Source: Candidatus Woesearchaeota archaeon (lineage in GTDB: Archaea > Nanobdellota > Nanobdellia > Pacearchaeales > GW2011-AR1). Taken from it: DNA of 64,000 nt. Below are positions 1-64,000 of the stretch, piece by piece. Below the pieces are notes generated by a model. It saw nothing but the letters and a program-made list of their open reading frames with translations, was not told where the DNA came from and did no database searches. Positions within the stretch are counted from its first letter, which is position 1. Each line of letters begins with the position of its first letter. Made by a program: the position numbers and the translations under genes. Location of the stretch: positions 6,435-70,434 of the forward strand of contig CAZQGH010000002.1 in assembly GCA_964592915.1 (NCBI GenBank). The letters run 5' to 3'.

Positions 1-1
1 T

Positions 2-697
2 CCTAAAAAAGGTTTTGAAATTGAAAAAGGGCCCATATTTGCTAATTTTATTATTGCAGATGAAATAAACAGAAGTCCTCCAAAAACTCAGTCAGCTTTA
101 ATTGAAGCTATGCAGGAGAAGCAGGTTACTATTGGGAAAACCACTTTTAGATTGCCTTTGCCATTTTTTGTTATGGCAACTGAAAATCCTTTAGAAACAT
201 CAGGGGTTTATACTTTGCCAGAAGCGCAAGTAGACAGATTTTTGTTCAAAGTTCTAATGGGGTATCCGGAAATTGATGAAGAAAGCAAGATTATGGAGCA
301 AAATATGACTTTAAAGAAGTTTGATGATTTTAATTTGAAAGCTGTAACTTCCCCTAAAGAAATTTTAAAAATGCAGGAATTAACTAAAAGAGTCTATTTA
401 AATGATAAAGTAAAGCAGTATATTCTGAAAATTATTGAAATGACCAGAAAAAAGAATTTTGAAAATGGCAAATATATTGAGTATGGAGGTTCACCAAGAG
501 CAAGCATTGGAATTTTTATAGCTAGCAAGGCTCAAGCATTAATTGAAGGAAGAAATTATGTGGTTCCCAAAGATGTAAAAAAAGTTGTGTATGATGTTTT
601 GAGGCATAGAGTCATTTTATCTTATAGAGCTGGTGTTGAAGGAATAACTTCTGACAAGATTATTAAGGAAATTTTAGAGAAAATTAATATTCCTTAG
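2..697 (+). CDS. MoxR-like AAA+ ATPase (5' end truncated by window edge)
   Basis: In-frame translation from position 2 reads ...ADEINRSPPKTQSALIEAMQEKQVTIG...FFVMATENP, the MoxR/AAA_3 sensor region. Followed by DUF58 and vWA genes (Bat-like operon). Confidence 0.8.
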   Translation, partial: PKKGFEIEKGPIFANFIIADEINRSPPKTQSALIEAMQEKQVTIGKTTFRLPLPFFVMATENPLETSGVYTLPEAQVDRFLFKVLMGYPEIDEESKIMEQNMTLKKFDDFNLKAVTSPKEILKMQELTKRVYLNDKVKQYILKIIEMTRKKNFENGKYIEYGGSPRASIGIFIASKAQALIEGRNYVVPKDVKKVVYDVLRHRVILSYRAGVEGITSDKIIKEILEKINIP

Positions 698-703
698 TCT
701 TTT

Positions 704-1627
704 TTGAAAATGGCTAAAAAACAAAGATTAAATATAGATTTAGGTGAGAGAATATCAGAATTTGAAGCATTGATGAAGCATTTTTTGATTCAAAGAATTA
801 TTTATAAAATTATTTTTAGAGGCAAGGGGTTGGAATTTGACGGATATAGAGATTTTTCTCCTGAAGATGATGCCATTGATATTGACTGGAAAGCGACTAT
901 GAGAGCCAATAAAGTATTAGTTAGAAAATATATTGAAGAAAGAGATTTGAAAATAATGTTTGTAATTGATGTTTCAGATAATATGGTTTTTGGTTCTGCT
1001 AAAAAGTTAAAATGTGAAGTTGCTGCTGAATTAGCTGGAACAATGGCTCATTTGATTATCACTTCTGGGGACAGAGTTGGTTTTACATTTTATAATGACG
1101 GAGTTTTAGAAACAGTTCAGCCAAAAGGAGGAAAAAACAGGTTTCATTCGTTTGTTTATGAATTAGGAGACCCAAAAAAGTATGGAGGAAATTCAAATTT
1201 AACTAAAACACTTGATTTTTTGCTGGATTATCTTGATGAGTCAACTTCAGCTGTAATAATTATTTCTGATTTTATCCATGTTAATAAAGAACTGCATGAA
1301 AATCTTAAATTATTCGGGCAAAAATTTGAAACCATGGCAATGATGGTTAAAGACCCTTTAGATATAACTTTCCCAATGATTAATCAGGAGGTTACAATTG
1401 AAGATCCAGTTACAAATCAACAAATAATTGTAAATCCTCGTGTTGCTAAGAAAATATATGAAAAAAATGCTTTAGAACAGGAGAGAATGGTTGAAGAAAT
1501 TTTTAATGATTGCGGAGTAGATTTACTTAAAATTAATACCAGTGAAAAATTTGTCCCTGAATTAGCTGCATATTTGAGAGAAAGAGCTGAAAAGGGCAAG
1601 AAAGTAATTCAGAGAGGTGCAATATGA
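704..1627 (+). CDS. DUF58-domain protein (MoxR partner)
   Basis: 307 aa starting 7 nt after the MoxR stop. Contains IDWKATMRANKVLVRKY...IMFVIDVS, typical of DUF58, with vWA-like geometry. Confidence 0.55.
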   Translation: MKMAKKQRLNIDLGERISEFEALMKHFLIQRIIYKIIFRGKGLEFDGYRDFSPEDDAIDIDWKATMRANKVLVRKYIEERDLKIMFVIDVSDNMVFGSAKKLKCEVAAELAGTMAHLIITSGDRVGFTFYNDGVLETVQPKGGKNRFHSFVYELGDPKKYGGNSNLTKTLDFLLDYLDESTSAVIIISDFIHVNKELHENLKLFGQKFETMAMMVKDPLDITFPMINQEVTIEDPVTNQQIIVNPRVAKKIYEKNALEQERMVEEIFNDCGVDLLKINTSEKFVPELAAYLRERAEKGKKVIQRGAI

Positions 1628-2544
1628 ATTTTACATTTGCTCATCCCCAGTATTTATTATTGCTATTATTAGTCCCTCTGGCAATTTTTATTTATTTTGT
1701 CTCATTACGAAGTTTCAGAAAAAGAGCTTTAAAATTTGCAAATTTTGAAGCAATTTCGAAAGTTAAAGGGGTGGATATATTATCTAAAAATATTTCAGTT
1801 TTTATTTTAAGTTTAATAATCATTATTTTGTTGTCATTAGCTGTGTCAGGTATGGTTATGCATGTGATGATGCAGGGAAGTTCATTTTCATTTGTTTTAG
1901 CTTTGGATGTTTCCAGGAGTATGGAAGCAGATGATTTAGCTCCTACTAGGATACAAGCTGCTAAATCCACATGCATCAATTTTGTTGAAACTTCTCCGAG
2001 AAACACTGAAATTGGGGTTGTTTCTTTTTCAGGAAATACATATATTGAGCATGATTTGACAACAAATAAAGATGAAGTTGTAAATGCAATAAAGCAAATA
2101 CAGATAAGTTCAGTTGAAGGAACAGATATTTATGAAGCTGTGATTACCAGCAGTAATTTATTGAAAAATTATGAAGGTAAAGCTATGATTTTATTAAGTG
2201 ACGGGCAGATAAATGTTCCTAGTTTAGAAGAGGCAATTGAATATGCAAATGAAAATGATATCATAATTAATACTCTTGGGATAGGAACCGAGGAAGGCGG
2301 AAAAACATCTTTTGGAGATTCCAGGATAAATGAAGAATCTTTAAAATCATTAGCTTTTAATACTGGGGGAAATTATTTTAAAGCTGAAACTAATCAGGAA
2401 CTGGAAGATAACTTTAATCAGATGCTGGATTTAACTGAGAAAAAAGTTGCAATTGAATTAGATTTTTATTTTGTTTTTACTTCATTAATTATATTTTTTA
2501 TAATCTATGTTCTTATCAATACAAAGCATAAATCTTTACCTTGA
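1624..2544 (+). CDS. von Willebrand factor A domain membrane protein (BatA-like)
   Basis: Overlaps the upstream stop by 4 nt. N-terminal and C-terminal TM helices. MIDAS-like motif LALDVSRSM plus GTDIYEAV and LLSDGQ. Confidence 0.7.
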   Translation: MNFTFAHPQYLLLLLLVPLAIFIYFVSLRSFRKRALKFANFEAISKVKGVDILSKNISVFILSLIIIILLSLAVSGMVMHVMMQGSSFSFVLALDVSRSMEADDLAPTRIQAAKSTCINFVETSPRNTEIGVVSFSGNTYIEHDLTTNKDEVVNAIKQIQISSVEGTDIYEAVITSSNLLKNYEGKAMILLSDGQINVPSLEEAIEYANENDIIINTLGIGTEEGGKTSFGDSRINEESLKSLAFNTGGNYFKAETNQELEDNFNQMLDLTEKKVAIELDFYFVFTSLIIFFIIYVLINTKHKSLP

Positions 2545-2955
2545 GTCATAATTAGTATCAATTGCTTTTTCAAACATTTTTATTAATTTAGAAATTTCTT
2601 TTTTATCTGGCTTTTCTTTTGCGTAAATTACTTTTTCCATTTCTTTTGAAAATTTGATAAAATCTTTTTTGTTTAATTGTTCAAATTTTTCAGTAATTTC
2701 AGAATAATCTAATTTATAATTAAATCCAAATGCTTCTTTAAAAAAATCTTTAGCTGTTTGACTTAAGATATCAATTTTTTCTTTTTGCTTTTTCCTGTTT
2801 TTTTTCAATTTGCCAATTTTTTGCATATAAATTTTTTTTAAATTATGCTTTTCTTTATGCAGTTTCTTCTTAGTTTTTCTTTCTATAATTGCCAAAACAA
2901 CTATAAGTATGATTATGATTATTATTGCTGAATAAATTAATAATGTTAGTGACAT
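2536..2955 (-). CDS. small Lys-rich membrane-anchored protein, hypothetical
   Basis: N-terminal hydrophobic helix followed by a highly basic and acidic coiled-coil-like region. No recognisable domain. Confidence 0.3.
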   Translation of the reverse strand: MSLTLLIYSAIIIIIILIVVLAIIERKTKKKLHKEKHNLKKIYMQKIGKLKKNRKKQKEKIDILSQTAKDFFKEAFGFNYKLDYSEITEKFEQLNKKDFIKFSKEMEKVIYAKEKPDKKEISKLIKMFEKAIDTNYDSR

Positions 2956-3218
2956 TTTTTCTTCTTTTTATATATTAATCAGTCAGGGTATAAAAATTTA
3001 ACTAACTTATATTATATATTATAATATATATAATATAAAGTATATATTATAGAACTCTATTTTGGTATTATGCCCTTATAAGGCTTGTAAACCTTAAATT
3101 TTAGCAGAAACATTTATAAAGCTTATTTAGTTTTATATGATATAAAAGAGCCAAGACCTCTTTTTGAAAAAAAATTAATATCATTTTTATGAGGTATTAG
3201 AGAGATTTATCTAAAAAA

Positions 3219-5099
3219 ATGGCTGAAAAAAACTCATATACAGGTAAGGAAATCAAAGTATTGGAAGGTTTAGAAGGAGTCAGACTTAGGCCTGCAATGT
3301 ATATTGGTTCTACTGGGAAAGAAGGGTTGCATCATTTAGTTTATGAAGTTGTTGATAATTCAGTTGATGAATGCTTAGCTGGAGTGTGCAACAAAATTAT
3401 TGTAACTATTCATAAAGATAATTCTGTTACTGTTGAAGATAATGGAAGAGGAATTCCTGTAGATATAAACCCTATCCATAAAAAATCAGCTTTGGAATTA
3501 GTTACAACTAAGCTGCATGCTGGAGGGAAATTTGACAAAAAATCTTATGCAATTTCTGGGGGATTGCATGGAGTAGGAATCTCTGTTGTAAATGCTTTGT
3601 CTAAAGAAATGACAGCTGAAGTAAGAAGAGAAGGCAAAATTTACAAGCAAGAATATAAAAAAGGTGAACCAAAAGGCAAAGTTAAGGAAGTTGGAAAGAC
3701 AAAAGAAACAGGAACAAAAATCACTTTTATACCTGATGATGATATTTTTACAACTTCTGAATTTGACTTTAACACATTAGCTACAAGATTCAGAGAAATT
3801 GCTTTTTTAAATGCAGGATTAAATTTAACTTTGAAAGATGAAAGAAAAGGAAAAAAAGAGGAATTTCATTATGGAGGAGGATTAATTGAATTTGTTAAAT
3901 GGTTGAACAAGACAAAAGATTCCATACATAATCCTATTTTCTTCAAGAAAAAAGAGGGAGAGACAGTTATGGAAATAGCTATACAGTATAATGCTGGTTA
4001 TCAGGAAAATATTTTTGGCTTTGTCAACACTATTAATACAGTTGAAGGAGGAACCCATATAACAGGGTTTAAATCTGCCTTAACAAGAGTAATAAATGAT
4101 TATGCTAAAAGAAACAATATAATAAAAAAAGGAAATTTATCTGGAAATGATGTCAGAGAGGGGTTAACAGCTGTTGTTTCAATAAAAATCCCTGAACCTC
4201 AATTTGAAGGACAAACCAAAACAAAATTAGGAAATTCTGAAATTAAGGGAGAAGTAGATTCTGCTGTTACTCAGCATTTATCCGAGTTTTTAGAAGAAAA
4301 TCCCAAAATAGCTAAAAAAATTGCTGGAAAAGCAGCTGATTCTGCAAGAGCCAGAATGGCAGCTAAGAAAGCTAAAGATTTAGTCAGGAGAAAATCAGCT
4401 TTTGGTTTGTCAGGTTTGCCTGGAAAATTAGCTGATTGTTCATCAAAGAAAAAGGAAAAAACTGAATTGTATATAGTTGAGGGAGACAGCGCAGCTGGCT
4501 CGAGTAAACAGGCTCGTAATAAAGAGTTTCAGGCTATATTGCCATTAAGAGGTAAAATATTGAATGTTGAGAAAGCTGCTCCTGTAAAAGTTTTGTCAAA
4601 TAATGAAATTGCAAGTTTGATTACAGCAATCGGAACAGGAATTGGAGATGAATTTGAATTAAAAAAATTAAGATATAACAAGATTATTTTAATGAGTGAT
4701 GCTGATATTGATGGTCAACATATTAAAACTCTGTTATTGACTTTCTTTTTCAGGTTTATGCCTCAGTTAATTGAAAATGGAAATATCTATGTTGCTGTTC
4801 CCCCATTATATAGAGTTAGGAAAAAGAAAGATCATTATGCTTATACTGAAAAGGAATTGGAAAGATTAACTAAAAAGTTATCTAAACCCAAAGTTACTAG
4901 ATTTAAAGGATTGGGAGAGATGAATCCTTCTCAGTTATGGGAAACAACTATGAATCCTAAATCAAGATTATTAAAAAAAGTTACAATTGATGATGCTGTT
5001 GAAACTGACAGAATATTTTCAATATTAATGGGAGATGATGTAGCTCCAAGAAAGCAATTCATAGTAGAAAAAGCTCATGAAGCTTTTGTAGATATATAA
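3219..5099 (+). CDS. gyrB: DNA gyrase subunit B
   Basis: Contains LEGLEGVRLRPAMYIGST, HHLVYEVVDNSVDE (GHKL ATPase) and a TOPRIM motif EGDSAAG...DADIDGQHI. Immediately followed by gyrA. Confidence 0.9.
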   Translation: MAEKNSYTGKEIKVLEGLEGVRLRPAMYIGSTGKEGLHHLVYEVVDNSVDECLAGVCNKIIVTIHKDNSVTVEDNGRGIPVDINPIHKKSALELVTTKLHAGGKFDKKSYAISGGLHGVGISVVNALSKEMTAEVRREGKIYKQEYKKGEPKGKVKEVGKTKETGTKITFIPDDDIFTTSEFDFNTLATRFREIAFLNAGLNLTLKDERKGKKEEFHYGGGLIEFVKWLNKTKDSIHNPIFFKKKEGETVMEIAIQYNAGYQENIFGFVNTINTVEGGTHITGFKSALTRVINDYAKRNNIIKKGNLSGNDVREGLTAVVSIKIPEPQFEGQTKTKLGNSEIKGEVDSAVTQHLSEFLEENPKIAKKIAGKAADSARARMAAKKAKDLVRRKSAFGLSGLPGKLADCSSKKKEKTELYIVEGDSAAGSSKQARNKEFQAILPLRGKILNVEKAAPVKVLSNNEIASLITAIGTGIGDEFELKKLRYNKIILMSDADIDGQHIKTLLLTFFFRFMPQLIENGNIYVAVPPLYRVRKKKDHYAYTEKELERLTKKLSKPKVTRFKGLGEMNPSQLWETTMNPKSRLLKKVTIDDAVETDRIFSILMGDDVAPRKQFIVEKAHEAFVDI

Positions 5100-5102
5100 A
5101 AA

Positions 5103-7598
5103 ATGGCAGAAGAAAATAAAGACGAACAGAAAGAACTTGAAGAACCTCCTAAAGTTATTAAAGAAGCTGTTGAAGAAAAAGGAGTAGAACCAGCTGAAAT
5201 TACTGAGGAGATGGAGCAGGCATATATAGATTATGCCATGTCAGTTATAGTTGGGAGAGCATTACCAAGTGTAGAAGATGGTTTAAAACCAGTTCACAGA
5301 AGAATTCTTTATGCGATGAGTCTTATGGGCTTAAAACCCAATAAGCAGACAAAAAAATCCGCAAGAATTGTAGGAGATGTAATAGGCAGATTACATCCTC
5401 ACGGAGATTTAGCTGTTTATGATGCTTTGGTGAGAATGGCTCAGGATTTTTCATTAAGATATCCTTTAGTTACTGGGCAAGGCAATTTTGGTTCATTAGA
5501 TGGAGATTCTGCAGCTGCGTATAGATATACAGAGGCAAAATTAACTCCAGTATCAATGGAATTATTAGAAAATATGAACAAAAATACTGTTAAAATGCTG
5601 CCTAATTTTGATGGCTCTTTAAAAGAGCCCGAGGTTTTACCTGGCAAAATTCCTAATTTATTAATAAATGGTTCCTCAGGAATAGCTGTGGGAATGGCAA
5701 CTAATATCCCCCCTCATAATTTAACTGAAGTATGTGATGCAACAATTAAGTTTATTGAAAAACCGGACATGGATACAAAGCAGTTATTGAGATATATCCA
5801 GGGCCCTGATTTTCCTACAGGAGGGGATATAACAGGAGATATGGAAGAAATTTATACTAAAGGAAAAGGAAGAATTACTATAAGAGGAACTTCAACAGTT
5901 GAGGAAAGAAAAAAGAAAACGAGGATTGTAGTTACTGAGATTCCTTACCAGGTTAATAAAGCTGATTTGATAAGCCAGATAGCAAAATTAGTAGGAGATA
6001 AAAAACTAACTGATATCAGAGATATCAGAGATGAATCAGCTAAAGGAAAAGTAAGAATTGTTATTGAGCTAAAAAAAGGGGCAGATCCTAAATTCACAAT
6101 AAACAGATTGTATAAACATACACGATTACAGGACAGATTTGATGTTAATTTAGTCGGATTAATAGATGGAAAACCTCAGACATTAAATCTGAGGAAGATA
6201 GTCAAGGCTTATGTTGACCACAGGAAATTAATGATTGAGAGGAGAACTAAATTTGACTTGAAAAATGCACAAAACAGATTAGAGATTGTTGAAGGGTTGC
6301 TGATTGCATTAAAAGATATAGATAAAGTTATTGATACCATAAAAAAAGCTGCAAATACCACAGAAGCAAGAGATAAATTGATGAAGGGATATAAATTATC
6401 TACAAAACAAGCTGATGCAATTTTGGAAATAAGATTATCTTCTTTAACAAGATTAGAGCAGGACAAGCTGAAAAAAGAAAAAGAAGATTTAAAGCAAACA
6501 ATAAAAGAACTGGAAAAAATATTGTCAAGTGAAAAGGAAATTCTTCAAGTAATAAGAAAAGAATTATTGGAAGTAAAAAGAAAATACGGCGATGAAAGAA
6601 AAAGTTCTGTATTAGACAGAATGAAAAAGCTTAAAGAAAAAGATTTAGTTAAGAAATCTCAAGTTGTAATATCCATAACAGACAAAGGTTATGTTAAGAG
6701 ACAGGATTTGAGAACATATAAAGAGCAAAAAAGAGGGGGAAAAGGAGTAATTGGTTCAGATTTGGCAACAGGAGATTTTGTCAAAGAAATAATAACCTGT
6801 TCAACTCACGATTACTTAATGCTGTTTACAAATAAAGGAAGAGTTTATTGGTTAAAGGCATTTAAAGTTCCTGAGATAAGAAGATATGGTAAAGGGAAAG
6901 CAATTGTAAATATTGTTAAATTAAAAAAAGGAGAAGCAATAGCATCAATTTTAAATGTTAAGAACTTTGAAGGGGAAATAATATTGTCAAGCAAAAACGG
7001 GCATGTTAAAAAATTAAATCTGGAAAAACTATCTAAACCAAGAAAAACAGGAGTTAGAGTAATGAAATTACCTTCTAAAGATGATTTGATTGATGTTAAA
7101 GAAGTTTCTAAGGATGCAGAAATAATGCTGATTTCTTCTAAAGGACAGGCAATTAGATTTAAAAGCAATGAAGTCAGAAGCATGGGAAAGGCAGCTTATG
7201 GAGTTACAGGGATTAAATTAGGCAAAGAAGATGAAGTAGTTAGCATGGAAGTTGTTGAAAAAGAAGACAAAGAAAAAACTCTTCTAACTATTTCAGAAAA
7301 AGGATATGGGAAAAGAAGCAAAATTACAGATTACAGAGTTATTGGAAGAGCTGGAAAAGGAGTTATTAATTTGAAAGTTACTCAGAAAACAGGGAATGTT
7401 GTGTCAACAGTTCTGGCAGAATCAACCGATTCAGTAATTGTAACAACAGCTAAAGGAATGATAATAAGGACAAATATGAAAGGAATAAGAGTAATAGGAA
7501 GAGCTACTCAGGGAGTCAGGATAGTCAAATTGCAAAAAGGAGACAGAGTTTCTGATATTTTAAAAGTACCAGAAGCTGAAGAAGAGGAACAAATTTAA
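5103..7598 (+). CDS. gyrA: DNA gyrase subunit A
   Basis: Contains [24 protein letters not shown] and [11 protein letters not shown] (active-site Tyr region). C-terminal beta-pinwheel repeats. 831 aa. Confidence 0.9.
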
Positions 7599-7657
7599 AC
7601 TAATTTTATATTTTGCAGTATAATAATGTTTATAAATTAGAATTTTGAAATAAAAAT

Positions 7658-8044
7658 ATGGTTTCAGAAATTATTGAAAAATTAAGAAAAAATGATAAGA
7701 ATACTGATGTAGTTTTTGATTTAGAAGCAGATTCGTTAACAAGCCAGATAATCTTGCAGACTGGTTTGAGAATTTCAGATTTTGATTTATTTGTTTTGTC
7801 TCCAGAAAATGGAAAGTATAGAGGAGAATTATTTTCAGGATATGAGTATAGGGTGGAAGAAGGAGAAGCGTGGATTGAAAAACCAGGTTTAGGTATGAGA
7901 ATTCCTGGCAATAAATTAGTTGCAGAAAATGTTCCTGTCAATGTAAGATTTGATGGCAATTATGATTTTAAAAGTCACGATTTATTAGTATTTGTCAGAA
8001 GAGAAAGAGAAACTTCTTATAAAATGGATGTTTATGCTGAATAA
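7658..8044 (+). CDS. hypothetical protein
   Basis: 128-aa ORF with a coding-like composition. No recognisable motif. Confidence 0.3.
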   Translation: MVSEIIEKLRKNDKNTDVVFDLEADSLTSQIILQTGLRISDFDLFVLSPENGKYRGELFSGYEYRVEEGEAWIEKPGLGMRIPGNKLVAENVPVNVRFDGNYDFKSHDLLVFVRRERETSYKMDVYAE

Positions 8045-8179
8045 ATATTTTATTATGTATCATAGACAGGTAATAAATATCCTGAGTAAAATAATTTTTT
8101 GTTAATTAATTTATTATGAAAAAATTTCTGTGTTGTTTAAATTATCTGGCAATAAAAAAGGTTTTTGATATAAGAAAAA

Positions 8180-10468
8180 TCAACCTAAATAAGGTTTATC
8201 CAAGGCAGCTTTAGCTGATTTCAGATAGTCATCTTCTACTTTTTTATAACTTTCTAAATCTTCTTTTTTTACTGAAGCTTTAACTTTTTTCATAGCTTCA
8301 TCAAAATGTTTTTTCTTAACTTCTTTTGTTTTAATGTCTTTTCTTAGAGCTATCATCGCAGCTTCTCTAACCAGGTTTTCCAAATCAGCTCCGACATAGC
8401 CCTCAGTTTGTTCTGATAATTTTTTCAAGCTGACATCTTTTCCTAAAGGCATTTTTTTTGTATGTATTTTCAGGATTTCTTCTCTGCCTTTTTTGTTTGG
8501 AACAGAAACTAGCGATATTCTGTCAAATCTACCAGGCCTTAATAATGCCGGGTCTAACATGTCTGGACGGTTAGTAGCTGCTATCACAATAACATTTGAT
8601 AATTCTTCTAATCCATCCATTTCTGCTAATAACTGGTTTAGAACTCTTTCAGTGACTTTTGTTCCTTGTTCAACTCCTCTTCTTCCGGCTAATGAGTCAA
8701 TTTCATCAAAAAATATTATACATGGCGCAACTTGTCTTGCTCTTTCAAATACTTTTCTTATTCCTTCCTCAGATTTTCCTACCCACATACTTAATAACGA
8801 AGGTCCTTTTACCTGAATAAAATTAGATTCTGATTCTTTTGCCACAGCTTTAGCCAGCAATGTTTTTCCTGTTCCTGGTGGGCCATATAATAGTATTCCA
8901 CGAGGAGGTCTTATACCCATTCTTGTAAATGAGTCAGGATTGTTAAGAGGCCATTCAACAGCTTCTTTTAATTCCTGTTCAATATCTTCTAATCCTCCGA
9001 CATCTTTCCAGCCTACATTTGGAGTTTCTACTAAAACTTCTCTCATTGCAGATGGCCTAACAGCTTTAAGAGCTTCTTTAAAATCAGAGTTTGTGATTCT
9101 TAATTCGTCTAAAACTTCTTTTGGGATTTGTTCCCCTTCTTTTAAATTTAGTTTAGGCATGTGTTTTCTTAAAACAATCATTGCTGCTTCTTTTGCTAAA
9201 GACTCTAAATCTGCACCAACAAATCCATGAGTTATTCCTGCATAGGATTCTAAATCAACATCTTTCTCTAAAGGCATGTTTCTTGTATGGATTTTCAATA
9301 TAGCTAATCTGCCTTGCTTGTCAGGAACATTTATTTCAATTTCTCTGTCAAATCTACCAGGCCTTCTTAAAGCGGGGTCTACAGCATTTGGCCTATTAGT
9401 AGCTCCTATTACAATTACTTTGCCCCTTCCTTTTAATCCGTCCATCATGGTTAATAACTGAGAAACAACTCTTCTTTCTACTTCCCCATATGCTTCTTCT
9501 CTTTTTGGAGCAATTGCATCAATTTCATCAATAAATATTATAGTTGGCGAGGATTTTTCAGCTTCTTCGAAAATATCCCTGATTCTTTTTTCAGATTCTC
9601 CGTAGAATTTACTCATTATTTCTGGACCATTTAATAAAATGAAGTTAGCTTCAGATTCATTTGCCACAGCTTTTGCTAGTAAGGTTTTTCCTGTTCCTGG
9701 CGGGCCGTGCAATAAAACTCCTTTTGGAGGCTGTATGCCCAATCTTGAAAATAATTCAGGGTGTTTTAATGGCAATTCAACCATTTCTCTGATTTTTTTG
9801 ATTTCTTCATTTAATCCTCCAATATCTTCATAAGTAATTTCAGGTATTCTTTCTTCAGTAATTTCAACAGCTTTTGGAGAAACAACTACTTCAGTATTTT
9901 CTGTTATAATAACTGGTTGAGAAGGTGTTGTAGAAGCTATTACAAACTTTATCTGACTAAATCCTGAAAACCCTAAATTATTAAATGCATTTCCAAATAC
10001 AGAGCCAAAAAACTCTTCAAATTCATCAGAAATTAAATCTTTTCTTCTTTGCGCCCCTCCTAACACGACTATGTCTCCTTTTGTCACTGTTCTGCCTAAT
10101 AATCCCTGTTTAAACAATTCCGGAGAACCCTGGACTGTTATACCTTTTTGAGAAGGAGCTATAGTAACTTTTTTTGCTTCTTTAACTTCAGCTTTTTCTA
10201 TTAATATCAATTCTCCTATACCTGTTCCTGCATTTCTTCTTATAATTCCGTCAATTCTTATTATTTTTTCTCCAATATCTGCCGGATAAGCTCTGTCCAC
10301 AATAGCAACAGTTTCTTTTTTACCTTTAATTTTGATTACATCTCCTCTGTTGATGCCTAAACTTCTCATTATTTCTGTGTCAATTCTGGCTATTCCTTTG
10401 TATGCATCATCTTGTAAAGCTTCAACTACTTTTAGTCTTATATTATCTTTAGGTTTTTTTGTCGGCAT
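8180..10468 (-). CDS. cdc48: CDC48/VCP-like AAA+ ATPase with two AAA domains
   Basis: N-terminal domain plus two Walker A motifs GPPGTGKT, and two second-region-of-homology motifs ([17 protein letters not shown]). 762 aa. Confidence 0.85.
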
Positions 10469-10469
10469 T

Positions 10470-10727
10470 TTATAAATGATTAACTTTATTTAAGATGGTT
10501 TTAAATTCGATTTTTTCTTCTTTAGTCTCAGGAAATTGCACATGAGTCCAAAGAACTCTGTATTTTGAACTTTTTCTTATCTTCCATTTGCCTCTTGATT
10601 TAACTGCAACTTCTTCTGCCCAGTTTTCATTGGGAGGGGATAATCTTACCATTAAATATAAGTTTCCTTCAGCTTTTTTTCTAATTACTCCATAATCTTC
10701 TGTATTATTCTTAATTTGGTTTATCAT
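10470..10727 (-). CDS. hypothetical 85-aa protein, translationally coupled between the MazE-like gene and cdc48
   Basis: Its stop lies 1 nt from the cdc48 start and its start overlaps the upstream gene by 4 nt. No recognisable domain. Confidence 0.35.
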   Translation of the reverse strand: MINQIKNNTEDYGVIRKKAEGNLYLMVRLSPPNENWAEEVAVKSRGKWKIRKSSKYRVLWTHVQFPETKEEKIEFKTILNKVNHL

Positions 10728-11059
10728 TTTTCAAACATTAAACTTAGTCTTCTTGCATCTTCAAATGCAAGTTTAACCATATTATCCATTATTTTCTCTT
10801 GTTCCTTTATAAATTCTACTATTTCTTTTGGAATTGATACAGCATAACTATTTCCTACTAATCGTAACTTGACTTTAAAAGTTTTGTTTTTTAGCTTTAA
10901 ATAGTTTTCATATTCTGCTTCATCCTGAGGATGTATAATTATATTCCCGCAATCACATTTTAAAGCTCTTAATTCTAACCCGTTTTTAACAATTTTTACT
11001 TTTTGCATCTGCTTATTGCAATTTTTACATAATATCTTGTTGTCAAATATATCTGTCAT
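10724..11059 (-). CDS. zinc-ribbon plus MazE/PemI/Kis-like (AbrB/SpoVT swapped-hairpin) domain protein
   Basis: CKNCNK...CDCGN zinc ribbon followed by KVKLRLVGNSYAVSIPKEIVEFI, the GNSxAVxIPK antitoxin-type signature. The ORF track extends to 11143, but the MTDIF start at 11059 is more likely; the extension would encode palindromic DNA. Confidence 0.45.
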   Translation of the reverse strand: MTDIFDNKILCKNCNKQMQKVKIVKNGLELRALKCDCGNIIIHPQDEAEYENYLKLKNKTFKVKLRLVGNSYAVSIPKEIVEFIKEQEKIMDNMVKLAFEDARRLSLMFEK

Positions 11060-11090
11060 TTTTCTGTTATTTGTTTTGATTAGGATAACT

Positions 11091-11142
11091 GTTCCCATAG
11101 GGAACAGTTGAAAGGAGGTATGTGTATACATACATGTATACA
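11091..11142. promoter_or_regulatory. palindromic operator-like sites upstream of the zinc-ribbon/MazE-like gene
   Basis: Hairpin CTGTTCCC-ata-GGGAACAG at 11091-11109. Two copies of palindromic TGTATACA at 11123-11130 and 11135-11142. Confidence 0.4.
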
Positions 11143-11220
11143 CAGGATAATGTATATATAAATGTTTCGTTTTTTGGGATTTTTATGAGAGTAATAAATG
11201 CAAAAGAAAGAAATAATTGT

Positions 11221-11931
11221 TCAGCATTCTCCTCCAAATAACCACTTAAAAAAACATCTGATTGTATTCCAAAAACTTTTATCTTCTTTTTTCGGCTCCT
11301 GAGTCTGGCTTTGATTATTTGCAGAGGTTTGATTTTGCTGGTTCTTTGTTTGGCTTTGATTATTTGCAGAGGTTTGATTCTGGCTTGCTTGTTGGTTTTG
11401 TTGCTTAAATTCAGATAAGCTTTGTTTTAATCCTATAATATTTGGAGGGGAATTGTTTTTTTCTGATACCTCATCCCCTCTATAAATTTTTTCTTGGTAA
11501 ACAAACATATAAGGTTTAATTTCTCCATTTTTTTCTGTAAATCCTAATATTTTATAAATAATCTCTTCTTTAGTCATCTCACTTGTATTGATAACTTCTC
11601 TTCCAGCTTCTAAATTTTGCAGAATTATAATAACTTCAGAATCATATAGTGGCTTTATTTCTTCCAAGCCAATTTCATCATAATGCTGTTTTGTTGTGTA
11701 GTATATATGCAATCTATTTGTAACATTGCCCGTTTCAATACACTCATTTTGCTCAATTAAACTGGGAACATAAGCTCCATTTCCATCTCCAACAGGATAA
11801 CCAATTAAAACCATCTCAGAATAATTGCCAATATTATTCACTTTTATACATTTTTCTACAATTTTTGTCTGAGCATTTGCTAAAGAGATAAAAGATATGA
11901 TTAATATTATTGCGATTAGTCCTCTTTTCAT
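11221..11931 (-). CDS. secreted protein with C-terminal Q/N/S/T-rich tandem repeats
   Basis: N-terminal signal peptide MKRGLIAIILIISFISLANA. Repeats QNQTSANNQSQT near the C-terminus. Confidence 0.45.
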   Translation of the reverse strand: MKRGLIAIILIISFISLANAQTKIVEKCIKVNNIGNYSEMVLIGYPVGDGNGAYVPSLIEQNECIETGNVTNRLHIYYTTKQHYDEIGLEEIKPLYDSEVIIILQNLEAGREVINTSEMTKEEIIYKILGFTEKNGEIKPYMFVYQEKIYRGDEVSEKNNSPPNIIGLKQSLSEFKQQNQQASQNQTSANNQSQTKNQQNQTSANNQSQTQEPKKEDKSFWNTIRCFFKWLFGGEC

Positions 11932-11955
11932 AAATATACTAATGATTGAGTATTT

Positions 11956-12465
11956 TTAAGATTTTGGTTTTAATAAATCAGATAAATTTTCAGGTTTTAT
12001 AGTCATTTTATCTGGGGAATAATATCCGCTTCTAAATTCAAATCCTAAAGATTCATAAAATCTTTTTGCATGTTCATAATGCTGGGAATTTCTTGATGGC
12101 AGATGCAAATAAATTCCCCAACTTCTTATTCTAGCATGTTTTGCTAACTGAGAAATTAAATTTCTTCCAATACCTAAACCTCTTAAATGTTTTTGAACAA
12201 ATAAATCTGAGATATAAAACTTTGGAGATTGCTCTTCATAAAGAAGACATGCCTGAGGGTTATCAGCCAGAACTGCAACAAAACCTGTTCTGTTTTTTAT
12301 ATGCTGCTCTAGTTTTGATTTTTGGAATCTTAATTTTTTTACTCTTGATTTTTCATCTGTAATTCTGAAAATGTCATCATATAGTTGCAATTGAAATCCC
12401 AGTAATCTTCCTAACTGATTTAAATCTTCTTGTTTTAATCTTCTTGTACTATATCTAATTTTCAT
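11956..12465 (-). CDS. GNAT family N-acetyltransferase
   Basis: RGLGIGRNL acetyl-CoA-binding motif. 169 aa. Confidence 0.55.
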   Translation of the reverse strand: MKIRYSTRRLKQEDLNQLGRLLGFQLQLYDDIFRITDEKSRVKKLRFQKSKLEQHIKNRTGFVAVLADNPQACLLYEEQSPKFYISDLFVQKHLRGLGIGRNLISQLAKHARIRSWGIYLHLPSRNSQHYEHAKRFYESLGFEFRSGYYSPDKMTIKPENLSDLLKPKS

Positions 12466-12468
12466 TGA

Positions 12469-13494
12469 TTATCTATAAATTCTTTTAGGAACATAAACCA
12501 AAACTGTTGCCTCTGCATGAACTTTTAAATTTTGTTCCGGAATTCCGTGCTGCAGAGTTTTTTTTACTCTTCTTGCTAATCCATGGAATCCTTTTTGATA
12601 ATTTTTTAATCTTCTTGAAATACGAGAGATAAACTTTTCTGAATATAAAAGAGGTTCTGCTCCATCTGAATGTAATATAAAAAAGTCATTATTTTCTAAT
12701 TCAAATTCAAATCCCTGCTCATGCTGTTCAACCTGAGGTTCTCCGGTATATGCTCCAAAAGTCATATTTTCGCCAGTTTTAAAACTTAGATTTACCTCAT
12801 TATTTCGGAAATGTTTTCTCCAGTATTTTCTATGTTCTGCGTTAAACCAGTCAAAATCAGGAATATGCTCCTCTCCTAATGGCAAATTACCAGGAGTTTT
12901 TGCAATCATCAGGTTATATTTGTCATACCATTTGTCAATAGTTTCCAATCCTGGAATTTCTAAATTATTGCCTATTCTAAAAATTGCAATTCCTGTATCT
13001 CCAGCATTACTGAACACAGCTTGTCTTTCATTTTTTATCAAACAAGTCGAAGCAACACACCCGGGTAAGTCTTCTTCTAGATATGCTGATTCTCTTAATT
13101 CATATTCTTCTCCAGGGTATTTGCAATCAGGTTCAATGTCAAACAATTCCTGTCCAATTACTCTGATTTTAGAATTAGCTTGTTTTCTTGCTTGTTCTGA
13201 TTTTTCTTTTAAACCTCCTTCAGTTTTTAATGCTTTGCCTGCAAATTCATTAGCGAATGTTCTTGCTGCTAATCTTGCTGCCTGAGTTTTATCTCTGTTT
13301 AAAAAATACAATATTGCAAATTGAGTTTTTCCAATAATTGAATCCGTATCAGGCAGGTTTTTTACTGGATCTCTTGTGATACCATCTGCAACTACTAAAG
13401 ATTCTAAATTCCCTTGTTTCTCATATGCATAATAATCTTCTTTTGGGAGTCCAATTCTATGTAAGAAACTCCTTGCAGTATATCCAAATTCCAT
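12469..13494 (-). CDS. hypothetical protein, possibly PPM/PP2C-like phosphatase
   Basis: Weak PPM-like motifs: VVADGITRD near the N-terminus, FILHSDGAEPL, and ATVLVYV at the C-terminus. Assignment is tentative. Confidence 0.3.
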   Translation of the reverse strand: MEFGYTARSFLHRIGLPKEDYYAYEKQGNLESLVVADGITRDPVKNLPDTDSIIGKTQFAILYFLNRDKTQAARLAARTFANEFAGKALKTEGGLKEKSEQARKQANSKIRVIGQELFDIEPDCKYPGEEYELRESAYLEEDLPGCVASTCLIKNERQAVFSNAGDTGIAIFRIGNNLEIPGLETIDKWYDKYNLMIAKTPGNLPLGEEHIPDFDWFNAEHRKYWRKHFRNNEVNLSFKTGENMTFGAYTGEPQVEQHEQGFEFELENNDFFILHSDGAEPLLYSEKFISRISRRLKNYQKGFHGLARRVKKTLQHGIPEQNLKVHAEATVLVYVPKRIYR

Positions 13495-13637
13495 TTTTAT
13501 TATCTGAGTTTAATACTGTGAATTTATAAGTTTATTTGCTATTCATTATACAGAACAAAAACAAATAATAATCAGGTCATCTAACTGTAAAGAATTGTTT
13601 TTTTTGTTTTATCTAAAGAAAGATTTAAAAGACATTT

Positions 13638-14306
13638 TTGACTATTTATAAAATGGCAAAAACAAGACAAAATCAAGATATAAAAAATTTTAAATGGGCT
13701 GCAAAAAAAGTGTGGGATTTTTTATGGAATGAAGACAGTTTATGGAGCTGGTTAGTTTCATTAGCTTTGGCATTTATTATTGTAAAGTTTATATTTTTTC
13801 CTGCATTATCTTTAATGTTGGGAACTTCCTTACCTCTTGTAGTTATTGAAAGCTCCAGTATGCATCATCAAGGAAGTTTATTTAAAACAATTACTGGTTT
13901 TGGTTTATTTGAACAGGATTCTATAGAAAGCTGGTATGAAGATAATTACAGATGGTATCAAGATAGGGGATTAACATTAGATGATGTTAAAAAATGGAGA
14001 TTTGAATCAGGAATGGATAAAGGGGATATAATTGTTGTTTATGGGAAAAATATTGATGAATTAGAATTGGGGGATGTTGTCATATTCGAAGCAGGGCAAA
14101 GGCGTCCTGTAATTCACAGAGTTGTGGATATTTATGAAGAAGGAAATGAAACATTTATTTCTACAAAAGGGGACAATAATGATGGGCAATTAAGTTTTGA
14201 AATAACTATTTCTTCTGATCAGTTAATTGGAACTGCTTTAATTAGAATACCAAAAATTGGCTGGGTAAAGTTAGTTTTTGTTGAACTAATACAAAAGGTG
14301 TTTTAA
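13638..14306 (+). CDS. signal peptidase I, archaeal/Sec11-type (S26B)
   Basis: N-terminal TM. VVIESSSMHH (Ser box), GDIIVV, RRPVIHRVV and TKGDNND box. Confidence 0.6.
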   Translation: MTIYKMAKTRQNQDIKNFKWAAKKVWDFLWNEDSLWSWLVSLALAFIIVKFIFFPALSLMLGTSLPLVVIESSSMHHQGSLFKTITGFGLFEQDSIESWYEDNYRWYQDRGLTLDDVKKWRFESGMDKGDIIVVYGKNIDELELGDVVIFEAGQRRPVIHRVVDIYEEGNETFISTKGDNNDGQLSFEITISSDQLIGTALIRIPKIGWVKLVFVELIQKVF

Positions 14307-14307
14307 A

Positions 14308-14757
14308 GTGGATTATTCAGAAAAGTTTGAATACCATCCTAAATTATTACTGGCTGAAGATAAGTGTGATTTAAGGGAGGAATATAGAGCGAGTTTAGAG
14401 CAGATAGGATTTGAGGTTGATACAGCCGGAAATGGTGAAGAATTAGAGCAAAAAGCTTCTGATGAAAACAAATATCATGTTATATTGTCAGATACTGATT
14501 TATCTGGAGAAAAAACAAGATATGGAGATGAAATCATCAGAAAATTATTAGGACAAGGAGAATTAGAAAATGTGTTAATTTTAGGTATGTCAGATAATTC
14601 AGATAATGCAAAGTATTGGAGAGGAATATGTCACCATGCGGGATTTTTTAATAAAAATAACATTCAAGATTTAGGGGAGCAAGTTATGTCACATTATTAT
14701 AATTTTGTTTTTGGAAACGATTTTTGGAGAATGAGAAGTATGAAATATGATTTATAA
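14308..14757 (+). CDS. CheY-like receiver-domain protein (putative)
   Basis: LLLAEDKCDLRE...HVILSDTDL resembles a receiver domain. No output domain. Confidence 0.35.
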   Translation: MDYSEKFEYHPKLLLAEDKCDLREEYRASLEQIGFEVDTAGNGEELEQKASDENKYHVILSDTDLSGEKTRYGDEIIRKLLGQGELENVLILGMSDNSDNAKYWRGICHHAGFFNKNNIQDLGEQVMSHYYNFVFGNDFWRMRSMKYDL

Positions 14758-14758
14758 T

Positions 14759-14815
14759 ATCAGGAATGCATTGCAAAACTAACTCTCTTAAGAGTTGGAT
14801 GGGCATTCCTGAGTA
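14759..14815 (+). repeat. conserved noncoding motif A (candidate small RNA or protein-binding hairpin)
   Basis: ATCAGGAATGCATTGCAAAACTAACTCTCTTAAGAG...GGGCATTCCTGAG. Terminal 10-bp inverted repeat TCAGGAATGC/GCATTCCTGA. About 31 of the first 37 nt match the copy at 58441. Confidence 0.45.
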
Positions 14816-14859
14816 TCCTAAAAACCCAACCAACCTTTTAAGCTTCAAAGTTTTATAAA

Positions 14860-14898
14860 CTTTGATAGTGCTCAGAAATCCATAAAAGATTTCTGACA
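14860..14898 (+). repeat. hairpin-forming miniature repeat, copy 1 (intergenic)
   Basis: TTTGATAGTGCTCAGAAATC-cataaaa-GATTTCTGACAT. 9-bp inverted repeat CAGAAATC/GATTTCTG. Confidence 0.6.
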
Positions 14899-14982
14899 TG
14901 TGGTAACATACAGGGTTTTTTTGATTCTATAGTTAAACAAAAAAAGGATAAGATTTAAAAACCCTGAGATTTACAACAAATA

Positions 14983-15291
14983 ATGGAATTTTGTCCAAAG
15001 TGCGGTTCAGTGCTTATTGAAAAAGATAAGAAGTTCAGATGTGCTAAATGCAATTATGTGGCAAAAGGTAAAGTGAATATATCAGCAAAAGAGAAAGTTA
15101 ATGAAATGCATGAAATTGGAGTTATTAAGGAGAGAGATACAGATGTTTTTCCTGTAATTTCAGCAACATGTCCAAAATGTGGACATGAAGAAGCTCAGTT
15201 CTGGTCTGCTCAGACTAGAGCAGGAGATGAAGCAGAAACAAGGTTTTTCAGATGCGTTAAGTGCAAGCATACCTGGAGAGAATATAAATAA
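14983..15291 (+). CDS. tfs: transcription factor S / RNA polymerase subunit M (TFIIS-type zinc ribbon)
   Basis: N-terminal CPKCG...CAKC and C-terminal CPKCGH...QTRAGDEAETRFFRCVKCKHTWRE. Confidence 0.75.
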   Translation: MEFCPKCGSVLIEKDKKFRCAKCNYVAKGKVNISAKEKVNEMHEIGVIKERDTDVFPVISATCPKCGHEEAQFWSAQTRAGDEAETRFFRCVKCKHTWREYK

Positions 15292-15347
15292 TTGCATTCT
15301 GTTTTCGAAGTTGTAATTGGGATTCTAATCCTGATGAGATTTGTTTT

Positions 15348-16049
15348 GTGTTTAGTAATTTTTATAAATATGTAAGTATGAGAGTAAATATGAACACACA
15401 AATTTATCAGATAAAAGGAATTATATTTGATTTTGATATGACTTTAGTTGATTCTAAAAAGGTTGGAGATGAAGCTCTTGAATACATGGAAGAATATGGT
15501 ATCTCAAGAAAAGATTTTACTGATAAAGAAATTTGGGGAATGACTCATTTAGAGTTTTGTAAAAAATTATCTGAAGTTAATAATCATAAATTATCATGGC
15601 AGGAGATTAGTAAATTAAATCAGAACTTCCTGATTAAAAATTTTTTAAAATTGAAATTAAATTGCCTTGAATTGCTTGAAGAATTAAACAAAAAGAAAAT
15701 TAAAATTGGTATTGTATCAAATAATAAAAGAGAGTTTATTAAAACTACTCTATCGAATAAGTATAACAAGAATATAAATTTTGAATTTATCCTAACTTGT
15801 GAGGATTTAGAAGATAATTCAACAAAAACAGATTTATTATTGAAAGGACTGGAAATTTTATCTTTAAAAAGAAATGAAGTCATGTATGTAGGAGATCATG
15901 TCAACGATATATTAGCTGCAAAAAAAGCAGGAGTAATCTCTGTTGGAATCTCAACAGGAGTTCATTCTTTTGATGAATTAAAACAAAAGAATCCGGATAT
16001 TTTAATTAGAAATCTAAATGAATTAAATAATCACCTAAATAATTCTTAA
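15348..16049 (+). CDS. HAD-superfamily hydrolase (beta-phosphoglucomutase-like)
   Basis: Motif I FDFDMTLVDS, motif III K, motif IV GDHVNDILAAKKAG. The true start may be an internal Met (MRVNM/MNTQ). Confidence 0.65.
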   Translation: MFSNFYKYVSMRVNMNTQIYQIKGIIFDFDMTLVDSKKVGDEALEYMEEYGISRKDFTDKEIWGMTHLEFCKKLSEVNNHKLSWQEISKLNQNFLIKNFLKLKLNCLELLEELNKKKIKIGIVSNNKREFIKTTLSNKYNKNINFEFILTCEDLEDNSTKTDLLLKGLEILSLKRNEVMYVGDHVNDILAAKKAGVISVGISTGVHSFDELKQKNPDILIRNLNELNNHLNNS

Positions 16050-16101
16050 TATTTAATAACAAATATTTTTAAATTGTTTTTTCTTAAATAAATTACAATG
16101 A

Positions 16102-16176
16102 GGATCTGTAGCTCAGTTTGGTTAGAGCACTGCCCTCTTAAGGCAGGTGTCGCAGGTTCAAATCCTGCCAGGTCCA
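16102..16176 (+). tRNA. tRNA-Lys (anticodon CTT)
   Basis: Cloverleaf: acceptor GGATCTG/CAGGTCC, D arm GCTC..GAGC, anticodon stem CTGCC/GGCAG with loop CTCTTAA, T arm GCAGG-TTCAAAT-CCTGC. Discriminator A, no encoded CCA. Confidence 0.8.
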
Positions 16177-16269
16177 TTTAATATGGAAATAGTGTTGATT
16201 GGTTGTGGTAAAAAGTAAAAGAAGCATAAGGCAAAAGCAAGGGAGTTGTATGAGAGTTCTTTATTTAGG

Positions 16270-16590
16270 ATGAATTTAAAATATGCAGAACAAATCGGAG
16301 ATGAGATATTTATTTTGTCTGCTAAACATCATTTATTGGATTTAGATAGGGAAATTGAGCCTTATGATTTAACACTGAACAAAATGAGCAAGAATAAAAG
16401 ACAAAAGTGGGCAGAAAAAGTTTTAAATAATTTGAAACTAAAAACAGATTTAAATAATGATGAGTTTATTTTTTTAGCCGGGAAAAAATACAGAGAATTT
16501 TTATCACCCTATATAAATAATTACAAAATTCCTATGAGGGGATTGGGAATTGGCAAGCAATTAAAATTTTTAAAACAAAATGTCAGTTGA
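16270..16590 (+). CDS. hypothetical protein (conserved ILSAKHHLLDLD...EPYDLTL...KRQKWAEKV motif)
   Basis: The ORF track starts at a TTG (16246); the ATG at 16270 (MNLKYAEQ) is more likely. Lies directly downstream of tRNA-Lys. Confidence 0.4.
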   Translation: MNLKYAEQIGDEIFILSAKHHLLDLDREIEPYDLTLNKMSKNKRQKWAEKVLNNLKLKTDLNNDEFIFLAGKKYREFLSPYINNYKIPMRGLGIGKQLKFLKQNVS

Positions 16591-16966
16591 ATGTGATAAA
16601 TTACATAAGTTATTTAATAGTTTGAAAAGATTTAGTTTCCAAAGTTTTGGGAGAGATATTTTAAAAATTCCTAAAAACGGAATTTATGTTTTATTTGAAA
16701 AGCAGGTTTCAAAGCTAATCCAGAATAATTTTTCTTTTGCTGTTTTGCCTGTTAAAGATAAAAAAACCAGACTGGAAATTGAATCTAAAGTTATATCAAC
16801 TGTTTCTTTATGTGATGAATGCAAGCCGAGTCCAAAATGGTTTGGATTGTTTTCTCCAAAAAATAAAATTAGGGAATCAGGATTATGGTTGATAAATGAG
16901 CTGTATAAAACTCCGATTGATAAAAAAACTTTTAAAAAATTGGAGAAAATAATAAAATTTAATTAA
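16580..16966 (+). CDS. hypothetical protein (GIYVLFEK motif)
   Basis: Overlaps the upstream gene by 11 nt. 128 aa. No confident domain. Confidence 0.35.
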   Translation: MSVECDKLHKLFNSLKRFSFQSFGRDILKIPKNGIYVLFEKQVSKLIQNNFSFAVLPVKDKKTRLEIESKVISTVSLCDECKPSPKWFGLFSPKNKIRESGLWLINELYKTPIDKKTFKKLEKIIKFN

Positions 16967-17025
16967 ATTTTGCTGAATTTTCAGAAAAATATATAAAGTT
17001 TGCCCTATTTAATTCAATACTTCTT

Positions 17026-17676
17026 TTGGAAAAGAGGATTTTAGAACTAAGATTAAGAAGCTTTAGAATTAAGACTGAGGATTATAGAGAGATGAAAAGA
17101 AAGATTAAAAAAAGAATATTTGAAGTATTAAAACAAATAAGAGAAGATATAAAATGCGAGAATTGTCCGTTTGGAGTTTTGGTTGTTTTCTCAGATTTAG
17201 CAAATGTTTTTGGCAGAGGAGCAATCCCCATTGGAGTTAAACCGACAGAATTTGAAGACACTTTTAATGTTGCAGGAAATATATTTGATGAAAATGCTTT
17301 CAAGATTATAAGAAAAGTAGGAGATGACGGAGCTGTATTAGTAGATGACGGGGGCAATATTTTAGCTCCAGCAGTTTACTTAAATGTTAATTTGTTTTCT
17401 GTTGATAAAGAGGAAATAGATGCTGAGTTTTGTGCAAGGCATATAGCTGCATTAGCAACATCATCAGCTACAAAAGCCAATGTTTATACATTAAGCGAGG
17501 AAACCGCCAAAGTTAGAGAATTTATTAGGGGAAAATTAAGAAAACAGCATCCTGAACCAGATTCTGAAAAATTATTAGAAAAAGTCCAGGAAGATATTCA
17601 AAAAGAGCAGATTAAAGAAAATCTTAAAAAGAAAATTAAAGAAAAGGCTATTGAAGTCGAGGTTCAGCAGAAATAA
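17026..17676 (+). CDS. diadenylate cyclase, DAC domain (DacZ-like)
   Basis: DDGAVLVDDGGNILAPAVYLNV followed by ARHIAALATSSATKANVYTLSEETAKV, matching the DAC DGA and RHRAA signature. C-terminal K/E-rich coiled coil. Confidence 0.6.
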   Translation: MEKRILELRLRSFRIKTEDYREMKRKIKKRIFEVLKQIREDIKCENCPFGVLVVFSDLANVFGRGAIPIGVKPTEFEDTFNVAGNIFDENAFKIIRKVGDDGAVLVDDGGNILAPAVYLNVNLFSVDKEEIDAEFCARHIAALATSSATKANVYTLSEETAKVREFIRGKLRKQHPEPDSEKLLEKVQEDIQKEQIKENLKKKIKEKAIEVEVQQK

Positions 17677-18348
17677 TTACCTAAAAAAATTTCTTATTGA
17701 AGAATAAAATCGTTTAATCAATCCTTCTTTTGGCAACTTTTCTGTTTCTGAATTAGATTCTACTCTCCCTACAATAAATTCTTTAACTAACTCAGGATTT
17801 TCTCTCACTTCACTTATTGTTGGAAAGTTAAATTCCCTTTCTGATTCATATCCTTTAAAATATCCTTGTTCTTCTAATTCCGAAATTATTGAATCTTTTA
17901 CAACACAAGGCATTATTTCTGCCATAATCACCTCCCTAGTTTTTTCATTTGTGAATCTTGTTGCCCATCTAATACCTAATGTTCCTTCATATGTGCATTT
18001 TGGGACATTATTTCCCGGAGTTCCAGATTCATAATGAATTATAATTTTCCCGGGATTTTCCATCATTAACCGAGTAATGTTTGAGGTGTAATGTCCACAA
18101 TAATGGCAACCATAACTTCCATCAGGATACATGAAATGCATTCCATTATCCATAGCTCTTTGGATTCTTGCTTCTAAAACTTCAGGTAATCCAGCCCAAT
18201 AAAATATTAATTTGCCAGGAACTTCATATACTTCTCCATTATGTTCAATAACATCCTCGGGTTCATCTTCACTTATTACTGGTTTTTGGGTTATAGGTAG
18301 TTCTTTCCCGTCCATGCTTGTCGCAATTACTTCGAGTCTTTTTTTCAT
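17677..18348 (-). CDS. hypothetical protein with Cys/His cluster (GCHYCGHY)
   Basis: 223 aa, convergent with the DAC gene. No confident family. Confidence 0.35.
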   Translation of the reverse strand: MKKRLEVIATSMDGKELPITQKPVISEDEPEDVIEHNGEVYEVPGKLIFYWAGLPEVLEARIQRAMDNGMHFMYPDGSYGCHYCGHYTSNITRLMMENPGKIIIHYESGTPGNNVPKCTYEGTLGIRWATRFTNEKTREVIMAEIMPCVVKDSIISELEEQGYFKGYESEREFNFPTISEVRENPELVKEFIVGRVESNSETEKLPKEGLIKRFYSSIRNFFR

Positions 18349-18398
18349 AACTCTTTTAGAAGAATTATCTTTTTAAAGATTGTTGCATTATTTTATAT

Positions 18399-18983
18399 AT
18401 GAGAAAAATAAATAAGATTAAACCAGAAATTCGGATATTGGGGGTGGATGATTCACCATTTTCATTTGAAGATGAAAATGTAAAGATTATTTGCTCAGTA
18501 TTCAGAGGAGCAAATTATATTGATGGGTTGATAAGCTTTGATATTGAAAAAGATGGAGATGATTTTTCTGAAAAATTAATTGAAAACATAAATAATTCAA
18601 GGCATAAGGAGCAATTGCAACTAATAATGCTTGATGGAATTACCTTCGGAGGATTTAATGTTGCAGATATTCATCTTATAAGTCAGAAAACAGATTTGCC
18701 AGTCATAGTTGCGATAAGGAAAAAACCTGAAATGGAAAAGTTCATTGAGGCTTTGAAAAAAGTTGATGCTTCACAAGTAGAGAAAATTAAAAAAGTCGGA
18801 GAAGTTAAAGAGATAAATCTCGGAAGAAATAAAGTTTATGTTCAGTTAGCCAATATGTCTTTAAAAGAAGCTGAAGAAATTTTACAATTGACATGCATTC
18901 ATTCAAACATACCAGAGCCGATAAGAGTTTCCCATTTAATTTCAACTGGAATATATTTTGGCGAGAATAAACCCGGAGCTTAA
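18399..18983 (+). CDS. DUF99/UPF0215 family protein (EndoV-like fold)
   Basis: N-terminal IRILGVDDSPF, characteristic of archaeal DUF99. Confidence 0.5.
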   Translation: MRKINKIKPEIRILGVDDSPFSFEDENVKIICSVFRGANYIDGLISFDIEKDGDDFSEKLIENINNSRHKEQLQLIMLDGITFGGFNVADIHLISQKTDLPVIVAIRKKPEMEKFIEALKKVDASQVEKIKKVGEVKEINLGRNKVYVQLANMSLKEAEEILQLTCIHSNIPEPIRVSHLISTGIYFGENKPGA

Positions 18984-19249
18984 CTAACTATTCTTTTAAT
19001 CTCATCAATATGGTCTGCAATTTCTCTGCCTTTTTTTGTTAAATTAATCAATTTGATTCTTCCTTTCTTTTCAAAAGTTACTAAATCCATTTTTTCTAAA
19101 TTTTGCAGAATTTTTACTGCATGACTATATGTGCAATCAACTTCTTTAGCTAAAACTGAGCCGTATTTTGATTTTGACATTTTTTTCAAAGCAACCAGCA
19201 TTAAAGCCGGCTTTCTTCTGAAAAATACATCGAAATTATCTTTTGCCAT
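18980..19249 (-). CDS. small winged-helix transcriptional regulator
   Basis: 89 aa. wHTH-like SVLAKEVDCTYSHAVKILQNLEKMDLV. Confidence 0.4.
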   Translation of the reverse strand: MAKDNFDVFFRRKPALMLVALKKMSKSKYGSVLAKEVDCTYSHAVKILQNLEKMDLVTFEKKGRIKLINLTKKGREIADHIDEIKRIVS

Positions 19250-19372
19250 TTTCCCTTAGTCTATAACATATGTTTTTTAAGATATATGTTTTACTATATA
19301 ATATCCCTTTTAAAGCTTTCGTTTCCGAAGGTATTAAAAATTCACTACCGCCTAGAAAATATTTTTCCCAAC

Positions 19373-20110
19373 TTAATGAGTCTCAATTAACGGAACAAAC
19401 ACATATTCTTCCTGAGTTTTGAATTTTTTTAGTTTATCATCTTTGTGATAAATTAACATTGGTCCTGAAGTTTGAGGGCAAATTAAAGTGCCTTGCTGCT
19501 TTAATAATTTTTTAGCTAATTGCTTTATTTTATTTTCCTGCTCTTTGTTATGGATTCCTGCTGTGAAAATTATTTTATCATACTTCTTTTTCCAGCTTCT
19601 GCCTTTTTCAAATATGTTTTCTGCTACAAAATTTAATCTCTGTAATTTTGGATAATCTTCTGGGTGGTGTTGTTTTAAGTAATTTCTTAATTTTGAGACA
19701 TTTTTTTCTGCTTTTTCTTTCAATTTGACAATTCTTTCAACACTCAAAACATTTCCTGGGTAGACTAAATAAGCAATTAAACATGCATTCCATCCAGAAC
19801 CAGCTCCAATTTCCAAAACATCATCTTCTCTTTCTAAATCTGCAAGTAAAAGCATTCTTGCAACAGTTGAAGGCTGACTTATAGTTTGCCCTTGTCCAAT
19901 TCCTAAAGCTGTATCATAATATGCTTTGTTATCTTTTACAAAAAATTTTCTGTCTAATTGCTGAATTGCAAATATAATCTTTTCCAGCAACTTTTCCTGG
20001 TCTGAACTCAGCAGAAATTTTTTGTTAAATTCAAAAACTGATTTAAGCATAGGCTGCATTTTTTTATTTGCTTTTTTGATTATAATTTTTACATCTTTTT
20101 CTAAACTCAT
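19373..20110 (-). CDS. pcm: protein-L-isoaspartate O-methyltransferase
   Basis: TISQPSTVARML and LEIGAGSGWNA (SAM motif I). Carries an N-terminal extension. Confidence 0.7.
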   Translation of the reverse strand: MSLEKDVKIIIKKANKKMQPMLKSVFEFNKKFLLSSDQEKLLEKIIFAIQQLDRKFFVKDNKAYYDTALGIGQGQTISQPSTVARMLLLADLEREDDVLEIGAGSGWNACLIAYLVYPGNVLSVERIVKLKEKAEKNVSKLRNYLKQHHPEDYPKLQRLNFVAENIFEKGRSWKKKYDKIIFTAGIHNKEQENKIKQLAKKLLKQQGTLICPQTSGPMLIYHKDDKLKKFKTQEEYVFVPLIETH

Positions 20111-20182
20111 AAATTAAAAAAGATAAACTTATTAATAAATGTTTCTCGTAAGTTTTAAATACATATATTAGCAATTATTAGT

Positions 20183-21445
20183 ATGTTAGATATTAATTTA
20201 TTAAGAGAAAATCCTGAGAAAGTCAAGAAAAGTGTAATAAACAGAGGAAAGGATGAAAAAATAGTTGATGAATTTTTAAAATTAGATGAAAACTGGAGAG
20301 AATTAAAGAAAAAATCTGATGAACTGAGAGCTTATAGAAACAAGCTGAGCAAGGAAATAAATCAGGCAAAAAAATCAGGAAAAGATGTTAAAAAGCTGAT
20401 AAAAAAAGCAAAAGAAATCCCGAAGAAACTGGAAAAAGCTGAAAAGAAACTTAATCAGATTGAGAAACAAAGGCGTGAAATATGGAAAAAAATTCCCAAT
20501 CTTGTTGATAAATCTGTTCCTATTGGAGATGAAAGCAAAAATAAAGTAATTAAAAAATACGGAAAAACCAAGAAAGGAGAAAAAGCACATGCAGATATTA
20601 TGGAAAATATGGATTTAATTGACACAGAAAAAGCTTCTTTTGTTTCAGGAGCAAGATTTTATTATTTGAAAAGAGAATTAGTTAAATTGAATTTAGCTAT
20701 AATCAATTTTGCTATTGATTTTCTATATGATAAGAATTTTATATTAATGCAGCCTCCTTATATGTTGAGAAGAGAAATTTTAGAAGGTGCAATAAATTAT
20801 GAAACTTTCGAAGATGCGATTTATAAAATTGAAAATGAAGATTTATATTTAATTGGAACTGCAGAGCATGCTTTAAATGCTTATAAATCTGGTGAGGTGA
20901 TTAATCCAAAGGAATTACCCTTAAGATTTGCAGGTATTTCTCCGTGTTTTAGAAAAGAGGCTGGAGCTCATGGTAAAGATACAAAAGGCATATTTAGGAC
21001 TCATCAGTTTGAGAAAGTTGAGCAGTTTGTTTTTTGTAAACCTAGTGAGTCATGGAAAGAGTATGAACTAATATTAAATAATACTATAGAAATGTTTAAG
21101 CAGATAGGCATTCCTTTCAGAACTGTTATTTTGTCAAGTGAGGATATGGGCTCTATACCAACAAAAACAATTGATTTAGAAGGATGGTTTCCTAGTCAGA
21201 ATCAGTATAGAGAATTAGCTTCTTGTTCTAATTGTCTGGATTATCAAGCTAGGAGAAGCAATACAAGATTTCAGGATGGAAACGAATTAAATTATGTTCA
21301 CACTTTAAATAATACAGCTATTGCTACAGAAAGAATGATGACATGTATTGTTGAGAATTTTGTTAATAATAAAGGAGAGATTGAAGTTCCTAAAGTTTTG
21401 CAAAAATACACTGGTTTTAAGATTATTAAACCTGTTAAAAATTAA
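20183..21445 (+). CDS. serS: seryl-tRNA synthetase
   Basis: N-terminal coiled-coil arm (MLDINLLRENPEKV) and class II motifs (RFAGISPCFRKEAG, GTAEHA). Confidence 0.85.
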   Translation: MLDINLLRENPEKVKKSVINRGKDEKIVDEFLKLDENWRELKKKSDELRAYRNKLSKEINQAKKSGKDVKKLIKKAKEIPKKLEKAEKKLNQIEKQRREIWKKIPNLVDKSVPIGDESKNKVIKKYGKTKKGEKAHADIMENMDLIDTEKASFVSGARFYYLKRELVKLNLAIINFAIDFLYDKNFILMQPPYMLRREILEGAINYETFEDAIYKIENEDLYLIGTAEHALNAYKSGEVINPKELPLRFAGISPCFRKEAGAHGKDTKGIFRTHQFEKVEQFVFCKPSESWKEYELILNNTIEMFKQIGIPFRTVILSSEDMGSIPTKTIDLEGWFPSQNQYRELASCSNCLDYQARRSNTRFQDGNELNYVHTLNNTAIATERMMTCIVENFVNNKGEIEVPKVLQKYTGFKIIKPVKN

Positions 21446-22644
21446 GTTATTACAGAATAAACTGATTCTAAATCTCTTATATAATCAAGTATTTCTTCAT
21501 TGGGCATTTGATATAATCTAAATCTCGTTTTTGCGGTTGTGGTTCCTTGCAGATGGTCTGAGGAATTATCTTTGATATTAATATCTTCAGATGCAAGCAT
21601 TTGAGTTATGTTTGCAAAAACTCCAGGTTCATCTTCATGATGGATATGAACAACATATAATTCAGTTTTTTCATCCTCTTCTCCATCTCCGTCAGAAATA
21701 TTAATAAAATTTCTTGATTCTCCATTTTTCAGGTAATTAACTATAACTTCAGCCATTTCAATGGCTGTTTTTCTTTGTGCTTCTTGGGTATTTGCCCCTA
21801 AATGTGATGTTAAGACAATATTATCTAAACTCTTATACTTATTTTTCCATTTTTCTCCTTCTTTTCCTTCATCTCTGTAAACATCTAATCCTGCGCCTCT
21901 TATTTTTCCAGTTGCCAATGCGCCATAGACTGTTTCATTATCTATATTTTCGCCTCTTGATACATTGATTAGTATTGAATTTTCATTCATTAATTCTATT
22001 TCTTTTTCTCCAATAATTACAGATTTTCCTCCAGTATGTATTGAAACAAAATCTGCATTTTTCAAAACAAATTCTTTATCTTTTAACTGGATTTTTGAAT
22101 CTGGATATCCTGCTTTAACTTTTTCAGGGTATAAATCACTTCCAATAACCCAATCAAATGGGGGAGATGCTAGTTGGGATAATCTTTGTCCTATTCTTCC
22201 GCAGCCCAAAATCCCTAAAGTTCTTCCTGATAATTCTATACCTTTAAATTGTTTTTTTGCCCAAATGCCATTTTTCAATTCATAATGTGACTGGGGGATA
22301 AATCTTGAAACTGCAAACATTAAACCTAGAGCATGCTCTGCAGCTGCATTTGTATTTCCGTTTGGAGCATTTGCAACAGGAATTCCATATTCTGATGCAG
22401 TTTGAATATCAATATTGTCATAACCCACTCCTGCTCTTCCGATTATTTTTAATTTCCCTCCATACCCCGCTTCTATTACTTCTGGAGTAACTTTTGTTGC
22501 ACTTCTTACAACAAGAGCATCATAATTTCTAATATCCTGGATTAAATCATCTAAACTTCTTTTTTCAGAATCAGTTTCAAATCCAGCATTTTGTAAAATT
22601 TCAACGCCTTCTTGAGATAATCCATCATTAAGTAATATTTTCAT
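21442..22644 (-). CDS. serA: D-3-phosphoglycerate dehydrogenase-like 2-hydroxyacid dehydrogenase with C-terminal ACT domain
   Basis: GILGCGRIGQRL NAD-binding fold, and a catalytic region with ACT-like C-terminus. Overlaps the serS stop by 4 nt (convergent). Confidence 0.6.
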   Translation of the reverse strand: MKILLNDGLSQEGVEILQNAGFETDSEKRSLDDLIQDIRNYDALVVRSATKVTPEVIEAGYGGKLKIIGRAGVGYDNIDIQTASEYGIPVANAPNGNTNAAAEHALGLMFAVSRFIPQSHYELKNGIWAKKQFKGIELSGRTLGILGCGRIGQRLSQLASPPFDWVIGSDLYPEKVKAGYPDSKIQLKDKEFVLKNADFVSIHTGGKSVIIGEKEIELMNENSILINVSRGENIDNETVYGALATGKIRGAGLDVYRDEGKEGEKWKNKYKSLDNIVLTSHLGANTQEAQRKTAIEMAEVIVNYLKNGESRNFINISDGDGEEDEKTELYVVHIHHEDEPGVFANITQMLASEDINIKDNSSDHLQGTTTAKTRFRLYQMPNEEILDYIRDLESVYSVIT

Positions 22645-22744
22645 AATATTATTTAGAGATTTTACTTAAATAGATTGTTATGATAAGAGATATATTATTC
22701 AGTTATATGAAACAATTTATAAATAAAATTTTCTTAGTTATACA

Positions 22745-23386
22745 ATGGCAAAAAATAAATCAAATGACAAGAAAACAGATAAAAAAATGCAAAAAAAACT
22801 GAGGATTTTAGCAGCAGGAGATATTCATGGAGACAGCAAGTTATCAAAAAGTTTAGCTGAAAAAGCCAAAAAAGAGCATGTTGATTTAGTTATATTAACT
22901 GGAGATATAACTTCTCCAGTGGAATCTAAAAATTTGATAAAGCCATTTAAAGATAAACATCAGAAAGTTTTGTTAATTCCTGGCAACTGGGACAGTTTTG
23001 CTACAGTTGATTTTTTAGCTGAATTATACGGAATGAGAAATATACATGGTTATTCTGTTAAGTATCATGATGTGGGGATATTTGGAGCTGGAGGAGCGTT
23101 AGGTTTTGATACATCTGATAAAGAATTATTCAATACATTGAAAAGAGGAAATTCTGCATTAAAAGGAGTTGAAAAGAAAATTATGGTTACTCATATGCAT
23201 CCTAAAGATTCTAAATCTGAATTTTCAGGAATCGAAGGTTCTGAAGGCATAAAAAAAGCAATTAAAAAATTCAAGCCTGATTTTTTATTGCATGCCCATA
23301 TACATGAAGCTGAAGGATTAGAAGAGCAGATTGGTAAGACAAAAGTCATTAATGTTGGCAAGAAGGGAAAGATTATTGAGATATGA
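22745..23386 (+). CDS. metallophosphoesterase (calcineurin-like)
   Basis: GDIHGD, LTGDIT, PGNWD, HMHP and HAHIHE motifs. Confidence 0.65.
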   Translation: MAKNKSNDKKTDKKMQKKLRILAAGDIHGDSKLSKSLAEKAKKEHVDLVILTGDITSPVESKNLIKPFKDKHQKVLLIPGNWDSFATVDFLAELYGMRNIHGYSVKYHDVGIFGAGGALGFDTSDKELFNTLKRGNSALKGVEKKIMVTHMHPKDSKSEFSGIEGSEGIKKAIKKFKPDFLLHAHIHEAEGLEEQIGKTKVINVGKKGKIIEI

Positions 23387-23969
23387 TTACCAGTGATATG
23401 TTTTTTTTTATGTAAATCATATCTTCTTCAATAAATGGTCTCATTGCCTTTCCTATCCCCTGAACTTGTTCTCTTTGTTTTTTAGTTAGACTTTCTAGTG
23501 TTCTATTAGCCCTATCAGATACATCTATTGTTAAGAAACTTACTGAATGAGGAACTTCAAAAATGTTACTAGCAAATTCATATACTTCACATACAGGAGT
23601 AGGGTCAAAATAAGGATTGCATTTATTTGCCCATCCATATTTAATCATTTTTTCAATAGGTTCTATAACTGCTGAATCAATTTTAGCTCTTCTTTCTTCA
23701 GTCATCTGTTCTTGGAAATAAGGGATAAGTGTCTTTTCAAATCCTCCTCTTTCAAAATAATATCTATGATTATCAACTTTTCCTGCTGAACCTCCTACAA
23801 AACTTATAGTTCCGTTTACTAGCTCTGACAATAAGAATTTTCCAATTGTGGGAAATTCTTTTTTTCCTGAATTCATGGGTGAAACAAGAAAAGTTTCAAA
23901 CAATTCTCTTCTTTGTTTGTATGCTTTGATTTCAGCTTTAAAATTAGTTAGTGGTTTTTGTTTTGACAT
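23373..23969 (-). CDS. hypothetical protein, last gene of a five-gene overlapping operon
   Basis: 198 aa. Overlaps the upstream gene by 26 nt. No recognisable domain. Confidence 0.35.
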   Translation of the reverse strand: MSKQKPLTNFKAEIKAYKQRRELFETFLVSPMNSGKKEFPTIGKFLLSELVNGTISFVGGSAGKVDNHRYYFERGGFEKTLIPYFQEQMTEERRAKIDSAVIEPIEKMIKYGWANKCNPYFDPTPVCEVYEFASNIFEVPHSVSFLTIDVSDRANRTLESLTKKQREQVQGIGKAMRPFIEEDMIYIKKNISLVIISQ

Positions 23970-24522
23970 TTTTTCTTTTCAATTTTTTATCTTTTGGATT
24001 TCCTTTTCTGTCCCTTGGATAATTTTTGCCTAAAATACCGCATCTAACCCATGTTATATTTAAGTCCTCATTGTTTATTTCAGCTAAATAAGTATCGCAA
24101 TCGTAAGTTCTGAAATCTCCGTTTTCAAGCTTTTCTGTTATCAAATCAGTTAGTTTATCTGATTTTAATTCAACATATCTGTTTCCATAATGAACTTCAA
24201 ATAAAATTCCTTCAAAAGGAGATATTTGTTTTAATTTTTGATATTGTTTTGTGCAGGTTTTGCAGGTTCTCAGCATTCTTGCCCATTCTGTTTTATCTCC
24301 TTTTTCCAATTTTTCAAGTTTTTCATCCAAACTTTTTGCAATGTTTGTTCTTCCAGTCCAGAAACCTCCGTTTACAGAGTCAGTTTCTTTTGCTGAATTC
24401 ATCAAATTACCATATGAATCTTCAGAAGGATTTTTCAAATAAGAAACTAACTTATCAATAAACTCTGAATATCTTCTGTTTCTTTTTTCATCTCTTGCTA
24501 AATCTGAAAATGCGTCTGTCAT
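23944..24522 (-). CDS. hypothetical protein (operon gene 4)
   Basis: 192 aa. Its ATGA overlaps the upstream gene. Lys-rich C-terminus. No recognisable domain. Confidence 0.35.
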   Translation of the reverse strand: MTDAFSDLARDEKRNRRYSEFIDKLVSYLKNPSEDSYGNLMNSAKETDSVNGGFWTGRTNIAKSLDEKLEKLEKGDKTEWARMLRTCKTCTKQYQKLKQISPFEGILFEVHYGNRYVELKSDKLTDLITEKLENGDFRTYDCDTYLAEINNEDLNITWVRCGILGKNYPRDRKGNPKDKKLKRKNVKTKTTN

Positions 24523-24965
24523 TTTATAAAATTTAAGTGCAATTGTCCTGATTTATCTGAAATTAAACCTGCTTCAATTAGGTTTTCTTCAGGAAGTGGC
24601 ATTAAGACAACAGTATTTAATGCTGAATTAAAAGGGGAGTTTTGAGACTGGTCAATTAATGATTTTAATATGTAGTCAATGAACTTTACTCTGTCTTCCT
24701 TTCTGATTTCTTTTTCACAGTTTTTTGAGATATTGAGCAAAGTTTCTTCTAATGTTGAAGGTAATGTATAGGATGTTCCATTTGTTGTGAAATGAAACAT
24801 ATATTTCTTGTCTTCTTTTTTATCTGTTATTGCTCCTGTGCCTTCATACCAGGAATATGCAGATTCAATATAACCAGCTACTAATGCCTGTTTTATTATT
24901 TGTTTACTTGCTTTACTTCCCGAAAAGATTCCTTGGTATCTATTTCCTTCTAATTTGCATCTCAT
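24519..24965 (-). CDS. hypothetical protein (operon gene 3)
   Basis: 148 aa. Overlaps neighbours on both sides. Confidence 0.35.
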   Translation of the reverse strand: MRCKLEGNRYQGIFSGSKASKQIIKQALVAGYIESAYSWYEGTGAITDKKEDKKYMFHFTTNGTSYTLPSTLEETLLNISKNCEKEIRKEDRVKFIDYILKSLIDQSQNSPFNSALNTVVLMPLPEENLIEAGLISDKSGQLHLNFIK

Positions 24966-25227
24966 TTTTTTCAGTTTTAAGAGGAATTATTATTTTTGAT
25001 TCCAAACCAGGAATTTCAGCCTGCTTTATGGTATTCATATACTCTAACTTATCCAATACACCCTGAAAAGTGGTTCCACGAGGAAAAAGACCATGGTCTC
25101 CGGGAGTTATCATTGTCACATCCATAGCTTCTTCATAAGTAAGGTATATCCTGCCTAATTTCCTGCATTTTTTCAGGTATGCTTCTGGCAAAACATTGAA
25201 ATATCTTTTATTAGTCATTTTCTTCAT
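24940..25227 (-). CDS. hypothetical small protein (operon gene 2)
   Basis: 95 aa. Overlaps the MTase stop by 17 nt. Confidence 0.3.
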   Translation of the reverse strand: MKKMTNKRYFNVLPEAYLKKCRKLGRIYLTYEEAMDVTMITPGDHGLFPRGTTFQGVLDKLEYMNTIKQAEIPGLESKIIIPLKTEKNEMQIRRK

Positions 25228-25909
25228 TTAATTTTTTTAGCATGAATATGGCATGATGCGGATAAGTAGAATCAGAAACAGGTTTGAGTTCAAATAATCT
25301 GAAAAGATAAAATCTTGCTTTGTTTATGCTGTGAATATAATCTTCAAATAACCTATAATAATTAAATCTTTTAATTCCTTTCCAGTATTCATAATGTTTT
25401 CCCTTAACAAAGTAATTCATTTCATTATATTTTACCATTTTTCTTAAAGGGTGAGGAACTGCAAATACAACCTCGCCATTATCATCTAAAATTCTGTTAA
25501 ATTCTTTTAATACTGGAATAATATTCCTTTTATACATTAAAGAAAATATTGAGATAATTATATTAAATGAATTATTTCTAAAAGTTGTGGATTCCATATC
25601 TGAGATTTTAAATGTTGTTCTTGGATAATTTTTCATTGCAATTTCTATGCATTTATCACGGATATCTATGCCAAAAGTTTTGGCTTTTTTATAATCATAA
25701 CATTCAGAACCCTCTCCGCACCCTGCAAAAAGGATTTTTTTATTTTTTGTTTCACCTAAATTTGTTTTTATCATTTTTCTTATATGCTTATTTTCTTTGT
25801 ATTTAGTTTGCTTTTTTGAAAACTCAGAACATTGTTTGTTGTAGAGTTCTTTTGCTTCTTGCTCATCTTTTCTCTCCATAAATAATAAGGAGTTTGCAAC
25901 TATATACAT
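25211..25909 (-). CDS. class I SAM-dependent methyltransferase (operon gene 1)
   Basis: ILFAGCGEGSE (motif I) with an acidic residue after beta2 (GIDIRD). UbiE/Methyltransf_11-like, not a DNA MTase. Confidence 0.6.
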   Translation of the reverse strand: MYIVANSLLFMERKDEQEAKELYNKQCSEFSKKQTKYKENKHIRKMIKTNLGETKNKKILFAGCGEGSECYDYKKAKTFGIDIRDKCIEIAMKNYPRTTFKISDMESTTFRNNSFNIIISIFSLMYKRNIIPVLKEFNRILDDNGEVVFAVPHPLRKMVKYNEMNYFVKGKHYEYWKGIKRFNYYRLFEDYIHSINKARFYLFRLFELKPVSDSTYPHHAIFMLKKLNEEND

Positions 25910-25983
25910 GTTATTGTCAAAATTTTGTCAATAGTGTTGCATAATATAGAAAAGCTTAAATATTAATGAATTAGTATAAAATT

Positions 25984-26823
25984 ATGTTAGATAGTCAGAC
26001 AATTAAAAAAATAGAGGAATTTGTTTATTCTCAGCCACGTTCAATGCAGGAAATTGCCAAACATATTGGAAAGTCATGGAGAACTATAGACAGATATGTT
26101 AAAGAAATTGAAAAAGAATACGGAACTATTTCTATGAAAACATTCAGAAAAGGAACAAGAGGAGCGTTAAAAGTTGTTTATTGGAGCAGTGTTGAAAAAG
26201 TTTCTAATTCAGTATTTCAGGAAAGACTTGAAGAGGAGATAATGAGATTAAAGAAAAAAGAAGATTTTTCAGCTTTTGAAATTTATCAGCATGTTTCAGA
26301 TAAAAAAAAGAAAGCAACAATTGAAAAAAAATACAGAGAAGATGAAACTAATTTAAGAGAGTTGAAGCAGTATATGGAAAAATCAAAAAAGCAGATATTA
26401 CTGTTTTCTGGAAATTTGTCATGGGTAAATCTGGAAAATAAAGAAATAAGTTTTTTTGATGAATTAGATAAGTTAGTAAAAAGAGGGATTCCAATAAAAA
26501 TTTTAACAAGAGTAGATTTAGCTGGTTTAAAAAACACTGAAAAAGTGTTGTCGCTAAATTTTAAATATGGCAAAGAATTGGTTGAAATCAGGCATTGTGA
26601 ACAACCTTTAAGAGCGATAATTATTGACAAGCAAATAGCAAGGTTAAAAGAAATAAAGGAGCCAACTGGCAAGATACATGAATTAAATAAAAGGCTTTAT
26701 ATATTCTATACTATAAATGATAAAGAGTGGGTTGAATGGCTTTCAAGAATATTTTGGAAGTTGTTTTCAAATAGTATAGATGCAAACAAGAGAATTGAAG
26801 AGCTTAGGAAGTTAAAAAAATAA
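25984..26823 (+). CDS. HTH-domain transcriptional regulator (possibly TrmB-like), divergent from the MTase operon
   Basis: N-terminal wHTH SMQEIAKHIGKSWRTIDRYVKEIE. C-terminal domain unassigned. Confidence 0.4.
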   Translation: MLDSQTIKKIEEFVYSQPRSMQEIAKHIGKSWRTIDRYVKEIEKEYGTISMKTFRKGTRGALKVVYWSSVEKVSNSVFQERLEEEIMRLKKKEDFSAFEIYQHVSDKKKKATIEKKYREDETNLRELKQYMEKSKKQILLFSGNLSWVNLENKEISFFDELDKLVKRGIPIKILTRVDLAGLKNTEKVLSLNFKYGKELVEIRHCEQPLRAIIIDKQIARLKEIKEPTGKIHELNKRLYIFYTINDKEWVEWLSRIFWKLFSNSIDANKRIEELRKLKK

Positions 26824-26842
26824 AAAAATTAAACGAAAAAAC

Positions 26843-29269
26843 ATGGTGTATCAAAATCAGGATGATTATTTTCAGTTTGATGTTAGAGATGTAAAGCATA
26901 CAACTGAAGTTCCGGTAAGGCAAATTTCAGAAAAAGATATAATAAAAATCGAAAAGATGGGTTCAAAAAAATCAAAAAACAAAAAAAATAAAGGAGAATA
27001 CAATTTAATTATAACTGAAAAGCCTCAGGCAGCATTGAAAATAGCAACTGCTTTGGGCAATTATAAAAAATTAGTGGAAAAAAAGGTTCCTTATTATGAA
27101 TTGGAGGTAAACGGAGAAAAAACTGTTATTGCATGCGCAGTAGGGCATTTATTTAATCTTACCTCAGATGGGAAAGGGTGGCCTATTTTTGATATGAAAT
27201 GGGAGCCTAATTTTAAAATAAGAAAGCAGGATTGGAGCAGGAAATATTATCAGGTTTTGAAAAGCCTTGCTAAAAATGCCAAAGAGTTTATTGTTGCTAC
27301 AGACTATGACATTGAAGGAGAAGTAATAGGATGGAATGTAGTGAGATTTTTAGCAAAAGAAAAAGATGCTAAAAGAATGAAATTCTCAACCCTAACTAAA
27401 AAAGAATTAGAAAAATCATTTAAAAATTTAATGCCCAGCATTAACTGGGGGCATGCTATTGCAGGAGAAACTCGGCATTATCTGGACTGGATGTATGGAA
27501 TTAATCTTTCCAGAGGATTAATGGAAGCAATAAAATCAACCGGAAAATTTAGAATTATGTCTATTGGCAGAGTTCAGGGACCAGCTTTAGATTTAATAGT
27601 TAATAAAGAAAGGGAGATTCATAAATTTGAACCTGAACCATACTGGCAGATTTTTGTAAAATTAAAAAAACATGAAGCATTATTAAAATATACAAAAGAT
27701 GTAAAAGACAAGAAGAAACTTGAATTTTTTAAAAAACTGAAGGGTGGAAAAGGAAATGCCAAAACTTCAAAGAAAAAAAGAAGCATTACTCCTCCATATC
27801 CTTTTGATTTGTCTACATTGCAGAGAGAAGCTTACAGATTATTTAAGCTGAAACCTTCACGAACATTGCAATTAGCTCAGAATTTGTATTTAGCTGGAAT
27901 AATTTCATATCCAAGAACTTCCTCTCAGAAAATTCCTGAGGAGATTGAGCCGAAAAAGATTCTAAAAAGATTAAAATCCCGTTTTAAACAAGTTGAGCAT
28001 GTAAAAAGAGATAAACCTGTCGAAGGTAAGAAATCAGACCCGGCTCATCCTTCTATATACCCTACTGGGGAGTTTGGAGCCATGTCAAAAGAAGAAGGGA
28101 AAATTTATAATTTGGTTGTAAAAAGATTTATTTCATGCTTTTGTGAAAATGCTGAGGTTGAGGATAAGAGAATCAACTTTATTATCCATAAGAAAGATAA
28201 AAAATACAGGTTTACTGTTTCTGGATTAGAAGTTTTAAATAAAGCATGGATGAATGTTTATCCTGTTAAAATGAAAGAAGAGCAAATAGAGGATATAAAT
28301 GGAGAAAAAGAAATTGAAAAAGTCAATATTGAAGAAAAAGAAACCAAACCTCCAAAAAGATTTACTCCTGCTTCAATTATCTCGGAATTGGAAAAGAGAA
28401 ACCTTGGAACGAAGGCAACAAGAGCTTCAATTGTTGAAACATTATATGACAGGGATTATATTAAAGAGCAGTCAATTGAAGCTACTCCTTTAGGGATGAG
28501 TCTGATTTCAACTTTGGAAGAGCATTCTCCGGTTATAATTGATGAAAAATTAACTAGAAGATTTGAAAAGCAAATGGACGGAATTCAAAAAGCTAAGAAG
28601 AATTTAACTAATTTGCAGGACATAACTCTGAAAGAAGCCAAAAAAACAATTAAGAAAATTTCGGAAGATTTTAAAGAGCATTTAAATGAGATTGGCAAGG
28701 CATTGGTAAAAGCAAATGAAAAAATGTATGAACAAGAAAGAGAAGAAAATACATTAGGGAAATGTCCCAAATGCAAAAAAGGGAATTTGGTTATTTTATA
28801 CAACCGAAAAGCCCGAAGAAATTTTATCGGATGTTCAAATTATCCTAAATGCAAACAAACTTATTCTTTACCCCCCAATGGCTTAATAAAACCAGTTAGA
28901 GATAAAGACAATAAGTTAGTAAAATGTGAAAAATGTGGATTTTCCAAATTAATGAGAATTCAGAGGGGGAAGCGGCCATGGATTTTTTGTTTTAATCCTG
29001 AATGCGAGACAAATAAAGAATGGCAGAAAAAAGCAAAAAAATACAAGAAAAGTCATGTTGTAGTTGAGAGCAAAGCAGAATTTGAAAAAACTGATAAAAA
29101 ATCCAAGAAAAAGAGCAAGAAGAAAAGTAAGAAAACAAAAAAGAAAACAGAGAAAGTACCGAAAAATAAAAAATCAAAAAAATCTGGAGGGTTTAAATGT
29201 TTAGAATGCGGAAGAAGTTTCAAGTCAAAAAGGGGTTTAAAGATTCATCAGTCAGCTAAACATAAATAA
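26843..29269 (+). CDS. topA: DNA topoisomerase IA with C-terminal zinc ribbons, Lys-rich tail and terminal C2H2 zinc finger
   Basis: TOPRIM NLIITEKPQAA. Active-site motif LAGIISYPRTSSQ. Zn ribbons CPKCKKG...CSNYPKC and CEKCG...CFNPEC. KKSKKKSKKK tail. FKCLECGRSFKSKRGLKIHQSAKH. Confidence 0.8.
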   Translation: MVYQNQDDYFQFDVRDVKHTTEVPVRQISEKDIIKIEKMGSKKSKNKKNKGEYNLIITEKPQAALKIATALGNYKKLVEKKVPYYELEVNGEKTVIACAVGHLFNLTSDGKGWPIFDMKWEPNFKIRKQDWSRKYYQVLKSLAKNAKEFIVATDYDIEGEVIGWNVVRFLAKEKDAKRMKFSTLTKKELEKSFKNLMPSINWGHAIAGETRHYLDWMYGINLSRGLMEAIKSTGKFRIMSIGRVQGPALDLIVNKEREIHKFEPEPYWQIFVKLKKHEALLKYTKDVKDKKKLEFFKKLKGGKGNAKTSKKKRSITPPYPFDLSTLQREAYRLFKLKPSRTLQLAQNLYLAGIISYPRTSSQKIPEEIEPKKILKRLKSRFKQVEHVKRDKPVEGKKSDPAHPSIYPTGEFGAMSKEEGKIYNLVVKRFISCFCENAEVEDKRINFIIHKKDKKYRFTVSGLEVLNKAWMNVYPVKMKEEQIEDINGEKEIEKVNIEEKETKPPKRFTPASIISELEKRNLGTKATRASIVETLYDRDYIKEQSIEATPLGMSLISTLEEHSPVIIDEKLTRRFEKQMDGIQKAKKNLTNLQDITLKEAKKTIKKISEDFKEHLNEIGKALVKANEKMYEQEREENTLGKCPKCKKGNLVILYNRKARRNFIGCSNYPKCKQTYSLPPNGLIKPVRDKDNKLVKCEKCGFSKLMRIQRGKRPWIFCFNPECETNKEWQKKAKKYKKSHVVVESKAEFEKTDKKSKKKSKKKSKKTKKKTEKVPKNKKSKKSGGFKCLECGRSFKSKRGLKIHQSAKHK

Positions 29270-29272
29270 TAT

Positions 29273-29644
29273 TTAATTAGAGGTATGAATAGGAATGGGA
29301 GAAAATATCCCTTGGTAAAGTTCTGCTAGAATTTTAGCATTTTCTGCGTTATCCCGTAAAATAGAGCATATTAAACTTTCTTCAAGAGCATTATATGTTT
29401 CTCTAGTTAATTTCCTTTTCTCTAGACTCTCCATAAAATAGCTTAATGCTTGGTCAATATAATCCCATGTATATCCTGATTTATGTAATGGTTCCCTATC
29501 ATAAAGAGTGGGAGAGTTTGCTTTATTTATCTGTGATAATCTATCATAAACAGGTAAACTATTTAGAACCCCTGAGTTATTAGCATTATATCTTCTTAAT
29601 TCAGTGTCAGATATTGAATTAAGCGTTTCAAAAGAAGCATGCAA
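29273..29644 (-). CDS. hypothetical protein
   Basis: 123 aa. No domain recognised. Confidence 0.3.
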   Translation of the reverse strand: MHASFETLNSISDTELRRYNANNSGVLNSLPVYDRLSQINKANSPTLYDREPLHKSGYTWDYIDQALSYFMESLEKRKLTRETYNALEESLICSILRDNAENAKILAELYQGIFSPIPIHTSN

Positions 29645-29793
29645 TTTTTTTAATTTTTCTTTAATATCTTTCTCTTTTTCAAGTAAATTATTTATTTGTT
29701 GTTTTGATTTTACTTGTGCAATATATAACTTATTAATTTAATAACTTGATTCTTTTAAAAATAATTCTATACTCAAACATATAGATTAAATTA

Positions 29794-30534
29794 TTAAATC
29801 CATCTTCTTTTTTTAATAGTCCTATTAGTAATTTCAAAATTCAGGTATTTTTCCGGCAAGCTGCGGTGTTTTTTTAAAACAAGTTTTCTTTTTCCTTTGC
29901 TGTTTTCTAATTCAATTAAGCATTTGCTCCAGTATTTTAATATATCCCCTCCAACCATTCTTGTTTTGGCTTTTTTCCCTGCTCTGAATTCTTCACTTGA
30001 TAAAAATTCAGAATAAACCTGATTTGTAACAACAACAGGTATGAGTTTTTTTCTTGCAATTTCAGCTAAAATTCTCATTTGTTTTGCCAATTCTCTGTTT
30101 GTTTCTTTTATTTTTTGTTTGTCTTCATTCTGAGCAGCTTCTGCTAATTCTAATCTGTAAAGCATAGTCATCCCATCTACAATTATTAATCCAATTTTTC
30201 CTTTGTTTTTTATCTGATCTAGTAAAGAAGAAAAAACCTTAATTTGCTCAGAAAAATTCACAGGTTTTAATAAAATAATGTTTTTTAAGAATTTTTCATA
30301 TTCTTCTCCTGCAATCTGCTTGAATCTGTCAACAGAAAACCCCCCCTCAGTGTCTATAAAAATCACTTTATTGTTCTTTTTTGCCTGAGAAACAGCAACT
30401 AATAAACAAAGATTAGTTTTTCCTGTTCCTGCTTCTCCGTATATGGTTGTTATGATGTCTTTTTCATAACCTCCATAAAGAAAAGTATTTAAGTCATAGC
30501 TTCCAGCTGATATTTTTCTATATTTCATACTCAT
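29794..30534 (-). CDS. radB: RadB-like RecA-superfamily ATPase
   Basis: GGYEKDIITTIYGEAGTGKTNLCL Walker A. About 246 aa with no N-terminal HhH domain, consistent with RadB (or KaiC-like). Confidence 0.65.
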   Translation of the reverse strand: MSMKYRKISAGSYDLNTFLYGGYEKDIITTIYGEAGTGKTNLCLLVAVSQAKKNNKVIFIDTEGGFSVDRFKQIAGEEYEKFLKNIILLKPVNFSEQIKVFSSLLDQIKNKGKIGLIIVDGMTMLYRLELAEAAQNEDKQKIKETNRELAKQMRILAEIARKKLIPVVVTNQVYSEFLSSEEFRAGKKAKTRMVGGDILKYWSKCLIELENSKGKRKLVLKKHRSLPEKYLNFEITNRTIKKRRWI

Positions 30535-30575
30535 GAAATTCAGAAGTTTAGGATATTAATAAAATTATGTTTATT

Positions 30576-31010
30576 TTATTGAGAATAGCCTATTTTATCC
30601 AAAAGCCTTGTAACTACTGGTAATGCATCTTCCATGCAACCTATTCCAGGAATAATTGCTCTTTGTCCGTCAATTGCTACAGGTATTGCATAACCCTTTC
30701 CGTTTTTATATGCTTGTCCAAAAGTTAATTCATGTCCGTCGTATCTTGCTGTTGCACCAGTTGGTGTTAATTCTATTTGCAAATTGCCCCAAAAAAATCC
30801 CGGTTCTGTGTTTGCTATTTTTGCTTTTAAACTGTCAGAAATTGGAGTTCTTTGCCTTAATTCTTTTAAGTCGTCATCTTCATCTTCACTAAACAAACAA
30901 CTAGCTAAATACTGCATTGCATCTTCTTTAGAAAAAGCATCTAATGGAATTGGCATTCCTTCTTCATCTTCAGTTTCTTCATTTCTATAAAATCTGGCTC
31001 GATTTTCCAT
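30576..31010 (-). CDS. hypothetical acidic protein, compositionally atypical
   Basis: 144 aa with an acidic N-terminus. Locally GC-richer codon usage than neighbours. No domain. Confidence 0.35.
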   Translation of the reverse strand: MENRARFYRNEETEDEEGMPIPLDAFSKEDAMQYLASCLFSEDEDDDLKELRQRTPISDSLKAKIANTEPGFFWGNLQIELTPTGATARYDGHELTFGQAYKNGKGYAIPVAIDGQRAIIPGIGCMEDALPVVTRLLDKIGYSQ

Positions 31011-31039
31011 ATATTTATACCTCCTTTGAGTTTATAAAT

Positions 31040-31582
31040 TTATTCCTTAAAAATGACACATTCAAAATTTTGCAATTTGAATTCTTTATCTTTATATGAG
31101 TTTAATGGCAAAAAAGATTTATTGCATAATGCCTGTAAAAATTGTTTCTGATTTAGATTATGTTCTGTAGCTACCTGAGGCAGTAATAATCCTGTTTTTC
31201 CTTTATAATCGCACATAATTCCGTGTTTTCCAATTTCAATATCTGCAGGTTTGCATTTTTGAGGGAGAGATAAAACTGAAATTTCAATTTTAATTTTTTT
31301 CAGTTCTGATTTATTTAAATGAAGGAATCTCGGGTCAGAAAATGCAGCTTGTTTTGCTGCATTTTGAACAGCATTTTTTAATGGCAATGAGGGATAAGGA
31401 TAACCAATACAACCTCTTAATTTATCATCTTTTGTTAAAGTTACAAACACCCCCAATTTCTCTGCAAATTTTTTGTTTTTTAACTTATTTAATACTGGAG
31501 GTTTTTTATTAGAAAATTCTTCTTTAATAGATTGTCTTGCTAATTTTATCAATAGATTGCCATCCTCTTTTGTAAATTCCAT
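31040..31582 (-). CDS. AMMECR1 domain protein
   Basis: LRGCIGYP motif. 180 aa. Confidence 0.7.
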   Translation of the reverse strand: MEFTKEDGNLLIKLARQSIKEEFSNKKPPVLNKLKNKKFAEKLGVFVTLTKDDKLRGCIGYPYPSLPLKNAVQNAAKQAAFSDPRFLHLNKSELKKIKIEISVLSLPQKCKPADIEIGKHGIMCDYKGKTGLLLPQVATEHNLNQKQFLQALCNKSFLPLNSYKDKEFKLQNFECVIFKE

Positions 31583-31588
31583 ATTATA

Positions 31589-32137
31589 TTAAGCTGTTTT
31601 TTCTAATAAATTTTCATAATCTTGCTTTATAGTATCGTAAAAACGGTTATCTATTGAGTTTTCATCTATATTTAGTTGATTTAGTATTTTAAGCATTTTT
31701 TCTTTATATTTTTCTTTGGGTTTGTTAGTTACTTCTGATGTAATTTCAATAAAATAACCAAGAGTTTCAATTTCAGATATTCTTATAGATATTTCTTTTT
31801 TTTGATATATTTTTGAACTTTTTTTTAAAGAAGAAGAAAGATTAAATCCTAAAATTTCTATGAATTGTACAAAGTTTTCCGGATTGTCAATTTGAAAAGA
31901 AAATTCTAAATTTTCCTGAACTTGATTTAAGGCTTTTTGTATTTTAAATGTTATTAATTTGTTTTTCTTGTATTTTCTTAATCTGAATTCATGCTCTTCA
32001 CTTAGATTTTTATTTTTAAAAAAATAATCTATAGTTGATTCTTTTCCATTATATTTTCCAATTTTTTTCAGTTCAACTTCTATTTTTTCAGGTTTTTCAA
32101 TCCTGGCTTTTATTTTTAATTCCTCTTTTGGTTCCAT
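31589..32137 (-). CDS. CYTH-domain protein (CyaB/ThTPase-like), putative
   Basis: N-terminal ELKIKARIE and EHEFRLRK, resembling CYTH ExExK and acidic motifs. Confidence 0.45.
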   Translation of the reverse strand: MEPKEELKIKARIEKPEKIEVELKKIGKYNGKESTIDYFFKNKNLSEEHEFRLRKYKKNKLITFKIQKALNQVQENLEFSFQIDNPENFVQFIEILGFNLSSSLKKSSKIYQKKEISIRISEIETLGYFIEITSEVTNKPKEKYKEKMLKILNQLNIDENSIDNRFYDTIKQDYENLLEKTA

Positions 32138-32435
32138 ATATTTTAATAAAAACGAGGCTATTTAAATTTTTGGAGAGTCATAGATAGTAAATTCCACAGG
32201 TAATAAATAAAATATTAAATCTTAAAATTTATCTACATTCATTTCTTTAACACTAAAATTCAAAAAATACTCTTATTATTAACAGCTTCAGGTTTTAAGG
32301 CATTAAAATTCATTAATAAACTTTTTCGAATTATTGCCTTTTAATTATACAAAACCGGAAATTTAATTGTTTAGTTTTAATTTATATAATGAGTAGTAAC
32401 ACAAAAAATAAATATCAAGTTAAATAAATCCTGAT

Positions 32436-33512
32436 ATGAACGAGTTTGTTACAGCTGATGAGTTTATAGATGAAGAAGATAGAATAGTGATGCATATTGA
32501 TTTAGATGCATTTTTTGCATCATGCGAAGAAGTAAAAAATCCTAATTTAAAAAATAAACCTGTTGTTATTGGTGCTAATCCTAAAAAAGGAAAAGGAAGA
32601 GGAGTTGTTTCAACATGCAATTATAAAGCCAGGGAATTTGGAATAAAATCTGCAATGCCCATTTCTTTTGCATATAAAAAATGTCCAAAAGCTTTTTTTT
32701 TGCCAGTTAATATGACGTTTTATTCTAAAGTTTCTAAGGAAATCATGAAAACAATTAAAAGTTATGGCAAAAAGTTTCAGCAGGTTAGTATTGATGAGGC
32801 TTTTATTGAACCAATTAGTGAATATGATGTTTTTGAGTTGGCTAAAAAAATACAAAATGAAATTTATACAAAAAAGAAAATAACATGCAGTATAGGCATA
32901 GCTCCGAATAAGCTAGTAGCAAAAATCGCTTCAGATTTTAGAAAACCCAATGCAATTACAATTGTTAAAAGTAGCGAAATAAAAATGTTTTTGTCTCCAT
33001 TAGATATAAGGAAATTACCAGGTATTGGGGAAAAATCTGAGAAAAAATTAAAAGATATTGGAATAAAAACTGTTTCTGATTTACAAAACTTTCCTATTCA
33101 AAAACTGGAAAAAATATTTGGTGTGAAAACAGCTAGATATTTGAAGAGAATTTCTTTAGGAAAAGATGATTCTGAAGTTGAAGAAAAAGGAAAAAGAAAA
33201 AGTTTAGGCAAAGAGGTTACATTTTCGAAAGATATTTCAGATAAGCAAAAAATTTATAATACAATAGAAAAATTAGCTGAAAAATGCTATATGGGTTTGA
33301 GAAAAAAGAAGATTAATTTCAGAACTATCAATATAAAAATCAGGTATGATGACTTTTCAACACATACAAAACAAAGAACATTTCAAGAACAGAAAAATTT
33401 GAAAGAAATGAAGTTGTGGAGTAAAGAATTAGCTAAGAAATTTTTAAAAGATGATAGAAAAATAAGATTAGTGGGGGTGAGTTTTTCAAAATTGTCAGTT
33501 AATAAGGTTTAA
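32436..33512 (+). CDS. dinB: Y-family DNA polymerase IV (Dbh/DinB)
   Basis: IVMHIDLDAFFASCE, SIDEAF, and IGIAPNKLVAKIASD. Confidence 0.8.
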   Translation: MNEFVTADEFIDEEDRIVMHIDLDAFFASCEEVKNPNLKNKPVVIGANPKKGKGRGVVSTCNYKAREFGIKSAMPISFAYKKCPKAFFLPVNMTFYSKVSKEIMKTIKSYGKKFQQVSIDEAFIEPISEYDVFELAKKIQNEIYTKKKITCSIGIAPNKLVAKIASDFRKPNAITIVKSSEIKMFLSPLDIRKLPGIGEKSEKKLKDIGIKTVSDLQNFPIQKLEKIFGVKTARYLKRISLGKDDSEVEEKGKRKSLGKEVTFSKDISDKQKIYNTIEKLAEKCYMGLRKKKINFRTINIKIRYDDFSTHTKQRTFQEQKNLKEMKLWSKELAKKFLKDDRKIRLVGVSFSKLSVNKV

Positions 33513-33536
33513 AAACACTGAGTTAGTAAAATCATT

Positions 33537-33878
33537 ATGGATAAAAATACAATTCACAAAGTAATTTATGTATATGCTGAATTGCCTTCAGAATCTCAGG
33601 TTTTGCCTGGAGAATATCTGAAGAAAAAACAGGAGAAAAATTTAGAAATACTGAAAAAATCAGTTTCTATGATTGAAGATACTGAGACATTTGTAAAAGA
33701 AGTGAAGAAAGTAATGCAGAAGAATAAAAAAAGATATGAAAAAGCTTTTTCTGAACCTATTGACGAGGATTTTATTAATATTCTATTATATGACTTGTTC
33801 AAGAAGAAATTAATTGATAAAGAAAAGTTCGAAAAATTAAAAAAAGATTTAAGTAAGCATATTGAAATTTATGTTTGA
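33537..33878 (+). CDS. hypothetical protein
   Basis: 113 aa, K/E-rich. Confidence 0.3.
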   Translation: MDKNTIHKVIYVYAELPSESQVLPGEYLKKKQEKNLEILKKSVSMIEDTETFVKEVKKVMQKNKKRYEKAFSEPIDEDFINILLYDLFKKKLIDKEKFEKLKKDLSKHIEIYV

Positions 33879-35248
33879 AAAGCAATTCTTTTTGTCACTC
33901 TAGCTATTTCATTTTCTAAACCCAACACATCTCTAATTGGGTTCAGATGTTTGAGTTTATGCAAGAGTTTTTCAGGTTTTTTAACTTTTCTTATCTCTTT
34001 GACTTTAGGTAAGAAGAAAATAGTAACTAATGAACGAGCTAAACCTGAAATTAGGAAAATAAATAATAATTTATTCATAAAACTGATTGTCAGATACTGG
34101 GCTAGCAAGCCTCCTAATGATGCACCAAAAAATATACCAATACCCATTAATAGATTGTTGTATGAGACACATATACCTCTTCTTTGCTGAGAAACAGAAT
34201 CATAAATGAAGTTTGAAGCTGCTAAATTAAATGCTGCCCATGAAGCTCCGGCAACTAACTGAGGAACAAATGCAAGATAATATGGAGATTCAGAAAAAAA
34301 CCATAAAATAGGAACAAAAGGGATGAACAAAGATGAAACTCTCAATATTTCCCTATTTCCATATTTATCTGAAAATTTTCCCCATATTGGCAGGAACATC
34401 AAAGAATAAACAGATGATGAAATTTGTATTATCATAAATGTTGTATAAGAAAATTGTAAATCCCTCAGCATATATACAATAAAAAACGGACTTGCTATGG
34501 CAGTTGCAAAATGCATCATTGAAATAAAAATTACAAATTTCCCGAAATTATTTTTTCTAGCATGCTTAATAAACTGAAAAAATGAAAAGTAATATCCTTT
34601 TTCTAGCTTTAGGTTTGGTTCGTGATGTTTTTTAAATAATCTTGAGGCAATCCATCTGGTTAAAAATGCTAAGAAGAAGATTATTGAGAATCCAATTAAA
34701 ACATAACCTTTTGTTTCAGTTAAATCTAAGATAAATGCAGATGTGATAATTGCCAAAATTGTAAACAAACCTGTAATTCTGTTTCTTTTGCTAAAATACT
34801 TTCCCCTAATTTTGCCAGGAACAATATCTCCCATTAATGAAAACCAGGAAGGTAAAGCAATGCCTCCAAAAATCAAGTAAACTGAATAAAAAATTATCAG
34901 TATTAAAGGAAGATAATTTTGAAATAAATTTATATTAAAAAAATAGCCTAATAAGATAATTGGCAGCCACATTAAAGCTTGCAAAAAAACAAATAATGAA
35001 AGTATGTTTTTTCTTGAGATTTTTTCCATTAGTTTTGAACCATATAACTGAGAGAGAGGATAAATTAAACCTGTGAATGAGGTTAAAAATCCAATATGAG
35101 CATTATTTGCATTTAATGCTAATGCATAAGGAACAATATACTGATTACCCAAACCAAATGTTGCAGCTGAAAACGAACCCTCTTTTATTGATACTTTTCT
35201 TGTTTTCTGATTTTTCAGTTCTTCCTCTTCTTTTGCCTCTTTTTTCAT
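33869..35248 (-). CDS. MFS-type transporter
   Basis: About 12 predicted TM helices. 459 aa. Confidence 0.55.
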   Translation of the reverse strand: MKKEAKEEEELKNQKTRKVSIKEGSFSAATFGLGNQYIVPYALALNANNAHIGFLTSFTGLIYPLSQLYGSKLMEKISRKNILSLFVFLQALMWLPIILLGYFFNINLFQNYLPLILIIFYSVYLIFGGIALPSWFSLMGDIVPGKIRGKYFSKRNRITGLFTILAIITSAFILDLTETKGYVLIGFSIIFFLAFLTRWIASRLFKKHHEPNLKLEKGYYFSFFQFIKHARKNNFGKFVIFISMMHFATAIASPFFIVYMLRDLQFSYTTFMIIQISSSVYSLMFLPIWGKFSDKYGNREILRVSSLFIPFVPILWFFSESPYYLAFVPQLVAGASWAAFNLAASNFIYDSVSQQRRGICVSYNNLLMGIGIFFGASLGGLLAQYLTISFMNKLLFIFLISGLARSLVTIFFLPKVKEIRKVKKPEKLLHKLKHLNPIRDVLGLENEIARVTKRIAFQT

Positions 35249-35325
35249 AAAATTAATTAAAAAAAAGAATATAAAAACATAACGAAATTGAGAATTTGAA
35301 TTGCTAGAATCTAGTGTGAATTGAA

Positions 35326-35883
35326 CTAAATCTTTATGTCTTCGATAAATTCTTTATTAACTCTAAGAGTTTTTGACGAAACTTTTCGAAGATGGTAGGA
35401 AATTGATTTTTTATTTCCAATTGCAACATATACTACTTTCTTTTTAAATCTTTCAATGGCTGCCTTGACTGCTCCTGAAAAATCCCCGTCATTTGAAATC
35501 AAATAAGCTTCATCATAAATATCTGCTTGCCCATCTAAAACCAAGTCTAATGCAAGATTTATGTCAGTAGCTTTTTCAACATAATACTCTTCCCCATCTC
35601 TTTTTCTTTTTTCTAATCTGCCGAAAATAATTTTCAGTTTTTCTACTTTTTTTAGTTTTTCGAGAAATTTCTGCTGTTCTGCGTACATTTTTGGATTGCT
35701 TTCTCCAACAGGCGCAATATAATAGTTAATCTTGATTATTTCTTTGTTTTTAGCTATTTTCTTGCAAAATTTTTCAATATCTATCTTGTAATCGAATGCA
35801 TTTTTAACAGAAAAATAAAAATTGATTCCATCAATATAGATTACGACTTTTTTATTTTTAGAAACCATTTGAATATAAAACAT
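35326..35883 (-). CDS. NYN/LabA-like (PIN-like) domain protein
   Basis: KVVIYIDGINFY...YLISNDGDFSGAV, matching the NYN (DUF88) pattern. Confidence 0.55.
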   Translation of the reverse strand: MFYIQMVSKNKKVVIYIDGINFYFSVKNAFDYKIDIEKFCKKIAKNKEIIKINYYIAPVGESNPKMYAEQQKFLEKLKKVEKLKIIFGRLEKRKRDGEEYYVEKATDINLALDLVLDGQADIYDEAYLISNDGDFSGAVKAAIERFKKKVVYVAIGNKKSISYHLRKVSSKTLRVNKEFIEDIKI

Positions 35884-36030
35884 GGGGTTAGTTTCCTACC
35901 CCCATGGACTTAATTAGTAATTATACTGCTTTTTAATTATTTAAATGTTTTTATTCAGATTTAAATTTTGTATCAATCAAGTAGAAATAAGAATATAACA
36001 AATCAGAAATAACCCCTGTTCAATTCTTAA

Positions 36031-36130
36031 TGCACCAGGCGGGAATTGAACCCACGTCACAAGCTTTTTCCTAATCCTGTTTTGTTTAGGAGATTGGGAA
36101 GCTTGAATCTTACCACTGGACCACTGGTGC
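36031..36130 (-). tRNA. intron-containing tRNA, best read as tRNA-Gly (CCC) with a ~29-nt intron at canonical position 37/38
   Basis: Acceptor GCACCAG/CTGGTGC perfect. T arm GTGGG-TTCAATT-CCCGC. Anticodon stem CAAGC/GCTTG. Loop TT-CCC-A, then an intron whose 3' end (GGAA) pairs with loop TTCC to give a 4-bp BHB central helix with 3-nt bulges. Intron has an internal hairpin TCCTAA/TTAGGA. Alternative register gives Trp(CCA) but with C33. Confidence 0.55.
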
Positions 36131-36144
36131 ATTTAGTTTTATTT

Positions 36145-36672
36145 TTAATTTTCTAAAAATTTTTTTAATTTGTTTAATGCAAGTAATCTCATTGAGATTT
36201 TATTTTTTTCTTTTTCAGTCATTTGAGCAAATGTTTTGTTATAATTGTCAGGGATAAAAACAGGATCCCATCCAAAATTTGTATTTCCTTTGGGTTTTTC
36301 CGGAATTATACCAGTCAATTTTCCTGAGAATATTTTTAAATTATTTCCATCATGATATCCAATGCAGGTTTCAACTTCAGCTTTATTCCCATATATTTTA
36401 GATAGATTGCATATTCCTTTATTTCCTATTGAATTTAAAACCCATTTAATCAATGCTCCGGGAAAATTTATGCTTTTAATATAAAAGCCTGTGTCTTCCA
36501 CAATAACTGGTTTTTTTGTGATTTTATATGCTCTTAGTATTTTATCTTCTACAACTTTTTTAACATCAATTGCCTGAATTTCTGGTAAATCAATGTTTTT
36601 TTGTTCTATTTTTTTATTTAAAATTTGTTCAAACTCTCTTAATTTGTTTTGATTAGAAGTTATAAATTGCAT
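36145..36672 (-). CDS. non-canonical purine NTP pyrophosphatase (Ham1/ITPase family)
   Basis: FITSNQNKLRE...VEDTGF...FGWDPVF. Confidence 0.7.
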   Translation of the reverse strand: MQFITSNQNKLREFEQILNKKIEQKNIDLPEIQAIDVKKVVEDKILRAYKITKKPVIVEDTGFYIKSINFPGALIKWVLNSIGNKGICNLSKIYGNKAEVETCIGYHDGNNLKIFSGKLTGIIPEKPKGNTNFGWDPVFIPDNYNKTFAQMTEKEKNKISMRLLALNKLKKFLEN

Positions 36673-36758
36673 TATTTTAGTAAAACAACTGCGTTTTTAT
36701 ATTTTCTGATAAATTTGAAGAACTTCAAAAAATTTTTAAACTCCAATCATTAATACTT

Positions 36759-37205
36759 TTGACAATGAAATCTGAGCCAGAATGGTTTTATGGAACGAAA
36801 GGAGCAGTAGAAAGACCTACTAACAGAGCAAGAGGATTATTTCCTGTTGAAAGATTTTTTGCAAGGTATGTTGATGAATATGGGGGAATAGAAAGATTAA
36901 GATGTGTTAGACATAATGGCAGATATGAGAGAAAAGTTTACCAAAGAGCTAATGATGAATTAAGAAACAAACCTTTTATTGGGGAACTGATTAAGAAGGC
37001 AGAAGAGCAAGCAGATAGTGATAAATCTGTATATATTGTTGATGGAAATCTTTCAGACAGATTAATCCTCCCTTTTAGTGATTTAATAACCCAGGTTGAA
37101 GAGCCATTAGAAAGAGCTTTATTACAAGGGAAAAATGCAAGAGATTCTTTATTGAACTTTGGTAATGGAGAACTAACATTTATTATGGACTTAGATATCA
37201 GTTAA
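36759..37205 (+). CDS. hypothetical protein
   Basis: 148 aa. No domain recognised. Confidence 0.3.
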   Translation: MTMKSEPEWFYGTKGAVERPTNRARGLFPVERFFARYVDEYGGIERLRCVRHNGRYERKVYQRANDELRNKPFIGELIKKAEEQADSDKSVYIVDGNLSDRLILPFSDLITQVEEPLERALLQGKNARDSLLNFGNGELTFIMDLDIS

Positions 37206-37235
37206 TCTTAAATATACTAATTTTATATTGTAATT

Positions 37236-38660
37236 ATGGCAAAGGAAAAAGCATTTTATGTTACTACAGCAATTGATTATGTCAATGCTAGTCCTCATAT
37301 AGGGCATGCATTTGAAAAAGTTTTAGTTGATGCTATATCAAGGTGGAAAAAATTAAAGGGGAAAGAAGTGAGATTTTTAACTGGAACAGATGAAAATGCT
37401 CAAAAAAATGTTCAGGCAGCAAAAGATGCAGGAGTTGATGTTAAAGATTTTGTAGATAAAAATTCTAAATTATTTATCAAGTTATGTGAAGTTTTGAATA
37501 TAAATTATGATGAGTTTATTAGAACAACGCAGCAAAAACATAATAGAAAATCACAGGAGATATTTAAAAAAGTTTATGATAAAGGAGACATTTACAAAGG
37601 GAAATATGAAGGTTATTATTGCCAGGGATGTGAGGCATTTTTAACTGAAAAAGATTTAGTTGATGGGAAATGTCCTGAACATTACAAAGAGCCAGAATGG
37701 TTTTCCCAGGAAACTTATTTTTTCAAATTAAGCAATTATAAAGATAAAGTTTTAAAATTTATTCAAGATTATATTATTCCCGAGGAAAGAAAAAATGAGA
37801 TTATCAGCAGGTTAGAAAGCGAAGAGTTAAAAGATTTATCTGTTTCGAGAATTAATCTCGATTGGGGGATTGATGTTCCGATTGATAAAAACCATAAAAT
37901 TTATGTTTGGTTTGACGCATTGATAAACTATCTTTCTGGTGCAGATGGAGAGTGGCCTGCTGATTTGCATGTAATTGGCAAAGGGATAAATTGGTTTCAT
38001 TCAGTTATCTGGCCTGCAATGTTAATGTCAGCTGAAATTGAACTGCCAAAAAAATTGTTAGTTCATGGTTATCTGAATTTAAAAGGAGAAAAAATGTCAA
38101 AATCAAAAGGTAATGTTATTGACCCTTTAAAATTAGCTGAAAAATACAAATCAGATTCTATTAGGCATTCATTACTAAGATGTTCAGTATTTGAAGATTC
38201 AGATTATTCTGAGCAAATATTAATTGAAAGACATAACACAGAGTTAGCAAACAAATTCGGCAATTTAGTTTCAAGAGTTACAAGTTTGGCTGAGAAATAT
38301 GGTATTGAAAAAAACGATAATAAACTGATTAAGAAGTTAAAGCTGGAAGAAATTGAGAAGTTAATGGAGGGTTATGAATTAGATAAGGCATTAAATTTAA
38401 TATTTGAATTTATTGATGTTTGCAATGAGTATGTTCAGGAAAAAAAGCCCTGGAAAACTGAAGATAAAAAGGTGTTATATGAATTAGCTGATTCTATAAA
38501 AGCAATAGCAATATTTTTGTTTCCGTTTATTCCCGAAACATCTGAAAAAATTGCCAGGCATTTTGGATTTGAGATTAAATTTGAAAATATAAAAAAGCAA
38601 TTAAAAGAAAAGCAGATTAAAAAATCTGAGATTTTATTTGAAAAAATAAAAAATGAATAA
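37236..38660 (+). CDS. metG: methionyl-tRNA synthetase (short form, no C-terminal tRNA-binding domain)
   Basis: HIGH motif SPHIGHAF, KMSKS motif KMSKSKGN, Zn knuckle CQGC...C. 474 aa. Confidence 0.85.
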   Translation: MAKEKAFYVTTAIDYVNASPHIGHAFEKVLVDAISRWKKLKGKEVRFLTGTDENAQKNVQAAKDAGVDVKDFVDKNSKLFIKLCEVLNINYDEFIRTTQQKHNRKSQEIFKKVYDKGDIYKGKYEGYYCQGCEAFLTEKDLVDGKCPEHYKEPEWFSQETYFFKLSNYKDKVLKFIQDYIIPEERKNEIISRLESEELKDLSVSRINLDWGIDVPIDKNHKIYVWFDALINYLSGADGEWPADLHVIGKGINWFHSVIWPAMLMSAEIELPKKLLVHGYLNLKGEKMSKSKGNVIDPLKLAEKYKSDSIRHSLLRCSVFEDSDYSEQILIERHNTELANKFGNLVSRVTSLAEKYGIEKNDNKLIKKLKLEEIEKLMEGYELDKALNLIFEFIDVCNEYVQEKKPWKTEDKKVLYELADSIKAIAIFLFPFIPETSEKIARHFGFEIKFENIKKQLKEKQIKKSEILFEKIKNE

Positions 38661-38913
38661 ATTTGAGAAATACAGAAGACAAATTGACAAAATAAACAAT
38701 AAAATTATTTCTTTATTAGCTGAGAGAATGAAAATTGTAAAGAAAGTAGGGGAATATAAAAAGAAGAACAATATGAAGATTACAGATAAAAAAAGAGAAG
38801 AGAAAATCTATGCCGAAGTTAGAAGAAATGCTAAAAAATATGATTTATTTCCTGAATATATAGAGCAGGTATTCAGATGCATAATCAGTAATTCCAAAAA
38901 AGCTGAAAAATAA
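38653..38913 (+). CDS. chorismate mutase (AroQ type)
   Basis: 86 aa. LRRQIDKINNKIISLLAERMKIVKKVGEYK. Overlaps the metG stop by 8 nt. Confidence 0.55.
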   Translation: MNKFEKYRRQIDKINNKIISLLAERMKIVKKVGEYKKKNNMKITDKKREEKIYAEVRRNAKKYDLFPEYIEQVFRCIISNSKKAEK

Positions 38914-38945
38914 TATTAAGAAACTTATAAAAATAAATAATCATT

Positions 38946-39731
38946 ATGATTTCTATGGCTAAGGGAAGAACCAGTAAAAAGCAAAATAGAAAGTATGTGA
39001 TAGGGATAATTGGAGGAACAGGGTTACTAGGAAGAACATTTGCAAAATTTTTCAGAAAACATAATCATAAGGTTTTAATTGCTGGAAGAAAAACCAAATT
39101 AAATTATGGAGATTTGGCTGAAAAATGTGATGTTGTTATATTCTCCTTGCCAATTAGTGTAACTCCGAAAATTATAAAGAAAATCAGAAAAAAAGTTAGA
39201 GCTAATCAGTTATTAATGGATTTTACTTCAGTTAAAAGAGATTCTGTAAAGGAAATGATGAAATCCAAAGCATCAGTGATTGGTTTGCATCCGATGTTTG
39301 GTAAGGTTGAGAGCTTGAAAGGAAAAACAATTATAGTTATTCCAGCTAGAATAAACAGAAATGAAGAATGGATGACATGGTTGTTATATTTGTTTAAAAA
39401 GGGAAATGTTAAAGTTAAGGTTACAACTCCTGAAAACCATGATAAAATTATGGCAGTCTTGCAGGGTTTAATGCATTTTAATTTTATTGTAATGAGTAAG
39501 ACATTGAGAGAAATTGAAAAAAAGTATAAGATTAATTTAGATGAGCTGATTGATTTTGGAGGCATTATTTACAAATTAAGATATGAGATGATTTCCAGAA
39601 TACTAAATAATGAGGGTGAAATGCATGCTGATATATCAATAAAAAACAAAACAACAAACACAGTTTTAAAAGAATATGAAAAGCAGGTTAAACAATTGAG
39701 AAAGATAATTGGAAGGGAAAATAAAAAATAA
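38946..39731 (+). CDS. tyrA: prephenate dehydrogenase
   Basis: IGIIGGTGLLG Rossmann motif and HPMFG motif. Confidence 0.65.
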   Translation: MISMAKGRTSKKQNRKYVIGIIGGTGLLGRTFAKFFRKHNHKVLIAGRKTKLNYGDLAEKCDVVIFSLPISVTPKIIKKIRKKVRANQLLMDFTSVKRDSVKEMMKSKASVIGLHPMFGKVESLKGKTIIVIPARINRNEEWMTWLLYLFKKGNVKVKVTTPENHDKIMAVLQGLMHFNFIVMSKTLREIEKKYKINLDELIDFGGIIYKLRYEMISRILNNEGEMHADISIKNKTTNTVLKEYEKQVKQLRKIIGRENKK

Positions 39732-39898
39732 TTTGTAAAGTTTTATAATGAAGCAGGAGATTTTTATAAAAATTTTAAAAAACAGGCATTAGAAGATACT
39801 ACAAAGTTAATTGAACAATTTTCAGAACTAGAAAATAAAAAGCAAAAGAAGCAGAAGATGAAATCAAAAACTAGAAGCAAATCAAAATCAAATAAAAA

Positions 39899-40762
39899 AT
39901 GATAGCTACTTTAGGACCAAACGGAACATTTTCAGAATTGGCATGTAAAAATTACACAGATGAAGAAATTTTATTTTGCAAAAACATAAAAGAGGTTTTT
40001 GATGCTGTTGAATTTAACAAAGCCAGAATAGGAATGGTTCCAGTAGAAAATATGCTGGATGGTTCTGTTGGGGAAACTTTGGATTTGTTGCATAGAGGTA
40101 ATGTTTATGTTATTGATGAAGTTCTTGTTGAGATACACATGTATTTAGCAGGGAAAAATAGTTTAAATGACATAGAAGTTGTAATGTCTAAAGATAAAGC
40201 ATTAGGGCAGTGTTTAGATTTTATTAGAAAGCATAATTTTGAAATAAAAGAAACCTTATCTACTGCTGAAGCAATGAAAATTGTTTCAGAATCGGAAAAA
40301 AAATATGGCGCTATAGGAACAAAATTAGCTGCTGGGCAGTATGGTTTGAAAATTTTAGCAGAAAATATTGAAGACTTCAGAAACAATGTTTCTGACAGTG
40401 CTCAGAAATCTTCCGATTTCCGACATAATAAAAACAATATTACAAGATTTTTTGTTATTAGTAAAAAAAAGAAAGAAAAGAACATAAGAAAAAATCCAGA
40501 TAAAAAATACAAAACAAGCATAGCAATTAAACCAAATGAGGACAGACCAGGTTTACTACATGACTTATTGCAGGCATTTGCAAAAAGAAATATTAATTTG
40601 ACTAAAATTGAATCTCGTCCTACTAAGATAAACTTAGGAGAATATATATTTTATATTGATTTTGAAGGACATGAGAAAGACGAAGATGTTAAAAAGGCAT
40701 TTGAAGAATTAAGAAAATTGGATGATTTGAAAATATTTGGAAGTTATGAAAAGAAATTTTAA
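39899..40762 (+). CDS. pheA: prephenate dehydratase with C-terminal ACT domain; carries an in-frame 39-nt repeat insertion
   Basis: PDT domain (IATLGPNGTFSE...NITRF) plus ACT. 13 extra residues VSDSAQKSSDFRH are encoded by the hairpin repeat at 40387-40425. Confidence 0.75.
   Translation: MIATLGPNGTFSELACKNYTDEEILFCKNIKEVFDAVEFNKARIGMVPVENMLDGSVGETLDLLHRGNVYVIDEVLVEIHMYLAGKNSLNDIEVVMSKDKALGQCLDFIRKHNFEIKETLSTAEAMKIVSESEKKYGAIGTKLAAGQYGLKILAENIEDFRNNVSDSAQKSSDFRHNKNNITRFFVISKKKKEKNIRKNPDKKYKTSIAIKPNEDRPGLLHDLLQAFAKRNINLTKIESRPTKINLGEYIFYIDFEGHEKDEDVKKAFEELRKLDDLKIFGSYEKKF
40387..40425 (+). repeat. hairpin-forming miniature repeat, copy 2 (in-frame inside pheA)
   Basis: GTTTCTGACAGTGCTCAGAAATC-ttcc-GATTTCCGACAT. 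39 nt, exactly 13 codons, flanked by AACAAT..AACAAT. Confidence 0.6.
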
Positions 40763-41137
40763 AATGGGAGCAAATATACAAAAAGAGTTGGAAGAGGAAG
40801 ATGATAAAAAATTGAATAATTTTCATAAGGAATTTTCTAATTTTCCAAAAAAACAAGATATTAATCAGATAGAAAATAAAAAATTAAAAAAAGAATTTGC
40901 AAAATTTATTTTACAGCTAATTAAAGAAACATATAAGGATATTAAACCAATAAGTAATACTTGTGAGAATATTTGAGGGTTTGTTCAGTATGATTTTGAT
41001 GATGAGATAGATGAAGTTATTAGCATAGCTTACAATCAGGAAGTTCCAGTTGATAGTGAAGAAAAAACACTTGAAGAATGGGGCAAAATGAAAAAATTAT
41101 TAGAAAAATATATTAAATCTCTAATATTGTTATAGAT

Positions 41138-41545
41138 ATGAAAATAAAAATAATAACTAAATATGGAGAAGTCAATGCTGAGTTGAATGGTACTGAGACA
41201 GCTAAAGAGATTTATGATAATTTGCCTATAGAAGGAGAAGCAAATGTATGGGGAGAAGAAATATATTTTAAAATTCCTGTTTCCAGAGAAACTGAAGAGC
41301 CAAAAAAAAGAACGATGGAAATTGGAGATTTAGCTTATTGGAGTGAAGGGAAAGCATTTTGCATATTTTTTGGCAAAACTCCTGCATCTATTGATGAAAA
41401 TCCAAGAGCAATTTCTGATGTAACTTTTTTAGGGAGAGCAAAAAATATAGAAATGTTTAAAAAAGTTAAAGACAATGAAAAAATAACTCTTGATAAAGCT
41501 GAGGAAAATATGGATAATAAAGAGGAGGATAATGAAGATGAGTGA
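41138..41545 (+). CDS. cyclophilin-like fold protein (DUF3830/TM1367-like), putative
   Basis: Pattern NLPIEGEANVWGEEIYF...GDLAYWSEGKAFCIFFGKTP. Confidence 0.4.
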   Translation: MKIKIITKYGEVNAELNGTETAKEIYDNLPIEGEANVWGEEIYFKIPVSRETEEPKKRTMEIGDLAYWSEGKAFCIFFGKTPASIDENPRAISDVTFLGRAKNIEMFKKVKDNEKITLDKAEENMDNKEEDNEDE

Positions 41546-41888
41546 GGAAAATAATGAAGGAATTGTCAAATTTTCAGAATGGATGAAACTAGATTTAAGA
41601 GCTGGCAAAATATTAAAAGTAGAAGATATAGAAGGAGCTGATAAGCTGTATAAACTTGAGGTAGATACTGGAGATAAAAAAAGAGTTTTAGTAGCAGGCT
41701 TGAAACCTTATTATGAAAAAGAGGAATTGATAAATAAAAGATGTGTTGTTTTTTGCAATTTAGAGCCAAAAAAAATGAAAGGGATTAAAAGCGAGGGAAT
41801 GATATTAGCAGCTGTAAATGAAGGTGAATCTAAAGTTAATTTGCTGCAGCCAGATAAAGAAATTGAATCAGGTTCAAAAATCAGGTAA
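41532..41888 (+). CDS. stand-alone tRNA-binding domain protein (Trbp111/CsaA/EMAP-like)
   Basis: LDLRAGKILKVEDIEGADKLYKLEVDTGD...EGMILAA. The track ORF starts at 41490 and overlaps upstream; an internal Met is likelier. Confidence 0.6.
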   Translation: MKMSEENNEGIVKFSEWMKLDLRAGKILKVEDIEGADKLYKLEVDTGDKKRVLVAGLKPYYEKEELINKRCVVFCNLEPKKMKGIKSEGMILAAVNEGESKVNLLQPDKEIESGSKIR

Positions 41889-42019
41889 TTAGACATATAA
41901 TTCTAAGGATAAGCATATTTTTAAAATCAAATAGAAAAAGAATTCCTGGAAAGATTAGTTCAATGAGATATATTGAAAAGATTGCAGAATTAGCTTTATT
42001 AGAAGAAATAATTGTATAA

Positions 42020-42778
42020 TCATAATCCAACTTTTCTTAAAACTTTTTCAAACAAAGAATCTTCTTTAATTGGTCTTCCCAATATTTTTCTTGCAACTTT
42101 GTCATAGGCTTTAGCTGCTTTGGATTTAGGATGAGTATGATAAATGGCATCTTTTCTTGCTAAAGATTCCTGCATTTTCTTTTCTTCGGGAACAATTCCT
42201 AAAACAGGAATTTCTAACATCTCCCTAATGCTTGTTAAAGACATTTCAGTTGGCTTTCCTTTATATCTTGTTATTATTACCCCCCGAACAGTTTTGCCTT
42301 TTTCATCAGCAACTTTTATTGTTTTTAATGCATCAGTAACTGAAGGTATTTCTGGGTGGGTGACAATAATCAATTCTTCTCCGGCTTCAATTACTTTTAA
42401 TGATTCTTCGCCTAATCCTGCAGGGGAATCCAGGATGATAATATCTGAATAATTTTTTAAATTATTAGTTATTTCTGAAAACTTATCTAATTTTAATTTT
42501 TTTAATTCTTTAATTGATAAATCTGAGGGAATAATTTTAGTTCCAGAATCATGCTCATAAATAGCTTCATGTATCTCAGCTTCATCCCTTAAAACATGAT
42601 TTAATGTTATTGGAGCAATTGGTGCTCCCAGATATAATCCAACATTAGGAGTGGTAAGATTTGCATCTACTACAACAACATTTTCCCCCATTGAATTGAA
42701 AGCTGCACCTAAATTAATTGCAGTGGTGGTTTTACCAACACCTCCTTTTCCTGAAGTCACAACATAAATTTTAGCCAT
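42020..42778 (-). CDS. minD: MinD/ParA-family ATPase
   Basis: Deviant Walker A VTSGKGGVGKTT. Confidence 0.75.
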   Translation of the reverse strand: MAKIYVVTSGKGGVGKTTTAINLGAAFNSMGENVVVVDANLTTPNVGLYLGAPIAPITLNHVLRDEAEIHEAIYEHDSGTKIIPSDLSIKELKKLKLDKFSEITNNLKNYSDIIILDSPAGLGEESLKVIEAGEELIIVTHPEIPSVTDALKTIKVADEKGKTVRGVIITRYKGKPTEMSLTSIREMLEIPVLGIVPEEKKMQESLARKDAIYHTHPKSKAAKAYDKVARKILGRPIKEDSLFEKVLRKVGL

Positions 42779-42829
42779 TTTAAAAATTTATTTTTTAGAT
42801 ATTAAAAATCTTTTGATTTTTGGTACTTA

Positions 42830-43267
42830 TTAAGAAACAAATTGTTTTATAAAGCTTATGTATTTGTCAATTATTATACTGTACTCTTTTAATTTGTCCA
42901 AATCAATATTTACATAATCTCCTTTATCCATAACTTTTAAAGTTAGGTTTTTTCTAAATTCGCTTTCTCTTTGTTTTTGGGCATTTTCGATTCTTTTAAA
43001 AAATTCATATAACTCCAAAGTTTCCATAATTTCCGGAGTTTTTTTAAACACTTCTTTTAATTTTTCGAGTTTCATTCGAGGAGCAGTCGGAATAGAAGAA
43101 ATTTTTTTCTTTTTCTTTACTTGTTCAAGCAACATATCCATACCTACCTCTATTAAACTTCGCCATCTTGCTATCAAGTTTAGCATAACATCAACTGTTT
43201 TAGTGTATTTTAAACTTACATATAGAAGATGGTCTGCACTAATTTTTTCCTGTATTATTCTCTCCAT
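42830..43267 (-). CDS. hypothetical helical protein (paralog of next gene)
   Basis: SADHLLYVSLKYTK... aligns with TADHMTYMTYPLIK... in 43338..43808. Confidence 0.35.
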   Translation of the reverse strand: MERIIQEKISADHLLYVSLKYTKTVDVMLNLIARWRSLIEVGMDMLLEQVKKKKKISSIPTAPRMKLEKLKEVFKKTPEIMETLELYEFFKRIENAQKQRESEFRKNLTLKVMDKGDYVNIDLDKLKEYSIIIDKYISFIKQFVS

Positions 43268-43337
43268 TTTTTTTGAAAAATGCTGAAAGGGCTAAAAATT
43301 ACTATGTTATGGTAATATAAATACCTTTCTATTCTTC

Positions 43338-43808
43338 TCATATTTTCCTTCTTATTTTATTTTCTGCTTTTTTAAGAATTTGTTTGGTTTTAATTAGAAA
43401 CTCCTTGATATCTGGCAAATCTATAGTTTCTGTATGTAAATTGTCAGTCATTATTACAATTTTATCCTTTTTTACAAATTCTAAAGGGGAATTTTTGTGT
43501 TTTTGAGTTAAAGTGAATACTTTTGAAATTACATTCATTTCTTCTTCAGTTATATTATAACGGGAAGCACATTTCTCTTTAAATGTTCTAAAGTTCTCTT
43601 TTGGGTCTTTATACAGCTGAATTCTCTTATATAGATACTCATATTGTAAAATTGAATTTAAAATATTCATTAAAGCTGTATTAAGCTGATTTAAGATTTT
43701 CAATAGCAATCGTTTTTCTTTTATTAATGGGTAAGTCATATAAGTCATATGGTCAGCTGTTTTTAAAATAGATATAGAATTCTCTAAGTATTCAATATAT
43801 TTTTCCAT
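43338..43808 (-). CDS. hypothetical helical protein (tandem paralog)
   Basis: Shares the N-terminal motif with 42830..43267. Confidence 0.35.
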   Translation of the reverse strand: MEKYIEYLENSISILKTADHMTYMTYPLIKEKRLLLKILNQLNTALMNILNSILQYEYLYKRIQLYKDPKENFRTFKEKCASRYNITEEEMNVISKVFTLTQKHKNSPLEFVKKDKIVIMTDNLHTETIDLPDIKEFLIKTKQILKKAENKIRRKI

Positions 43809-43866
43809 TTTCCCTTAGTTAGTAAAATCAAAGAAACAGGGGTTAATATATTTTATGTTTAACTTA

Positions 43867-43902
43867 ATGTCAGAAATCAAAGATTTCTGAGCACTGTCAA
43901 AA
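43867..43902 (-). repeat. hairpin-forming miniature repeat, copy 3 (intergenic, opposite orientation)
   Basis: Reverse complement reads TTTTGACAGTGCTCAGAAATC-tttg-ATTTCTGACAT. Confidence 0.6.
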
Positions 43903-43905
43903 GTC

Positions 43906-44226
43906 TTAAGAATTTTGAAGACTTAAAATTGCTTCAGCTAAATCTCCATTTGCATCTTCTAAAGCTTTTTTTGCTTTTTCTTTACTACAACTAGTTTTTT
44001 TCATAACCTGTTTTATGTCTTCTTCTGTTATTCCTTGCTCTTCATTTATTTCTCCAGTAATCTGAAATGATTCCTGTCCCTGCATGTTCACTTTCACAAC
44101 TGACGGATTATCTATGATTATATTAGAACCTTCTTTTTCAATAATAACTCTTTTTGCAGGAATTTCTTCCTGAGAAATTCCCATTTTTTTCATCATTCCC
44201 TGTATTTTCTTTGGATTAATATTCAT
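43906..44226 (-). CDS. nac: nascent polypeptide-associated complex protein (NAC alpha) with UBA-like C-terminus
   Basis: MKKMGI...VIIEKEG...FQITGE NAC domain, and C-terminal EKAKKALEDANGDLAEAI. Confidence 0.7.
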   Translation of the reverse strand: MNINPKKIQGMMKKMGISQEEIPAKRVIIEKEGSNIIIDNPSVVKVNMQGQESFQITGEINEEQGITEEDIKQVMKKTSCSKEKAKKALEDANGDLAEAILSLQNS

Positions 44227-44227
44227 C

Positions 44228-44392
44228 TTAACCAGCTATAGGCCATAAAATTTTTAGTGCTGTAACAAATATGATAGCCAGAATAATTAAAACAATTACA
44301 TGTTTTGGATCTAACATTATCTTACTTTTATATTCTTCATTATATCTCATTAACCCGCCAAACCCAGCAGGCATGTTTATGTTTTGTGCCAT
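44228..44392 (-). CDS. preprotein translocase subunit Sec61-beta (SecG), 54 aa
   Basis: Not in the supplied ORF track (under 60 aa). Reverse translation MAQNINMPAGFGGLMRYNEEYKSKIMLDPKHVIVLIILAIIFVTALKILWPIAG matches the archaeal Sec61-beta GLxRY...TM pattern. Confidence 0.55.
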   Translation of the reverse strand: MAQNINMPAGFGGLMRYNEEYKSKIMLDPKHVIVLIILAIIFVTALKILWPIAG

Positions 44393-44422
44393 GATTATTT
44401 GTATTATTTTTTGTTTTTAAAT

Positions 44423-44659
44423 TTAACTACTAATCTTAATTCCTTGTCTTTGTAGCCATGTTTCAACAGGAATCCTCGATTTTACTTGGTCATCTTCAAG
44501 AATCTCAATTTCTAAGTCTCCTTTTACTCTAATTTCGCGTGTTCCAGTGAAAGGATTTGTTACTGCAAATAAATATCTTGATATTTCTTCATCTAAAGTA
44601 GCAGGAATATATTTTCCTAAAAGTTCTCCATTTTTATATAATCTATATTCAGCTCCCAT
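44423..44659 (-). CDS. hypothetical small protein
   Basis: 78 aa. No domain. Confidence 0.3.
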   Translation of the reverse strand: MGAEYRLYKNGELLGKYIPATLDEEISRYLFAVTNPFTGTREIRVKGDLEIEILEDDQVKSRIPVETWLQRQGIKISS

Positions 44660-44692
44660 ATTTTGAAAAACGAAAGAAATTTATAATTGTTT

Positions 44693-45289
44693 CTATTTCA
44701 TTTTTTCAATAACTTCATCTTCCTTTTTTTTAGTATGGGTTTTTCCAAATCTGACTAATACCGGATTTATCTTCTTCCAGTATTTTTTTGGAAATAATTC
44801 TTCCAAATCAGATTCAATTTTGTCCGGTTTTTTATGTGTTGTCCAGTTTAATTTTTGCGAAATTCTTTTAACATGTGTGTCAACAGCTATTGCATTTTTA
44901 TTTTCTTTTTCAGTTAAATAAACATTGGCTGTTTTTCTTCCCACTCCTGGCAGTTCAGTTAATTTTTCTCTTGTGCTGGGAATTCCTTTTTTGTTAATTA
45001 TTTTTGCAGTTTCTTTTATGTGCTTGGCTTTTGTTTTATAATAATTAATTGGTTTGATTATTTTTTTAATTTCATTTAAATCTGCACTTGCCAGTTTTTT
45101 CAGTGAAGGAAATTTATTAAATAGCTTTTTTGAAATCGGAATTGTTTTTTCATCCCTGTTTTGAGCTGATAAAATCGTAACAATAAGAGTTTTCCATTTT
45201 GTATTCCATGATTCAGATGCTAATCTCATTTTTTCGGAATTTTTCTTAAGAAAGTTTAATTGTTTAATAGCTTTTTTAGTTTTAACCAT
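44693..45289 (-). CDS. HhH-GPD DNA glycosylase (EndoIII-like, without Fe-S cluster cysteines)
   Basis: LTELPGVGRKTANVYL and VDTHVKRISQKL. No C-terminal Cys cluster. Confidence 0.6.
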   Translation of the reverse strand: MVKTKKAIKQLNFLKKNSEKMRLASESWNTKWKTLIVTILSAQNRDEKTIPISKKLFNKFPSLKKLASADLNEIKKIIKPINYYKTKAKHIKETAKIINKKGIPSTREKLTELPGVGRKTANVYLTEKENKNAIAVDTHVKRISQKLNWTTHKKPDKIESDLEELFPKKYWKKINPVLVRFGKTHTKKKEDEVIEKMK

Positions 45290-45339
45290 TATAAGAAAAT
45301 AAAGAATACTTTTTTAAATACTTATCTTTTATTTTTCTT

Positions 45340-47712
45340 ATGAGCAAGAAGAATGCATATAATGCTGAAGAAGTAGAGGAAAAATGGAGAAATTTCTGGG
45401 ATAGAGAGAAGATTTACAAGTTTGACAAGAAAAGCAAGAAACCTATATATTCAATAGATACTCCTCCTCCCACAGTTTCTGGTAAGATGCATATAGGGCA
45501 TGCTTTTAGTTATGCTCAGCAGGATTTTGTTATAAGATTTAGGAGAATGTTTGGTTATAATGTTTTTTACCCTTTTGGAACTGATGATAATGGTTTAGCT
45601 ACAATAAGACTTATTGAAAAAGAGAAAAAAGTAAAATCATTTGATTTAGGTAGAGAAAATTTCATCAAATTAGTTTTGGAAACTTTAGAAAATGAGCTAA
45701 GACCTCAATATATTAAAGACTGGAAAAGATTAGGAATAAGCTGTGACTGGGATATTTTTTATACTACTATTGATGAGCATTCAAGAAGAATTTCTCAGCT
45801 TTCTTTTTTGGATTTGTATGAAAAAGGAAGAGAGTACAGGAAAAGAACACCTTTTTTCTGGTGTCCCGAATGTCAGACTTCTATTGCGCAAGTTGAAATG
45901 AAAGATAAAACAAAGAAAAGCAAATTTGTTTACATCAAATTTGATACTTCTTTAGGTAAACAGATAACAATTGCAACTACTCGTCCCGAATTAATGGCTG
46001 CGTGCGTTGCTGTTCATGTTCATCCTGATGATAAGAGATATAAGGAATTTATTGGAGAGAAAGCTATATTACCAATATATAATAGAGAAGTTCAAATTTA
46101 TGCAAATAAAGATGTTGACATGGATTTTGGAACAGGAGCAGTATACCATTGCACTTTTGGAGATATGGATGATGTTGAGTGGATTGAAAAATTTGATATT
46201 CAACCTATAGAAATTATGGATAAAGATGGAAAATTAAATGAAAAAGCTGGAAAATACAAAGGATTAAAATCTGAGCAAGCAAGAAAAGCAATTATAGATG
46301 ATTTGAAGAAATTGGAAAGAATAGAAAAAGTTGAACCAATAGAGCATGTTGTTAATGTTCATGAAAGGTGCGATACTGACATTGAAATTTTAATGACTGA
46401 ACAATGGTTTATCAAATATTTAGATTTAAAAAAAGAGATGTTAAAATGGGGCAAAAAACTTAATTGGTTTCCAAAATATATGAAAGTAAGGTATGATAAC
46501 TGGGTCAAGGGTTTGAAATATGATTGGAGTATTTCAAGACAAAGATTTTTCGGTGTTCCGATTCCTGTTTGGTATTGTAAAAAATGTAATGAGATTATTT
46601 TACCTGAAGAATCTCAGCTTCCAATAGACCCGTTAAAAGATAAGCCAAAGAAGAAATGTAAATGCGGTTCAGATGAATTTGAAGGAGAAAAAGATGTTTT
46701 AGATACATGGGCAACTTCTTCTTTAACTCCCAGGTTAGCTATTGAGTTAATGCCGGAAGCAATACAAAAAAAATTATATCCTATGGATTTAAGACCTCAG
46801 GCTCATGACATTATAACTTTCTGGTTGTTTAACACTGTGGTAAAAAGTAATTTGCATTATAATAAAAATCCGTTTAAAGATGTTGTAATCTCAGGATTTA
46901 TTTTAGATCCTGAAGGTAAAAAAATGTCTAAATCAAAAGGAAATGCAATTGCTCCCCAGGATGTTTTTAAGTTATATGGTGCAGATGCTTTCAGATATTT
47001 GGCAGCTTCTTCAAAATTGGGAGAAGATTTATCATATCAGGAAAAAGATTTGATAACTGGAAAAAAATTCATAACAAAAATAATTAATGCATCTAAATTT
47101 GTGTTTATGCATATAAAAAATAAACCCAAAAAAAATAAATTAAATGAAACAGATAGATTATTTTTATCAAGATTAAATAATCTAATTAAACAAGCTACAG
47201 AAAATTTCGAAAATTATGAATATTCAAAAGTAAAACAGGATGTTGACAACTTTTTTTGGAAGGATTTCGCAGACAATTACTTAGAGATTATTAAAGACAG
47301 AGTATACAATGATAGAAAAGGAAAAGAATCAGCATTATTTACATTATATAATTCTTTATTAGCAATTTTGAAAATGTTTTCTCCCATAACTCCTTTTGTC
47401 ACTGAGGAACTTTATCAAACCTATTATAAAAAATTCGAGAAAGATAAATCAATACACATTTCTAAATGGCCAGAAATTGTAAAGATTACAAACAAGAAAG
47501 AGGATGAAGCAATCTATGACTTATTATTAGACGTTATTTCAGATGTAAGAAAAGAGAAATCAGATAATCAAAAATCTGTAAAAGCTGAGATTATTTTAAC
47601 TTTAGAAAAAGAAAAGCAGGAAAAGTTAAAAGATATGTTGGATGATTTAAAATCAGTTTTAAATGTTAAAGAGTTGAAACAGGGAAAATTTAAAGTTGAA
47701 TTTGCGGATTAG
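45340..47712 (+). CDS. valS: class I aminoacyl-tRNA synthetase, most likely valyl-tRNA synthetase
   Basis: PPPTVSGKMHIGHAF (HIGH), KMSKSKGN, and a CP1 editing domain insertion. The PPPTVSG motif is ValRS-like rather than IleRS or LeuRS. Confidence 0.55.
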   Translation: MSKKNAYNAEEVEEKWRNFWDREKIYKFDKKSKKPIYSIDTPPPTVSGKMHIGHAFSYAQQDFVIRFRRMFGYNVFYPFGTDDNGLATIRLIEKEKKVKSFDLGRENFIKLVLETLENELRPQYIKDWKRLGISCDWDIFYTTIDEHSRRISQLSFLDLYEKGREYRKRTPFFWCPECQTSIAQVEMKDKTKKSKFVYIKFDTSLGKQITIATTRPELMAACVAVHVHPDDKRYKEFIGEKAILPIYNREVQIYANKDVDMDFGTGAVYHCTFGDMDDVEWIEKFDIQPIEIMDKDGKLNEKAGKYKGLKSEQARKAIIDDLKKLERIEKVEPIEHVVNVHERCDTDIEILMTEQWFIKYLDLKKEMLKWGKKLNWFPKYMKVRYDNWVKGLKYDWSISRQRFFGVPIPVWYCKKCNEIILPEESQLPIDPLKDKPKKKCKCGSDEFEGEKDVLDTWATSSLTPRLAIELMPEAIQKKLYPMDLRPQAHDIITFWLFNTVVKSNLHYNKNPFKDVVISGFILDPEGKKMSKSKGNAIAPQDVFKLYGADAFRYLAASSKLGEDLSYQEKDLITGKKFITKIINASKFVFMHIKNKPKKNKLNETDRLFLSRLNNLIKQATENFENYEYSKVKQDVDNFFWKDFADNYLEIIKDRVYNDRKGKESALFTLYNSLLAILKMFSPITPFVTEELYQTYYKKFEKDKSIHISKWPEIVKITNKKEDEAIYDLLLDVISDVRKEKSDNQKSVKAEIILTLEKEKQEKLKDMLDDLKSVLNVKELKQGKFKVEFAD

Positions 47713-47730
47713 CTGTTACATTAGGTTCAA

Positions 47731-47943
47731 TTAAAATGTTTCTAAAACCTGGTTTTTATTTTTTCCAAATCTCTTTTTTGTTTTTATAACTAAATTTTTA
47801 AAATAATCTGGGTTAATTAAGTATAGTCCTGAAGCTATCAATAAAAATCCCTGTAATATTGGCACAATTAGTCCAATTATTCCTATAATAACAAGGAGCA
47901 TCCCAGTGGAAATTCTTATCATTTTTTTTGTTTTTTTATTCAT
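47731..47943 (-). CDS. small membrane protein
   Basis: 70 aa, two hydrophobic helices. Confidence 0.3.
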   Translation of the reverse strand: MNKKTKKMIRISTGMLLVIIGIIGLIVPILQGFLLIASGLYLINPDYFKNLVIKTKKRFGKNKNQVLETF

Positions 47944-48263
47944 GAATGTATAAATAAAGCATTATTTATGAACCTACGCAATTATTCATAATCGATTTTT
48001 AAATAATCTGGACTAAACAAATTGCGGAAAAACCCTATGCCGAATTCAAAACATTCTAAATGTTATAGAAATACCATTATAGAATTTTATGAATATCATA
48101 TTGCTTTCAATCTTGATATAACGGGCTAAGTAAAATGATAAGGGATTATCAAGATTTTGGAACAGGATTAGAGGGAATTGTAGATTCTTTAATTAATATT
48201 TTGTTAGGAAACTGAGTTAATTAATAGAAAAGGATTTAAAAACTATTCTCCATAATTAAAAAT

Positions 48264-49349
48264 ATGCCAGCACTAACCAAAGATGAATTAGAAGAAGTAT
48301 TGAAAGAATTAAAAAATGTTAGGGGAAGACATACTGAATTAGTGACAGTATATATTCCTGCAGATTATAACATTAACACTGTAGCAAGGCAAATAGATGA
48401 TGAAAAAGGAACAGCAACCAATATCAAATCAAAATCAACAAGAAAAAATGTTTTGGATGCATTAGAAACAATTTCAAGAGAATTAAAATTGTATAAACAA
48501 ACACCAAAAAATGGAATGGCTATTTTTTGCGGGAATGTTTCAGAAAAAGAAGGGCAAACGGATATTAAACTATGGGTTTTAGAGCCTCCCAAATCTCTGA
48601 ATACAAGATTATACAGATGCGACCAGGAATTTGTATTAGACCCGTTAGAAGAAATGCTGGAAGTGGATGAAGTTTATGGATTAGTTGTTATGGACAGGAA
48701 AGAAGCTACAATTGGATTATTAGAGGGAAAGCATATTAAATTATTAAGACATTTAACCTCAGGAGTTCCTGGAAAGTATAAAACTGGCGGGCAGAGCTCG
48801 CAGCGTTTTGAAAGATTAAGAGAGGAAGCAGCTAAGGAGTTTTACAGGAGAATATCTGAGAATATGAAAGAGGTGTTTTTTGACAATGATAAACTAAAAG
48901 GAATCATTGTTGGAGGACCGGTTCCAACAAAAGAAGAATTTATGGAGCAGGCACAATTAGTTACTCAGTTAAAAGAAAAAGTAATCGGATTAAAAGATAT
49001 CGGAAACACAGACGAATCTGGATTGGAAGATTTAGTAGAAGCTTCTCAAGAATTATTGCAAGAACAGGAAATAATTCATGAAAAACAGGTTTTAGAGAAT
49101 TTTTTTGAATCATTAGGAAAATCTCAAGATGCAATATATGGTGAAGAAGAAGTTAAAAAAGCTTTAAAATACGGAGCTGTAGGCACATTAATATTAAGTA
49201 AAAGTTTAGACAGGAAAAAAATAACAGAATTAACTAAATTGGCTGAGAACATTTCAGCTGAAGTGGAGATAGTTTCTACAGATACTCCCGAAGGAGAGCA
49301 ATTTAAAAATTTGAAGGGCATTGGAGCATTATTAAGATTTCATGTTTAA
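48264..49349 (+). CDS. prf1: peptide chain release factor aRF1
   Basis: NIKS motif (TATNIKSKSTRKN) and GGQ motif (KTGGQSSQRFERLRE). Confidence 0.75.
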   Translation: MPALTKDELEEVLKELKNVRGRHTELVTVYIPADYNINTVARQIDDEKGTATNIKSKSTRKNVLDALETISRELKLYKQTPKNGMAIFCGNVSEKEGQTDIKLWVLEPPKSLNTRLYRCDQEFVLDPLEEMLEVDEVYGLVVMDRKEATIGLLEGKHIKLLRHLTSGVPGKYKTGGQSSQRFERLREEAAKEFYRRISENMKEVFFDNDKLKGIIVGGPVPTKEEFMEQAQLVTQLKEKVIGLKDIGNTDESGLEDLVEASQELLQEQEIIHEKQVLENFFESLGKSQDAIYGEEEVKKALKYGAVGTLILSKSLDRKKITELTKLAENISAEVEIVSTDTPEGEQFKNLKGIGALLRFHV

Positions 49350-49358
49350 GATTTCACT

Positions 49359-49832
49359 ATGAATATGAATACGAAGCTATATAATCTATTAAGAAAAAGA
49401 AAAAGGGGAGTAAGGCTTTACAAAAGAAGTATTAAAGCCAGAGCCAAACAACAGCTGGAACAATTCAAAAGTTATCTTAAAATTTCGCTAATTTGTGCAG
49501 GAATTTTGTTTATACTATTATTTTTGTTCACTTCAGTTTTAAGAATCCATTACTTAATTTCTTTTTTAATTTCATTTGCTATTGCTGGTTCATTTAATTT
49601 TTTTTTAAACAGATATAGAACATTTAGAGGATTTAATCCTATTAAACTAACAAAATTATATTACAAATTTTTTGTTGTAAGTTCATCTTCTTTTTTGTTA
49701 AATATCCTTTTTCTTTTTTTGCTTGTTAATTTTTTCAATATATGGTATTTATTAGCTCAGTTTTATATTGCATTGATTGGATTACCTATAATGTATTTTG
49801 TTCATAAAAAATGGACCTTTGATTTTTTTTAA
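49359..49832 (+). CDS. GtrA-like small membrane protein (putative)
   Basis: 4 TM helices. FLNRYRTFRG and HKKWTF motifs resemble GtrA. Confidence 0.35.
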   Translation: MNMNTKLYNLLRKRKRGVRLYKRSIKARAKQQLEQFKSYLKISLICAGILFILLFLFTSVLRIHYLISFLISFAIAGSFNFFLNRYRTFRGFNPIKLTKLYYKFFVVSSSSFLLNILFLFLLVNFFNIWYLLAQFYIALIGLPIMYFVHKKWTFDFF

Positions 49833-49874
49833 TTCAAAGAAAGTTTTAAAAATATTCTTTTTTATATTAAACAT

Positions 49875-50147
49875 ATGGAAAATCAGTATAAATTTGCATT
49901 AGCAGTTTTGTTTGTTGCTTTAATACTACTTATTGCCGGTTTCATCTCATATTATCTATTCTCACCAAAAATTGCTGCTTCTCCTGTGGAAGAGGGAATT
50001 GATGAGGGTATACAGTCAGTTTTAACTGAAAACAATAAAGTTTATTTGCTGTTAATTTTGTTAGTTTTAGTTATCTTAATCACTATCTCCTTTGTAGCTA
50101 AAAGAGTAAGAAGCATTGAAGACATGTTGTATGAAGAAAATTTATAA
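49875..50147 (+). CDS. small membrane protein
   Basis: 90 aa, two TM helices. Confidence 0.3.
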   Translation: MENQYKFALAVLFVALILLIAGFISYYLFSPKIAASPVEEGIDEGIQSVLTENNKVYLLLILLVLVILITISFVAKRVRSIEDMLYEENL

Positions 50148-50169
50148 ACAAGCTATTTCTTATGAATTT

Positions 50170-50739
50170 ATGGAAGAGCATAATAAAAAAAAGGATTTAA
50201 AAGAGATTAATGTGAATTCTAAGACGATTGAAGAATTGGAAGACCAGTCGGGTAATCTAAAAAAAATAGAAGCTTCTTTATTCATAGCTGGAAGATATCT
50301 AAGTTTGAAGGATTTAATCACTTTAACAGATATCAATCCTATTTTACTAAAAGAATTATTAGAGAGATTAGTTGAAAAATATGAAAGTGATAATACTGCG
50401 ATAACAATTGTGAAAAAACAAGATTCATGGAAAATGGATGTTAAATCAGAGTATACAAGTTTCATTAATAAATTAGCAACAGGCTCAGCAGAATTTACAA
50501 AAGCTGAGCAGGAAACTCTGGCTATCATAGCATATAAACAACCAGTCAAGCAATCAGTAGTTGTTAAGATAAGAGGAAATAAAGCTTATGACCATATTAG
50601 GAATTTTATTAAGTTAGGTTTGGTAAAAGCAAAAAAAGCAGGACATACAAAAGAATTAAATTTATCTGAGGAATTTTATGACTATTTCCACATAAGGAAA
50701 TCTAATTTTAATAATTCGCATTCTGAAGAGTCTGAGTAA
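50170..50739 (+). CDS. scpB: ScpB-like segregation and condensation protein (two wHTH)
   Basis: EASLFIAGRYLSLKDL and LAIIAYKQPVKQSVVVKIRG. The track ORF starts at 50116; the MEEHNKK start is likelier. Confidence 0.45.
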   Translation: MEEHNKKKDLKEINVNSKTIEELEDQSGNLKKIEASLFIAGRYLSLKDLITLTDINPILLKELLERLVEKYESDNTAITIVKKQDSWKMDVKSEYTSFINKLATGSAEFTKAEQETLAIIAYKQPVKQSVVVKIRGNKAYDHIRNFIKLGLVKAKKAGHTKELNLSEEFYDYFHIRKSNFNNSHSEESE

Positions 50740-50740
50740 A

Positions 50741-51979
50741 ATGGAATGGTTATCTTATGTTTATTTTTTGTATATGTTTATAGGATTATATCTTGCTTTG
50801 TTTTATATAATTATTTATTTAAAAAACAGGAAAAACATGTTTGATTATCCCAGACTGACTGAAAGTTATCCCCTGAGTATTGTTATTCCTTGTTATAATG
50901 AAGAGAAATTTATTGGAAATACAATTCAGAGAATATTAGATTCTGATTATAAAGGACTGAAAAAGGTTATAGTGGTAGATGATTGTTCAACAGATAATTC
51001 ATATGAATTCATCAAAAAAATAGCAGAAAAAAATGATAAAGTATTAGCAGTTCAAACGCCAGAAAACACAGGAAATGCTGCAGGCGCAAAAAATTTTGGT
51101 TCTAATTTTGTTGAAACAGAATTAATTGGTTTTACAGATGCGGATTCTTTTCCTGAAAAAGATGCAATAAGTAAGATGGTGGGTTACTTTGACAGAGAAA
51201 AAGTAGGTGCTGTTACATGCTCAATTTTTGTTAAAAATACAAAGAGATTTTTCACTAAATTACAAGCTATTGAATATGCAACAATAATATGGTCAAGGAA
51301 ATTATTAGGGTATGTTGATGCTATCTATGTAACTCCAGGGCCATTAGCTATTTATAGAAAAAAAGTTTTTGAAGAAATTGGGAAGTTTGATGAAAAAAAC
51401 TTAACTGAGGACATTGAAATGACCTGGAGATTAGCAAAATATGGATATAAACGTGAGTTAAGTGTTCCAGCCAGAGTATGGACATATGCGCCTGAAAAAT
51501 TTAAGCAGTGGTGGAAACAGAGAATAAGATGGAATGTAGGAGGAATCCAGACAATAAATAAGTATAAACAATATTTTCTTAAAAAAGGAACTTTAGGATT
51601 TTTCATACTTCCTTTTTTTATTGTTTCATTGTCTTTAGGTTTGGTGGGTTTGTCAATTTTTGTTTATCTGATTTTAAGGAGGATTTATTTTACATATATA
51701 TTTACTAACCTGTCTTTTTCAGCTAATACTTCTTTGTTAACTTTAGAAGAGTTTTATATTACTCCTTCAATTTTAAATTATTTTGGGATTAGCTTATTTT
51801 TATTAGGATTAGCATTTACTCTTTTTGCCTTAAATATGATGAGAAAGCAAAAAGTGAAAAAAGTAGGTTTTTTTACACTAATAGTGTATATGGTGGTTTA
51901 TTTAACATTGTATCCGATAATCTTATTAACTTCAGTTTATAAGTTTGCAAGAGGAACAGGCACATGGGGGACAAAATAA
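50741..51979 (+). CDS. membrane GT2 family processive beta-glycosyltransferase (NodC/chitin/cellulose-synthase-like)
   Basis: LSIVIPCYNE, VVDDCSTDNS and DADS motifs. QRIRW (QxxRW) motif. N- and C-terminal TM helices. Confidence 0.7.
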   Translation: MEWLSYVYFLYMFIGLYLALFYIIIYLKNRKNMFDYPRLTESYPLSIVIPCYNEEKFIGNTIQRILDSDYKGLKKVIVVDDCSTDNSYEFIKKIAEKNDKVLAVQTPENTGNAAGAKNFGSNFVETELIGFTDADSFPEKDAISKMVGYFDREKVGAVTCSIFVKNTKRFFTKLQAIEYATIIWSRKLLGYVDAIYVTPGPLAIYRKKVFEEIGKFDEKNLTEDIEMTWRLAKYGYKRELSVPARVWTYAPEKFKQWWKQRIRWNVGGIQTINKYKQYFLKKGTLGFFILPFFIVSLSLGLVGLSIFVYLILRRIYFTYIFTNLSFSANTSLLTLEEFYITPSILNYFGISLFLLGLAFTLFALNMMRKQKVKKVGFFTLIVYMVVYLTLYPIILLTSVYKFARGTGTWGTK

Positions 51980-52647
51980 TGTTAAAGAAAAATAAAAATG
52001 CTTTTTGGCAGGCACTTCTTTTAGCTTTGGCAATATTTGCAGTAGGAATTTTTCTAGGATTTATTTTGGAAAGCTCAAGAGTTGACAGGATTGCAGAATT
52101 ATCTGAAATATCTGAATTAAATTTGCTGGATGTTAAACTTCAGTCTGAGTTATACACTTCATTTCCAGATGAAATTGATTGTGGTGTAGCAATTGAAGAA
52201 AATATAAGATTTGCCGATAGGGTTTATGAAGAAGCTAAATTATTAGACAGATATGAAACAGCAGCAAGAATTTCACGAGATATACAACTGCAGCATAAAA
52301 GATATGATTTGTTAAGAACAATGTTTTGGTTAAATAGCATAAAATTAAAAAAGGAGTGTGATGCAGATTTTCATACTGTGACTTATTTTTATCAGTATAA
52401 TGAACCAGGAGTTGAAAAATCAGCTGAACAGGCTGTATTTTCCAATTTATTAAGGGATTTAAAAGAAAACAGAGGAAGCGAAATAATGCTTATACCCATT
52501 GCAGCTGACAACAATATTACTTCAGTTGAAATCCTTATGGATTCTTATGGGGTTACAGAATTACCTTCAATTTTAATCGATGAAGAAGTTATAATTGCTG
52601 AAGTTATAGATTTTGAACAACTAATGGAGATTATTGATAATATGTAG
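51964..52647 (+). CDS. membrane-anchored hypothetical protein, coupled to the GT2 gene
   Basis: Overlaps the GT2 stop by 16 nt. N-terminal TM. Confidence 0.35.
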   Translation: MGDKIMLKKNKNAFWQALLLALAIFAVGIFLGFILESSRVDRIAELSEISELNLLDVKLQSELYTSFPDEIDCGVAIEENIRFADRVYEEAKLLDRYETAARISRDIQLQHKRYDLLRTMFWLNSIKLKKECDADFHTVTYFYQYNEPGVEKSAEQAVFSNLLRDLKENRGSEIMLIPIAADNNITSVEILMDSYGVTELPSILIDEEVIIAEVIDFEQLMEIIDNM

Positions 52648-52691
52648 TCAAGCATAGAAAATAATAAAAATATCCTTTCTTTTAAATAAAC

Positions 52692-53390
52692 ATGGAACAA
52701 TGCAAAATATGTGAAACACCTGAAACTCAAATTAGATTGTTTGATGGAATACACAATGATGAGATGGTTAAGATATGCGAAGAGTGTGCGAGACAAGAAG
52801 GAATTGTCATGATAAAAAAGCCTTCTACAAAACAGTTGAAAAATGCTGAAAAACCATATTCTGTATATGAAAGGTTAGCTAGAGTGTCCGGAGTTGGTGT
52901 TGCTGATAAAGACAAGAAAAAAGAGGAAATTAAAAAAATAGCAACTTTAGAGGGTTTAAGAAAGGGAAAAAAAGAAGAAAAAGCTGAAACAGAAGCAGAA
53001 ATGAAATTAGTAGATAATTTTCACTGGAAAATATTAAATGCCCGGAGAAAAAAGAAATTAAGTATAAAACAGTTATCTGAATTGCTATATGAAAGCGAAG
53101 AAGCAATTAAAATGCTGGAATCTGGCAAAATTCCTGAAGAATCTGGAAAACTAATTGCGAAGTTAGAACAGTATTTTCAGATAAATCTTAGAGTGGAAAA
53201 GCCTCTTGAAGAAGAAATTAATATAGATGAAATTTCATTTAAAAAAGATAATTTAAGAAATTTAACTATTGGCAAACTGAGAAAACTGCAAAAATCCAGA
53301 GAAAAACCTAAAAAAGTTTCAGCTCAAGAAATAGTTAATGAAACTAAAAAAAACTCGGATTTAGTAGGAGATGACATAGAATTAGGATAA
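52692..53390 (+). CDS. aMBF1-like protein (zinc ribbon plus XRE-type HTH) with extended linker and tail
   Basis: N-terminal CKICE...CEECARQEG ribbon. HTH RKKKLSIKQLSELLYESEEAIKMLESGKIPEESGKLIAKLEQYFQINL. Confidence 0.5.
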   Translation: MEQCKICETPETQIRLFDGIHNDEMVKICEECARQEGIVMIKKPSTKQLKNAEKPYSVYERLARVSGVGVADKDKKKEEIKKIATLEGLRKGKKEEKAETEAEMKLVDNFHWKILNARRKKKLSIKQLSELLYESEEAIKMLESGKIPEESGKLIAKLEQYFQINLRVEKPLEEEINIDEISFKKDNLRNLTIGKLRKLQKSREKPKKVSAQEIVNETKKNSDLVGDDIELG

Positions 53391-53454
53391 ATTGAATTAA
53401 ATTTTATTTTTTAAAATTAAAAACATTTATAAATGAAATATTTTTTGGTTTAGT

Positions 53455-53718
53455 ATGAACATCGAGATTGTTAAAAATGAAAAAAATGAATTGGAAGTCA
53501 AATTGGATAATCTAACTGTAGCTGAGATTCTAAGAGAATACTTAAACAAAGATTCTGATGTTGAATTAGCTGCATGGAAGAGAGAACATTATGAAAGGCC
53601 TCTTTTATTTAAAATCAAAACAAAAGGAAAGAAAGCCAAGAAAGCATTAGATGATGCTGTTGAAGCAGTAAAAAAAGATGCAGATGAGATAGTTAAGGAA
53701 GTTAAAAAAGCCAAATAA
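53455..53718 (+). CDS. rpoL: DNA-directed RNA polymerase subunit L (Rpb11-like), putative
   Basis: 87 aa. LTVAEILREYLNKDSDVELAAWKREHYERPLLFKIKTKG fits the RpoL pattern. Confidence 0.5.
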   Translation: MNIEIVKNEKNELEVKLDNLTVAEILREYLNKDSDVELAAWKREHYERPLLFKIKTKGKKAKKALDDAVEAVKKDADEIVKEVKKAK

Positions 53719-54378
53719 TTATCTCTTAAATAACTCGTTTTTTATATCTTTAACATATTTTCTTGCAAGATGCATTGGTTCTGGAAATTTATGAGGAGGA
53801 ATTATGAATTTATTTGTCAGCTCCAATGCTGTTTTTATAGAAATAAAATTTCCAGGAGAAATATAAAGGGGTTTTGAACCTTTTTTGCTATGCAAAATTT
53901 TGCCTGCAACTTTTCCGTTTAGTAAAACATCATTACCTTTTTCTTCCCCAGCTAGTAATGAATCTGTAACACCCACTACAGGAGTTTGGGTGACTAATGA
54001 GAAATGTGAAGCTAATCCTAATCTTGGATGCAATAAGCCATTACCATGAACAAATATTACATCAGGCTTTTCATCTAGTTTATGGAAAGCTTCAGTCATA
54101 CTAGGTAATTCTCTGTAAGCTCTAAATCCTGAAATGTAAGGAAACCTTAAATTGCCAGAAAAATATTCCTGATGCAGGATTTCCATTTTTGGGTTTACCA
54201 CAATTATTCCTGAAACAATTTTGTTCTTATAAAAACCATTTTCAATTGAGGCAATCCTATCAGCTAATTTAAAATCAATTTTATCTTTTAAATGTAATTG
54301 CTTAGCTAATTTTTTCTGTTCTTTTTCTAGTTTTTTCAAATCTATATCAAATTTTTTAGCTAATTCCTCTTTTACCAT
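53719..54378 (-). CDS. nfi: endonuclease V
   Basis: PYISGFRAYRELP and FVHGNGLLHPRLGLASHFSLVTQTPVVGV. Confidence 0.75.
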   Translation of the reverse strand: MVKEELAKKFDIDLKKLEKEQKKLAKQLHLKDKIDFKLADRIASIENGFYKNKIVSGIIVVNPKMEILHQEYFSGNLRFPYISGFRAYRELPSMTEAFHKLDEKPDVIFVHGNGLLHPRLGLASHFSLVTQTPVVGVTDSLLAGEEKGNDVLLNGKVAGKILHSKKGSKPLYISPGNFISIKTALELTNKFIIPPHKFPEPMHLARKYVKDIKNELFKR

Positions 54379-54448
54379 AATTTAATCAGTGTTTTAGTAT
54401 TAAAAAAGTTATGGTAAGATTTTTAAACCTTCCTTTTTTCCAAATAAT

Positions 54449-55099
54449 ATGTTTAATAAAAAGTGTACTTCTTGTGGTGAAGAATTAGAAAATGATTTTA
54501 GATTTTGTCCTTATTGTGGAGCAAGTTTAAAAAAAGAAGAAGATAGAAGAAACTATGGTTTATTAGGGAGAGATGATGATATTGATTTTAGAGATTTTAG
54601 ATTGCCTTTTGGTTTTAATGGAATCTTTAAAAAATTAGTAAAGGAGTTGAACAAACAAATAAAAAACTCAAATTCCGGTTTTGGACAAGACAATAATATG
54701 AATTTTAAAAAAGGGATAAGAATCAACATAAGTTCTTCTGGGGAAGAGCCGAAAATAAGAGTTAATGAAATAGGGAATAAGAAAAAAAATAAAAAAAAGT
54801 CAGCTGTTATCAAAAATAGAACAATATCTCCAGAAAAAATGAAAAAATTTAGGGAATTGCCGAAATTAGAACCAGAAACAAATGTGAGAAGGTTAAGCAA
54901 TAAACTGGTTTATGAAATTGATTTGCCTGGAGTTAATAGTCTAAAAGATGTTTTGATTAACAGATTGGAGAACAGTATTGAAATTAAAGCATTGTCAAAG
55001 AAAAAAGCTTTTTCAAAAATAATTCCTGTGAATTTGCCTTTAGTCAGGTATAATTTAGAAAAAGGAAAATTAATTCTTGAGTTAAAACCAAAAAATTAG
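54449..55099 (+). CDS. zinc-ribbon plus alpha-crystallin/Hsp20-like domain protein
   Basis: N-terminal CTSCGEEL...CPYCG. C-terminal YEIDLPGVNSLKDVLINRLENSIEIKA...GKLILELKPK. Confidence 0.4.
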   Translation: MFNKKCTSCGEELENDFRFCPYCGASLKKEEDRRNYGLLGRDDDIDFRDFRLPFGFNGIFKKLVKELNKQIKNSNSGFGQDNNMNFKKGIRINISSSGEEPKIRVNEIGNKKKNKKKSAVIKNRTISPEKMKKFRELPKLEPETNVRRLSNKLVYEIDLPGVNSLKDVLINRLENSIEIKALSKKKAFSKIIPVNLPLVRYNLEKGKLILELKPKN

Positions 55100-55143
55100 T
55101 TTAGAAAGATATTTAAATAATTAATTCTAATAAATAATAAAAG

Positions 55144-56442
55144 ATGGAACAAGTTCGAAAAGAGGACAATAGTAAAACTTTTTTAATCATTGGAATAATA
55201 ATTCTGCTGGTATTAATAATCATTACAGGAATTTATTTGTATACAAATTTTATATTACCATCTCCTCCTGTTCCTGAAATTGTTCCTTCAATTCATCAGT
55301 TTTATGGAAGATTGTTTTATGAAAATGGGAGTTTAATGCCAAATACTCGTTTATATGCCAAGGTTGATGGAGATATTGAAGAAAATGCAGATGTTCTAAC
55401 TGATTCAAACGGAGAGTATGGTTATACTCCTTTATTTTATGTTCAGAATGTTCCAAATGGTTCGACAATTGAGTTTTATGTTGAAGATACTGAAAATCTG
55501 AAAGTTGCTGAGTATAGTTTTTCTGAATTTGAATTAACTCAGCTGGATTTAACTTATGTCGAATCAGGATGTGGAAATAATGTAGTAGAAGCAGAAGAAG
55601 TTTGCGATGGGACTGACTTAAATGGAAAAAATTGCATAACTCAGGGATATGATTCTGGAACATTAAAGTGTTCATCAGATTGTTTAAGTTTTGATACTTC
55701 AGGATGTTCAGTTACTCAGGATGATGGAGGTGGAGGGGGGGGTGGAGGAGGAGGTGGAGGAGGTTCTGGAGCTGCAACATATACTATTTCATCTAGGCAA
55801 TGTGAGGAAGGATATACTAGGACATTAGAAGCAGGAGATAAAATCAGGATACCTTTTGATGGGATATATAAAAATGTTAAAGTCACTGATATAACATCAT
55901 CAAGTGTTGAGCTGATGGTTTATACTATACAGACTAGTCTTAATGCCGGGCAGACTAAAAGATATGATTTAGATATGAACAATGTAAGTGATTTGCAAGT
56001 AAAATTAAACGGAATCTCCAGTGATAATAACGCAAATATTGAAGTTACCTGTATAGAGGAGACTGTAACTACAACGGAGGTATGTATAGATACATGTGGT
56101 TCATTACAATATGAATGTGGTGTCCATACTATTTGCAGTGAAGAAGTAGATTGCGGAACATGCGAAGAAGGAATTTGTCAAGAAGGCAGATGTTTATTAG
56201 ATGAAGAATCACCCCAACAAGAAGACACAGGTTTGCTATTTAAAGTTGTTTTGATTTTAGTAATTGTATTAATAGTTGCTACTATAATCTTCTATGTTCT
56301 AAAATCCAGATTGACACATAAAGAAATTTCAAGTATTAAAGATATGATTACAAATAATAAAGAAACTGGGAAAAGCAAAACTGATAAATCATTAAAATCA
56401 AATAAAAAAAGCAGAAAAAAAAGCAGTAAAAATAAGAAATAA
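55144..56442 (+). CDS. membrane-anchored Cys-rich surface protein with poly-Gly linker (paralog A)
   Basis: N-terminal TM, beta-rich domain (FYGRLFYENGS...GEYGYTPLF), Cys motif CGNNVVEAEEVCDG, G15 tract, Cys-rich module, C-terminal TM and K-rich tail. Confidence 0.45.
   Translation: MEQVRKEDNSKTFLIIGIIILLVLIIITGIYLYTNFILPSPPVPEIVPSIHQFYGRLFYENGSLMPNTRLYAKVDGDIEENADVLTDSNGEYGYTPLFYVQNVPNGSTIEFYVEDTENLKVAEYSFSEFELTQLDLTYVESGCGNNVVEAEEVCDGTDLNGKNCITQGYDSGTLKCSSDCLSFDTSGCSVTQDDGGGGGGGGGGGGGSGAATYTISSRQCEEGYTRTLEAGDKIRIPFDGIYKNVKVTDITSSSVELMVYTIQTSLNAGQTKRYDLDMNNVSDLQVKLNGISSDNNANIEVTCIEETVTTTEVCIDTCGSLQYECGVHTICSEEVDCGTCEEGICQEGRCLLDEESPQQEDTGLLFKVVLILVIVLIVATIIFYVLKSRLTHKEISSIKDMITNNKETGKSKTDKSLKSNKKSRKKSSKNKK
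55733..55780 (+). repeat. G-rich homopolymeric/GGN tract encoding poly-Gly linker
   Basis: GGAGGTGGAGGGGGGGGTGGAGGAGGAGGTGGAGGAGG within an AT-rich genome. Slippage-prone. Confidence 0.6.
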
Positions 56443-56444
56443 TT

Positions 56445-57242
56445 TCAATTAAAAAAGTAGTTTATAGATTCATTTATATTTTCAACTTCTTTTATCTGAA
56501 TTCCTATTTCCTGACTTATATTCACTTTTTTAGGACGAGTTTCTGTTGAGCATATTTCAGTTGATCCAAATTCCTCGCAATTTTGAATAGTTTCATAAAT
56601 TACATCTCTGTTTTGCAATAGAGGGACAAGAAAAATCCCAGCTCCTGCATTTTTTGCAGCTTTTGCTTTAGAAATTATTTCTGATACTGGTCCAATAGAA
56701 CCATCACTATTTACAGAGCCTGTTATCATAACATTTTCATCTAGCGGAATTTCTAATATTGCTGCAATCGTAGCAATAGTTAAAGCAGCTCCTGCACTTG
56801 GGCCCCCTATAATTGAAGCATTTGCCTTTACTGTATATACAAAATCATATTCATCTAAATCATGGTTGGTTATATTTCCTGCTACCATTTTTGCAATCCT
56901 TATTGAATGCTGAGTATCTGCCCAGAATAATAAATTATCAATTTCTGTTAAAGTTCTTCCTGTTCCTTCTGTTTTTTCAACTTTTAAACTGGTGATTACT
57001 CCGTTGCCATCAGCATCAACTGCTGGCAAAGACATTGTTACTGATGTAGAATTATTAAACGAAATAAATTTTTCTCTGCTAATTTCCTGAATTATTTCTT
57101 CAGGAGGAATAAAAATTAAAAGCAGAAAATTTAAAAATAAAATTATAGATATGATGGTCACAAAAGCTTTCAAAATAAACTTCTTTTCTTGCTTCTTTTC
57201 CATGTTTAGATTATTTGAACTGTCTATATAAACTTTATCCAA
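56445..57242 (-). CDS. membrane-anchored stand-alone S16 (Lon-like) serine peptidase domain protein
   Basis: GGPSAGAALTIATIAAILEIPLDENVMITGSVNSDGSIGPVSEIISKAKAAKNAG matches the Lon proteolytic domain (Ser-Lys dyad). N-terminal TM, no AAA module. Confidence 0.6.
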   Translation of the reverse strand: MDKVYIDSSNNLNMEKKQEKKFILKAFVTIISIILFLNFLLLIFIPPEEIIQEISREKFISFNNSTSVTMSLPAVDADGNGVITSLKVEKTEGTGRTLTEIDNLLFWADTQHSIRIAKMVAGNITNHDLDEYDFVYTVKANASIIGGPSAGAALTIATIAAILEIPLDENVMITGSVNSDGSIGPVSEIISKAKAAKNAGAGIFLVPLLQNRDVIYETIQNCEEFGSTEICSTETRPKKVNISQEIGIQIKEVENINESINYFFN

Positions 57243-57316
57243 ATCCCACTACTTTTTTTAAGTATTTCAATACCATAAGGTTTTTATATTTGTAAACCTA
57301 GATTTAGCAAAAGAGG

Positions 57317-58144
57317 TTGAAGATGAAGAAGAAAGTTATCCTTATTTTATTATTCTTACTTGTATTTATGATAATCACCATTATCTTTTCAATTTTGTTT
57401 ATTCATGAGTATATATTATTTTTTTCTCCAAGAGCTTCGGCTTTAGATATTCCTGGCGAGGAAATCCCTCCTCCTTCAATTCAGAATTTTTATGGGGAGA
57501 TTTTGTGGCCTAATGGTTCTGTAGTTGATGATGTTCATCTTGTTGAAGCAAGAATTAATGGAGAGATTGTAGAAAACGCAACCAGTATTAATGGCAGTTA
57601 TGGGTATGCTCCTTTGTTTACTATCGAGGATGTACTTGAGGGAACTATAGTAAACTTTTATGTCGATTCTTTTTTTATAGCTGAAACAAAACATGTGAGT
57701 TTTGAGTTTACTAATTTAGATTTAATGCTGCCTGATGTTTGTGGAGATAATTATTGTACTGGAGAGGAGAATTGTGTTAATTGCAGAGAAGATTGTGGCG
57801 CATGCCCTGATGATGGCGGAGGAAGTTCCGGAGGAGGGGGAGGCTCTGGTATTAGTGGAACTGAAGATAATGAGAATCAAACTCAGGTAGTTGGAACTGG
57901 AAAAGCAATTAAAATTAATGATGAAGAGCAAAAAGAAGATGAAGAAGAAACAAAATCAGAAGAAAAACCAAAAACTGAAATAGGAGAGCAATCTCCAATA
58001 ACTGGTTTTACTATTGGCGATAACTTATTGAGAAGAGAAGTTTATATTCCCCTGATTCTGATATTAATGGTAGCTTTAATTTTAGCCATAGTTTCTATTA
58101 TCCGGTTTAAACATAAACATTTGGAAATTAGACCTTATAATTAA
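57317..58144 (+). CDS. membrane-anchored Cys-rich surface protein with Gly/Ser linker (paralog B)
   Basis: Same architecture as 55144..56442: FYGEILWPNGS...GSYGYAPLF, CGDNYCTGEENCVNCREDCGACPDDGGGSSGGGGGSG, C-terminal TM. Confidence 0.45.
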   Translation: MKMKKKVILILLFLLVFMIITIIFSILFIHEYILFFSPRASALDIPGEEIPPPSIQNFYGEILWPNGSVVDDVHLVEARINGEIVENATSINGSYGYAPLFTIEDVLEGTIVNFYVDSFFIAETKHVSFEFTNLDLMLPDVCGDNYCTGEENCVNCREDCGACPDDGGGSSGGGGGSGISGTEDNENQTQVVGTGKAIKINDEEQKEDEEETKSEEKPKTEIGEQSPITGFTIGDNLLRREVYIPLILILMVALILAIVSIIRFKHKHLEIRPYN

Positions 58145-58203
58145 TTTTACAAACAAGTTAGCTAAATTATCTCCCTATAAAATAATCTAGCTAACTTGTT
58201 TAA

Positions 58204-58278
58204 TGAGGCTGCACAGATTTGAACTGTGGACCCCTGCCTTATCAGAGCAGTGCTCTAACCTGGCTGAGCTACAGCCTC
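58204..58278 (-). tRNA. tRNA-Ile (anticodon GAT)
   Basis: Acceptor GAGGCTG/CAGCCTC perfect. D arm GCTC..GAGC. Anticodon stem CTGCT/GGCAG with loop CTGATAA. T arm CACAG-TTCAAAT-CTGTG. Discriminator A. Confidence 0.85.
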
Positions 58279-58440
58279 ATATTTGTATGTAGAGATATTT
58301 GATTTATAAAAGTTTTGAAAATTAAAATTTTATTAATTATCTTAGCTATCAATGTTAATGAAAAAAGAGTTGAGAAAAGATTTAATTGTTGTAGCATTAT
58401 CTTTTTTAATTAATCTTTCTAAGCAAAGTATACTGGTTAT

Positions 58441-58515
58441 ATCAGGAATGAATTGCGAAAACCAGCTCTCTCAAGAATCACAGATTCTTGGCATGTGGCA
58501 ACACACAGGATTTTT
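58441..58515 (+). repeat. conserved noncoding motif B (second copy of motif A, 5' part)
   Basis: ATCAGGAATGAATTGCGAAAACCAGCTCTCTCAAGAATCACAGATTCTTG.... Lies in a 383-nt gene-free region between tRNA-Ile and rpl15e. Confidence 0.45.
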
Positions 58516-58661
58516 TTGATTTAAACTGCCTCTTTCTGAATATTTAATAACTGGGGAAATCATTTTGTAATAAGTTTTTCTCAAAACAGCAGATTTAGTT
58601 AAGTTTAAAAACTCTCTTTTTGAAAATAAAATATAGTTAATCAAAACTATTAAAATAGAAG

Positions 58662-59225
58662 ATGGCAAAAGGATTATACCATTATTTAAGGCAAGCATGG
58701 AAAAAACCAGATAAAAAGGTTTTAAGAGAAAGAATGATTGAGTGGAGAAAAGGTAAAGCTGCAGAAAAAGTCGAAAAACCTTTAAGATTAGACAGAGCTC
58801 GTTCATTAGGCTATAAAGCTAAAAAAGGTTTTGTAGTAGTGAGAGTGAAGCTAAAAAGAGGAGGAAGAAGCAAGACAAGGCCAAGAAAGGGAAGAAGAAG
58901 CAAAAGAATGACTTCCAGGAAAACCCTGAAGATGAGTTATAAATGGGTGGCAGAGCAGAGAGCACAGAGAAAATTCAAAAATCTGGAAGTATTAAATTCA
59001 TATAAAATTGGCAAGGATGGGAAAAATTATTTTTTTGAAGTTATAATGATTGATACATCAAAACCAGAAATAAAAAATGATAAACAAATTAATTGGATAT
59101 TGAATAAACATACAAAAAGAGCATTAAGGGGTTTAACATCCTCTGCAAAAAAATCAAGAGGACTAAGAAACAAAAAAACAAAAAATCGGCCTTCAGTAAG
59201 AGCCGGAAAAAGAAGAGGCAAATAA
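58662..59225 (+). CDS. rpl15e: 50S ribosomal protein L15e
   Basis: MAKGLYHYLRQAWKKP...VVRVKLKRGGR. 187 aa. Confidence 0.85.
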   Translation: MAKGLYHYLRQAWKKPDKKVLRERMIEWRKGKAAEKVEKPLRLDRARSLGYKAKKGFVVVRVKLKRGGRSKTRPRKGRRSKRMTSRKTLKMSYKWVAEQRAQRKFKNLEVLNSYKIGKDGKNYFFEVIMIDTSKPEIKNDKQINWILNKHTKRALRGLTSSAKKSRGLRNKKTKNRPSVRAGKRRGK

Positions 59226-59277
59226 TTGTAAACGCGATTTCCAAAAACTTTTTAAATGCTTAAATCTAAGACAAAAC

Positions 59278-60348
59278 ATGGAAGAGGAAAATCCTGAAAA
59301 AAACAATTCTGAACAAGAAACTAATAGGAATTCTGAAGAAGATAATAAAGAAGTTAAAGGAATAAAAAAAGAAAAAATTGTTGAAATTAAAAAACCTAGT
59401 AATGTAGATAAAGTAAAATCAAATCCGTGGATTCTTGCTACAATTGTTTTAGGTGTTTTATGTGTTGTTTTAATAATCATGCTTTTAAATGGGAGTATTG
59501 GAGTAACAGGAAATTTTGTTGCTGTAAATACTGCTGGTGAAGAAGCTGTTGATTTGATTGATAATGTTTTTGGAGTTGAGATGGAATATGTTAATGGTAA
59601 AGAAGTTGATGGTGTTTATCAGCTAGATTTCAAATTGGAAGATAATCCTGTAACTTTAAGAGCTACAAAAGACTTTTCATTTTTAATGCTGCCAGATGGC
59701 AGATGGCTAAGAACTGCAGATTATGATGAAGATGCAATAGCCCAGATTCAGGCTGCACAAGAACAAACAGAACAGCAAACTCCTCAAGAAATTCCTAAAT
59801 CTGATAATCCTCAAATTGAATTATTTATAATGACTCATTGTCCTTATGGAACTCAGGCAGAAAAAGGTTTTGTTCCAGCTATAAAAACTTTAGGAGATGA
59901 AGCTAATGCTAAAATAAGATTTGTTCATTACTTTATGCATGAGCCCGAAGAAGAAGAAACACTAAGGCAGGTGTGCATTAGAGAAGAACAGGAAGATAAA
60001 TGGTTAGATTATTTAGAGTGTTTCTTAGAAGACGGAGACTCAGCAAGATGCATTGAAGAAGTTAAAATAAATGAGGAAAATTTAAATGATTGTATTGAAA
60101 ACAGAGCTGATGGATATTATGGAGAAGATTCAGCATTAAGTGAGCAGTATGGTGTAAGAGGTTCACCAACTTTAGTAATTGATGGTGAAATAGTTTCATC
60201 TGGAAGAAGTCCTGATGCGATGCTGACAACTATATGCTCATCTTATAATACTGAGCCTGATGCTTGTTCAGCGGAATTAGCAAGTGAAAATCCAAGCCCA
60301 GGTTTTGGATATACTGGAAGCGGAACAGCTACAGATGCTCAATGTTAA
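59278..60348 (+). CDS. membrane-anchored protein with C-terminal thioredoxin/DsbA-like domain (single Cys in CPYG motif)
   Basis: TM after a K/E-rich N-terminus. FIMTHCPYGTQAE and SPTLVIDGEIV. Confidence 0.35.
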   Translation: MEEENPEKNNSEQETNRNSEEDNKEVKGIKKEKIVEIKKPSNVDKVKSNPWILATIVLGVLCVVLIIMLLNGSIGVTGNFVAVNTAGEEAVDLIDNVFGVEMEYVNGKEVDGVYQLDFKLEDNPVTLRATKDFSFLMLPDGRWLRTADYDEDAIAQIQAAQEQTEQQTPQEIPKSDNPQIELFIMTHCPYGTQAEKGFVPAIKTLGDEANAKIRFVHYFMHEPEEEETLRQVCIREEQEDKWLDYLECFLEDGDSARCIEEVKINEENLNDCIENRADGYYGEDSALSEQYGVRGSPTLVIDGEIVSSGRSPDAMLTTICSSYNTEPDACSAELASENPSPGFGYTGSGTATDAQC

Positions 60349-60371
60349 ATGATAAATTCTAATCTAAATTT

Positions 60372-60734
60372 TTGAGGTTAATTGAAATGAAAATATCTGA
60401 ATTGCAAATTGGTCAGGGAAAAGCTGATGTAGAAGGAGAAATTGTAGAAGTGGGAGAAGCCAAAACTTTTAACAAGTTCGGCAAGGATTTAAGAGTTGCA
60501 AATGCAACTATTAAAGATGATTCCGGAGAAGTGACTTTAACTTTATGGAATGAGGACATTGAGAAAGTTAAGAAAGGAGATAAAGTTAAGGTAAGTAACG
60601 GGTATGTTAACCAGTTTAACGGAGAAAAACAGCTTACATCAGGTAAGTTTGGCCAGATTGAAGTTGAAGGAGAAGAGCCGGAAAAAGAAGAAGAGAACCA
60701 GGACAAAAAGCAAGAAGAAAAGAAAGAAGAGTAA
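60372..60734 (+). CDS. single OB-fold ssDNA-binding (RPA/SSB-like) protein, putative
   Basis: GEIVEVGEAKTF...LRVANATIKDDSGEVTLTLWNE OB-fold pattern, acidic tail. Confidence 0.45.
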   Translation: MRLIEMKISELQIGQGKADVEGEIVEVGEAKTFNKFGKDLRVANATIKDDSGEVTLTLWNEDIEKVKKGDKVKVSNGYVNQFNGEKQLTSGKFGQIEVEGEEPEKEEENQDKKQEEKKEE

Positions 60735-60774
60735 TTTTATATTTAATCTTTTCTGTATTTTATTGTTTACTAAT

Positions 60775-61938
60775 TTATTTTTCCAAAAATTCCATCTCTT
60801 TTTCATCTAATTTTAATTGTTTTTGAATATCTTTATCTTTTAAGAAATTTTTAATTAATGAGAATTCTCGTAGTGCGCGTTTTTTGTTTGTATGAGTGTA
60901 TTTTGCATATTTTTCAGCTATTGATTTTTTATATTTTAATTTTTGATTCATGAGCCATATTTTTAATATTCTTTTTGGTCTTTGATATTTAGTAAAGCCA
61001 CTTTTTGGAGCAGATTTAGCAGCTGATACTCCTATTGATAATAAGAAATTTTCATAAACCAAAAACCTCCAGTGTTGTTGTCTGTAAATTCTTCCTCTGA
61101 ATACATCTGCTTTGCTTACTGCATCTATTGCTTTTGCTAATGCTTCCCCTTCATACTCTCTGGGTATATTTTCTTCGACCCATAAAAATATTTCATCTAA
61201 TCTCATATTCACTTTGTCAAAGGCTCTTAGAGTTTCGTAACTTGGAGCAGACTGAAAGACAAATTTTAAAGTGTGGAAAATATCCTGTTTTTTGTCTCTT
61301 TCATGTATGTCTTCATGAGCTGTATTTTTGCCTAATGTTTGCAAATCATTTATTGCTGCTCTTATGTCTCCTTTTGTTTTTATTGCAACACTTTTTAATA
61401 GTTCATCATCAATATCAAAATTCTCTTTTCTTGAGATGTTTTTCAGAATATTAAAGATTACTTTGTAGTCTACTTCTTTGATTTGAATGATTTCAGCTTT
61501 TTTTCTCAGATTCGAGAATTTTTTATCCCATATATCGTTTGCAGTTAGTATAAGCGGGAAATTGGAGTTATTTATTAATAAGATTAGCTCTGGTAATCCT
61601 CCTCTGTCATCTCTTGTTATTCCGTCTATTTCATCTACCAACAATATCTTGCCCTTTTTCCCAAATAATGATTGCTGTTCTGAAGCTCCTTTCAAAACTG
61701 TTTTTATGCTCTCTCTGTCTCTTAAATCTGAGGCATTTAACTCTATTATTTCTAAATTTGTTTCTTCAGATAAGGCATAGGCTAGTGAAGTTTTGCCTGT
61801 TCCCGGCGGTCCACTTAAGATTAAAGCTTTTTTCTTAGGAAAATTATTCATAAAGCTTTTTACTCTTGCAACTACATTATCCTGTCCTTTTATATCTGCA
61901 AAACATTTTGCCTGATATTTATCACATAGAGTTTTCAT
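60775..61938 (-). CDS. rfcL: replication factor C large subunit
   Basis: [18 protein letters not shown] Walker A, DEIDG box, RFC box layout. 387 aa. Confidence 0.75.
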   Translation of the reverse strand: MKTLCDKYQAKCFADIKGQDNVVARVKSFMNNFPKKKALILSGPPGTGKTSLAYALSEETNLEIIELNASDLRDRESIKTVLKGASEQQSLFGKKGKILLVDEIDGITRDDRGGLPELILLINNSNFPLILTANDIWDKKFSNLRKKAEIIQIKEVDYKVIFNILKNISRKENFDIDDELLKSVAIKTKGDIRAAINDLQTLGKNTAHEDIHERDKKQDIFHTLKFVFQSAPSYETLRAFDKVNMRLDEIFLWVEENIPREYEGEALAKAIDAVSKADVFRGRIYRQQHWRFLVYENFLLSIGVSAAKSAPKSGFTKYQRPKRILKIWLMNQKLKYKKSIAEKYAKYTHTNKKRALREFSLIKNFLKDKDIQKQLKLDEKEMEFLEK

Positions 61939-62359
61939 CTTGTATTTGGTTTATTTTATTCAAATCTCCGTTTAGTAAAGTAATATTCATAGCTTTTATT
62001 TCGTCTGTATAAGGCATTTCTGGAATTGAATTCAGGAGAAATATTTTTTTACCTAGAATGTGCGCATAAGCCATTTCAATTAATGCATTACCTCCAATAT
62101 AATTTTTAATTCCTTTTTTTTCATTGTTGATAATAAGTATTGCATCATTATCTTTTATCAGATTATAATAAGTTAGGTATAAATCATAATCCATTTTGTT
62201 TTGGACAGCTGCTTTGTGCATTTCTTCTGATGATTCTAATTTTAAATAATCTTCTATAAACTCTGGCAATTTAACTTCATGACCTAAATCCGTTATTTTC
62301 TTACCTGTTTCTGCCATTTCTTTGGCAAAACTTATGCTTCCTAATATTAGTATTTTCAT
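61922..62359 (-). CDS. nucleoside 2-deoxyribosyltransferase-like (YtoQ/NDT-fold) protein, putative
   Basis: MKILILGS...GGNALIEMAYAHILGKKIFLL. Overlaps both neighbours. Confidence 0.4.
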   Translation of the reverse strand: MKILILGSISFAKEMAETGKKITDLGHEVKLPEFIEDYLKLESSEEMHKAAVQNKMDYDLYLTYYNLIKDNDAILIINNEKKGIKNYIGGNALIEMAYAHILGKKIFLLNSIPEMPYTDEIKAMNITLLNGDLNKINQIQDENSM

Positions 62360-62661
62360 TTATATTCTGAAATTCTTTTTTTAAATTTTTCAAGAGTATT
62401 AGATGCAAATTCGTTAATGTTATCAGGATTGATTTCAATTCTGTTTAAAATTGAGATTATATTAAACATAACATCTCCTGCTTCTTCTTTTATATGCTCT
62501 TTTGAATCAGTTTTATCTCTTGAGTATCTTCCTCTGTATTTTTGAACTGCGTTATTAAACTCTCCTAATTCCTGAGTTAATTTATTTAGAATATCATCTA
62601 TATTTAATCCTATTCCATCTTCAATCTTTTTTGCTTCATCTGCAATTTCTTTAAATTTCAT
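62356..62661 (-). CDS. MazG-like nucleotide pyrophosphohydrolase (all-alpha NTP-PPase)
   Basis: LTQELGEFNNAV...EEAGDVMFNIISILNRIEI. Confidence 0.55.
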   Translation of the reverse strand: MKFKEIADEAKKIEDGIGLNIDDILNKLTQELGEFNNAVQKYRGRYSRDKTDSKEHIKEEAGDVMFNIISILNRIEINPDNINEFASNTLEKFKKRISEYK

Positions 62662-62673
62662 TTTCTATGTCAT

Positions 62674-63003
62674 TTATACTTTCTGAAATCCCTCAAAATG
62701 GATTTTTTCATCATCATAAACTTCTAAAATCTCATATAATCCTTTTGTCCATACTTGGTTATCAATCAAAAAATGGGTTGCTTCAATTATCCTAATGCTT
62801 GCTAAAGGTCTTGATAATCGGCTTCCATCAGTTTCAACAAGAGGAATTTCTCCTTCTAACCAGTAATTTCTTTGCTCTTTTTTTAAAAATTTGTGAGCTT
62901 CTTTTGGTGTTAATAAAAAAGGAAGGCATTCTGCTTCTTCTCTATCTGGAGTATCATGAGCTCTTAATGCTAAATCAGGATTATATTCTGTTTGTATTCC
63001 CAT
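62674..63003 (-). CDS. hypothetical protein (possibly ASCH/PUA-like)
   Basis: 109 aa. Weak resemblance only. Confidence 0.25.
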   Translation of the reverse strand: MGIQTEYNPDLALRAHDTPDREEAECLPFLLTPKEAHKFLKKEQRNYWLEGEIPLVETDGSRLSRPLASIRIIEATHFLIDNQVWTKGLYEILEVYDDEKIHFEGFQKV

Positions 63004-63018
63004 TTTTTATTATTTGAA

Positions 63019-63981
63019 TTATCCCTTCCCCAGTCCAGCTAATACAAATGAAGCTATTAATGCTTCTAACTGAATAAATTCGTCACTTCCTTCAACCATC
63101 CTAAACTCAATTTCTCCTGTTTTTTCAGTTAGCTTGACTTTGATTTCTGGCTCTATTTCTAAGTTCCAGATTTCTTTTTGTATTGCTTTTATTATATCTT
63201 GTCCTGAAATTGATTCTTTTAACATAATATCTAATAATTTATCTTTTGCATTTTGAAAATCTCCTGATAAAGCATAATCCAACACAATTTTGATATCTTT
63301 AGGTTTTGCTGATGCTACAACTGTATCAATTAAATCAGGAGTGATTTTTGGGGAGATTGAGGCAGTTGACTGCAATAAGTTCACAACTCTTCTTGCATCT
63401 CCTTCAGCTGACTCGTATAATGAGTCAATTGCTTTATCTTCAATTTCTAAACTTTCACCTTGAACAATGTTTCTTATTATTTTTTCAATATCTTTTTTTT
63501 CTAAAAGCTTAAATCTAAATATCGCACATCTTGATTGTATTGGATCGATGATTTTTGAAGAGTAATTACATGATAATATAAATCTGCATGTATTAGTGAA
63601 ATTTTCCATAGTTCTTCTTAATGCCTGTTGGGCTTCTCTTGTTAAAGCATCAGCTTCATCTAAGAAAATAACTTTAAATGGGATGTCAATTAGAGATTTT
63701 GTTCTGGCAAAGTTTTTAACTTTCTGCCTTACTACATCAATTCCTCTTTCATCTGAGGCATTTAATTCTAAGTAGTTTTCTCTCCATCTGTCTCCAAATA
63801 AATCTTTAACTGTAACTAGAGCTAAAGTTGATTTTCCGGTTCCTGCTGGCCCTGCAAATAGCAAATGGGGTATGTTCATTGCATTAGTCAGATTCTTAAC
63901 TCTTTTTACAATCTCTTCCTGCCCGATAACCTCTTCAAAATTTGAAGGACGATACTTTTCAGTCCAGATTTGACTTGACAT
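63019..63981 (-). CDS. rfcS: replication factor C small subunit
   Basis: WTEKYRP, LLFAGPAGTGKST, DEAD box FLDEADALT, SRC motif. 320 aa. Confidence 0.85.
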   Translation of the reverse strand: MSSQIWTEKYRPSNFEEVIGQEEIVKRVKNLTNAMNIPHLLFAGPAGTGKSTLALVTVKDLFGDRWRENYLELNASDERGIDVVRQKVKNFARTKSLIDIPFKVIFLDEADALTREAQQALRRTMENFTNTCRFILSCNYSSKIIDPIQSRCAIFRFKLLEKKDIEKIIRNIVQGESLEIEDKAIDSLYESAEGDARRVVNLLQSTASISPKITPDLIDTVVASAKPKDIKIVLDYALSGDFQNAKDKLLDIMLKESISGQDIIKAIQKEIWNLEIEPEIKVKLTEKTGEIEFRMVEGSDEFIQLEALIASFVLAGLGKG

Positions 63982-64000
63982 AATGAATTCAGTTTTTGTA

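Follow-up and report, generated by a model that had tools for sequence, protein, structure and literature searches.

A bulged-hairpin doublet, probably a mobile DNA element of DPANN archaea, with one copy in frame in a prephenate dehydratase gene

The three related repeats in the window, by which we mean the whole 64,000-nt stretch of DNA analysed, are in all probability (roughly three chances in four) copies of one palindromic mobile DNA element, non-autonomous and widespread among the ultra-small DPANN archaea (Woese-, Pace- and Nanoarchaeota). By analogy with known systems, the best reading is that the element resembles REP doublets in its architecture and Rickettsia palindromic elements in its behaviour; at 51-57 nt, the inverted doublet is among the smallest mobile units known to us. 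The initial annotation described a three-copy repeat, and its core sequence does occur three times in the window, but the family is far larger: a single pattern scan found at least 118 matching stretches in public genomes, bearing out the expectation that further copies would exist elsewhere.

Anatomy of the doublet

Exactly three exact matches to AGTGCTCAGAAATC are present in the window, at 14867 (+), 40397 (+) and 43882 (-), each with GATTTCYGACAT 3-7 nt downstream, and the 9-bp inverted repeat originally proposed folds as predicted. The proposed size of 36-39 nt is too small: each copy extends about 20 nt further 5' and includes another hairpin on the upstream side, with arms that covary among the copies (TCAAAGTTT/AAACTTTGA, TCAGAAAC/GTTTCTGA and TCAAAA/TTTTGA), giving extents of 14843-14898, 40375-40425 and 43868-43920. 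Under a covariance model two of the copies score 65 bits and the third 59, with E values between 1e-13 and 1e-15, and no other site in the window falls below E 0.05. The copies (C1 to C3, with upstream hairpin hp1 and downstream hairpin hp2) and the features around them are as follows.

14843-14898, + strand: C1, a 56-nt doublet (covariance model 65.1 bits, E 8e-15; aligned with 38 other copies). 5' part: C14843, N = T14844, hp1 14845-14865 (TCAAAGTTT tat AAACTTTGA), bulge T14866, N' = A14867. 3' part: GTG-C 14868-14871, hp2 14872-14896 (TCAGAAATC cataaaa GATTTCTGA), CA 14897-14898.
14815-14925, + strand: a 111-nt palindromic element with C1 at its centre and arms ATCCTAAAAACCC (14815-14827) and GGGTTTTTTTGAT (14913-14925), from alignment with homologous composites.
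14760-14812, + strand: a lone further hairpin module, TCAGGAATGC...GCATTCCTGA, whose loop contains an inner palindrome (DNA fold).
39899-40762, + strand: pheA, prephenate dehydratase (PDT and ACT domains), host of C2 (open reading frame list; homologs with Pfam PF00800 and PF01842).
40375-40425, + strand: C2, a 51-nt doublet inside pheA (covariance model 58.9 bits; PheA alignment). 5' part: C40375, N = T40376, hp1 40377-40395 (TCAGAAAC aat GTTTCTGA), bulge C40396, N' = A40397. 3' part: GTG-C 40398-40401, hp2 40402-40423 (TCAGAAATC ttcc GATTTCCGA, one A/C mismatch), CA 40424-40425.
43868-43920, - strand: C3, a 53-nt doublet (covariance model 65.1 bits; sequence). 5' part: C43920, N = T43919, hp1 43918-43897 (TCAAAA ttcttaagac TTTTGA), bulge C43896, N' = A43895. 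3' part: GTG-C 43894-43891, hp2 43890-43870 (TCAGAAATC ttt GATTTCTGA), CA 43869-43868.
43906-44226, - strand: NAC gene (open reading frame list; Pfam identity).

The composites aligned to the 111-nt element come from three other Nanoarchaeota MAGs (L084/L097, L090/L099 and L107/L114), and the TFS gene starts (14983) 58 nt beyond its end. On its other side, the module at 14760-14812 directly adjoins both the 111-nt element and the stop of the open reading frame 14308-14757; over 14755-14823 the covariance model gives a weak match (15 bits, E 0.09). Of the two copies first described as intergenic, C3 is not purely so, its first 15 nt (43920-43906) encoding the last four residues of NAC (LQNS) and the stop. 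C2 and C3 lie 3.5 kb apart in opposite orientation, which fits poorly with strict lagging-strand targeting.

Across genomes the unit reads 5'-C-N-[UCARAAA..loop..UUUYUGA]-B-N'-GUG-C-[UCAGAAA..loop..UUUCYGA]-CA-3', with both hairpin modules on one strand and a single bulged base beside the foot of each. Hairpin-pair copies range from 47 to 72 nt (mode 54), and the mobile unit is typically 51-57 nt (51-56 in the window). Since hp1 repeats hp2 in inverted, degenerate form, the unit as a whole is a dyad, and for this reason its reverse strand also scores high with the covariance model (up to 60 bits). A symmetric subfamily reads TGTCAGAAA..TTTCTGAGCA / TGCTCAGAAA..TTTCTGACA. The termini consist only of C-N...C-A, with the symmetric subfamily having TG...CA instead; the conserved part of this small, multicopy, non-coding doublet is its interior hairpin feet. 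In 39 aligned copies 96.9% of cells are paired and 10 pairs have compensatory changes, a level of pairing and covariation reached by none of 500 shuffles, with slid controls 26-47% paired. The closing pair N-N' takes all four forms (A-T 22, G-C 16, C-G 15, T-A 11). Covariation is strong in hp1. The base of hp2 and the UCAGAAA/UUUCUGA stem hardly vary across about 65 species, the hp2 foot being kept across genomes of 27-52% GC. Loop length runs from 3 nt to over 50 nt and the stem tops covary, which favours a hairpin over a double-stranded binding site.

Copies within genes and distribution across DPANN

The insertion in pheA is in frame, as first described, but it amounts to 51 nt and 17 residues (160-176, FRNNVSDSAQKSSDFRH) instead of 39 nt and 13 residues. 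Alignment of PheA orthologs, the check initially proposed, shows the insert to be lineage-specific: it is missing in 21 orthologs, and once it is removed their IED-NKNN-(I/V)TRF motif is restored. The AlphaFold2 model of PheA has a mean pLDDT of 87.5, and only residues 162-177 fall below 50; in this prediction the 17 inserted residues form a low-confidence loop leading from the PDT core to the TRF strand. The protein with its insert is identical in two independent assemblies from independent sequencing runs, and the doublet is apparently translated, judging from its open frame. The AACAAT direct repeats reported to flank this copy are present but are not a target-site duplication, since one belongs to hp1, as its top and loop, and the other consists of native Asn-Asn codons.

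About 18 of 107 copies lie inside open frames in an automated count, or some 12-18% overall, and seven of nine host genes checked by Pfam are housekeeping genes. Besides PheA, open in-frame doublet inserts are found in SRP54, aIF2-gamma, TopA, Trm1, RNase HII, S6e and a YfhO-like protein. Insertions in essential genes are observed only where the frame is kept, without stops, in a hydrophilic frame, of which there is one per orientation: the sense peptide is S-[D/E]-x-A-Q-K-S...I-S-D and the antisense peptide M-S-E...I-S-E-H-x-Q-K. The only frame-breaking case found is a transposase gene, which is dispensable. In-gene copies are sense in 10 cases and antisense in 8; between co-directional genes 13 copies are sense and 20 antisense, and others occupy convergent and divergent spacers. 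The lack of orientation bias relative to transcription, together with the occurrence of both orientations inside genes and the high score of the reverse strand, favours a DNA-level over an RNA-level element. Rfam covariance models give no match over any copy, whether gathering thresholds are applied or E values up to 10 are allowed, and with orientation unbiased the structured RNA motif that the initial annotation offered as an alternative is not favoured.

The matches listed come from about 65 species-level genomes, of which 62 carry an archaeal DPANN label, and among these matches nearly all doublet carriers are Woese-, Pace- or Nanoarchaeota, with at least 60 DPANN species represented. Dozens of genomes have more than one copy; among the matches listed, copies occur at up to 7 loci in some genomes, and as many as 5 fall within a single 8-kb block. 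In one genome, four identical copies have identical flanks. Three orthologous copies, in three species, lie at the N-terminus of a Zn-ribbon/AbrB gene, where the element is almost unchanged and the rest of the gene has diverged. We found no description of this doublet in the literature searched.

Insertion events and competing explanations

The most direct record of an insertion is a filled and empty site in an IS200-type tnpA gene. The gene at locus L103 carries 52 nt beyond its intact homologs (L119-L126), with which it shares 87-90% amino-acid identity, and the junctions (CATT^[52 nt]^TATTTG) are precise, with no duplicated bases. The extra nucleotides are a doublet copy that disrupts the gene, whose own end sequences are unrelated to the doublet. 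A minority of copies lie in the loop of an existing palindrome or of another copy, and in one nested case the hp2 loop of a doublet contains a palindrome, which in turn contains another doublet. Insertion is usually just 5' of a T, the right flank in 84% of copies; the left flank leans weakly towards R-R-W-Y, and no fixed tetra- or pentanucleotide is apparent there. The 8-kb neighbourhoods of about 100 copies contain no recurrent gene, Y1 transposase or integrase, apart from the one disrupted Y1_Tnp at L103, which is also the only Y1_Tnp gene found in the 0.76 Mb around copies. At 80 loci of intact L103 TnpA relatives (0.30 Mb) the DNA is essentially free of copies, with two weak model matches. 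These results, like the weak left-flank consensus, weigh against the mobile-element reading.

The hp2 foot is more conserved than is usual for selfish repeats, which could mean a host function. The doublet might then be a structured RNA or a DNA hairpin to which a conserved DPANN protein binds, with a role for example in mRNA stabilisation, termination, nucleoid organisation or recombination, with selection keeping the core and spread being secondary. Bacterial REP sequences have acquired host roles, and such a role would suit the near-invariant foot and UCAGAAA/UUUCUGA stem in about 65 species, the Zn-ribbon/AbrB copies that keep the element while the gene diverges, and the window itself, where all three copies are sense and two lie between genes. 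We nevertheless regard a primary host function as unlikely, since the larger sample is unbiased (13 sense versus 20 antisense, plus convergent and divergent spacers), unrelated essential genes hold copies in both orientations, no neighbouring gene is consistent among copies, Rfam has no match at E up to 10, and one copy destroys the gene it entered. Host function alone also leaves the precise new insertions and the nesting unexplained. We give much less credence to removal or skipping of the element after transcription, either as an archaeal mRNA intron of a novel type or through translational bypass, with the two symmetric bulged hairpins as the recognition feature, which would leave the proteins without the extra residues. 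The insertion boundaries do fall within about 1 nt of both hairpin feet, which would bring the two junctions close in space; the two bulges, four base pairs apart, are loosely like the archaeal bulge-helix-bulge motif; and the L103 tnpA is intact if its 52 nt are taken out. But if the element were removed there would be no need for the copies in essential genes all to be in frame, stop-free and in one hydrophilic frame per orientation; apart from the transposase, deleting the element reveals no convincing split gene; and antisense copies within genes would be a different RNA. A bulge-helix-bulge intron has two 3-nt bulges on opposite strands, a 4-bp helix between them and its splice sites in the bulges, and it could not be fitted by hand to the pheA junctions: the bulges here are of 1 nt and share a strand, the junctions are not bridged by any complementary 4-bp helix, and the splice sites would fall outside the 4-bp helix.

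The probability that the likeness of the window copies is a chance product of AT-rich, low-complexity sequence or an assembly artefact is negligible. The genome is AT-rich, and in a shuffle test allowing up to 2 mismatches at least 3 matches arose in 4 of 100 shuffles, but the matches here are three, exact, and extend to 51-56 nt of conserved structure at E 1e-13 to 1e-15. Coincidence and artefact are refuted by these E values, by the same doublet at more than 100 loci in other genomes, and by the identical assembly of PheA with its insert from two independent sequencing runs.

Relation to known palindromic elements

REP, BIME and REPIN sequences are short imperfect palindromes with a bulge and a conserved 5' GTAG, present in many dispersed copies without target-site duplication; each REP family goes with a RAYT gene that is present once and typically has that family's REPs on either side, and REPs are by definition extragenic. 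The REP/RAYT system is reportedly the subject of studies by Bertels and Rainey in 2011, Nunvar in 2010 and Ton-Hoang in 2012. The doublet shares the bulged palindrome with a 5' tetranucleotide (GTGC here versus GTAG), the dispersal in many copies and the lack of target-site duplication; as in REPs, the inverted modules are the likely mobile unit, with recognition expected on folded single strands; the module of GTGC and bulged hairpin, with hp1 as an inverted degenerate copy, is what a REP-type element would be expected to contain. It differs in that 12-18% of copies lie inside genes, the unit is smaller, the host is archaeal and no cognate RAYT gene is found in the 0.76 Mb around copies. As in IS200/IS605 elements and PATEs, the ends are set by subterminal hairpins on one strand and not by terminal inverted repeats; insertion is precise and without duplication, as with IS200/IS605, and a dimeric enzyme that binds two similar hairpins would suit the dyad. 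Unlike IS200/IS605 elements, the doublet seems to lack a conserved left target of 4-5 nt, its boundaries lie at the hairpin feet and not 10-20 nt away, and the sole nearby IS200-type tnpA is a victim of insertion with unrelated ends.

Rickettsia palindromic elements (RPEs; Ogata et al., 2000) are described, in PMC2229807 and PMC10969869, as single long stem-loops of 105-150 bp that are restricted to Rickettsia and Wolbachia, in families specific to a species or genus. On these descriptions the likeness is broad: both are palindromic and non-autonomous, occur in reduced genomes, lie between genes as well as in frame in unrelated conserved genes, and add a short, apparently tolerated peptide. 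As would be looked for in an RPE-type element, the palindromic repeat lies in frame in conserved genes, and the PheA insert is the sole low-confidence segment of the AlphaFold2 model. The doublet differs from RPEs so described in having two short bulged hairpins in 51-57 nt and a core common to dozens of archaeal species; its hosts are archaea, and we saw no sequence resemblance to RPEs. The palindromic repeats with coding potential of Methanocaldococcus jannaschii (Suyama et al., 2005, as cited in PMC2229807) appear to be likewise archaeal repetitive palindromic DNA fused into protein genes, in a different lineage.

A 'Woesearchaea' genome has been reported to hold 105 MITEs per Mb, identified with TIR and TSD finders (PMC11602168); the text of that catalogue makes no mention of the doublet, of in-gene copies or of conservation across species. 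Like MITEs, the doublet is small, multicopy, non-autonomous and mostly intergenic, and copies such as C1 sit in longer elements with inverted-repeat arms that MITE software would call MITEs. In contrast to classical MITEs, it appears to be conserved in its interior and not at its termini, and no target-site duplication accompanies it in pheA or at L103 compared with L119-L126. The proposal of a MITE-like mobile hairpin that tolerates insertion into coding sequence thus holds in its substance, given the lineage-specific PheA insert, the multiple copies in dozens of genomes, the in-frame copies in housekeeping genes, the nesting and the filled and empty site. The term MITE-like is only loosely right, there being no target-site duplication and apparently no classical terminal inverted repeats around a variable interior, and the inverted doublet is closer to REP doublets.

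If the doublet is a mobile element, it may move as folded single-stranded DNA, its two symmetric bulged hairpins being recognised by a dimeric, structure-specific enzyme that would be encoded elsewhere in the genome and for which the closest known paradigm is an HUH transposase of the IS200/RAYT type. The near-invariance of the hp2 foot across species might then reflect the need to stay a substrate of that enzyme. We put forward tentatively, as a possibility we would not yet bet on, that DPANN archaea have a counterpart of the REPIN-RAYT system, in which the doublet is mobilised as folded single-stranded DNA by a conserved, vertically inherited enzyme that recognises the hairpin foot, and in which in-frame insertions supply new surface loops. 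If this is true, essential proteins of these reduced genomes would have gained such loops from the doublet time and again.

Three doublet copies in the window

The repeated unit is a doublet of 51-57 nt made of two bulged hairpins, hp1 and hp2, and the window holds three copies of it:

14843-14898, + strand: copy C1
40375-40425, + strand: copy C2, inside pheA
43868-43920, - strand: copy C3

The initial annotation had described a repeat with a 9-bp inverted repeat at three sites, and both observations hold: the window contains the 14-mer AGTGCTCAGAAATC at three sites only (14867 (+), 40397 (+), and 43882 (-)), each followed 3-7 nt downstream by GATTTCYGACAT, and the arms fold as a hairpin. On reading the flanks, we found a second hairpin immediately 5' of the first in every window copy, with arms that vary between copies while complementarity is kept (TCAAAGTTT/AAACTTTGA in C1, TCAGAAAC/GTTTCTGA in C2, and TCAAAA/TTTTGA in C3). 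A covariance model of aligned doublets recovers exactly these three copies from the window, at 65, 65, and 59 bits, with the next-best hit at 15 bits. The surrounding genes (NAC, Sec61-beta, TFS, MinD, and pheA) match an archaeal genome rich in AT, and the nearest relatives of the window proteins are found in Woese- and Nanoarchaeota MAGs.

C1 lies in the middle of a palindromic element of 111 nt (14815-14925), and this element and its doublet recur in three other MAGs. Between the palindromic element and the stop of ORF 14308-14757 lies a single hairpin module of the doublet type (14760-14812 (+), TCAGGAATGC...GCATTCCTGA), whose loop holds an inner palindrome. C3 seems to have taken the place of the NAC gene's own 3' end, since its first 15 nt (43906-43920 (-)) provide the four final codons (LQNS) as well as the stop. 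Elsewhere in the window, the 100-nt length of a tRNA at 36031-36130 (-), scored at 49.9 bits by Rfam and missed by ARAGORN, suggests that it holds an intron.

The window PheA has 287 aa, as against mostly 267-275 aa in homologs, and in an alignment with 21 homologs a 17-residue block, FRNNVSDSAQKSSDFRH (residues 160-176), is present only in the window protein. The insert is thus lineage-specific, as had been proposed, and it is longer than the 39 nt first assigned to it: because the 17-residue block is unique to the window protein, the insert measures 51 nt. The other aligned PheA proteins all read IED-xxxN-(V/I)TRF, three of them exactly IEDNKNNVTRF, and deleting 40375-40425 (or the same span shifted by one base) restores IED-NKNN-ITRF. 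The AACAAT direct repeats once thought to flank the insert dissolve on inspection, one being the top and loop of hp1 and the other native Asn-Asn codons. In an AlphaFold2 model built on the same alignment (mean pLDDT 87.5), the sole segment below 50, residues 162-177, is predicted to be a loop leading from strand 151-155 to the conserved TRF strand at 181-188. The insert is not an assembly artefact, because an identical 287-aa PheA is found on contigs from two sequencing runs that were assembled independently.

Anatomy and distribution of the doublet

About 100 archaeal copies give the consensus C-N-[hp1]-B-N'-GUG-C-[hp2]-CA, in which hp1 is UCARAAA..loop..UUUYUGA and carries a single bulged base, B, at its 3' side, and GUG/CAU pairing closes hp2, which has its bulged C at the 5' side; the core is 47-72 nt long, with a mode of 54. 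The closing pair of hp1, N-N', covaries (among 94, A-T 22, G-C 16, C-G 15, and T-A 11), and across 39 aligned copies standard pairs fill 96.9% of cells, with changes on both sides at 10 pairs. None of 500 shuffles reaches the observed pairing values, and a control in which partners were slid gives 26-47% paired. In 0.70 Mb of DPANN loci, the covariance model yields about 30 further copies beyond the exact pattern, in which hp2 covaries too (UCAGGAA/UUCCUGA, UCAAGAA/UUCUUGA, and UCGGAAA/UUUCCGA) and the invariant part is the hp2 foot, RUGMUCR...YGACA. Part of the hp2 stem conservation seen in the first sample is therefore ascertainment; that of the foot is not. The unit has dyad symmetry, with one bulge per module: a symmetric subfamily reads TGTCAGAAA..TTTCTGAGCA / TGCTCAGAAA..TTTCTGACA and its reverse-strand score nearly equals the forward one, so hp1 is a degenerate inverted copy of hp2.

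Scanning one genome per GTDB species with the pattern GTGCTCAGAAA-N5-16-TTTCYGACA gave at least 118 matching stretches. Among the matches listed, 15 lie in ordinary bacteria, all without the upstream hairpin, and look like chance matches or unrelated conserved sequence. Five of these are near-identical chromosomal loci of Poribacteria (L004, L013, L014, L071, and L098) that match the pattern and lack the upstream hairpin; the sequence they share, GTGCTCAGAAATTTG...ACAGTTTCTGACAG, falls within an antisense ORF some 320 aa long and is apparently a conserved locus unrelated to the doublet. The remaining matches listed come from about 65 assemblies, with at most seven loci per genome: 62 are labelled Woesearchaeota, Pacearchaeota, Nanoarchaeota/Nanoarchaeia, or unclassified or misnamed archaea, and 3 are small contigs whose bins carry CPR-bacterial or Aminicenantes labels. 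True doublets are present on L091 (LBZW01000024), L094 (LCPQ01000036), and L020 and L088 (JAFCCF01), from bins labelled Nomurabacteria, Parcubacteria, and Aminicenantes; doublets in bacterial bins reflect either mis-binned DPANN contigs or cross-domain transfer. The window genome is absent among the matches listed, and three copies per 64 kb is the sole estimate of its copy number. A viral vector is disfavored by the single genuine copy among 2.9 million IMG/VR contigs, which scores 57 bits on a 4.9-kb contig (L200 4425-4481 (-)).

Insertion into genes and palindromes

Copies lie within open frames that run through the element in a range of genes, with host identity assigned by Pfam.

Host genes of in-gene copies (host; locus; orientation of the element)
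SRP54; L065; antisense
Trm1; L045; antisense
RNase HII; L027; sense
Topoisomerase IA; L089; sense
S6e; L017; sense
aIF2-gamma, N-terminal edge; L081; sense
YfhO-like membrane protein; L043; antisense
Zn-ribbon/AbrB antitoxin, three species; L092, L100, L111; sense
PheA; the window; sense

These proteins apparently tolerate the insert. In Trm1 and RNase HII the Pfam domain is found in two stretches around it, and comparison of SRP54 and RNase HII with solved structures shows about 16-18 extra residues at the insert (in SRP54, the peptide MSETRNVSEHDQK). Sense copies always read S-[D/E]-x-A-Q-K-S...I-S-D and antisense copies M-S-E...I-S-E-H-x-Q-K. Either orientation also leaves a hydrophobic frame open across the hp1-hp2 junction, which is unused by the in-gene copies that were checked; the L011 copy, an unchecked one, reads in the hydrophobic frame. 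This pattern is what would be expected of blind insertion followed by selection that leaves only in-frame, hydrophilic inserts in tolerant loops. The orthologous copies of the three antitoxin genes (L092 3988-4045, L100 3314-3371, and L111 833-890) form the N-terminal coding part of a Zn-ribbon/AbrB(MazE)-type gene, with the element nearly unchanged among the three species and the remainder of the gene diverged. A role as start-codon donor is unlikely, as GACATG opens a long ORF in just 2 of 107 copies.

Among split genes made whole by deleting the element, only the tnpA gene of L103 is convincing, four other candidates being nonsense fusions. This IS200-type gene (Pfam Y1_Tnp) was the one ORF matched by a search with an IS608 TnpA query; it lies in two frames, split by a doublet right after the HUH motif. 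The repaired protein has more than 557 intact relatives in a metagenome scan, at 71-90% identity, and alignment with the closest of these gives an empty site, CATT^TATTTG, to set against the filled one, CATT-[52 nt, CATCC...CTGACA]-TATTTG. Insertion was precise, with the ends at the hairpin feet and 0 duplicated bases, and broke the tnpA frame. The exact termini are fixed to within 1 nt. In 84% of copies the base 3' of the element is a T, which appears to be a target preference, since in the filled/empty pair it is a host base. The transposase family itself (L103 2562-3171; L119-L198) is strikingly conserved, its identity of 71-90% at the amino-acid level holding over 183 aa in these JGI metagenome stretches, and many members share the same upstream gene end and a structured-looking conserved upstream region, CCGACTAAAGTCGGGGGTTTCTCACGCAGAA...; its L103 member is inactivated by the doublet.

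The element is both multi-copy and nested. One genome carries four identical copies, about 40 nt of flank included. In L011 470-660 (-) and L038 3925-4120 (-) nesting reaches three levels: a doublet sits in a palindrome loop, CCGGGCT^TTAGCCCGG, and that palindrome in turn lies within the hp2 loop of a second doublet; L003 3331-3445 has the palindrome without a doublet. Complementarity of at least 7 bp between adjacent flanks is seen in 10 of 92 copies, compared with 0.8% of mismatched controls, so an outer stem does not belong to every element, and location in the loops of other palindromes is real for a minority of copies.

Nature of the element and its proposed mobilization

Several lines of evidence bear on whether the doublet acts as RNA or DNA. 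By automated count, in-gene copies are 10 sense and 8 antisense; co-directional spacers hold 13 sense and 20 antisense copies, and a further 16 copies lie in divergent and 11 in convergent spacers, so it is by chance that all three window copies are in sense orientation. No Rfam family matches at the copies, at gathering thresholds or at E up to 10. Inspected by hand, the CUGA, GAAA, and ACA motifs misfit a hammerhead core, a K-turn (C/D box), and an H/ACA box in spacing and invariant positions, the pseudouridylation pocket of an H/ACA box is absent, and the geometry of the pheA junction does not fit a bulge-helix-bulge intron. A double-stranded DNA operator for a dimeric regulator is contradicted by arm spacings of 3 to more than 50 nt and covarying stem tops, which argue for an extruded or single-stranded hairpin over a duplex binding site.

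We infer that the element moves as folded single-stranded DNA and that a dimeric, structure-specific enzyme would act on it, the closest model being, by analogy, the HUH transposases of IS200/IS605 and RAYT. An IS200-type TnpA is itself a poor candidate for the mobilizer: the one such gene found is interrupted by the element, and the element does not flank its more than 557 relatives from metagenomes (0.30 Mb around intact relatives gave two weak hits). Within 0.76 Mb around copies, no Y1 transposase was found besides the interrupted one, and when 1,199 ORFs of the loci were clustered all against all, no recurrent neighbor family emerged, the neighbors being housekeeping, toxin-antitoxin, Bro-N-like, and reverse transcriptase genes at variable distances; IleRS lies near copies in seven loci, in no fixed arrangement. 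Toxin-antitoxin genes (PIN, RelE-like, and nucleotidyltransferase) are frequent beside copies. The reverse transcriptase genes, a few kb from copies in L032, L087, and L103 (e.g. L103 4392-5537), carry the retron-, DGR- or group II-like motif RDRIVHHAL. Alternatively, the doublet may have a host function, a reading kept alive by the strong conservation of the hp2 foot across species and by the near-identity of three orthologous copies in a host gene that diverges.

Among known systems, Rickettsia palindromic elements behave similarly, landing in frame within conserved genes of a genome that is likewise reduced (PMC2229807, PMC10969869), but the doublet differs from them in size and lineage. 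Its architecture resembles that of REP doublets (BIME/REPIN), although it is not extragenic and no cognate RAYT was found in 0.76 Mb around copies, and that of IS200/IS605-type ends, although it seems to lack a fixed left-flank target; unlike a classical MITE, it has no target duplication and appears to lack classical terminal repeats. On these points the element departs from the classical MITE, the REP, the RPE, and the IS200/IS605 derivative. A MITE census places a Woesearchaeal genome among the most MITE-dense archaeal genomes, without a description of this doublet in its text (PMC11602168); searching the literature by topic and for sequence strings likewise returned no description of one.

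DPANN genomes are among the smallest and most streamlined of cellular genomes, and with few cultured members they are hard to study. Because the hairpin foot is unusually conserved, phyletic profiling that contrasts genomes carrying the element with genomes lacking it makes the search for the enzyme tractable; if the reading is true, the doublet would offer a defined, tiny substrate for seeking a new structure-specific DNA transposition or recombination enzyme. The element would also confound insertion-based phylogenetic markers and gene calling in DPANN MAGs, and its filled and empty sites could mark descent and gene flow among DPANN lineages. A selfish element common to dozens of DPANN species, and retained where it lands in genes for SRP54, aIF2-gamma, topoisomerase, and amino-acid biosynthesis, would, if true, be significant.

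Follow-up and report, generated by a model that had tools for sequence, protein, structure and literature searches.

The locus lies in a 64,000-nucleotide stretch of a Candidatus Woesearchaeota contig (hereafter the window) and consists of five overlapping open reading frames on the minus strand, with a divergent gene on one side and a convergent gene on the other. Gene 1 (25211..25909) encodes a class I SAM-dependent methyltransferase (MTase) of 232 aa. It is followed by the genes for three orphan proteins, P2 (24940..25227, 95 aa), P3 (24519..24965, 148 aa) and P4 (23944..24522, 192 aa), and by that for P5 (23373..23969, 198 aa), a member of a protein family of DPANN archaea. Consecutive genes overlap by 17, 26, 4 and 26 nt, and the reading frame shifts at each junction. 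An earlier note on this DNA had described the same five ORFs, and our analysis agrees with it up to the start of P2: an independent gene call on an identical Logan contig uses a second ATG (25218), which would give a protein of 92 aa and an 8-nt overlap, ATGACTAA, with the MTase gene. The two flanking genes named in that note are also present. The gene for an HTH regulator (25984..26823, plus strand, 279 aa ORF) is divergent from the cluster, leaving a gap of 74 bp to the MTase gene, and a metallophosphoesterase gene (22745..23386, plus strand, 213 aa) is convergent with it and overlaps the 3' end of the P5 gene by 14 nt. Within the gap, we identified a conserved element, GCAACACTATTGACAAAATTTTGACAAT (25914..25939, minus strand), which is a putative operator or promoter-proximal site. 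The housekeeping genes for SerRS, SerA and topoisomerase (TopA) flank the cluster.

The five ORFs are real and not the product of chance. At 30% GC, ~8% of random codons are stops, and a random open frame of 192 codons therefore has p ~1e-7. Only the annotated frames score positive codon log-odds (0.25-0.45, compared with 0.45±0.09 for 37 training genes); off-frame, the scores of all five genes are negative. Every start codon of the cluster is preceded by a run of A, as is typical of this genome, in which no more than 5 of 72 genes have SD-like motifs. The region does not stand out as a compositional island, its GC, GC3 and codon scores being host-like, and independent assemblies of two runs gave the identical sequence (100% identity). 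Inside the cluster, the minus strand showed no terminator-like site, and we found no paralogue of any of the five genes within the window. The five genes form a compact, overlapping unit that, judging from this layout, is probably co-transcribed. All of their proteins form singleton clusters (the MTase is a singleton at 90%).

By its sequence, the MTase belongs to the class I SAM enzymes and is of a generic Methyltransf_11/25/31 type. It passes the Pfam gathering scores of Methyltransf_31, Methyltransf_11 and Methyltransf_25 (47.9, 44.9 and 43.2 bits versus cut-offs of 27, 21.2 and 27), and in its translation we read motif I as ILFAGCGEG, followed by FGIDI(R)D, in which beta-2 ends with an acidic residue. 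Gene 1 shares Rossmann-fold SAM-binding motifs with UbiE/BioC/RlmA-like methyltransferases; among solved structures, RlmA (1p91) and uncharacterised Bacillus MTases are its nearest relatives (E ~1e-6). However, it falls below every NCBIfam equivalog cut-off (BioC, 41 bits versus 185; RlmA, 41 versus 303), and therefore no substrate can be assigned. Its 232 residues lack the (D/N/S)PP(Y/F/W) catalytic motif of DNA (N6A/N4C) methyltransferases, including the (D/N)PP(Y/F) form, and no Pfam family of the N6_Mtase/MethyltransfD12 type was reported for it. With Methyltransf_11/25/31 as the only matches, the earlier view of a small-molecule or RNA-type enzyme rather than a DNA MTase holds, and we would extend it to protein-type enzymes: the substrate of the MTase may be a small molecule, an RNA or a protein. 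A scan of metagenome contigs returned no close relative, and identity to phage MTases is only ~25%. The MTase domain also aligns with residues 249-416 of the PADLOC model mad2 (492 aa; E 2.8e-13). The likeness to the methylation-associated defence system (MADS) is nevertheless confined to this generic domain of mad2. The DNA-MTase motifs are lacking in gene 1, and P2 to P5, the HTH protein and the metallophosphoesterase match no Mad model, and the non-MTase proteins of the cluster match no other defence model.

The earlier note could assign none of the four proteins downstream from the MTase to a family, and we obtained the same outcome with Pfam, NCBIfam, PADLOC and PHROG profiles, none of which matches P2 to P5 above threshold. 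Among 5.8 billion proteins, P3 and P4 each returned nothing but their own sequence. The search was word-indexed and needs shared 5-mers; with the nearest sequenced relatives of this genome so distant, it could miss homologues of P2 to P4 that evolve fast. Viral, phage and plasmid collections contained no relatives of P2 to P4, and metagenome contigs contained none of P4. P2 is soluble and basic, with one Cys; we rejected it as a Trm112-like activator, given this single Cys and the lack of a profile match. P3 shows a sub-threshold match to Pfam p55_CTD (22.6 bits versus a cut-off of 27, E 1.6e-4), a family for which we found no literature. P4 carries a K-rich C-terminal tail. The possibility that P2, P3 and P4 are divergent paralogues of P5 was also rejected (hhalign probabilities all <1%).

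P5, on the evidence of its homologues, is the conserved gene of the unit. It belongs by sequence to an unnamed family of stand-alone proteins of ~190 aa, which is apparently limited to DPANN. Its relatives comprise 93 cluster representatives at E≤1e-3 and 42 at E≤1e-10, with E-values down to 2.8e-23 over residues 12-191. The family is characterized by the motifs PTIxEFILSE(V/L)VNGTIxYxGG and GIGKAMRxYIxxDLxYI, and by the invariant or near-invariant residues P40, E49, N52, M176, R177 and D183; the terminal Y-x-W of most members is missing in the P5 of the window. Searching genome contigs with an alignment of a 19-sequence subset of a 41-sequence set, we located 13 family loci, in Woese-, Pace-, Aenigmat- and Nanohaloarchaeota; a scan of viral contigs with a P5 alignment gave no relatives. 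No Pfam model scores above its curated cut-off in the 41 family members, two of which have one stray match each (E ~0.004-0.005). The AF2 model of P5 is mostly helical and of high confidence (pLDDT 92.2, pTM 0.88), and Foldseek returned no match for it in PDB or BFVD (best E 1.5 and 0.25, respectively; TM<0.3). For P4, the single-sequence AF2 model (pLDDT 43) was unusable.

The genomic context of the P5 family was informative as to which genes travel together. Of the 21 further P5-family loci with DNA, not one has a relative of the MTase, P2, P3 or P4. The conserved neighbourhood that the earlier note had suggested looking for across genomes is therefore not seen: the gene order is not kept outside this genome, which is one of the two outcomes that the note had named as speaking against its proposal, the other being the assignment of the four proteins to unrelated housekeeping families. 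The metallophosphoesterase (Pfam Metallophos, 56 bits) behaves differently. An orthologue with 48% identity lies 0.9 kb from the P5 homologue at one locus (L031), another with 58-59% identity lies 5.8 kb from it at a second (L005), and a JGI contig has a Metallophos gene 0.36 kb from its P5 homologue. The metallophosphoesterase is a recurrent neighbour of P5-family genes and, in our view, probably belonged to their ancestral neighbourhood. In addition, radical SAM enzymes adjoin P5 relatives in four loci, and these belong to unrelated subfamilies (Tes, SPASM maturase-like and small MoaA-like).

The HTH protein gives sub-threshold matches to HTH_38/HTH_11 and to the HTH of Csa3/CasR at residues 3-52. 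Orthologues with 50% and 46% identity are encoded divergently from P5 homologues in two Woesearchaeota (L003 and L006). These are the only two loci with an orthologous regulator, and both are distant from the window (46-50% identity for the HTH protein and 30-38% for P5). The orthologue from L006 has a weak full-length PLDc_2 match (E 0.027) in its C-terminal half, and the regulator may thus combine an N-terminal wHTH with a C-terminal domain in which there is a faint PLD-like (TrmB-style) signal. It resembles the TrmB-type archaeal regulators, which pair a wHTH with a PLD-like effector domain, in the N-terminal HTH signal and in its length of ~280 aa. It also resembles those with autoregulated divergent promoters, in that its gene is divergent from the presumed target with a conserved repeat element in between. 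However, a match to Pfam TrmB or Regulator_TrmB is absent, and all HTH matches are sub-threshold.

In the intergenic element GCAACACTATTGACAAAATTTTGACAAT, CAACACTAT precedes TTGACAA repeated in tandem at an 11-nt period, and the element stops 4 nt before the ATG of the MTase. Counterparts are found in the same position and orientation in L003 (ACAACACCATGTAAAGATTTTTGTAAG) and in L006 (ACAACACTATGTAATAAATTATGTAAG), and the motif common to the three loci has the consensus CAACACYAT plus a tandem TG(T/AC)AA repeat. The chance expectation of the 9-mer is 0.64 per 64 kb, and the exact tandem repeat is found once in the window. What follows the element differs among the three loci: the P5 homologue directly in L003, a 49-aa zinc-ribbon ORF and then the P5 homologue in L006, and four genes ahead of P5 here. 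The other flank of the HTH gene differs as well, with NrdR-RNR-RLI in L003 and L006 versus TopA here.

We suggest, with a probability of roughly 0.6, that the locus contains a conserved regulator-operator-P5 module, and that the MTase and the three orphans lie between operator and P5 in this lineage. The five genes would be co-transcribed as a single polycistronic operon, from a promoter/operator that also serves the divergent TrmB-like HTH regulator, and would be translationally coupled. What is conserved in evolution would be regulator, operator and the terminal gene, P5, the first four genes being confined to this lineage. Because these four are placed between operator and P5, they would be expressed and regulated together with it, and the HTH protein would control the operon by binding the tandem TTGACAA/TGTAA repeats. 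P2 to P4 may be lineage-specific accessories of the MTase or young genes. The four extra genes were presumably gained here rather than lost elsewhere, but since only two distant loci have an orthologous regulator, the four genes may instead have been lost there. The tight overlaps at all junctions and the neighbour-like codon usage argue for an old, selected arrangement, as would fit a genuine functional unit of this lineage.

A conserved new five-gene system is probably not what the locus represents, since, in the collections searched, the MTase and the three orphans appear only in this genome and only P5 has a family in DPANN. The earlier note had proposed an obligate, undescribed system, for example a pathway that modifies RNA or metabolites; under this reading, the MTase would work together with all four of the proteins encoded downstream. 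The overlap at every junction, the lack of an internal terminator among the sites searched, the host-like codon usage and start contexts of all five genes, and the intact look of the MTase motifs would fit such a system, and the radical SAM enzymes beside P5 relatives, which are also SAM-using, could hint at a SAM-linked role. We nevertheless consider it unlikely: the radical SAM neighbours come from unrelated subfamilies, the five genes co-occur nowhere else, P3 and P4 are orphans, P5 relatives stand without the other four genes at all 21 other loci, and the orthologous regulator and operator precede P5 alone in L003. Similarly doubtful, in our view, is that the promoter-proximal slot captures lineage-specific genes and that the five proteins form a lineage-specific SAM-dependent modification pathway centred on P5, with P5, its unmatched fold and, in some Woesearchaeota, its dedicated regulator/operator as new biology; this reading would be consistent with the recurrent radical SAM enzymes and the orthologous metallophosphoesterase near P5 homologues.

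It is also quite improbable that the block from MTase to P4 arrived beside P5 as the cargo of a mobile element, as what remains of an integrated virus or as a small module for defence or of toxin type. The poorly sampled DPANN mobilome typically contains orphan genes without homologues, genomes differ in what lies between operator and P5, and PADLOC reports mad2 for the MTase domain and PDC-S10 for the phosphoesterase. Yet both of these matches are to generic domains, no further Mad component accompanies them, and the region is compositionally like its host, so that the defence module considered in the earlier note finds no backing here. Moreover, our searches for an integrase or transposase, for direct or inverted repeats at the flanks, for an adjacent tRNA and for RNA families indicative of a mobile element came back empty, IMG/VR and the phage and plasmid collections contain no matches, the flanks are housekeeping genes, and the phosphoesterase orthologue is kept near P5 in other DPANN genomes. 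Finally, the small ORFs could be imagined as frameshifted fragments of one or two longer genes, through pseudogene formation or assembly error, given the change of frame at each junction and the two overlaps of 26 nt. This is very hard to reconcile with the data. Two independent assemblies agree, alignments of P5 with stand-alone proteins of ~190 aa cover it from end to end and every ORF starts with ATG in the usual A-rich context, and on these grounds we rejected a single frameshifted gene; furthermore, overlaps of 4 nt (ATGA) and 8 nt (ATGACTAA) are classic for coupled junctions, no homologue of greater length turned up for P3 or P4, and no single long ORF spanning two or more of the cluster genes was found in another genome.

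A portable, conserved five-gene system would have mattered, and the evidence points the other way. Under the regulator-operator-P5 reading, the locus would illustrate how orphan genes can be placed ahead of an older gene, within one regulatory unit, and the conserved operator-like repeat would offer a directly testable putative regulator-site pair in an uncultured lineage. P5 itself is a reasonable target for structural and functional work on minimal symbionts, because its family is uncharacterised and without a Pfam model, its confidently predicted fold is unmatched, and its neighbours (phosphoesterase, HTH regulator and radical SAM) are recurrent.

Residues 65-156 of P4 weakly resemble part of one NrdR, a repressor built of a zinc ribbon and an ATP-cone; the likeness covers the second zinc knuckle and the first half of the cone. 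These residues align with residues 10-98 of the NrdR from L006 (28% identity, pairwise E 6e-5), with a Smith-Waterman score 7 sd above shuffles. In contrast, the NrdR of L003 gives no signal with P4, and a three-sequence profile scores P4 at only 10 bits. P4 is without the first CxxC, has a single CxxC aligned and carries HYGN in place of KKDG (the KRDG nucleotide-binding motif), and Pfam ATP-cone and Zn_ribbon_NrdR were not reported in it. We regard this likeness as a lead rather than as membership. The NrdR gene adjoins the orthologous HTH gene in both L003 and L006.

The five ORFs run on the minus strand from 25909 to 23373 and encode proteins of 232, 95, 148, 192 and 198 aa: the class I SAM methyltransferase (MTase), followed by P2, P3, P4 and P5, the products of genes 2 to 5. 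Successive genes overlap by 17, 26, 4 and 26 nt, with a shift of frame relative to the preceding gene at every junction. The window sequence is 100% identical in contigs of two sequencing runs, so assembly noise does not explain the shifts of frame. For P2, an independent call made on an identical Logan contig places the start three codons later, which gives 92 aa and an 8-nt overlap, ATGACTAA. The window DNA is archaeal, with 30% GC and uniform composition. A log-odds model of codon usage, trained on 37 long window genes that themselves score 0.45 ± 0.09, gives the operon ORFs 0.25-0.45 in their annotated frames and values below zero in all five alternative frames: they are coding. Their GC and GC3 resemble those of the host, apart from a slightly raised GC3 in the short P2, and they carry the same A-run start context as the rest of the genome; no terminator-like hairpin was found inside the cluster on the minus strand. 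Taken together, the ORF layout, the coding signal, the host-like starts, the two-run identity and the lack of an internal terminator show that the earlier note was correct in describing five overlapping minus-strand genes. Across the window, an SD-like motif was seen in only five of 72 genes, and an A-run (AAAAA ATG) typically lies ahead of the start codon, which suggests that initiation in the source organism is SD-independent or leaderless.

P5 homologues were found at thirteen genome loci and on nine further contigs, in Woese-, Pace-, Aenigmat- and Nanohaloarchaeota. For 21 of these loci DNA was available, and tblastn and phmmer detected no relative there of the MTase or of P2, P3 or P4, and thus the five-gene order is not conserved; this is one half of what the earlier note had named as counting against its own interpretation. 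That interpretation holds only in part: the operon is real, but it is lineage-specific and built onto P5, a conserved DPANN gene, rather than a conserved undescribed system. When 1.84 billion representatives were scanned exhaustively with HMMER, 93 clusters of P5 relatives emerged at E ≤ 1e-3 and 42 at E ≤ 1e-10, nearly all of them stand-alone proteins of 180-200 aa that align end to end. Two blocks are conserved in the family, PTIxEFILSE(V/L)VNGTIxYxGG and GIGKAMRxYIxxDLxYI. None of 41 family members has a Pfam match over the curated cut-off, and two of them have one stray match each (E about 0.004-0.005). The AF2 model of P5 built from the family alignment is confident and mostly helical (pLDDT 92.2, pTM 0.88), and Foldseek found no match to it in the PDB (best E 1.5, TM < 0.3) or in BFVD. 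Residues 60-130 of P5 also give four weak repeated matches in each of two giant multi-glycosyltransferase proteins, P0070 (1329 aa, E 1e-6) and P0098 (1606 aa, E 9e-4), which might reflect either a helical module present in repeats or a compositional artefact.

The four proteins downstream of the MTase had been described as fitting no assignable family, and indeed P2 to P5 give no above-threshold match in Pfam, NCBIfam, PADLOC or PHROGs, and nothing among PDB sequences. All four are soluble and mostly basic, and at 90% identity each clusters alone. P3 and P4 each match only themselves among 5.8 billion clustered proteins, in a word-indexed search that may overlook relatives below about 30% identity; metagenome contigs contain no relative of P4, whose single-sequence structure model reaches a pLDDT of 43. 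That P2, P3 and P4 might be divergent copies of P5 was ruled out by hhalign. In P3 (24519-24965), residues 66-107 give a sub-threshold match to p55_CTD (PF21705, E 1.6e-4, 22.6 bits versus a cut-off of 27), a family for which we found no literature, and the same stretch weakly matches phrog_34862.

The MTase contains motif I as well as the acidic residue of beta-2, lies above the Pfam gathering scores for Methyltransf_31/11/25 and lacks the (D/N)PP(Y/F) motif of DNA methyltransferases, in agreement with its earlier assignment as a class I SAM enzyme other than a DNA methyltransferase. Every match to the NCBIfam equivalogs (BioC, RlmA, UbiE and others) falls far under the cut-off; the solved structures most closely related to it are those of RlmA and of uncharacterised Bacillus enzymes (E about 1e-6). 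Judged by sequence, the low equivalog scores and the missing DNA-methyltransferase motif argue for a generic class I enzyme to which no substrate can be assigned. Metagenome contigs hold no close relative, and identity to phage methyltransferases is only about 25%.

The HTH regulator gene (25984-26823, plus strand) is divergent from the operon, and its orthologues are divergent from the P5 homologue on two Woesearchaeota contigs, L003 (50% identity, E 1e-88) and L006 (46%, E 1e-81). Beyond the regulator, L003 and L006 carry NrdR, which adjoins the HTH orthologue, ribonucleotide reductase and RLI, whereas the window has a topoisomerase. All three share an intergenic element in the same position and orientation: GCAACACTATTGACAAAATTTTGACAAT in the window (25939 to 25914, minus strand), ACAACACCATGTAAAGATTTTTGTAAG in L003 and ACAACACTATGTAATAAATTATGTAAG in L006. 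The 9-mer CAACACYAT has an expectation of only 0.64 per 64 kb, and the exact tandem TTGACAA repeat occurs once in the window. In L003 the P5 homologue begins about 36 nt past the element; in L006 a 49-aa zinc-ribbon ORF follows the element and abuts the P5 homologue; in the window the MTase ATG lies 4 nt past it, with P2, P3, P4 and P5 in succession. The ribonucleotide reductase large subunit of L003 (1001-4561), beside NrdR and the HTH orthologue, is split by an intein that contains a LAGLIDADG endonuclease domain.

In several DPANN lineages the convergent metallophosphoesterase (22745-23386) likewise has orthologues, of 48-59% identity, close to P5-family genes: one (48%) lies 0.9 kb from the P5 homologue at locus L031 (2429-3082) and another (58-59%) 5.8 kb away at locus L005 (1538-2155). 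A JGI contig has a Metallophos gene, possibly a further orthologue, 0.36 kb from the P5 homologue. L005 and the window have four other genes in common (42-73% identity), which indicates residual synteny.

The locus is most simply explained by a conserved regulator-operator-P5 module that has a phosphoesterase nearby; in the window lineage, the MTase and three orphan genes lie between the putative operator (the shared element) and P5. We infer that the four genes were gained here and not lost elsewhere, since no relatives of them were found in the collections searched for each and the content of the slot differs among the three genomes. Loss in the L003 and L006 lineages is nevertheless possible, as there are only two comparators, both distant. 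MTase, P2-P4 and P5 would be read as one coupled transcript, and a TrmB-like HTH protein would bind the tandem repeats and control a single leader-poor mRNA, a regulatory scheme to which we assign a probability of about 0.6. The substrate of the MTase would be a small molecule, RNA or protein, and P2 to P4 would serve it as lineage-specific accessories, although a role as accessory subunits is proposed with much less confidence than the regulatory scheme. The block shows no sign of being mobile cargo: the operon has no integrase genes, flanking repeats, adjacent tRNA, compositional shift or Rfam family, and the orphans gave no match in viral contigs or phage records (P2, P3 and P4) or in plasmid records (P2). 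The earlier suggestion of a defence module is unsupported, the PADLOC matches at the operon being generic domain matches.

P4 (23944-24522) shows a further resemblance, to the NrdR of L006 (6207-6656). Residues 65-156 of P4 align to residues 10-98 of NrdR with 28% identity over 95 aa (pairwise E 6e-5), a Smith-Waterman score about 7 sd over 2000 shuffles, and cover the second CxxC zinc knuckle and the first half of the ATP-cone; among window ORFs, L006 NrdR matches P4 alone. P4 gives no signal with the L003 NrdR and only 10 bits with a three-sequence NrdR profile, it lacks the KRDG motif, and Pfam does not report an ATP-cone in it. The 64-kb window contains no NrdR gene. The likeness may be taken as a weak but statistically unusual lead.

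Several other genes recur around P5 homologues. A radical SAM enzyme lies at most two genes from the P5-family gene in four independent loci (L004, 1565-2872; L008, 1684-2619; L009, 5122-6651; L022, 3308-4988); these belong to unrelated subfamilies: the L009 enzyme is a bona fide tetraether lipid synthase, Tes (685 bits), the one in L004 is SPASM maturase-like, and L022 has two small MoaA-like proteins. In a subclade, the gene just downstream of the P5 homologue encodes a giant coiled-coil protein, whose length ranges from more than 1490 to 2493 aa and whose C-terminus matches DUF5752 (L007, 2255-5140; L011, 1194-6294; L012, 3-6638; L015, 3-9499). Directly upstream in L007, L012 and L015, and also in L009, is a family of ~366 aa with no Pfam match, replaced in L011 by a histidine phosphatase; FtsX/ABC transporter genes lie farther upstream in L007 and L009. 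The Woesearchaeota contig L008 (2-1532) has three P5-family genes in tandem, and L010 a partial copy beside a full one. The short contigs L009 and L012, labelled as Methanosarcinales and Campylobacterales MAGs, carry the same c2-P5h module as Aenigmatarchaeota and Nanohaloarchaea contigs, with the giant protein additionally present on L012, and are probably mis-binned DPANN contigs.

Follow-up and report, generated by a model that had tools for sequence, protein, structure and literature searches.

The window, a 64,000-nucleotide stretch of archaeal DNA, was examined around three adjacent ORFs, each of which was confirmed at its coordinates and strand. Protein A (432 aa, 16 Cys; 55144–56442, plus strand) and protein B (275 aa, 6 Cys; 57317–58144, plus strand) are PHQFYG-family type I surface proteins, and they flank, as the first-pass annotation had described, a peptidase encoded on the opposite strand (56445–57242, minus strand; 265 aa as listed). 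This membrane-tethered protein carries a Lon C-terminal proteolytic domain (Pfam Lon_C) only and is hereafter referred to as S16. The tRNA gene reported just past B was identified by ARAGORN as tRNA-Ile (GAT) (58203–58279, minus strand), 58 nt beyond B. The space occupied by A, the A slot, is bounded by a gene encoding a zinc-ribbon and Hsp20-like protein (54449–55099, plus strand; Pfam Zn_Ribbon_1), whose NCBIfam Hsp20 match is weak (E = 1.4e-3, 18 bits vs a cut-off of 140). The corresponding B slot is bounded by the gene for ribosomal protein L15e (58662–59225, plus strand; Pfam E = 2e-61). Among the 78 ORFs of the window, A and B are the sole proteins with their architecture.

S16 and B are transcribed divergently from an intergenic region (57203–57322) in which two TATA-like boxes, putative promoters, were read from the sequence: TTTATATA on the minus strand (57232–57225) and TTTATATT on the plus strand (approximately 57284–57291). 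S16 probably starts at ATG 57203, giving 252 aa, since its homologues start there and the TTTATATA box lies about 25 nt upstream of this codon. B probably starts at ATG 57323, and the resulting 273-aa protein is identical to database protein P0161.

A and B were proposed to be paralogues of one architecture, and this was borne out. BLASTP aligned them with 36% identity over ~143 aa (E = 6e-21), and the alignment takes in the hydrophobic segment at the N-terminus as well as the FYG...YGY...PLF domain and the first Cys. In both, what follows is a Cys module, then a Gly or Gly/Ser tract, and finally a C-terminal membrane helix with a basic tail. A HMM of the head domain matched A with E = 6e-29 and B with E = 4e-32. 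The hydrophobic segment of A (residues 13–33; 55180–55242, plus strand; hydropathy 3.2) is preceded by K/R residues. Such a segment had been taken for an N-terminal membrane anchor in both proteins; the segment is present, and signal peptide or signal anchor is the better reading. Among relatives of A and B it is mostly a short, cleavable-looking signal peptide ending just before VPGIPHQFYG, so the mature proteins are better read as type I, anchored at the C-terminus.

In protein A, the parts that follow all lie on the plus strand. The PHQFYG head domain (residues 48–140; 55285–55563) is supported by structure modeling, Foldseek, and profile search. Next comes a six-Cys module, CGNN..E..CDG..C..C..C..C (residues 143–188; 55570–55707), that is 56–63% identical to repeated modules of proteins P0121 and P0122. 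The module is reminiscent of the Myxococcus-type cysteine-rich repeat/DUF4215, but neither that family nor any other curated family in Pfam or NCBIfam matched it at E ≤ 0.1. The glycine tract, initially given as a run of 15 Gly, was found by direct reading of the codons to be 13 Gly followed by Ser-Gly (residues 195–209; 55726–55770), and it presumably serves as a flexible hinge. A beta-rich middle region (residues 210–305; 55771–56058) is absent from B and gave no family match; AlphaFold2 predicted strands here, but with pLDDT of 31–56. Beside the anchor is a second Cys-rich module (residues 314–350; 56083–56193), 45% identical to the 294-aa orthologue at a related locus (L163) and also matching the C-terminus of a 911-aa protein at another (L166; E = 1e-9). 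The protein ends with a degenerate TGLLF motif, the C-terminal helix (residues 366–386; hydropathy 3.45), and a Lys/Ser-rich tail of 46 aa (56224–56439).

Protein B, likewise read on the plus strand, is more compact. Its PHQFYG head domain (residues 53–140; 57473–57736), assigned by paralogy with A and by the head-domain HMM, is followed by the module CGDNYCTGEENCVNCREDCGAC (residues 142–163) and the Gly/Ser tract GGGSSGGGGGSG (residues 167–178), together at 57740–57850. The B-type module, CGDxxCxxGExCxxCxxDCGxC, also occurs in P0124–P0126, P0138, and P0150. The C-terminal part (57995–58141; C-terminal HMM, E = 3e-6) consists of a PITGF motif (residues 227–231), a membrane helix (residues 244–262), and the basic tail RFKHKH.

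A profile search with the A/B head domain retrieved 2,223 cluster representatives, and no Pfam or NCBIfam model was found for the PHQFYG head; the family is thus a large one without a curated model. The C-terminal helix was present in 107 of 147 representatives examined and a G/S run of at least six residues in 87 of them. A typical member starts with a signal peptide and the head, followed by Cys-rich modules, a hinge of Gly/Ser, a membrane-proximal ITGF-like motif, a helix, and a basic tail. Tandem paralogues were found in 10 of 79 head-domain loci. AlphaFold2 modeled the head of A with a pLDDT of 93.2 and a pTM of 0.84, and Foldseek matched the model to PDB structures of carboxypeptidase D/M/N, teneurin, UafA, TIE, BcpA, and transthyretin (E = 5e-5 to 1e-3, TM 0.5–0.58, probability ~1.0). 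According to this model, the A/B head is of the prealbumin/transthyretin/carboxypeptidase-regulatory-like beta sandwich fold class, in agreement with the carboxypeptidase-regulatory/Cna-B fold that had been guessed for the beta-rich domain. It shares this class with carboxypeptidase-regulatory/transthyretin-like domains and with the Cna-B-type domains of adhesins and pilins, but the likeness does not extend to sequence: Pfam CarboxypepD_reg (PF13620) had no match at E ≤ 0.1 in A, B, or close relatives, and it matched 1 of 40 family members, in a part of the protein other than the head. The head has instead its own invariant signature, PHQFYG...YGY, at the mature N-terminus.

The C-termini of the family carry a recurrent signal. 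In 58 of 110 proteins the motif TG[FMLRWY] lies no more than 30 aa from the helix, against a background of 3%. The ITGF-like motif lies mostly 9–13 residues before the helix and is followed by K/R. In its layout, the B-type C-terminus matches the LPXTG, PGF-CTERM, and Loki-CTERM signals, in which secreted proteins end with a short motif, a hydrophobic helix, and a basic tail. It differs from them in that the motif is ITGF-like and ~10 residues removed from the helix, and the 46-aa tail of A is long for such signals. None of the curated NCBIfam CTERM models (LPXTG, PGF-CTERM, Loki-CTERM, GVDTG, and others) scored above its cut-off; the best matches reached 13–16 bits and covered the helix and basic tail only. 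The ITGF motif is absent from A, from the A-slot proteins of L163 and L166, and from several S16-adjacent proteins.

The peptidase was described as an S16 domain behind an N-terminal membrane helix, lacking an AAA+ module, and the searches agree. Pfam Lon_C (PF05362) matched with 32.3 bits (curated cut-off 21.1; E = 9e-8), and the protein matched solved Lon protease domains, the best being 8dvh (E = 2e-10). Pfam and NCBIfam identified neither AAA+ nor PDZ modules, and a length of 252–265 aa leaves no room for the former. A single membrane helix (residues 22–45; 57108–57179, minus strand), recognized by hydropathy and preceded by the stretch KKQEKK, leads to the proteolytic domain (residues 72–265; 56448–57029, minus strand). 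Ser149 (GGPSAGAA), Thr174, and Lys192 (SKAKAAK) are invariant in an alignment of 26 S16 sequences, as is a Cys222/Cys231 pair. The Ser149 and Lys192 contexts align with the matching motifs of 8dvh and 1xhk and have the GPSAG and K-x-x-AA forms expected of the family's catalytic Ser-Lys dyad. The spacing of 18 from Thr174 to Lys192 is that of Thr704 and Lys722 in E. coli Lon. Judged by these residues, the protein looks active.

All but two of 120 S16 homologues have the N-terminal helix, and in 93 of these 118, K and R are more numerous before the helix than after it. From this charge distribution, the positive-inside rule predicts an extracellular catalytic domain. The outward orientation already anticipated for the S16 domain is consistent with this prediction and with the two invariant Cys.

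S16 belongs to a family of 915 homologues in DPANN archaea that share its length and architecture; the best 120 of them are 196–292 aa long and 52–72% identical to it. Members occur in at least 424 species-level genomes, spread over Pace-, Woese-, Aenigmat-, Nano-, and Micrarchaeota and Altiarchaeales. Databases already have names for the family, attached to several members: NCBI uses 'S16 family serine protease' and JGI 'predicted S18 family serine protease', the COG1750 label. The window protein is a plain member of the family, 50–72% identical to hundreds of proteins alike in length and architecture, and is set apart by its gene neighbors alone. S16 occurs throughout the PHQFYG-bearing DPANN lineages and adjoins PHQFYG genes in a few of them.

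Among characterized Lon relatives, YlbL (DdcP) of Bacillus subtilis and SepM of Streptococcus come closest in layout: an N-terminal helix followed by a Lon domain with a Ser-Lys dyad, no AAA+ module, and a catalytic domain proposed to be extracellular. YlbL acts on YneA, which spans the membrane once and has an extracellular domain (PMC6051672). Unlike S16, both have a PDZ domain between helix and Lon domain; S16 is archaeal and has the extra conserved Cys pair. It was not classed as a full YlbL/SepM-type protease, having no PDZ and only a partial match to NCBIfam SepM_fam_S16 (E = 3e-9, 36.3 bits, cut-off 200). The closest solved proteolytic domains (1xhk, 1z0b–1z0w, and 3k1j) are of the archaeal LonB type, which is likewise membrane associated and has the same dyad. 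LonB, however, faces the cytoplasm and has an AAA+ module with inserted membrane helices, whereas S16 is a protease domain only and is predicted to face outward. LonB models scored 47–54 bits against cut-offs of 517–723 (TIGR00764, 47 bits, cut-off 517), covering the protease part alone, and assignment to the ATP-dependent LonA/LonB proteases was rejected because Pfam and NCBIfam gave no AAA match. Work without ATP hydrolysis has a precedent in the Lon family in LonC of Meiothermus taiwanensis (MtaLonC; PMC3391209). LonC is soluble and ~700 aa long, lacks a membrane segment, and has an AAA-like but degenerate N-terminal region, whereas S16 is tethered and ~250 aa long.

The gene neighborhood of S16 was compared across 80 species-level genomes with an S16 gene. 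The most common neighbor was the zinc-ribbon/Hsp20-like gene (26 loci), usually convergent with S16, followed by endonuclease V (24) and L15e (17). In L170, L032, and L055, S16 is directly preceded by a tRNA-Ile gene on its own strand. In its ancestral form the row reads L15e / tRNA-Ile / S16 / zinc-ribbon-Hsp20-like / endonuclease V. Two gaps of this row are filled, by A between S16 and the zinc-ribbon/Hsp20-like gene and by B between tRNA-Ile and S16, and the position of tRNA-Ile in relatives places B within an ancestral junction. The gap filled by A is a variable slot, holding unrelated cytoplasmic genes in L168 and L169 and nothing in L170; in relatives with S16 proteins 64–66% identical, the slots hold cytoplasmic genes or are empty. 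Only the closest relative, L163 (S16 72% identical), repeats the exact A / S16 / B order; it has an orthologue of A and a full-length orthologue of B (37% identity, E = 6e-39). L166 shows the arrangement in part, with a surface protein bearing an A-like anchor in its A slot. The window, L163, and L166 form one clade in the S16 tree. The pairing has been kept in L163 while A and B have diverged to ~37% identity.

Outside this clade, co-occurrence is rare. Among the 80 S16 genome loci, the head domain was found in one (L068), where a PHQFYG gene lies directly upstream of S16, and 76 of the 80 other S16 genomes have no comparable neighbor. In the reverse test, an S16 gene was near one (L085) of 79 metagenome head-domain loci, which together encode 62 C-terminal-signal proteins. 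These counts do not support the conserved surface-protein processing module proposed in the first-pass annotation. Absence of co-occurrence elsewhere had been named as the finding that would count against it; the outcome falls in between, with the full trio in L163 and part of it in L166, a distribution that fits inherited local synteny. Exported proteins were not enriched beside S16 (18 of 138 adjacent genes vs 67 of 692, p = 0.22). Strictly defined type I proteins were (8 of 138 vs 5 of 692 elsewhere, p = 3e-4), and five of these eight belong to one orthologous group. The five PHQFYG genes in ~1 Mb of S16 loci (two in the window, two in L163, and one in L068) all adjoin S16, and none were found among the ~700 non-adjacent genes. 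When C-terminal-signal proteins were counted by independent events, three of six were S16-adjacent, which is not significant.

We consider it fairly probable that two separate things, a general protease and a surface-protein family, came to lie side by side through lineage-specific gene insertion. Several observations could be explained by a dedicated module, in which S16 matures or sheds the flanking A and B, for example by a juxtamembrane cut that frees or activates their ectodomains, and the trio is kept for co-regulation. Order and orientation are retained in L163 despite the ~37% identity, the L166 A slot holds a surface protein with an A-like anchor, a PHQFYG gene precedes S16 in L068, and every PHQFYG gene of the S16 loci adjoins S16. 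S16 and B also share the ~100-nt intergenic region with its two TATA-like boxes, and the protease domain and the juxtamembrane segments of A and B are predicted to lie close by on the same side of the membrane. We nevertheless regard such a module as unlikely, given the 76 of 80 other loci lacking such a neighbor, the single S16 gene near 79 head-domain loci, the cytoplasmic or empty slots of relatives with S16 64–66% identical, the missing ITGF motif in A and in the L163 and L166 A-slot proteins, and the non-significant adjacency of independent C-terminal-signal proteins. Moreover, conservation between the window and L163 is just as strong for the whole OB / DsbA / L15e ... endonuclease V neighborhood, so that keeping the trio needs no selection on it. 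Less probable still is a pairing of S16 with its commonest neighbor, the zinc-ribbon/Hsp20-like protein, as a proteostasis unit. The frequency and usually convergent arrangement of that neighbor invite the idea, but its Hsp20 match is weak, its gene and S16 are encoded on opposite strands, often with unrelated inserts between them, and the protein has no membrane segment, which puts it on the other side of the membrane from the S16 domain; we give this pairing hardly any credence.

Two further possibilities concern what S16 may cut across the genome. The ITGF-like motif, helix, and basic tail could form a signal of the LPXTG/PGF-CTERM type that S16 recognizes genome-wide. The tripartite C-terminus is conserved, the motif far exceeds its background and matches no known CTERM model above cut-off, and S16 is membrane-proximal and predicted to face outward. 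However, no sorting enzyme is known to be a Lon-type Ser-Lys protease, the known ones being cysteine transpeptidases or rhombosortases; the motif is also missing from A and several S16-adjacent proteins, and the 62 C-terminal-signal proteins have S16 near one locus. A role as sorting enzyme thus seems very unlikely. There is a slim chance that the C-terminus found in B and in most PHQFYG-family members is a so far undescribed archaeal sorting or shedding signal cut by the predicted outward-facing S16. If true, this would be a Ser-Lys 'sortase-like' system unrelated to archaeosortases. Alternatively, in reduced genomes S16 might take the place of SppA-type Ser-Lys signal peptide peptidases and break down the signal peptides and membrane stubs that secretion leaves behind. 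Its dyad chemistry, single tether, and predicted outward domain would suit that task, as would its near-universal presence among small DPANN genomes with many exported proteins. Although this particular task is a rather doubtful assignment, it would be a special case of the general-protease reading, not opposed to it.

Under that favored reading of separate genes brought together by insertion, S16 would be a conserved, ATP-independent Lon-type Ser-Lys endopeptidase, tethered by one N-terminal helix with its catalytic domain on the outer face of the membrane. Its most likely role is that of a general membrane-proximal protease for exported and membrane proteins, in trimming, shedding, or clearance, with YlbL and SepM as the bacterial counterparts of this kind; we found no experiment on any member of this DPANN family in the literature, and this role is therefore proposed by analogy only. 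A and B, members of a surface-protein family of DPANN-type archaea, would most likely be adhesin- or ligand-binding-type proteins held off the membrane, with a transthyretin-like binding head, disulfide-rich spacers, and a cytoplasmic basic tail. Their genes would have been inserted into the gaps beside S16 in an ancestor of the window organism and one sister lineage. The trio thus appears to be a local arrangement of genes rather than a conserved machinery for processing. The S16-adjacency of PHQFYG genes, the type I excess, and the pair kept in L163 leave room for a real functional link within this clade, in which S16 may possibly act specifically on A and B as substrates.

ORF calls bore out the coordinates of the three protein-coding genes described in the first-pass annotation. 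Genes A (55144–56442, plus strand, 432 aa) and B (57317–58144, plus strand, 275 aa as listed) flank S16 (56445–57242, minus strand, 265 aa as listed), and a tRNA-Ile(GAT) gene lies at 58203–58279 on the minus strand. A and S16 are convergent, with 2 nt separating their stop codons (TAA at 56440–56442 for A and TGA on the minus strand at 56445–56447 for S16). Because this gap leaves no room for a terminator, the two transcripts probably overlap. S16 and B are divergent, with a gap of ~100 nt between them. A TTTATATA box is found on the minus strand at 57232–57225, followed ~25 nt downstream by an in-frame ATG (57203); the box falls between this ATG and the listed TTG, the two candidate starts of S16. 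Since S16 homologues begin in alignments where ATG 57203 stands, the listed TTG start is probably wrong and the true start is probably ATG 57203, giving a protein of 252 aa. The position of the box between the candidate starts suggests that the S16 transcript may be leaderless or near-leaderless. A TTTATATT box lies on the plus strand ~30–35 nt upstream of the start of B, which is probably at 57323, making B identical to the 273-aa database protein P0161.

The window has a G+C content of ~30% and carries archaeal housekeeping genes identified by Pfam, including those encoding ribosomal protein L15e, an Rpb11-like RNA polymerase subunit, endonuclease V (EndoV), and an OB-fold Ssb-like protein. 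Its relatives in a scan of species-representative genomes were metagenome-assembled Pace-, Woese-, Nano-, and Aenigmatarchaeota, which identifies the source as an archaeon of the DPANN type. Two genes from B, a membrane-anchored DsbA/thioredoxin-like protein with nine Cys residues is encoded at 59278–60348 (plus strand), and its counterpart is kept in a sister lineage (locus L163, 2960–3922). Such a protein fits extracytoplasmic disulfide formation for Cys-rich surface proteins.

S16 had been described as a stand-alone Lon protease domain behind an N-terminal membrane segment, and profile searches agreed. S16 matched Pfam Lon_C at 32.3 bits (curated cut-off, 21.1), with no other Pfam match of substance, and the NCBIfam models for LonB, Lon, SepM, and BrxL covered its protease part only and scored far under their cut-offs. 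The nearest solved structures were isolated Lon proteolytic domains (8dvh, E = 2e-10, followed by the archaeal 1xhk and 1z0b series). Among 5.8 billion proteins searched, 915 were homologues, and the best 120 of the 915 were 196–292 aa long with the same architecture as S16. Some carry the name "S16 family serine protease" at NCBI or "predicted S18 family serine protease" at JGI. Ser149 (in GGPSAGAA), Thr174, Lys192 (in SKAKAAK), and the pair Cys222/Cys231 were invariant in an alignment of 26 sequences. The 18-residue spacing between Thr174 and Lys192 equals that between Thr704 and Lys722 of E. coli Lon. A single N-terminal hydrophobic helix was present in 118 of the 120 homologues; in 93 homologues, the 15 residues before the helix held more Lys and Arg than the 15 residues after it (mean, 4.1 versus 2.2), and acidic residues showed the opposite pattern. 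This charge bias, together with the conserved Cys pair, predicts an N-in/C-out topology that would place the catalytic domain outside the cell.

S16 is a plain member of an already annotated, uncharacterised family, for which literature searches on COG1750/archaeal serine proteases and on archaeal membrane Lon-like proteases found no study. The nearest characterised analogues are Bacillus subtilis YlbL and streptococcal SepM, in both of which a Lon domain is combined with a membrane helix and a PDZ domain. YlbL has no ATPase, and an extracellular location has been proposed for it; its action removes YneA, a membrane protein with a single pass (PMC6051672). Loss of the helix deprived YlbL of its activity. 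S16 has no PDZ domain and fell short of the SepM model, and it is therefore not in the YlbL/SepM family, although by analogy it may work in their manner. LonB and LonC differ from S16 in their AAA+ or AAA-like modules and cytoplasmic location.

A and B are paralogues, as had been proposed, with 36% identity across ~143 aa (E = 6e-21). From the N terminus, both have a hydrophobic segment (residues 13–33 in A and 7–29 in B), a beta-rich head domain (48–140 and 53–140), a first Cys module (143–188 and 142–163), a Gly or Gly/Ser tract (195–209, comprising 13 Gly and then Ser-Gly, in A; 167–178 in B), a C-terminal helix (366–386 and 244–262), and a basic tail (387–432 and 263–275). To this plan A adds a second Cys module and a beta-rich middle region, and B adds an acidic spacer and the motif PITGF. 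No Pfam or NCBIfam family matched either of them above noise. A sequence search of the PDB with A was discarded, the matches being scFv linkers and other poly-Gly artefacts. The full-length model of A (pLDDT 58) was poor beyond the head domain, and the middle region and second Cys module were given no fold assignment. A and B are the sole proteins of their architecture among the 78 ORFs of the window, a count that is not a probability, since the window was chosen because of this pattern.

The head domain, hereafter referred to as PHQFYG, is encoded at 55285–55563 in A and at 57473–57736 in B and defines a large family, which includes P0123–P0275. An exhaustive HMMER search with a head profile recovered 2,223 cluster representatives at E ≤ 1e-3, 602 of them at E ≤ 1e-10. 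The size of the family was visible only by such a search; word-indexed searches returned five relatives with A as the query and three with the head-domain alignment, all with the whole A/B architecture. Most members are 200–450 aa long with the domain at residues ~20–120, and the head typically lies directly behind a short signal peptide ending ...A↓(V)PG(I/V)PHQFYG. A and B have longer N-terminal segments than typical members do, and an ASA motif follows the segment of B and none follows that of A. Among 147 representatives examined, 136 had an N-terminal hydrophobic segment, 107 a C-terminal helix, and 87 a G/S run of at least six residues. Named members were "hypothetical protein" entries from Aenigmatarchaeota and from unnamed metagenome bins. 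Scanning 40 family members found no model of the head domain in Pfam or NCBIfam.

AlphaFold2 modeled the head alone, from a 33-sequence alignment, as an eight-strand beta sandwich (pLDDT 93.2, pTM 0.84). Foldseek comparison with the PDB gave matches at TM 0.5–0.58 to the teneurin carboxypeptidase-like domain and the transthyretin-like C-terminal domains of carboxypeptidases D, M, and N, as well as to UafA, TIE, the BcpA pilin, and transthyretins. The suggestion of a carboxypeptidase-regulatory/Cna-B type of fold was thus right at the level of fold; by sequence, the A/B head did not belong to CarboxypepD_reg. Some members carry tandem heads, up to 17 copies in P0135, a database protein of 3,464 aa. 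Tandem head-domain paralogues occurred in 10 of 79 metagenome loci, indicating that local duplication is common in the family. As fast-evolving surface proteins of DPANN archaea, A and B are typical, and the large family to which they belong has no curated model.

Conservation of the arrangement was analyzed from both directions. The forward test covered 80 loci from species-representative genomes, retrieved with the S16 alignment as the query and extending at most 7 kb to each side of S16. By BLAST and HMM searches of all ORFs, the recurring neighbours were a zinc-ribbon/Hsp20-like gene (ZnHsp, 26 loci), endonuclease V (24), and L15e (17), in the recurring order L15e(−)/S16(+)/ZnHsp(−)/EndoV(+). 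In the window, ZnHsp (54449–55099, plus strand) encodes a zinc-ribbon protein whose C-terminal half is weakly similar to Hsp20; it is the most conserved neighbour of S16 and is usually convergent with it. A lies between S16 and ZnHsp, and B lies between the tRNA-Ile gene and S16 in the opposite orientation. In three loci, tRNA-Ile(GAT) immediately preceded S16 and shared its strand (L170, 4824–4900; L032, 6731–6806; L055, 2773–2848), and the junction between tRNA and S16 has the appearance of an insertion site.

The closest relative of S16, P0003, is 72% identical and present on 20 contigs. Its locus, L163, reproduces the arrangement of the window: L15e(−), a 257-aa B orthologue(−), S16(+), a 294-aa A orthologue(−), ZnHsp(−), and EndoV(+). 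B and its orthologue share 37% identity from end to end (E = 6e-39), and the A orthologue is 38% identical to A in the head and 45% in the second Cys module; the neighbouring L15e, EndoV, DsbA-like, and ZnHsp proteins are 68, 59, 46, and 46% identical, respectively, between the two loci. In L166, the locus of P0004, the gap corresponding to B is empty. The A gap there holds a 911-aa protein (2011–4746, minus strand) whose ectodomain is heparinase II/III-like (NCBIfam HepB, E = 3e-6) and whose C-terminal Cys module, helix, and basic tail resemble those of A. It appears that the stalk and anchor are conserved and that different ectodomains have been exchanged on them. In a tree of S16 domains built by neighbour joining, the window grouped with L163 and L166 in one clade. 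Just outside it, in L168, L169, and L170 (S16 64–66% identical), the same gaps were empty or held unrelated cytoplasmic genes.

These data bear on whether S16 is dedicated to processing A and B, as the first-pass annotation had proposed in describing a surface protein processing module. The geometry is right for this, the adjacency was seen in three lineages, and every PHQFYG gene in the S16 loci adjoins S16. Against it, most S16 genes and most PHQFYG members occur apart. The A/B head was found in one of the 80 S16 loci (L068, with a 391-aa member directly upstream of S16). Conversely, an S16-like gene was near the head in one (L085) of the 79 loci of the reverse test, which covered 487 kb of metagenome sequence, each locus with a canonical head domain, and whose query of 10 closer head sequences biased it to the canonical PG[VI]PHQFY subfamily. 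The domain and fold assignments of the earlier interpretation stand, its conserved processing module is not supported, and we consider a protease devoted to A and B unlikely. In L085 (535–4172), a distant 260-aa S16-like gene sits between genes for a MoxR-type AAA ATPase and a DUF58-like protein on one strand, with the PHQFYG-family gene just upstream, a different context for a helix-plus-Lon_C protease.

A wider association of S16 with surface proteins was also weighed. Strict type I proteins were more frequent beside S16 (8 of 138) than elsewhere (5 of 692; p = 3e-4); this enrichment was set aside because it was driven by a single orthologous group, five of the eight being one 570–593-aa protein of one Pacearchaeota clade. 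The broader "exported" class was not enriched beside S16 (18 of 138 versus 67 of 692, p = 0.22; p = 0.62 with the group collapsed). An HMM of the C-terminal signal matched seven proteins in ~1 Mb of S16 loci, four of them adjoining S16, corresponding to ~3 independent adjacent events versus 3 non-adjacent. The 570–593-aa protein is encoded immediately before S16 on the same strand (L002, 5198–6910; L010, 5003–6736; L015, 5001–6737; L018, 5102–6883; L027, 4990–6735) and has 20–21 Cys residues, contains many N-x-S/T sequons, and matches CarboxypepD_reg weakly. It matched no NCBIfam family, the PACE-CTERM S-layer model included, was rejected as a relative of A and B (hhalign probability, 0.4%), and could be a major surface glycoprotein. 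A 468-aa protein beside S16 in L004 (5152–6558, minus strand) has an odd make-up: a signal peptide and a Cys-rich ectodomain, a membrane helix in mid-protein, a coiled-coil-like stretch rich in Lys and Glu, and an apparent C-terminal HNH nuclease motif. In L009, within a row of exported proteins of which S16 is the last, a 144-aa protein encoded two genes upstream of S16 (4016–4450) starts with MKGRKSQAAMEFLMTYGWAILV, a sequence that resembles the class III (type IV pilin-like) signal peptides of archaea.

We favor, with some reservation, a reading in which S16 would be a conserved Lon-type protease that faces outward, works independently of ATP, and acts in a general capacity on membrane or exported proteins close to the membrane. 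A and B would be two lineage-specific paralogues from a large surface-protein family that fill two permissive gaps beside S16, in an arrangement inherited within a narrow clade.

The C termini of PHQFYG members, P0124–P0223 among them, share a further feature. TG[FMLRWY] occurred within 30 residues before the C-terminal helix in 58 of 110 members with a helix, versus a background of 3%. The motif-anchored consensus is [G/F][G/F]xx-I-T-G-[F/A/L]-[F/V], usually 9–13 residues before the helix, and is followed by K/R. B has PITGF, the motif, helix, and basic tail together spanning residues 227–275 (57995–58141); the L163 B orthologue has SITGF, and A has only DTGLLF. NCBIfam C-terminal sorting models all scored under their cut-offs on such C termini, aligning to the helix and tail only. 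The ITGF-like motif is a candidate for a new signal in sorting, shedding, or anchoring; that the S16 protease reads it as a sorting or shedding signal seems improbable.

As it stands, the finding is an ordinary one, and its useful by-products are the definitions of the PHQFYG head domain and the ITGF-like C-terminal motif. With a curated PHQFYG model, thousands of archaeal surface proteins now listed as "hypothetical" would gain an annotation, and the ITGF-like motif offers a concrete candidate signal for processing or anchoring in organisms with an almost unknown cell-surface biology. If S16 did act on this signal, it would represent a new enzyme class in archaeal protein sorting and offer a handle on how episymbiotic archaea display or release host-contact proteins.
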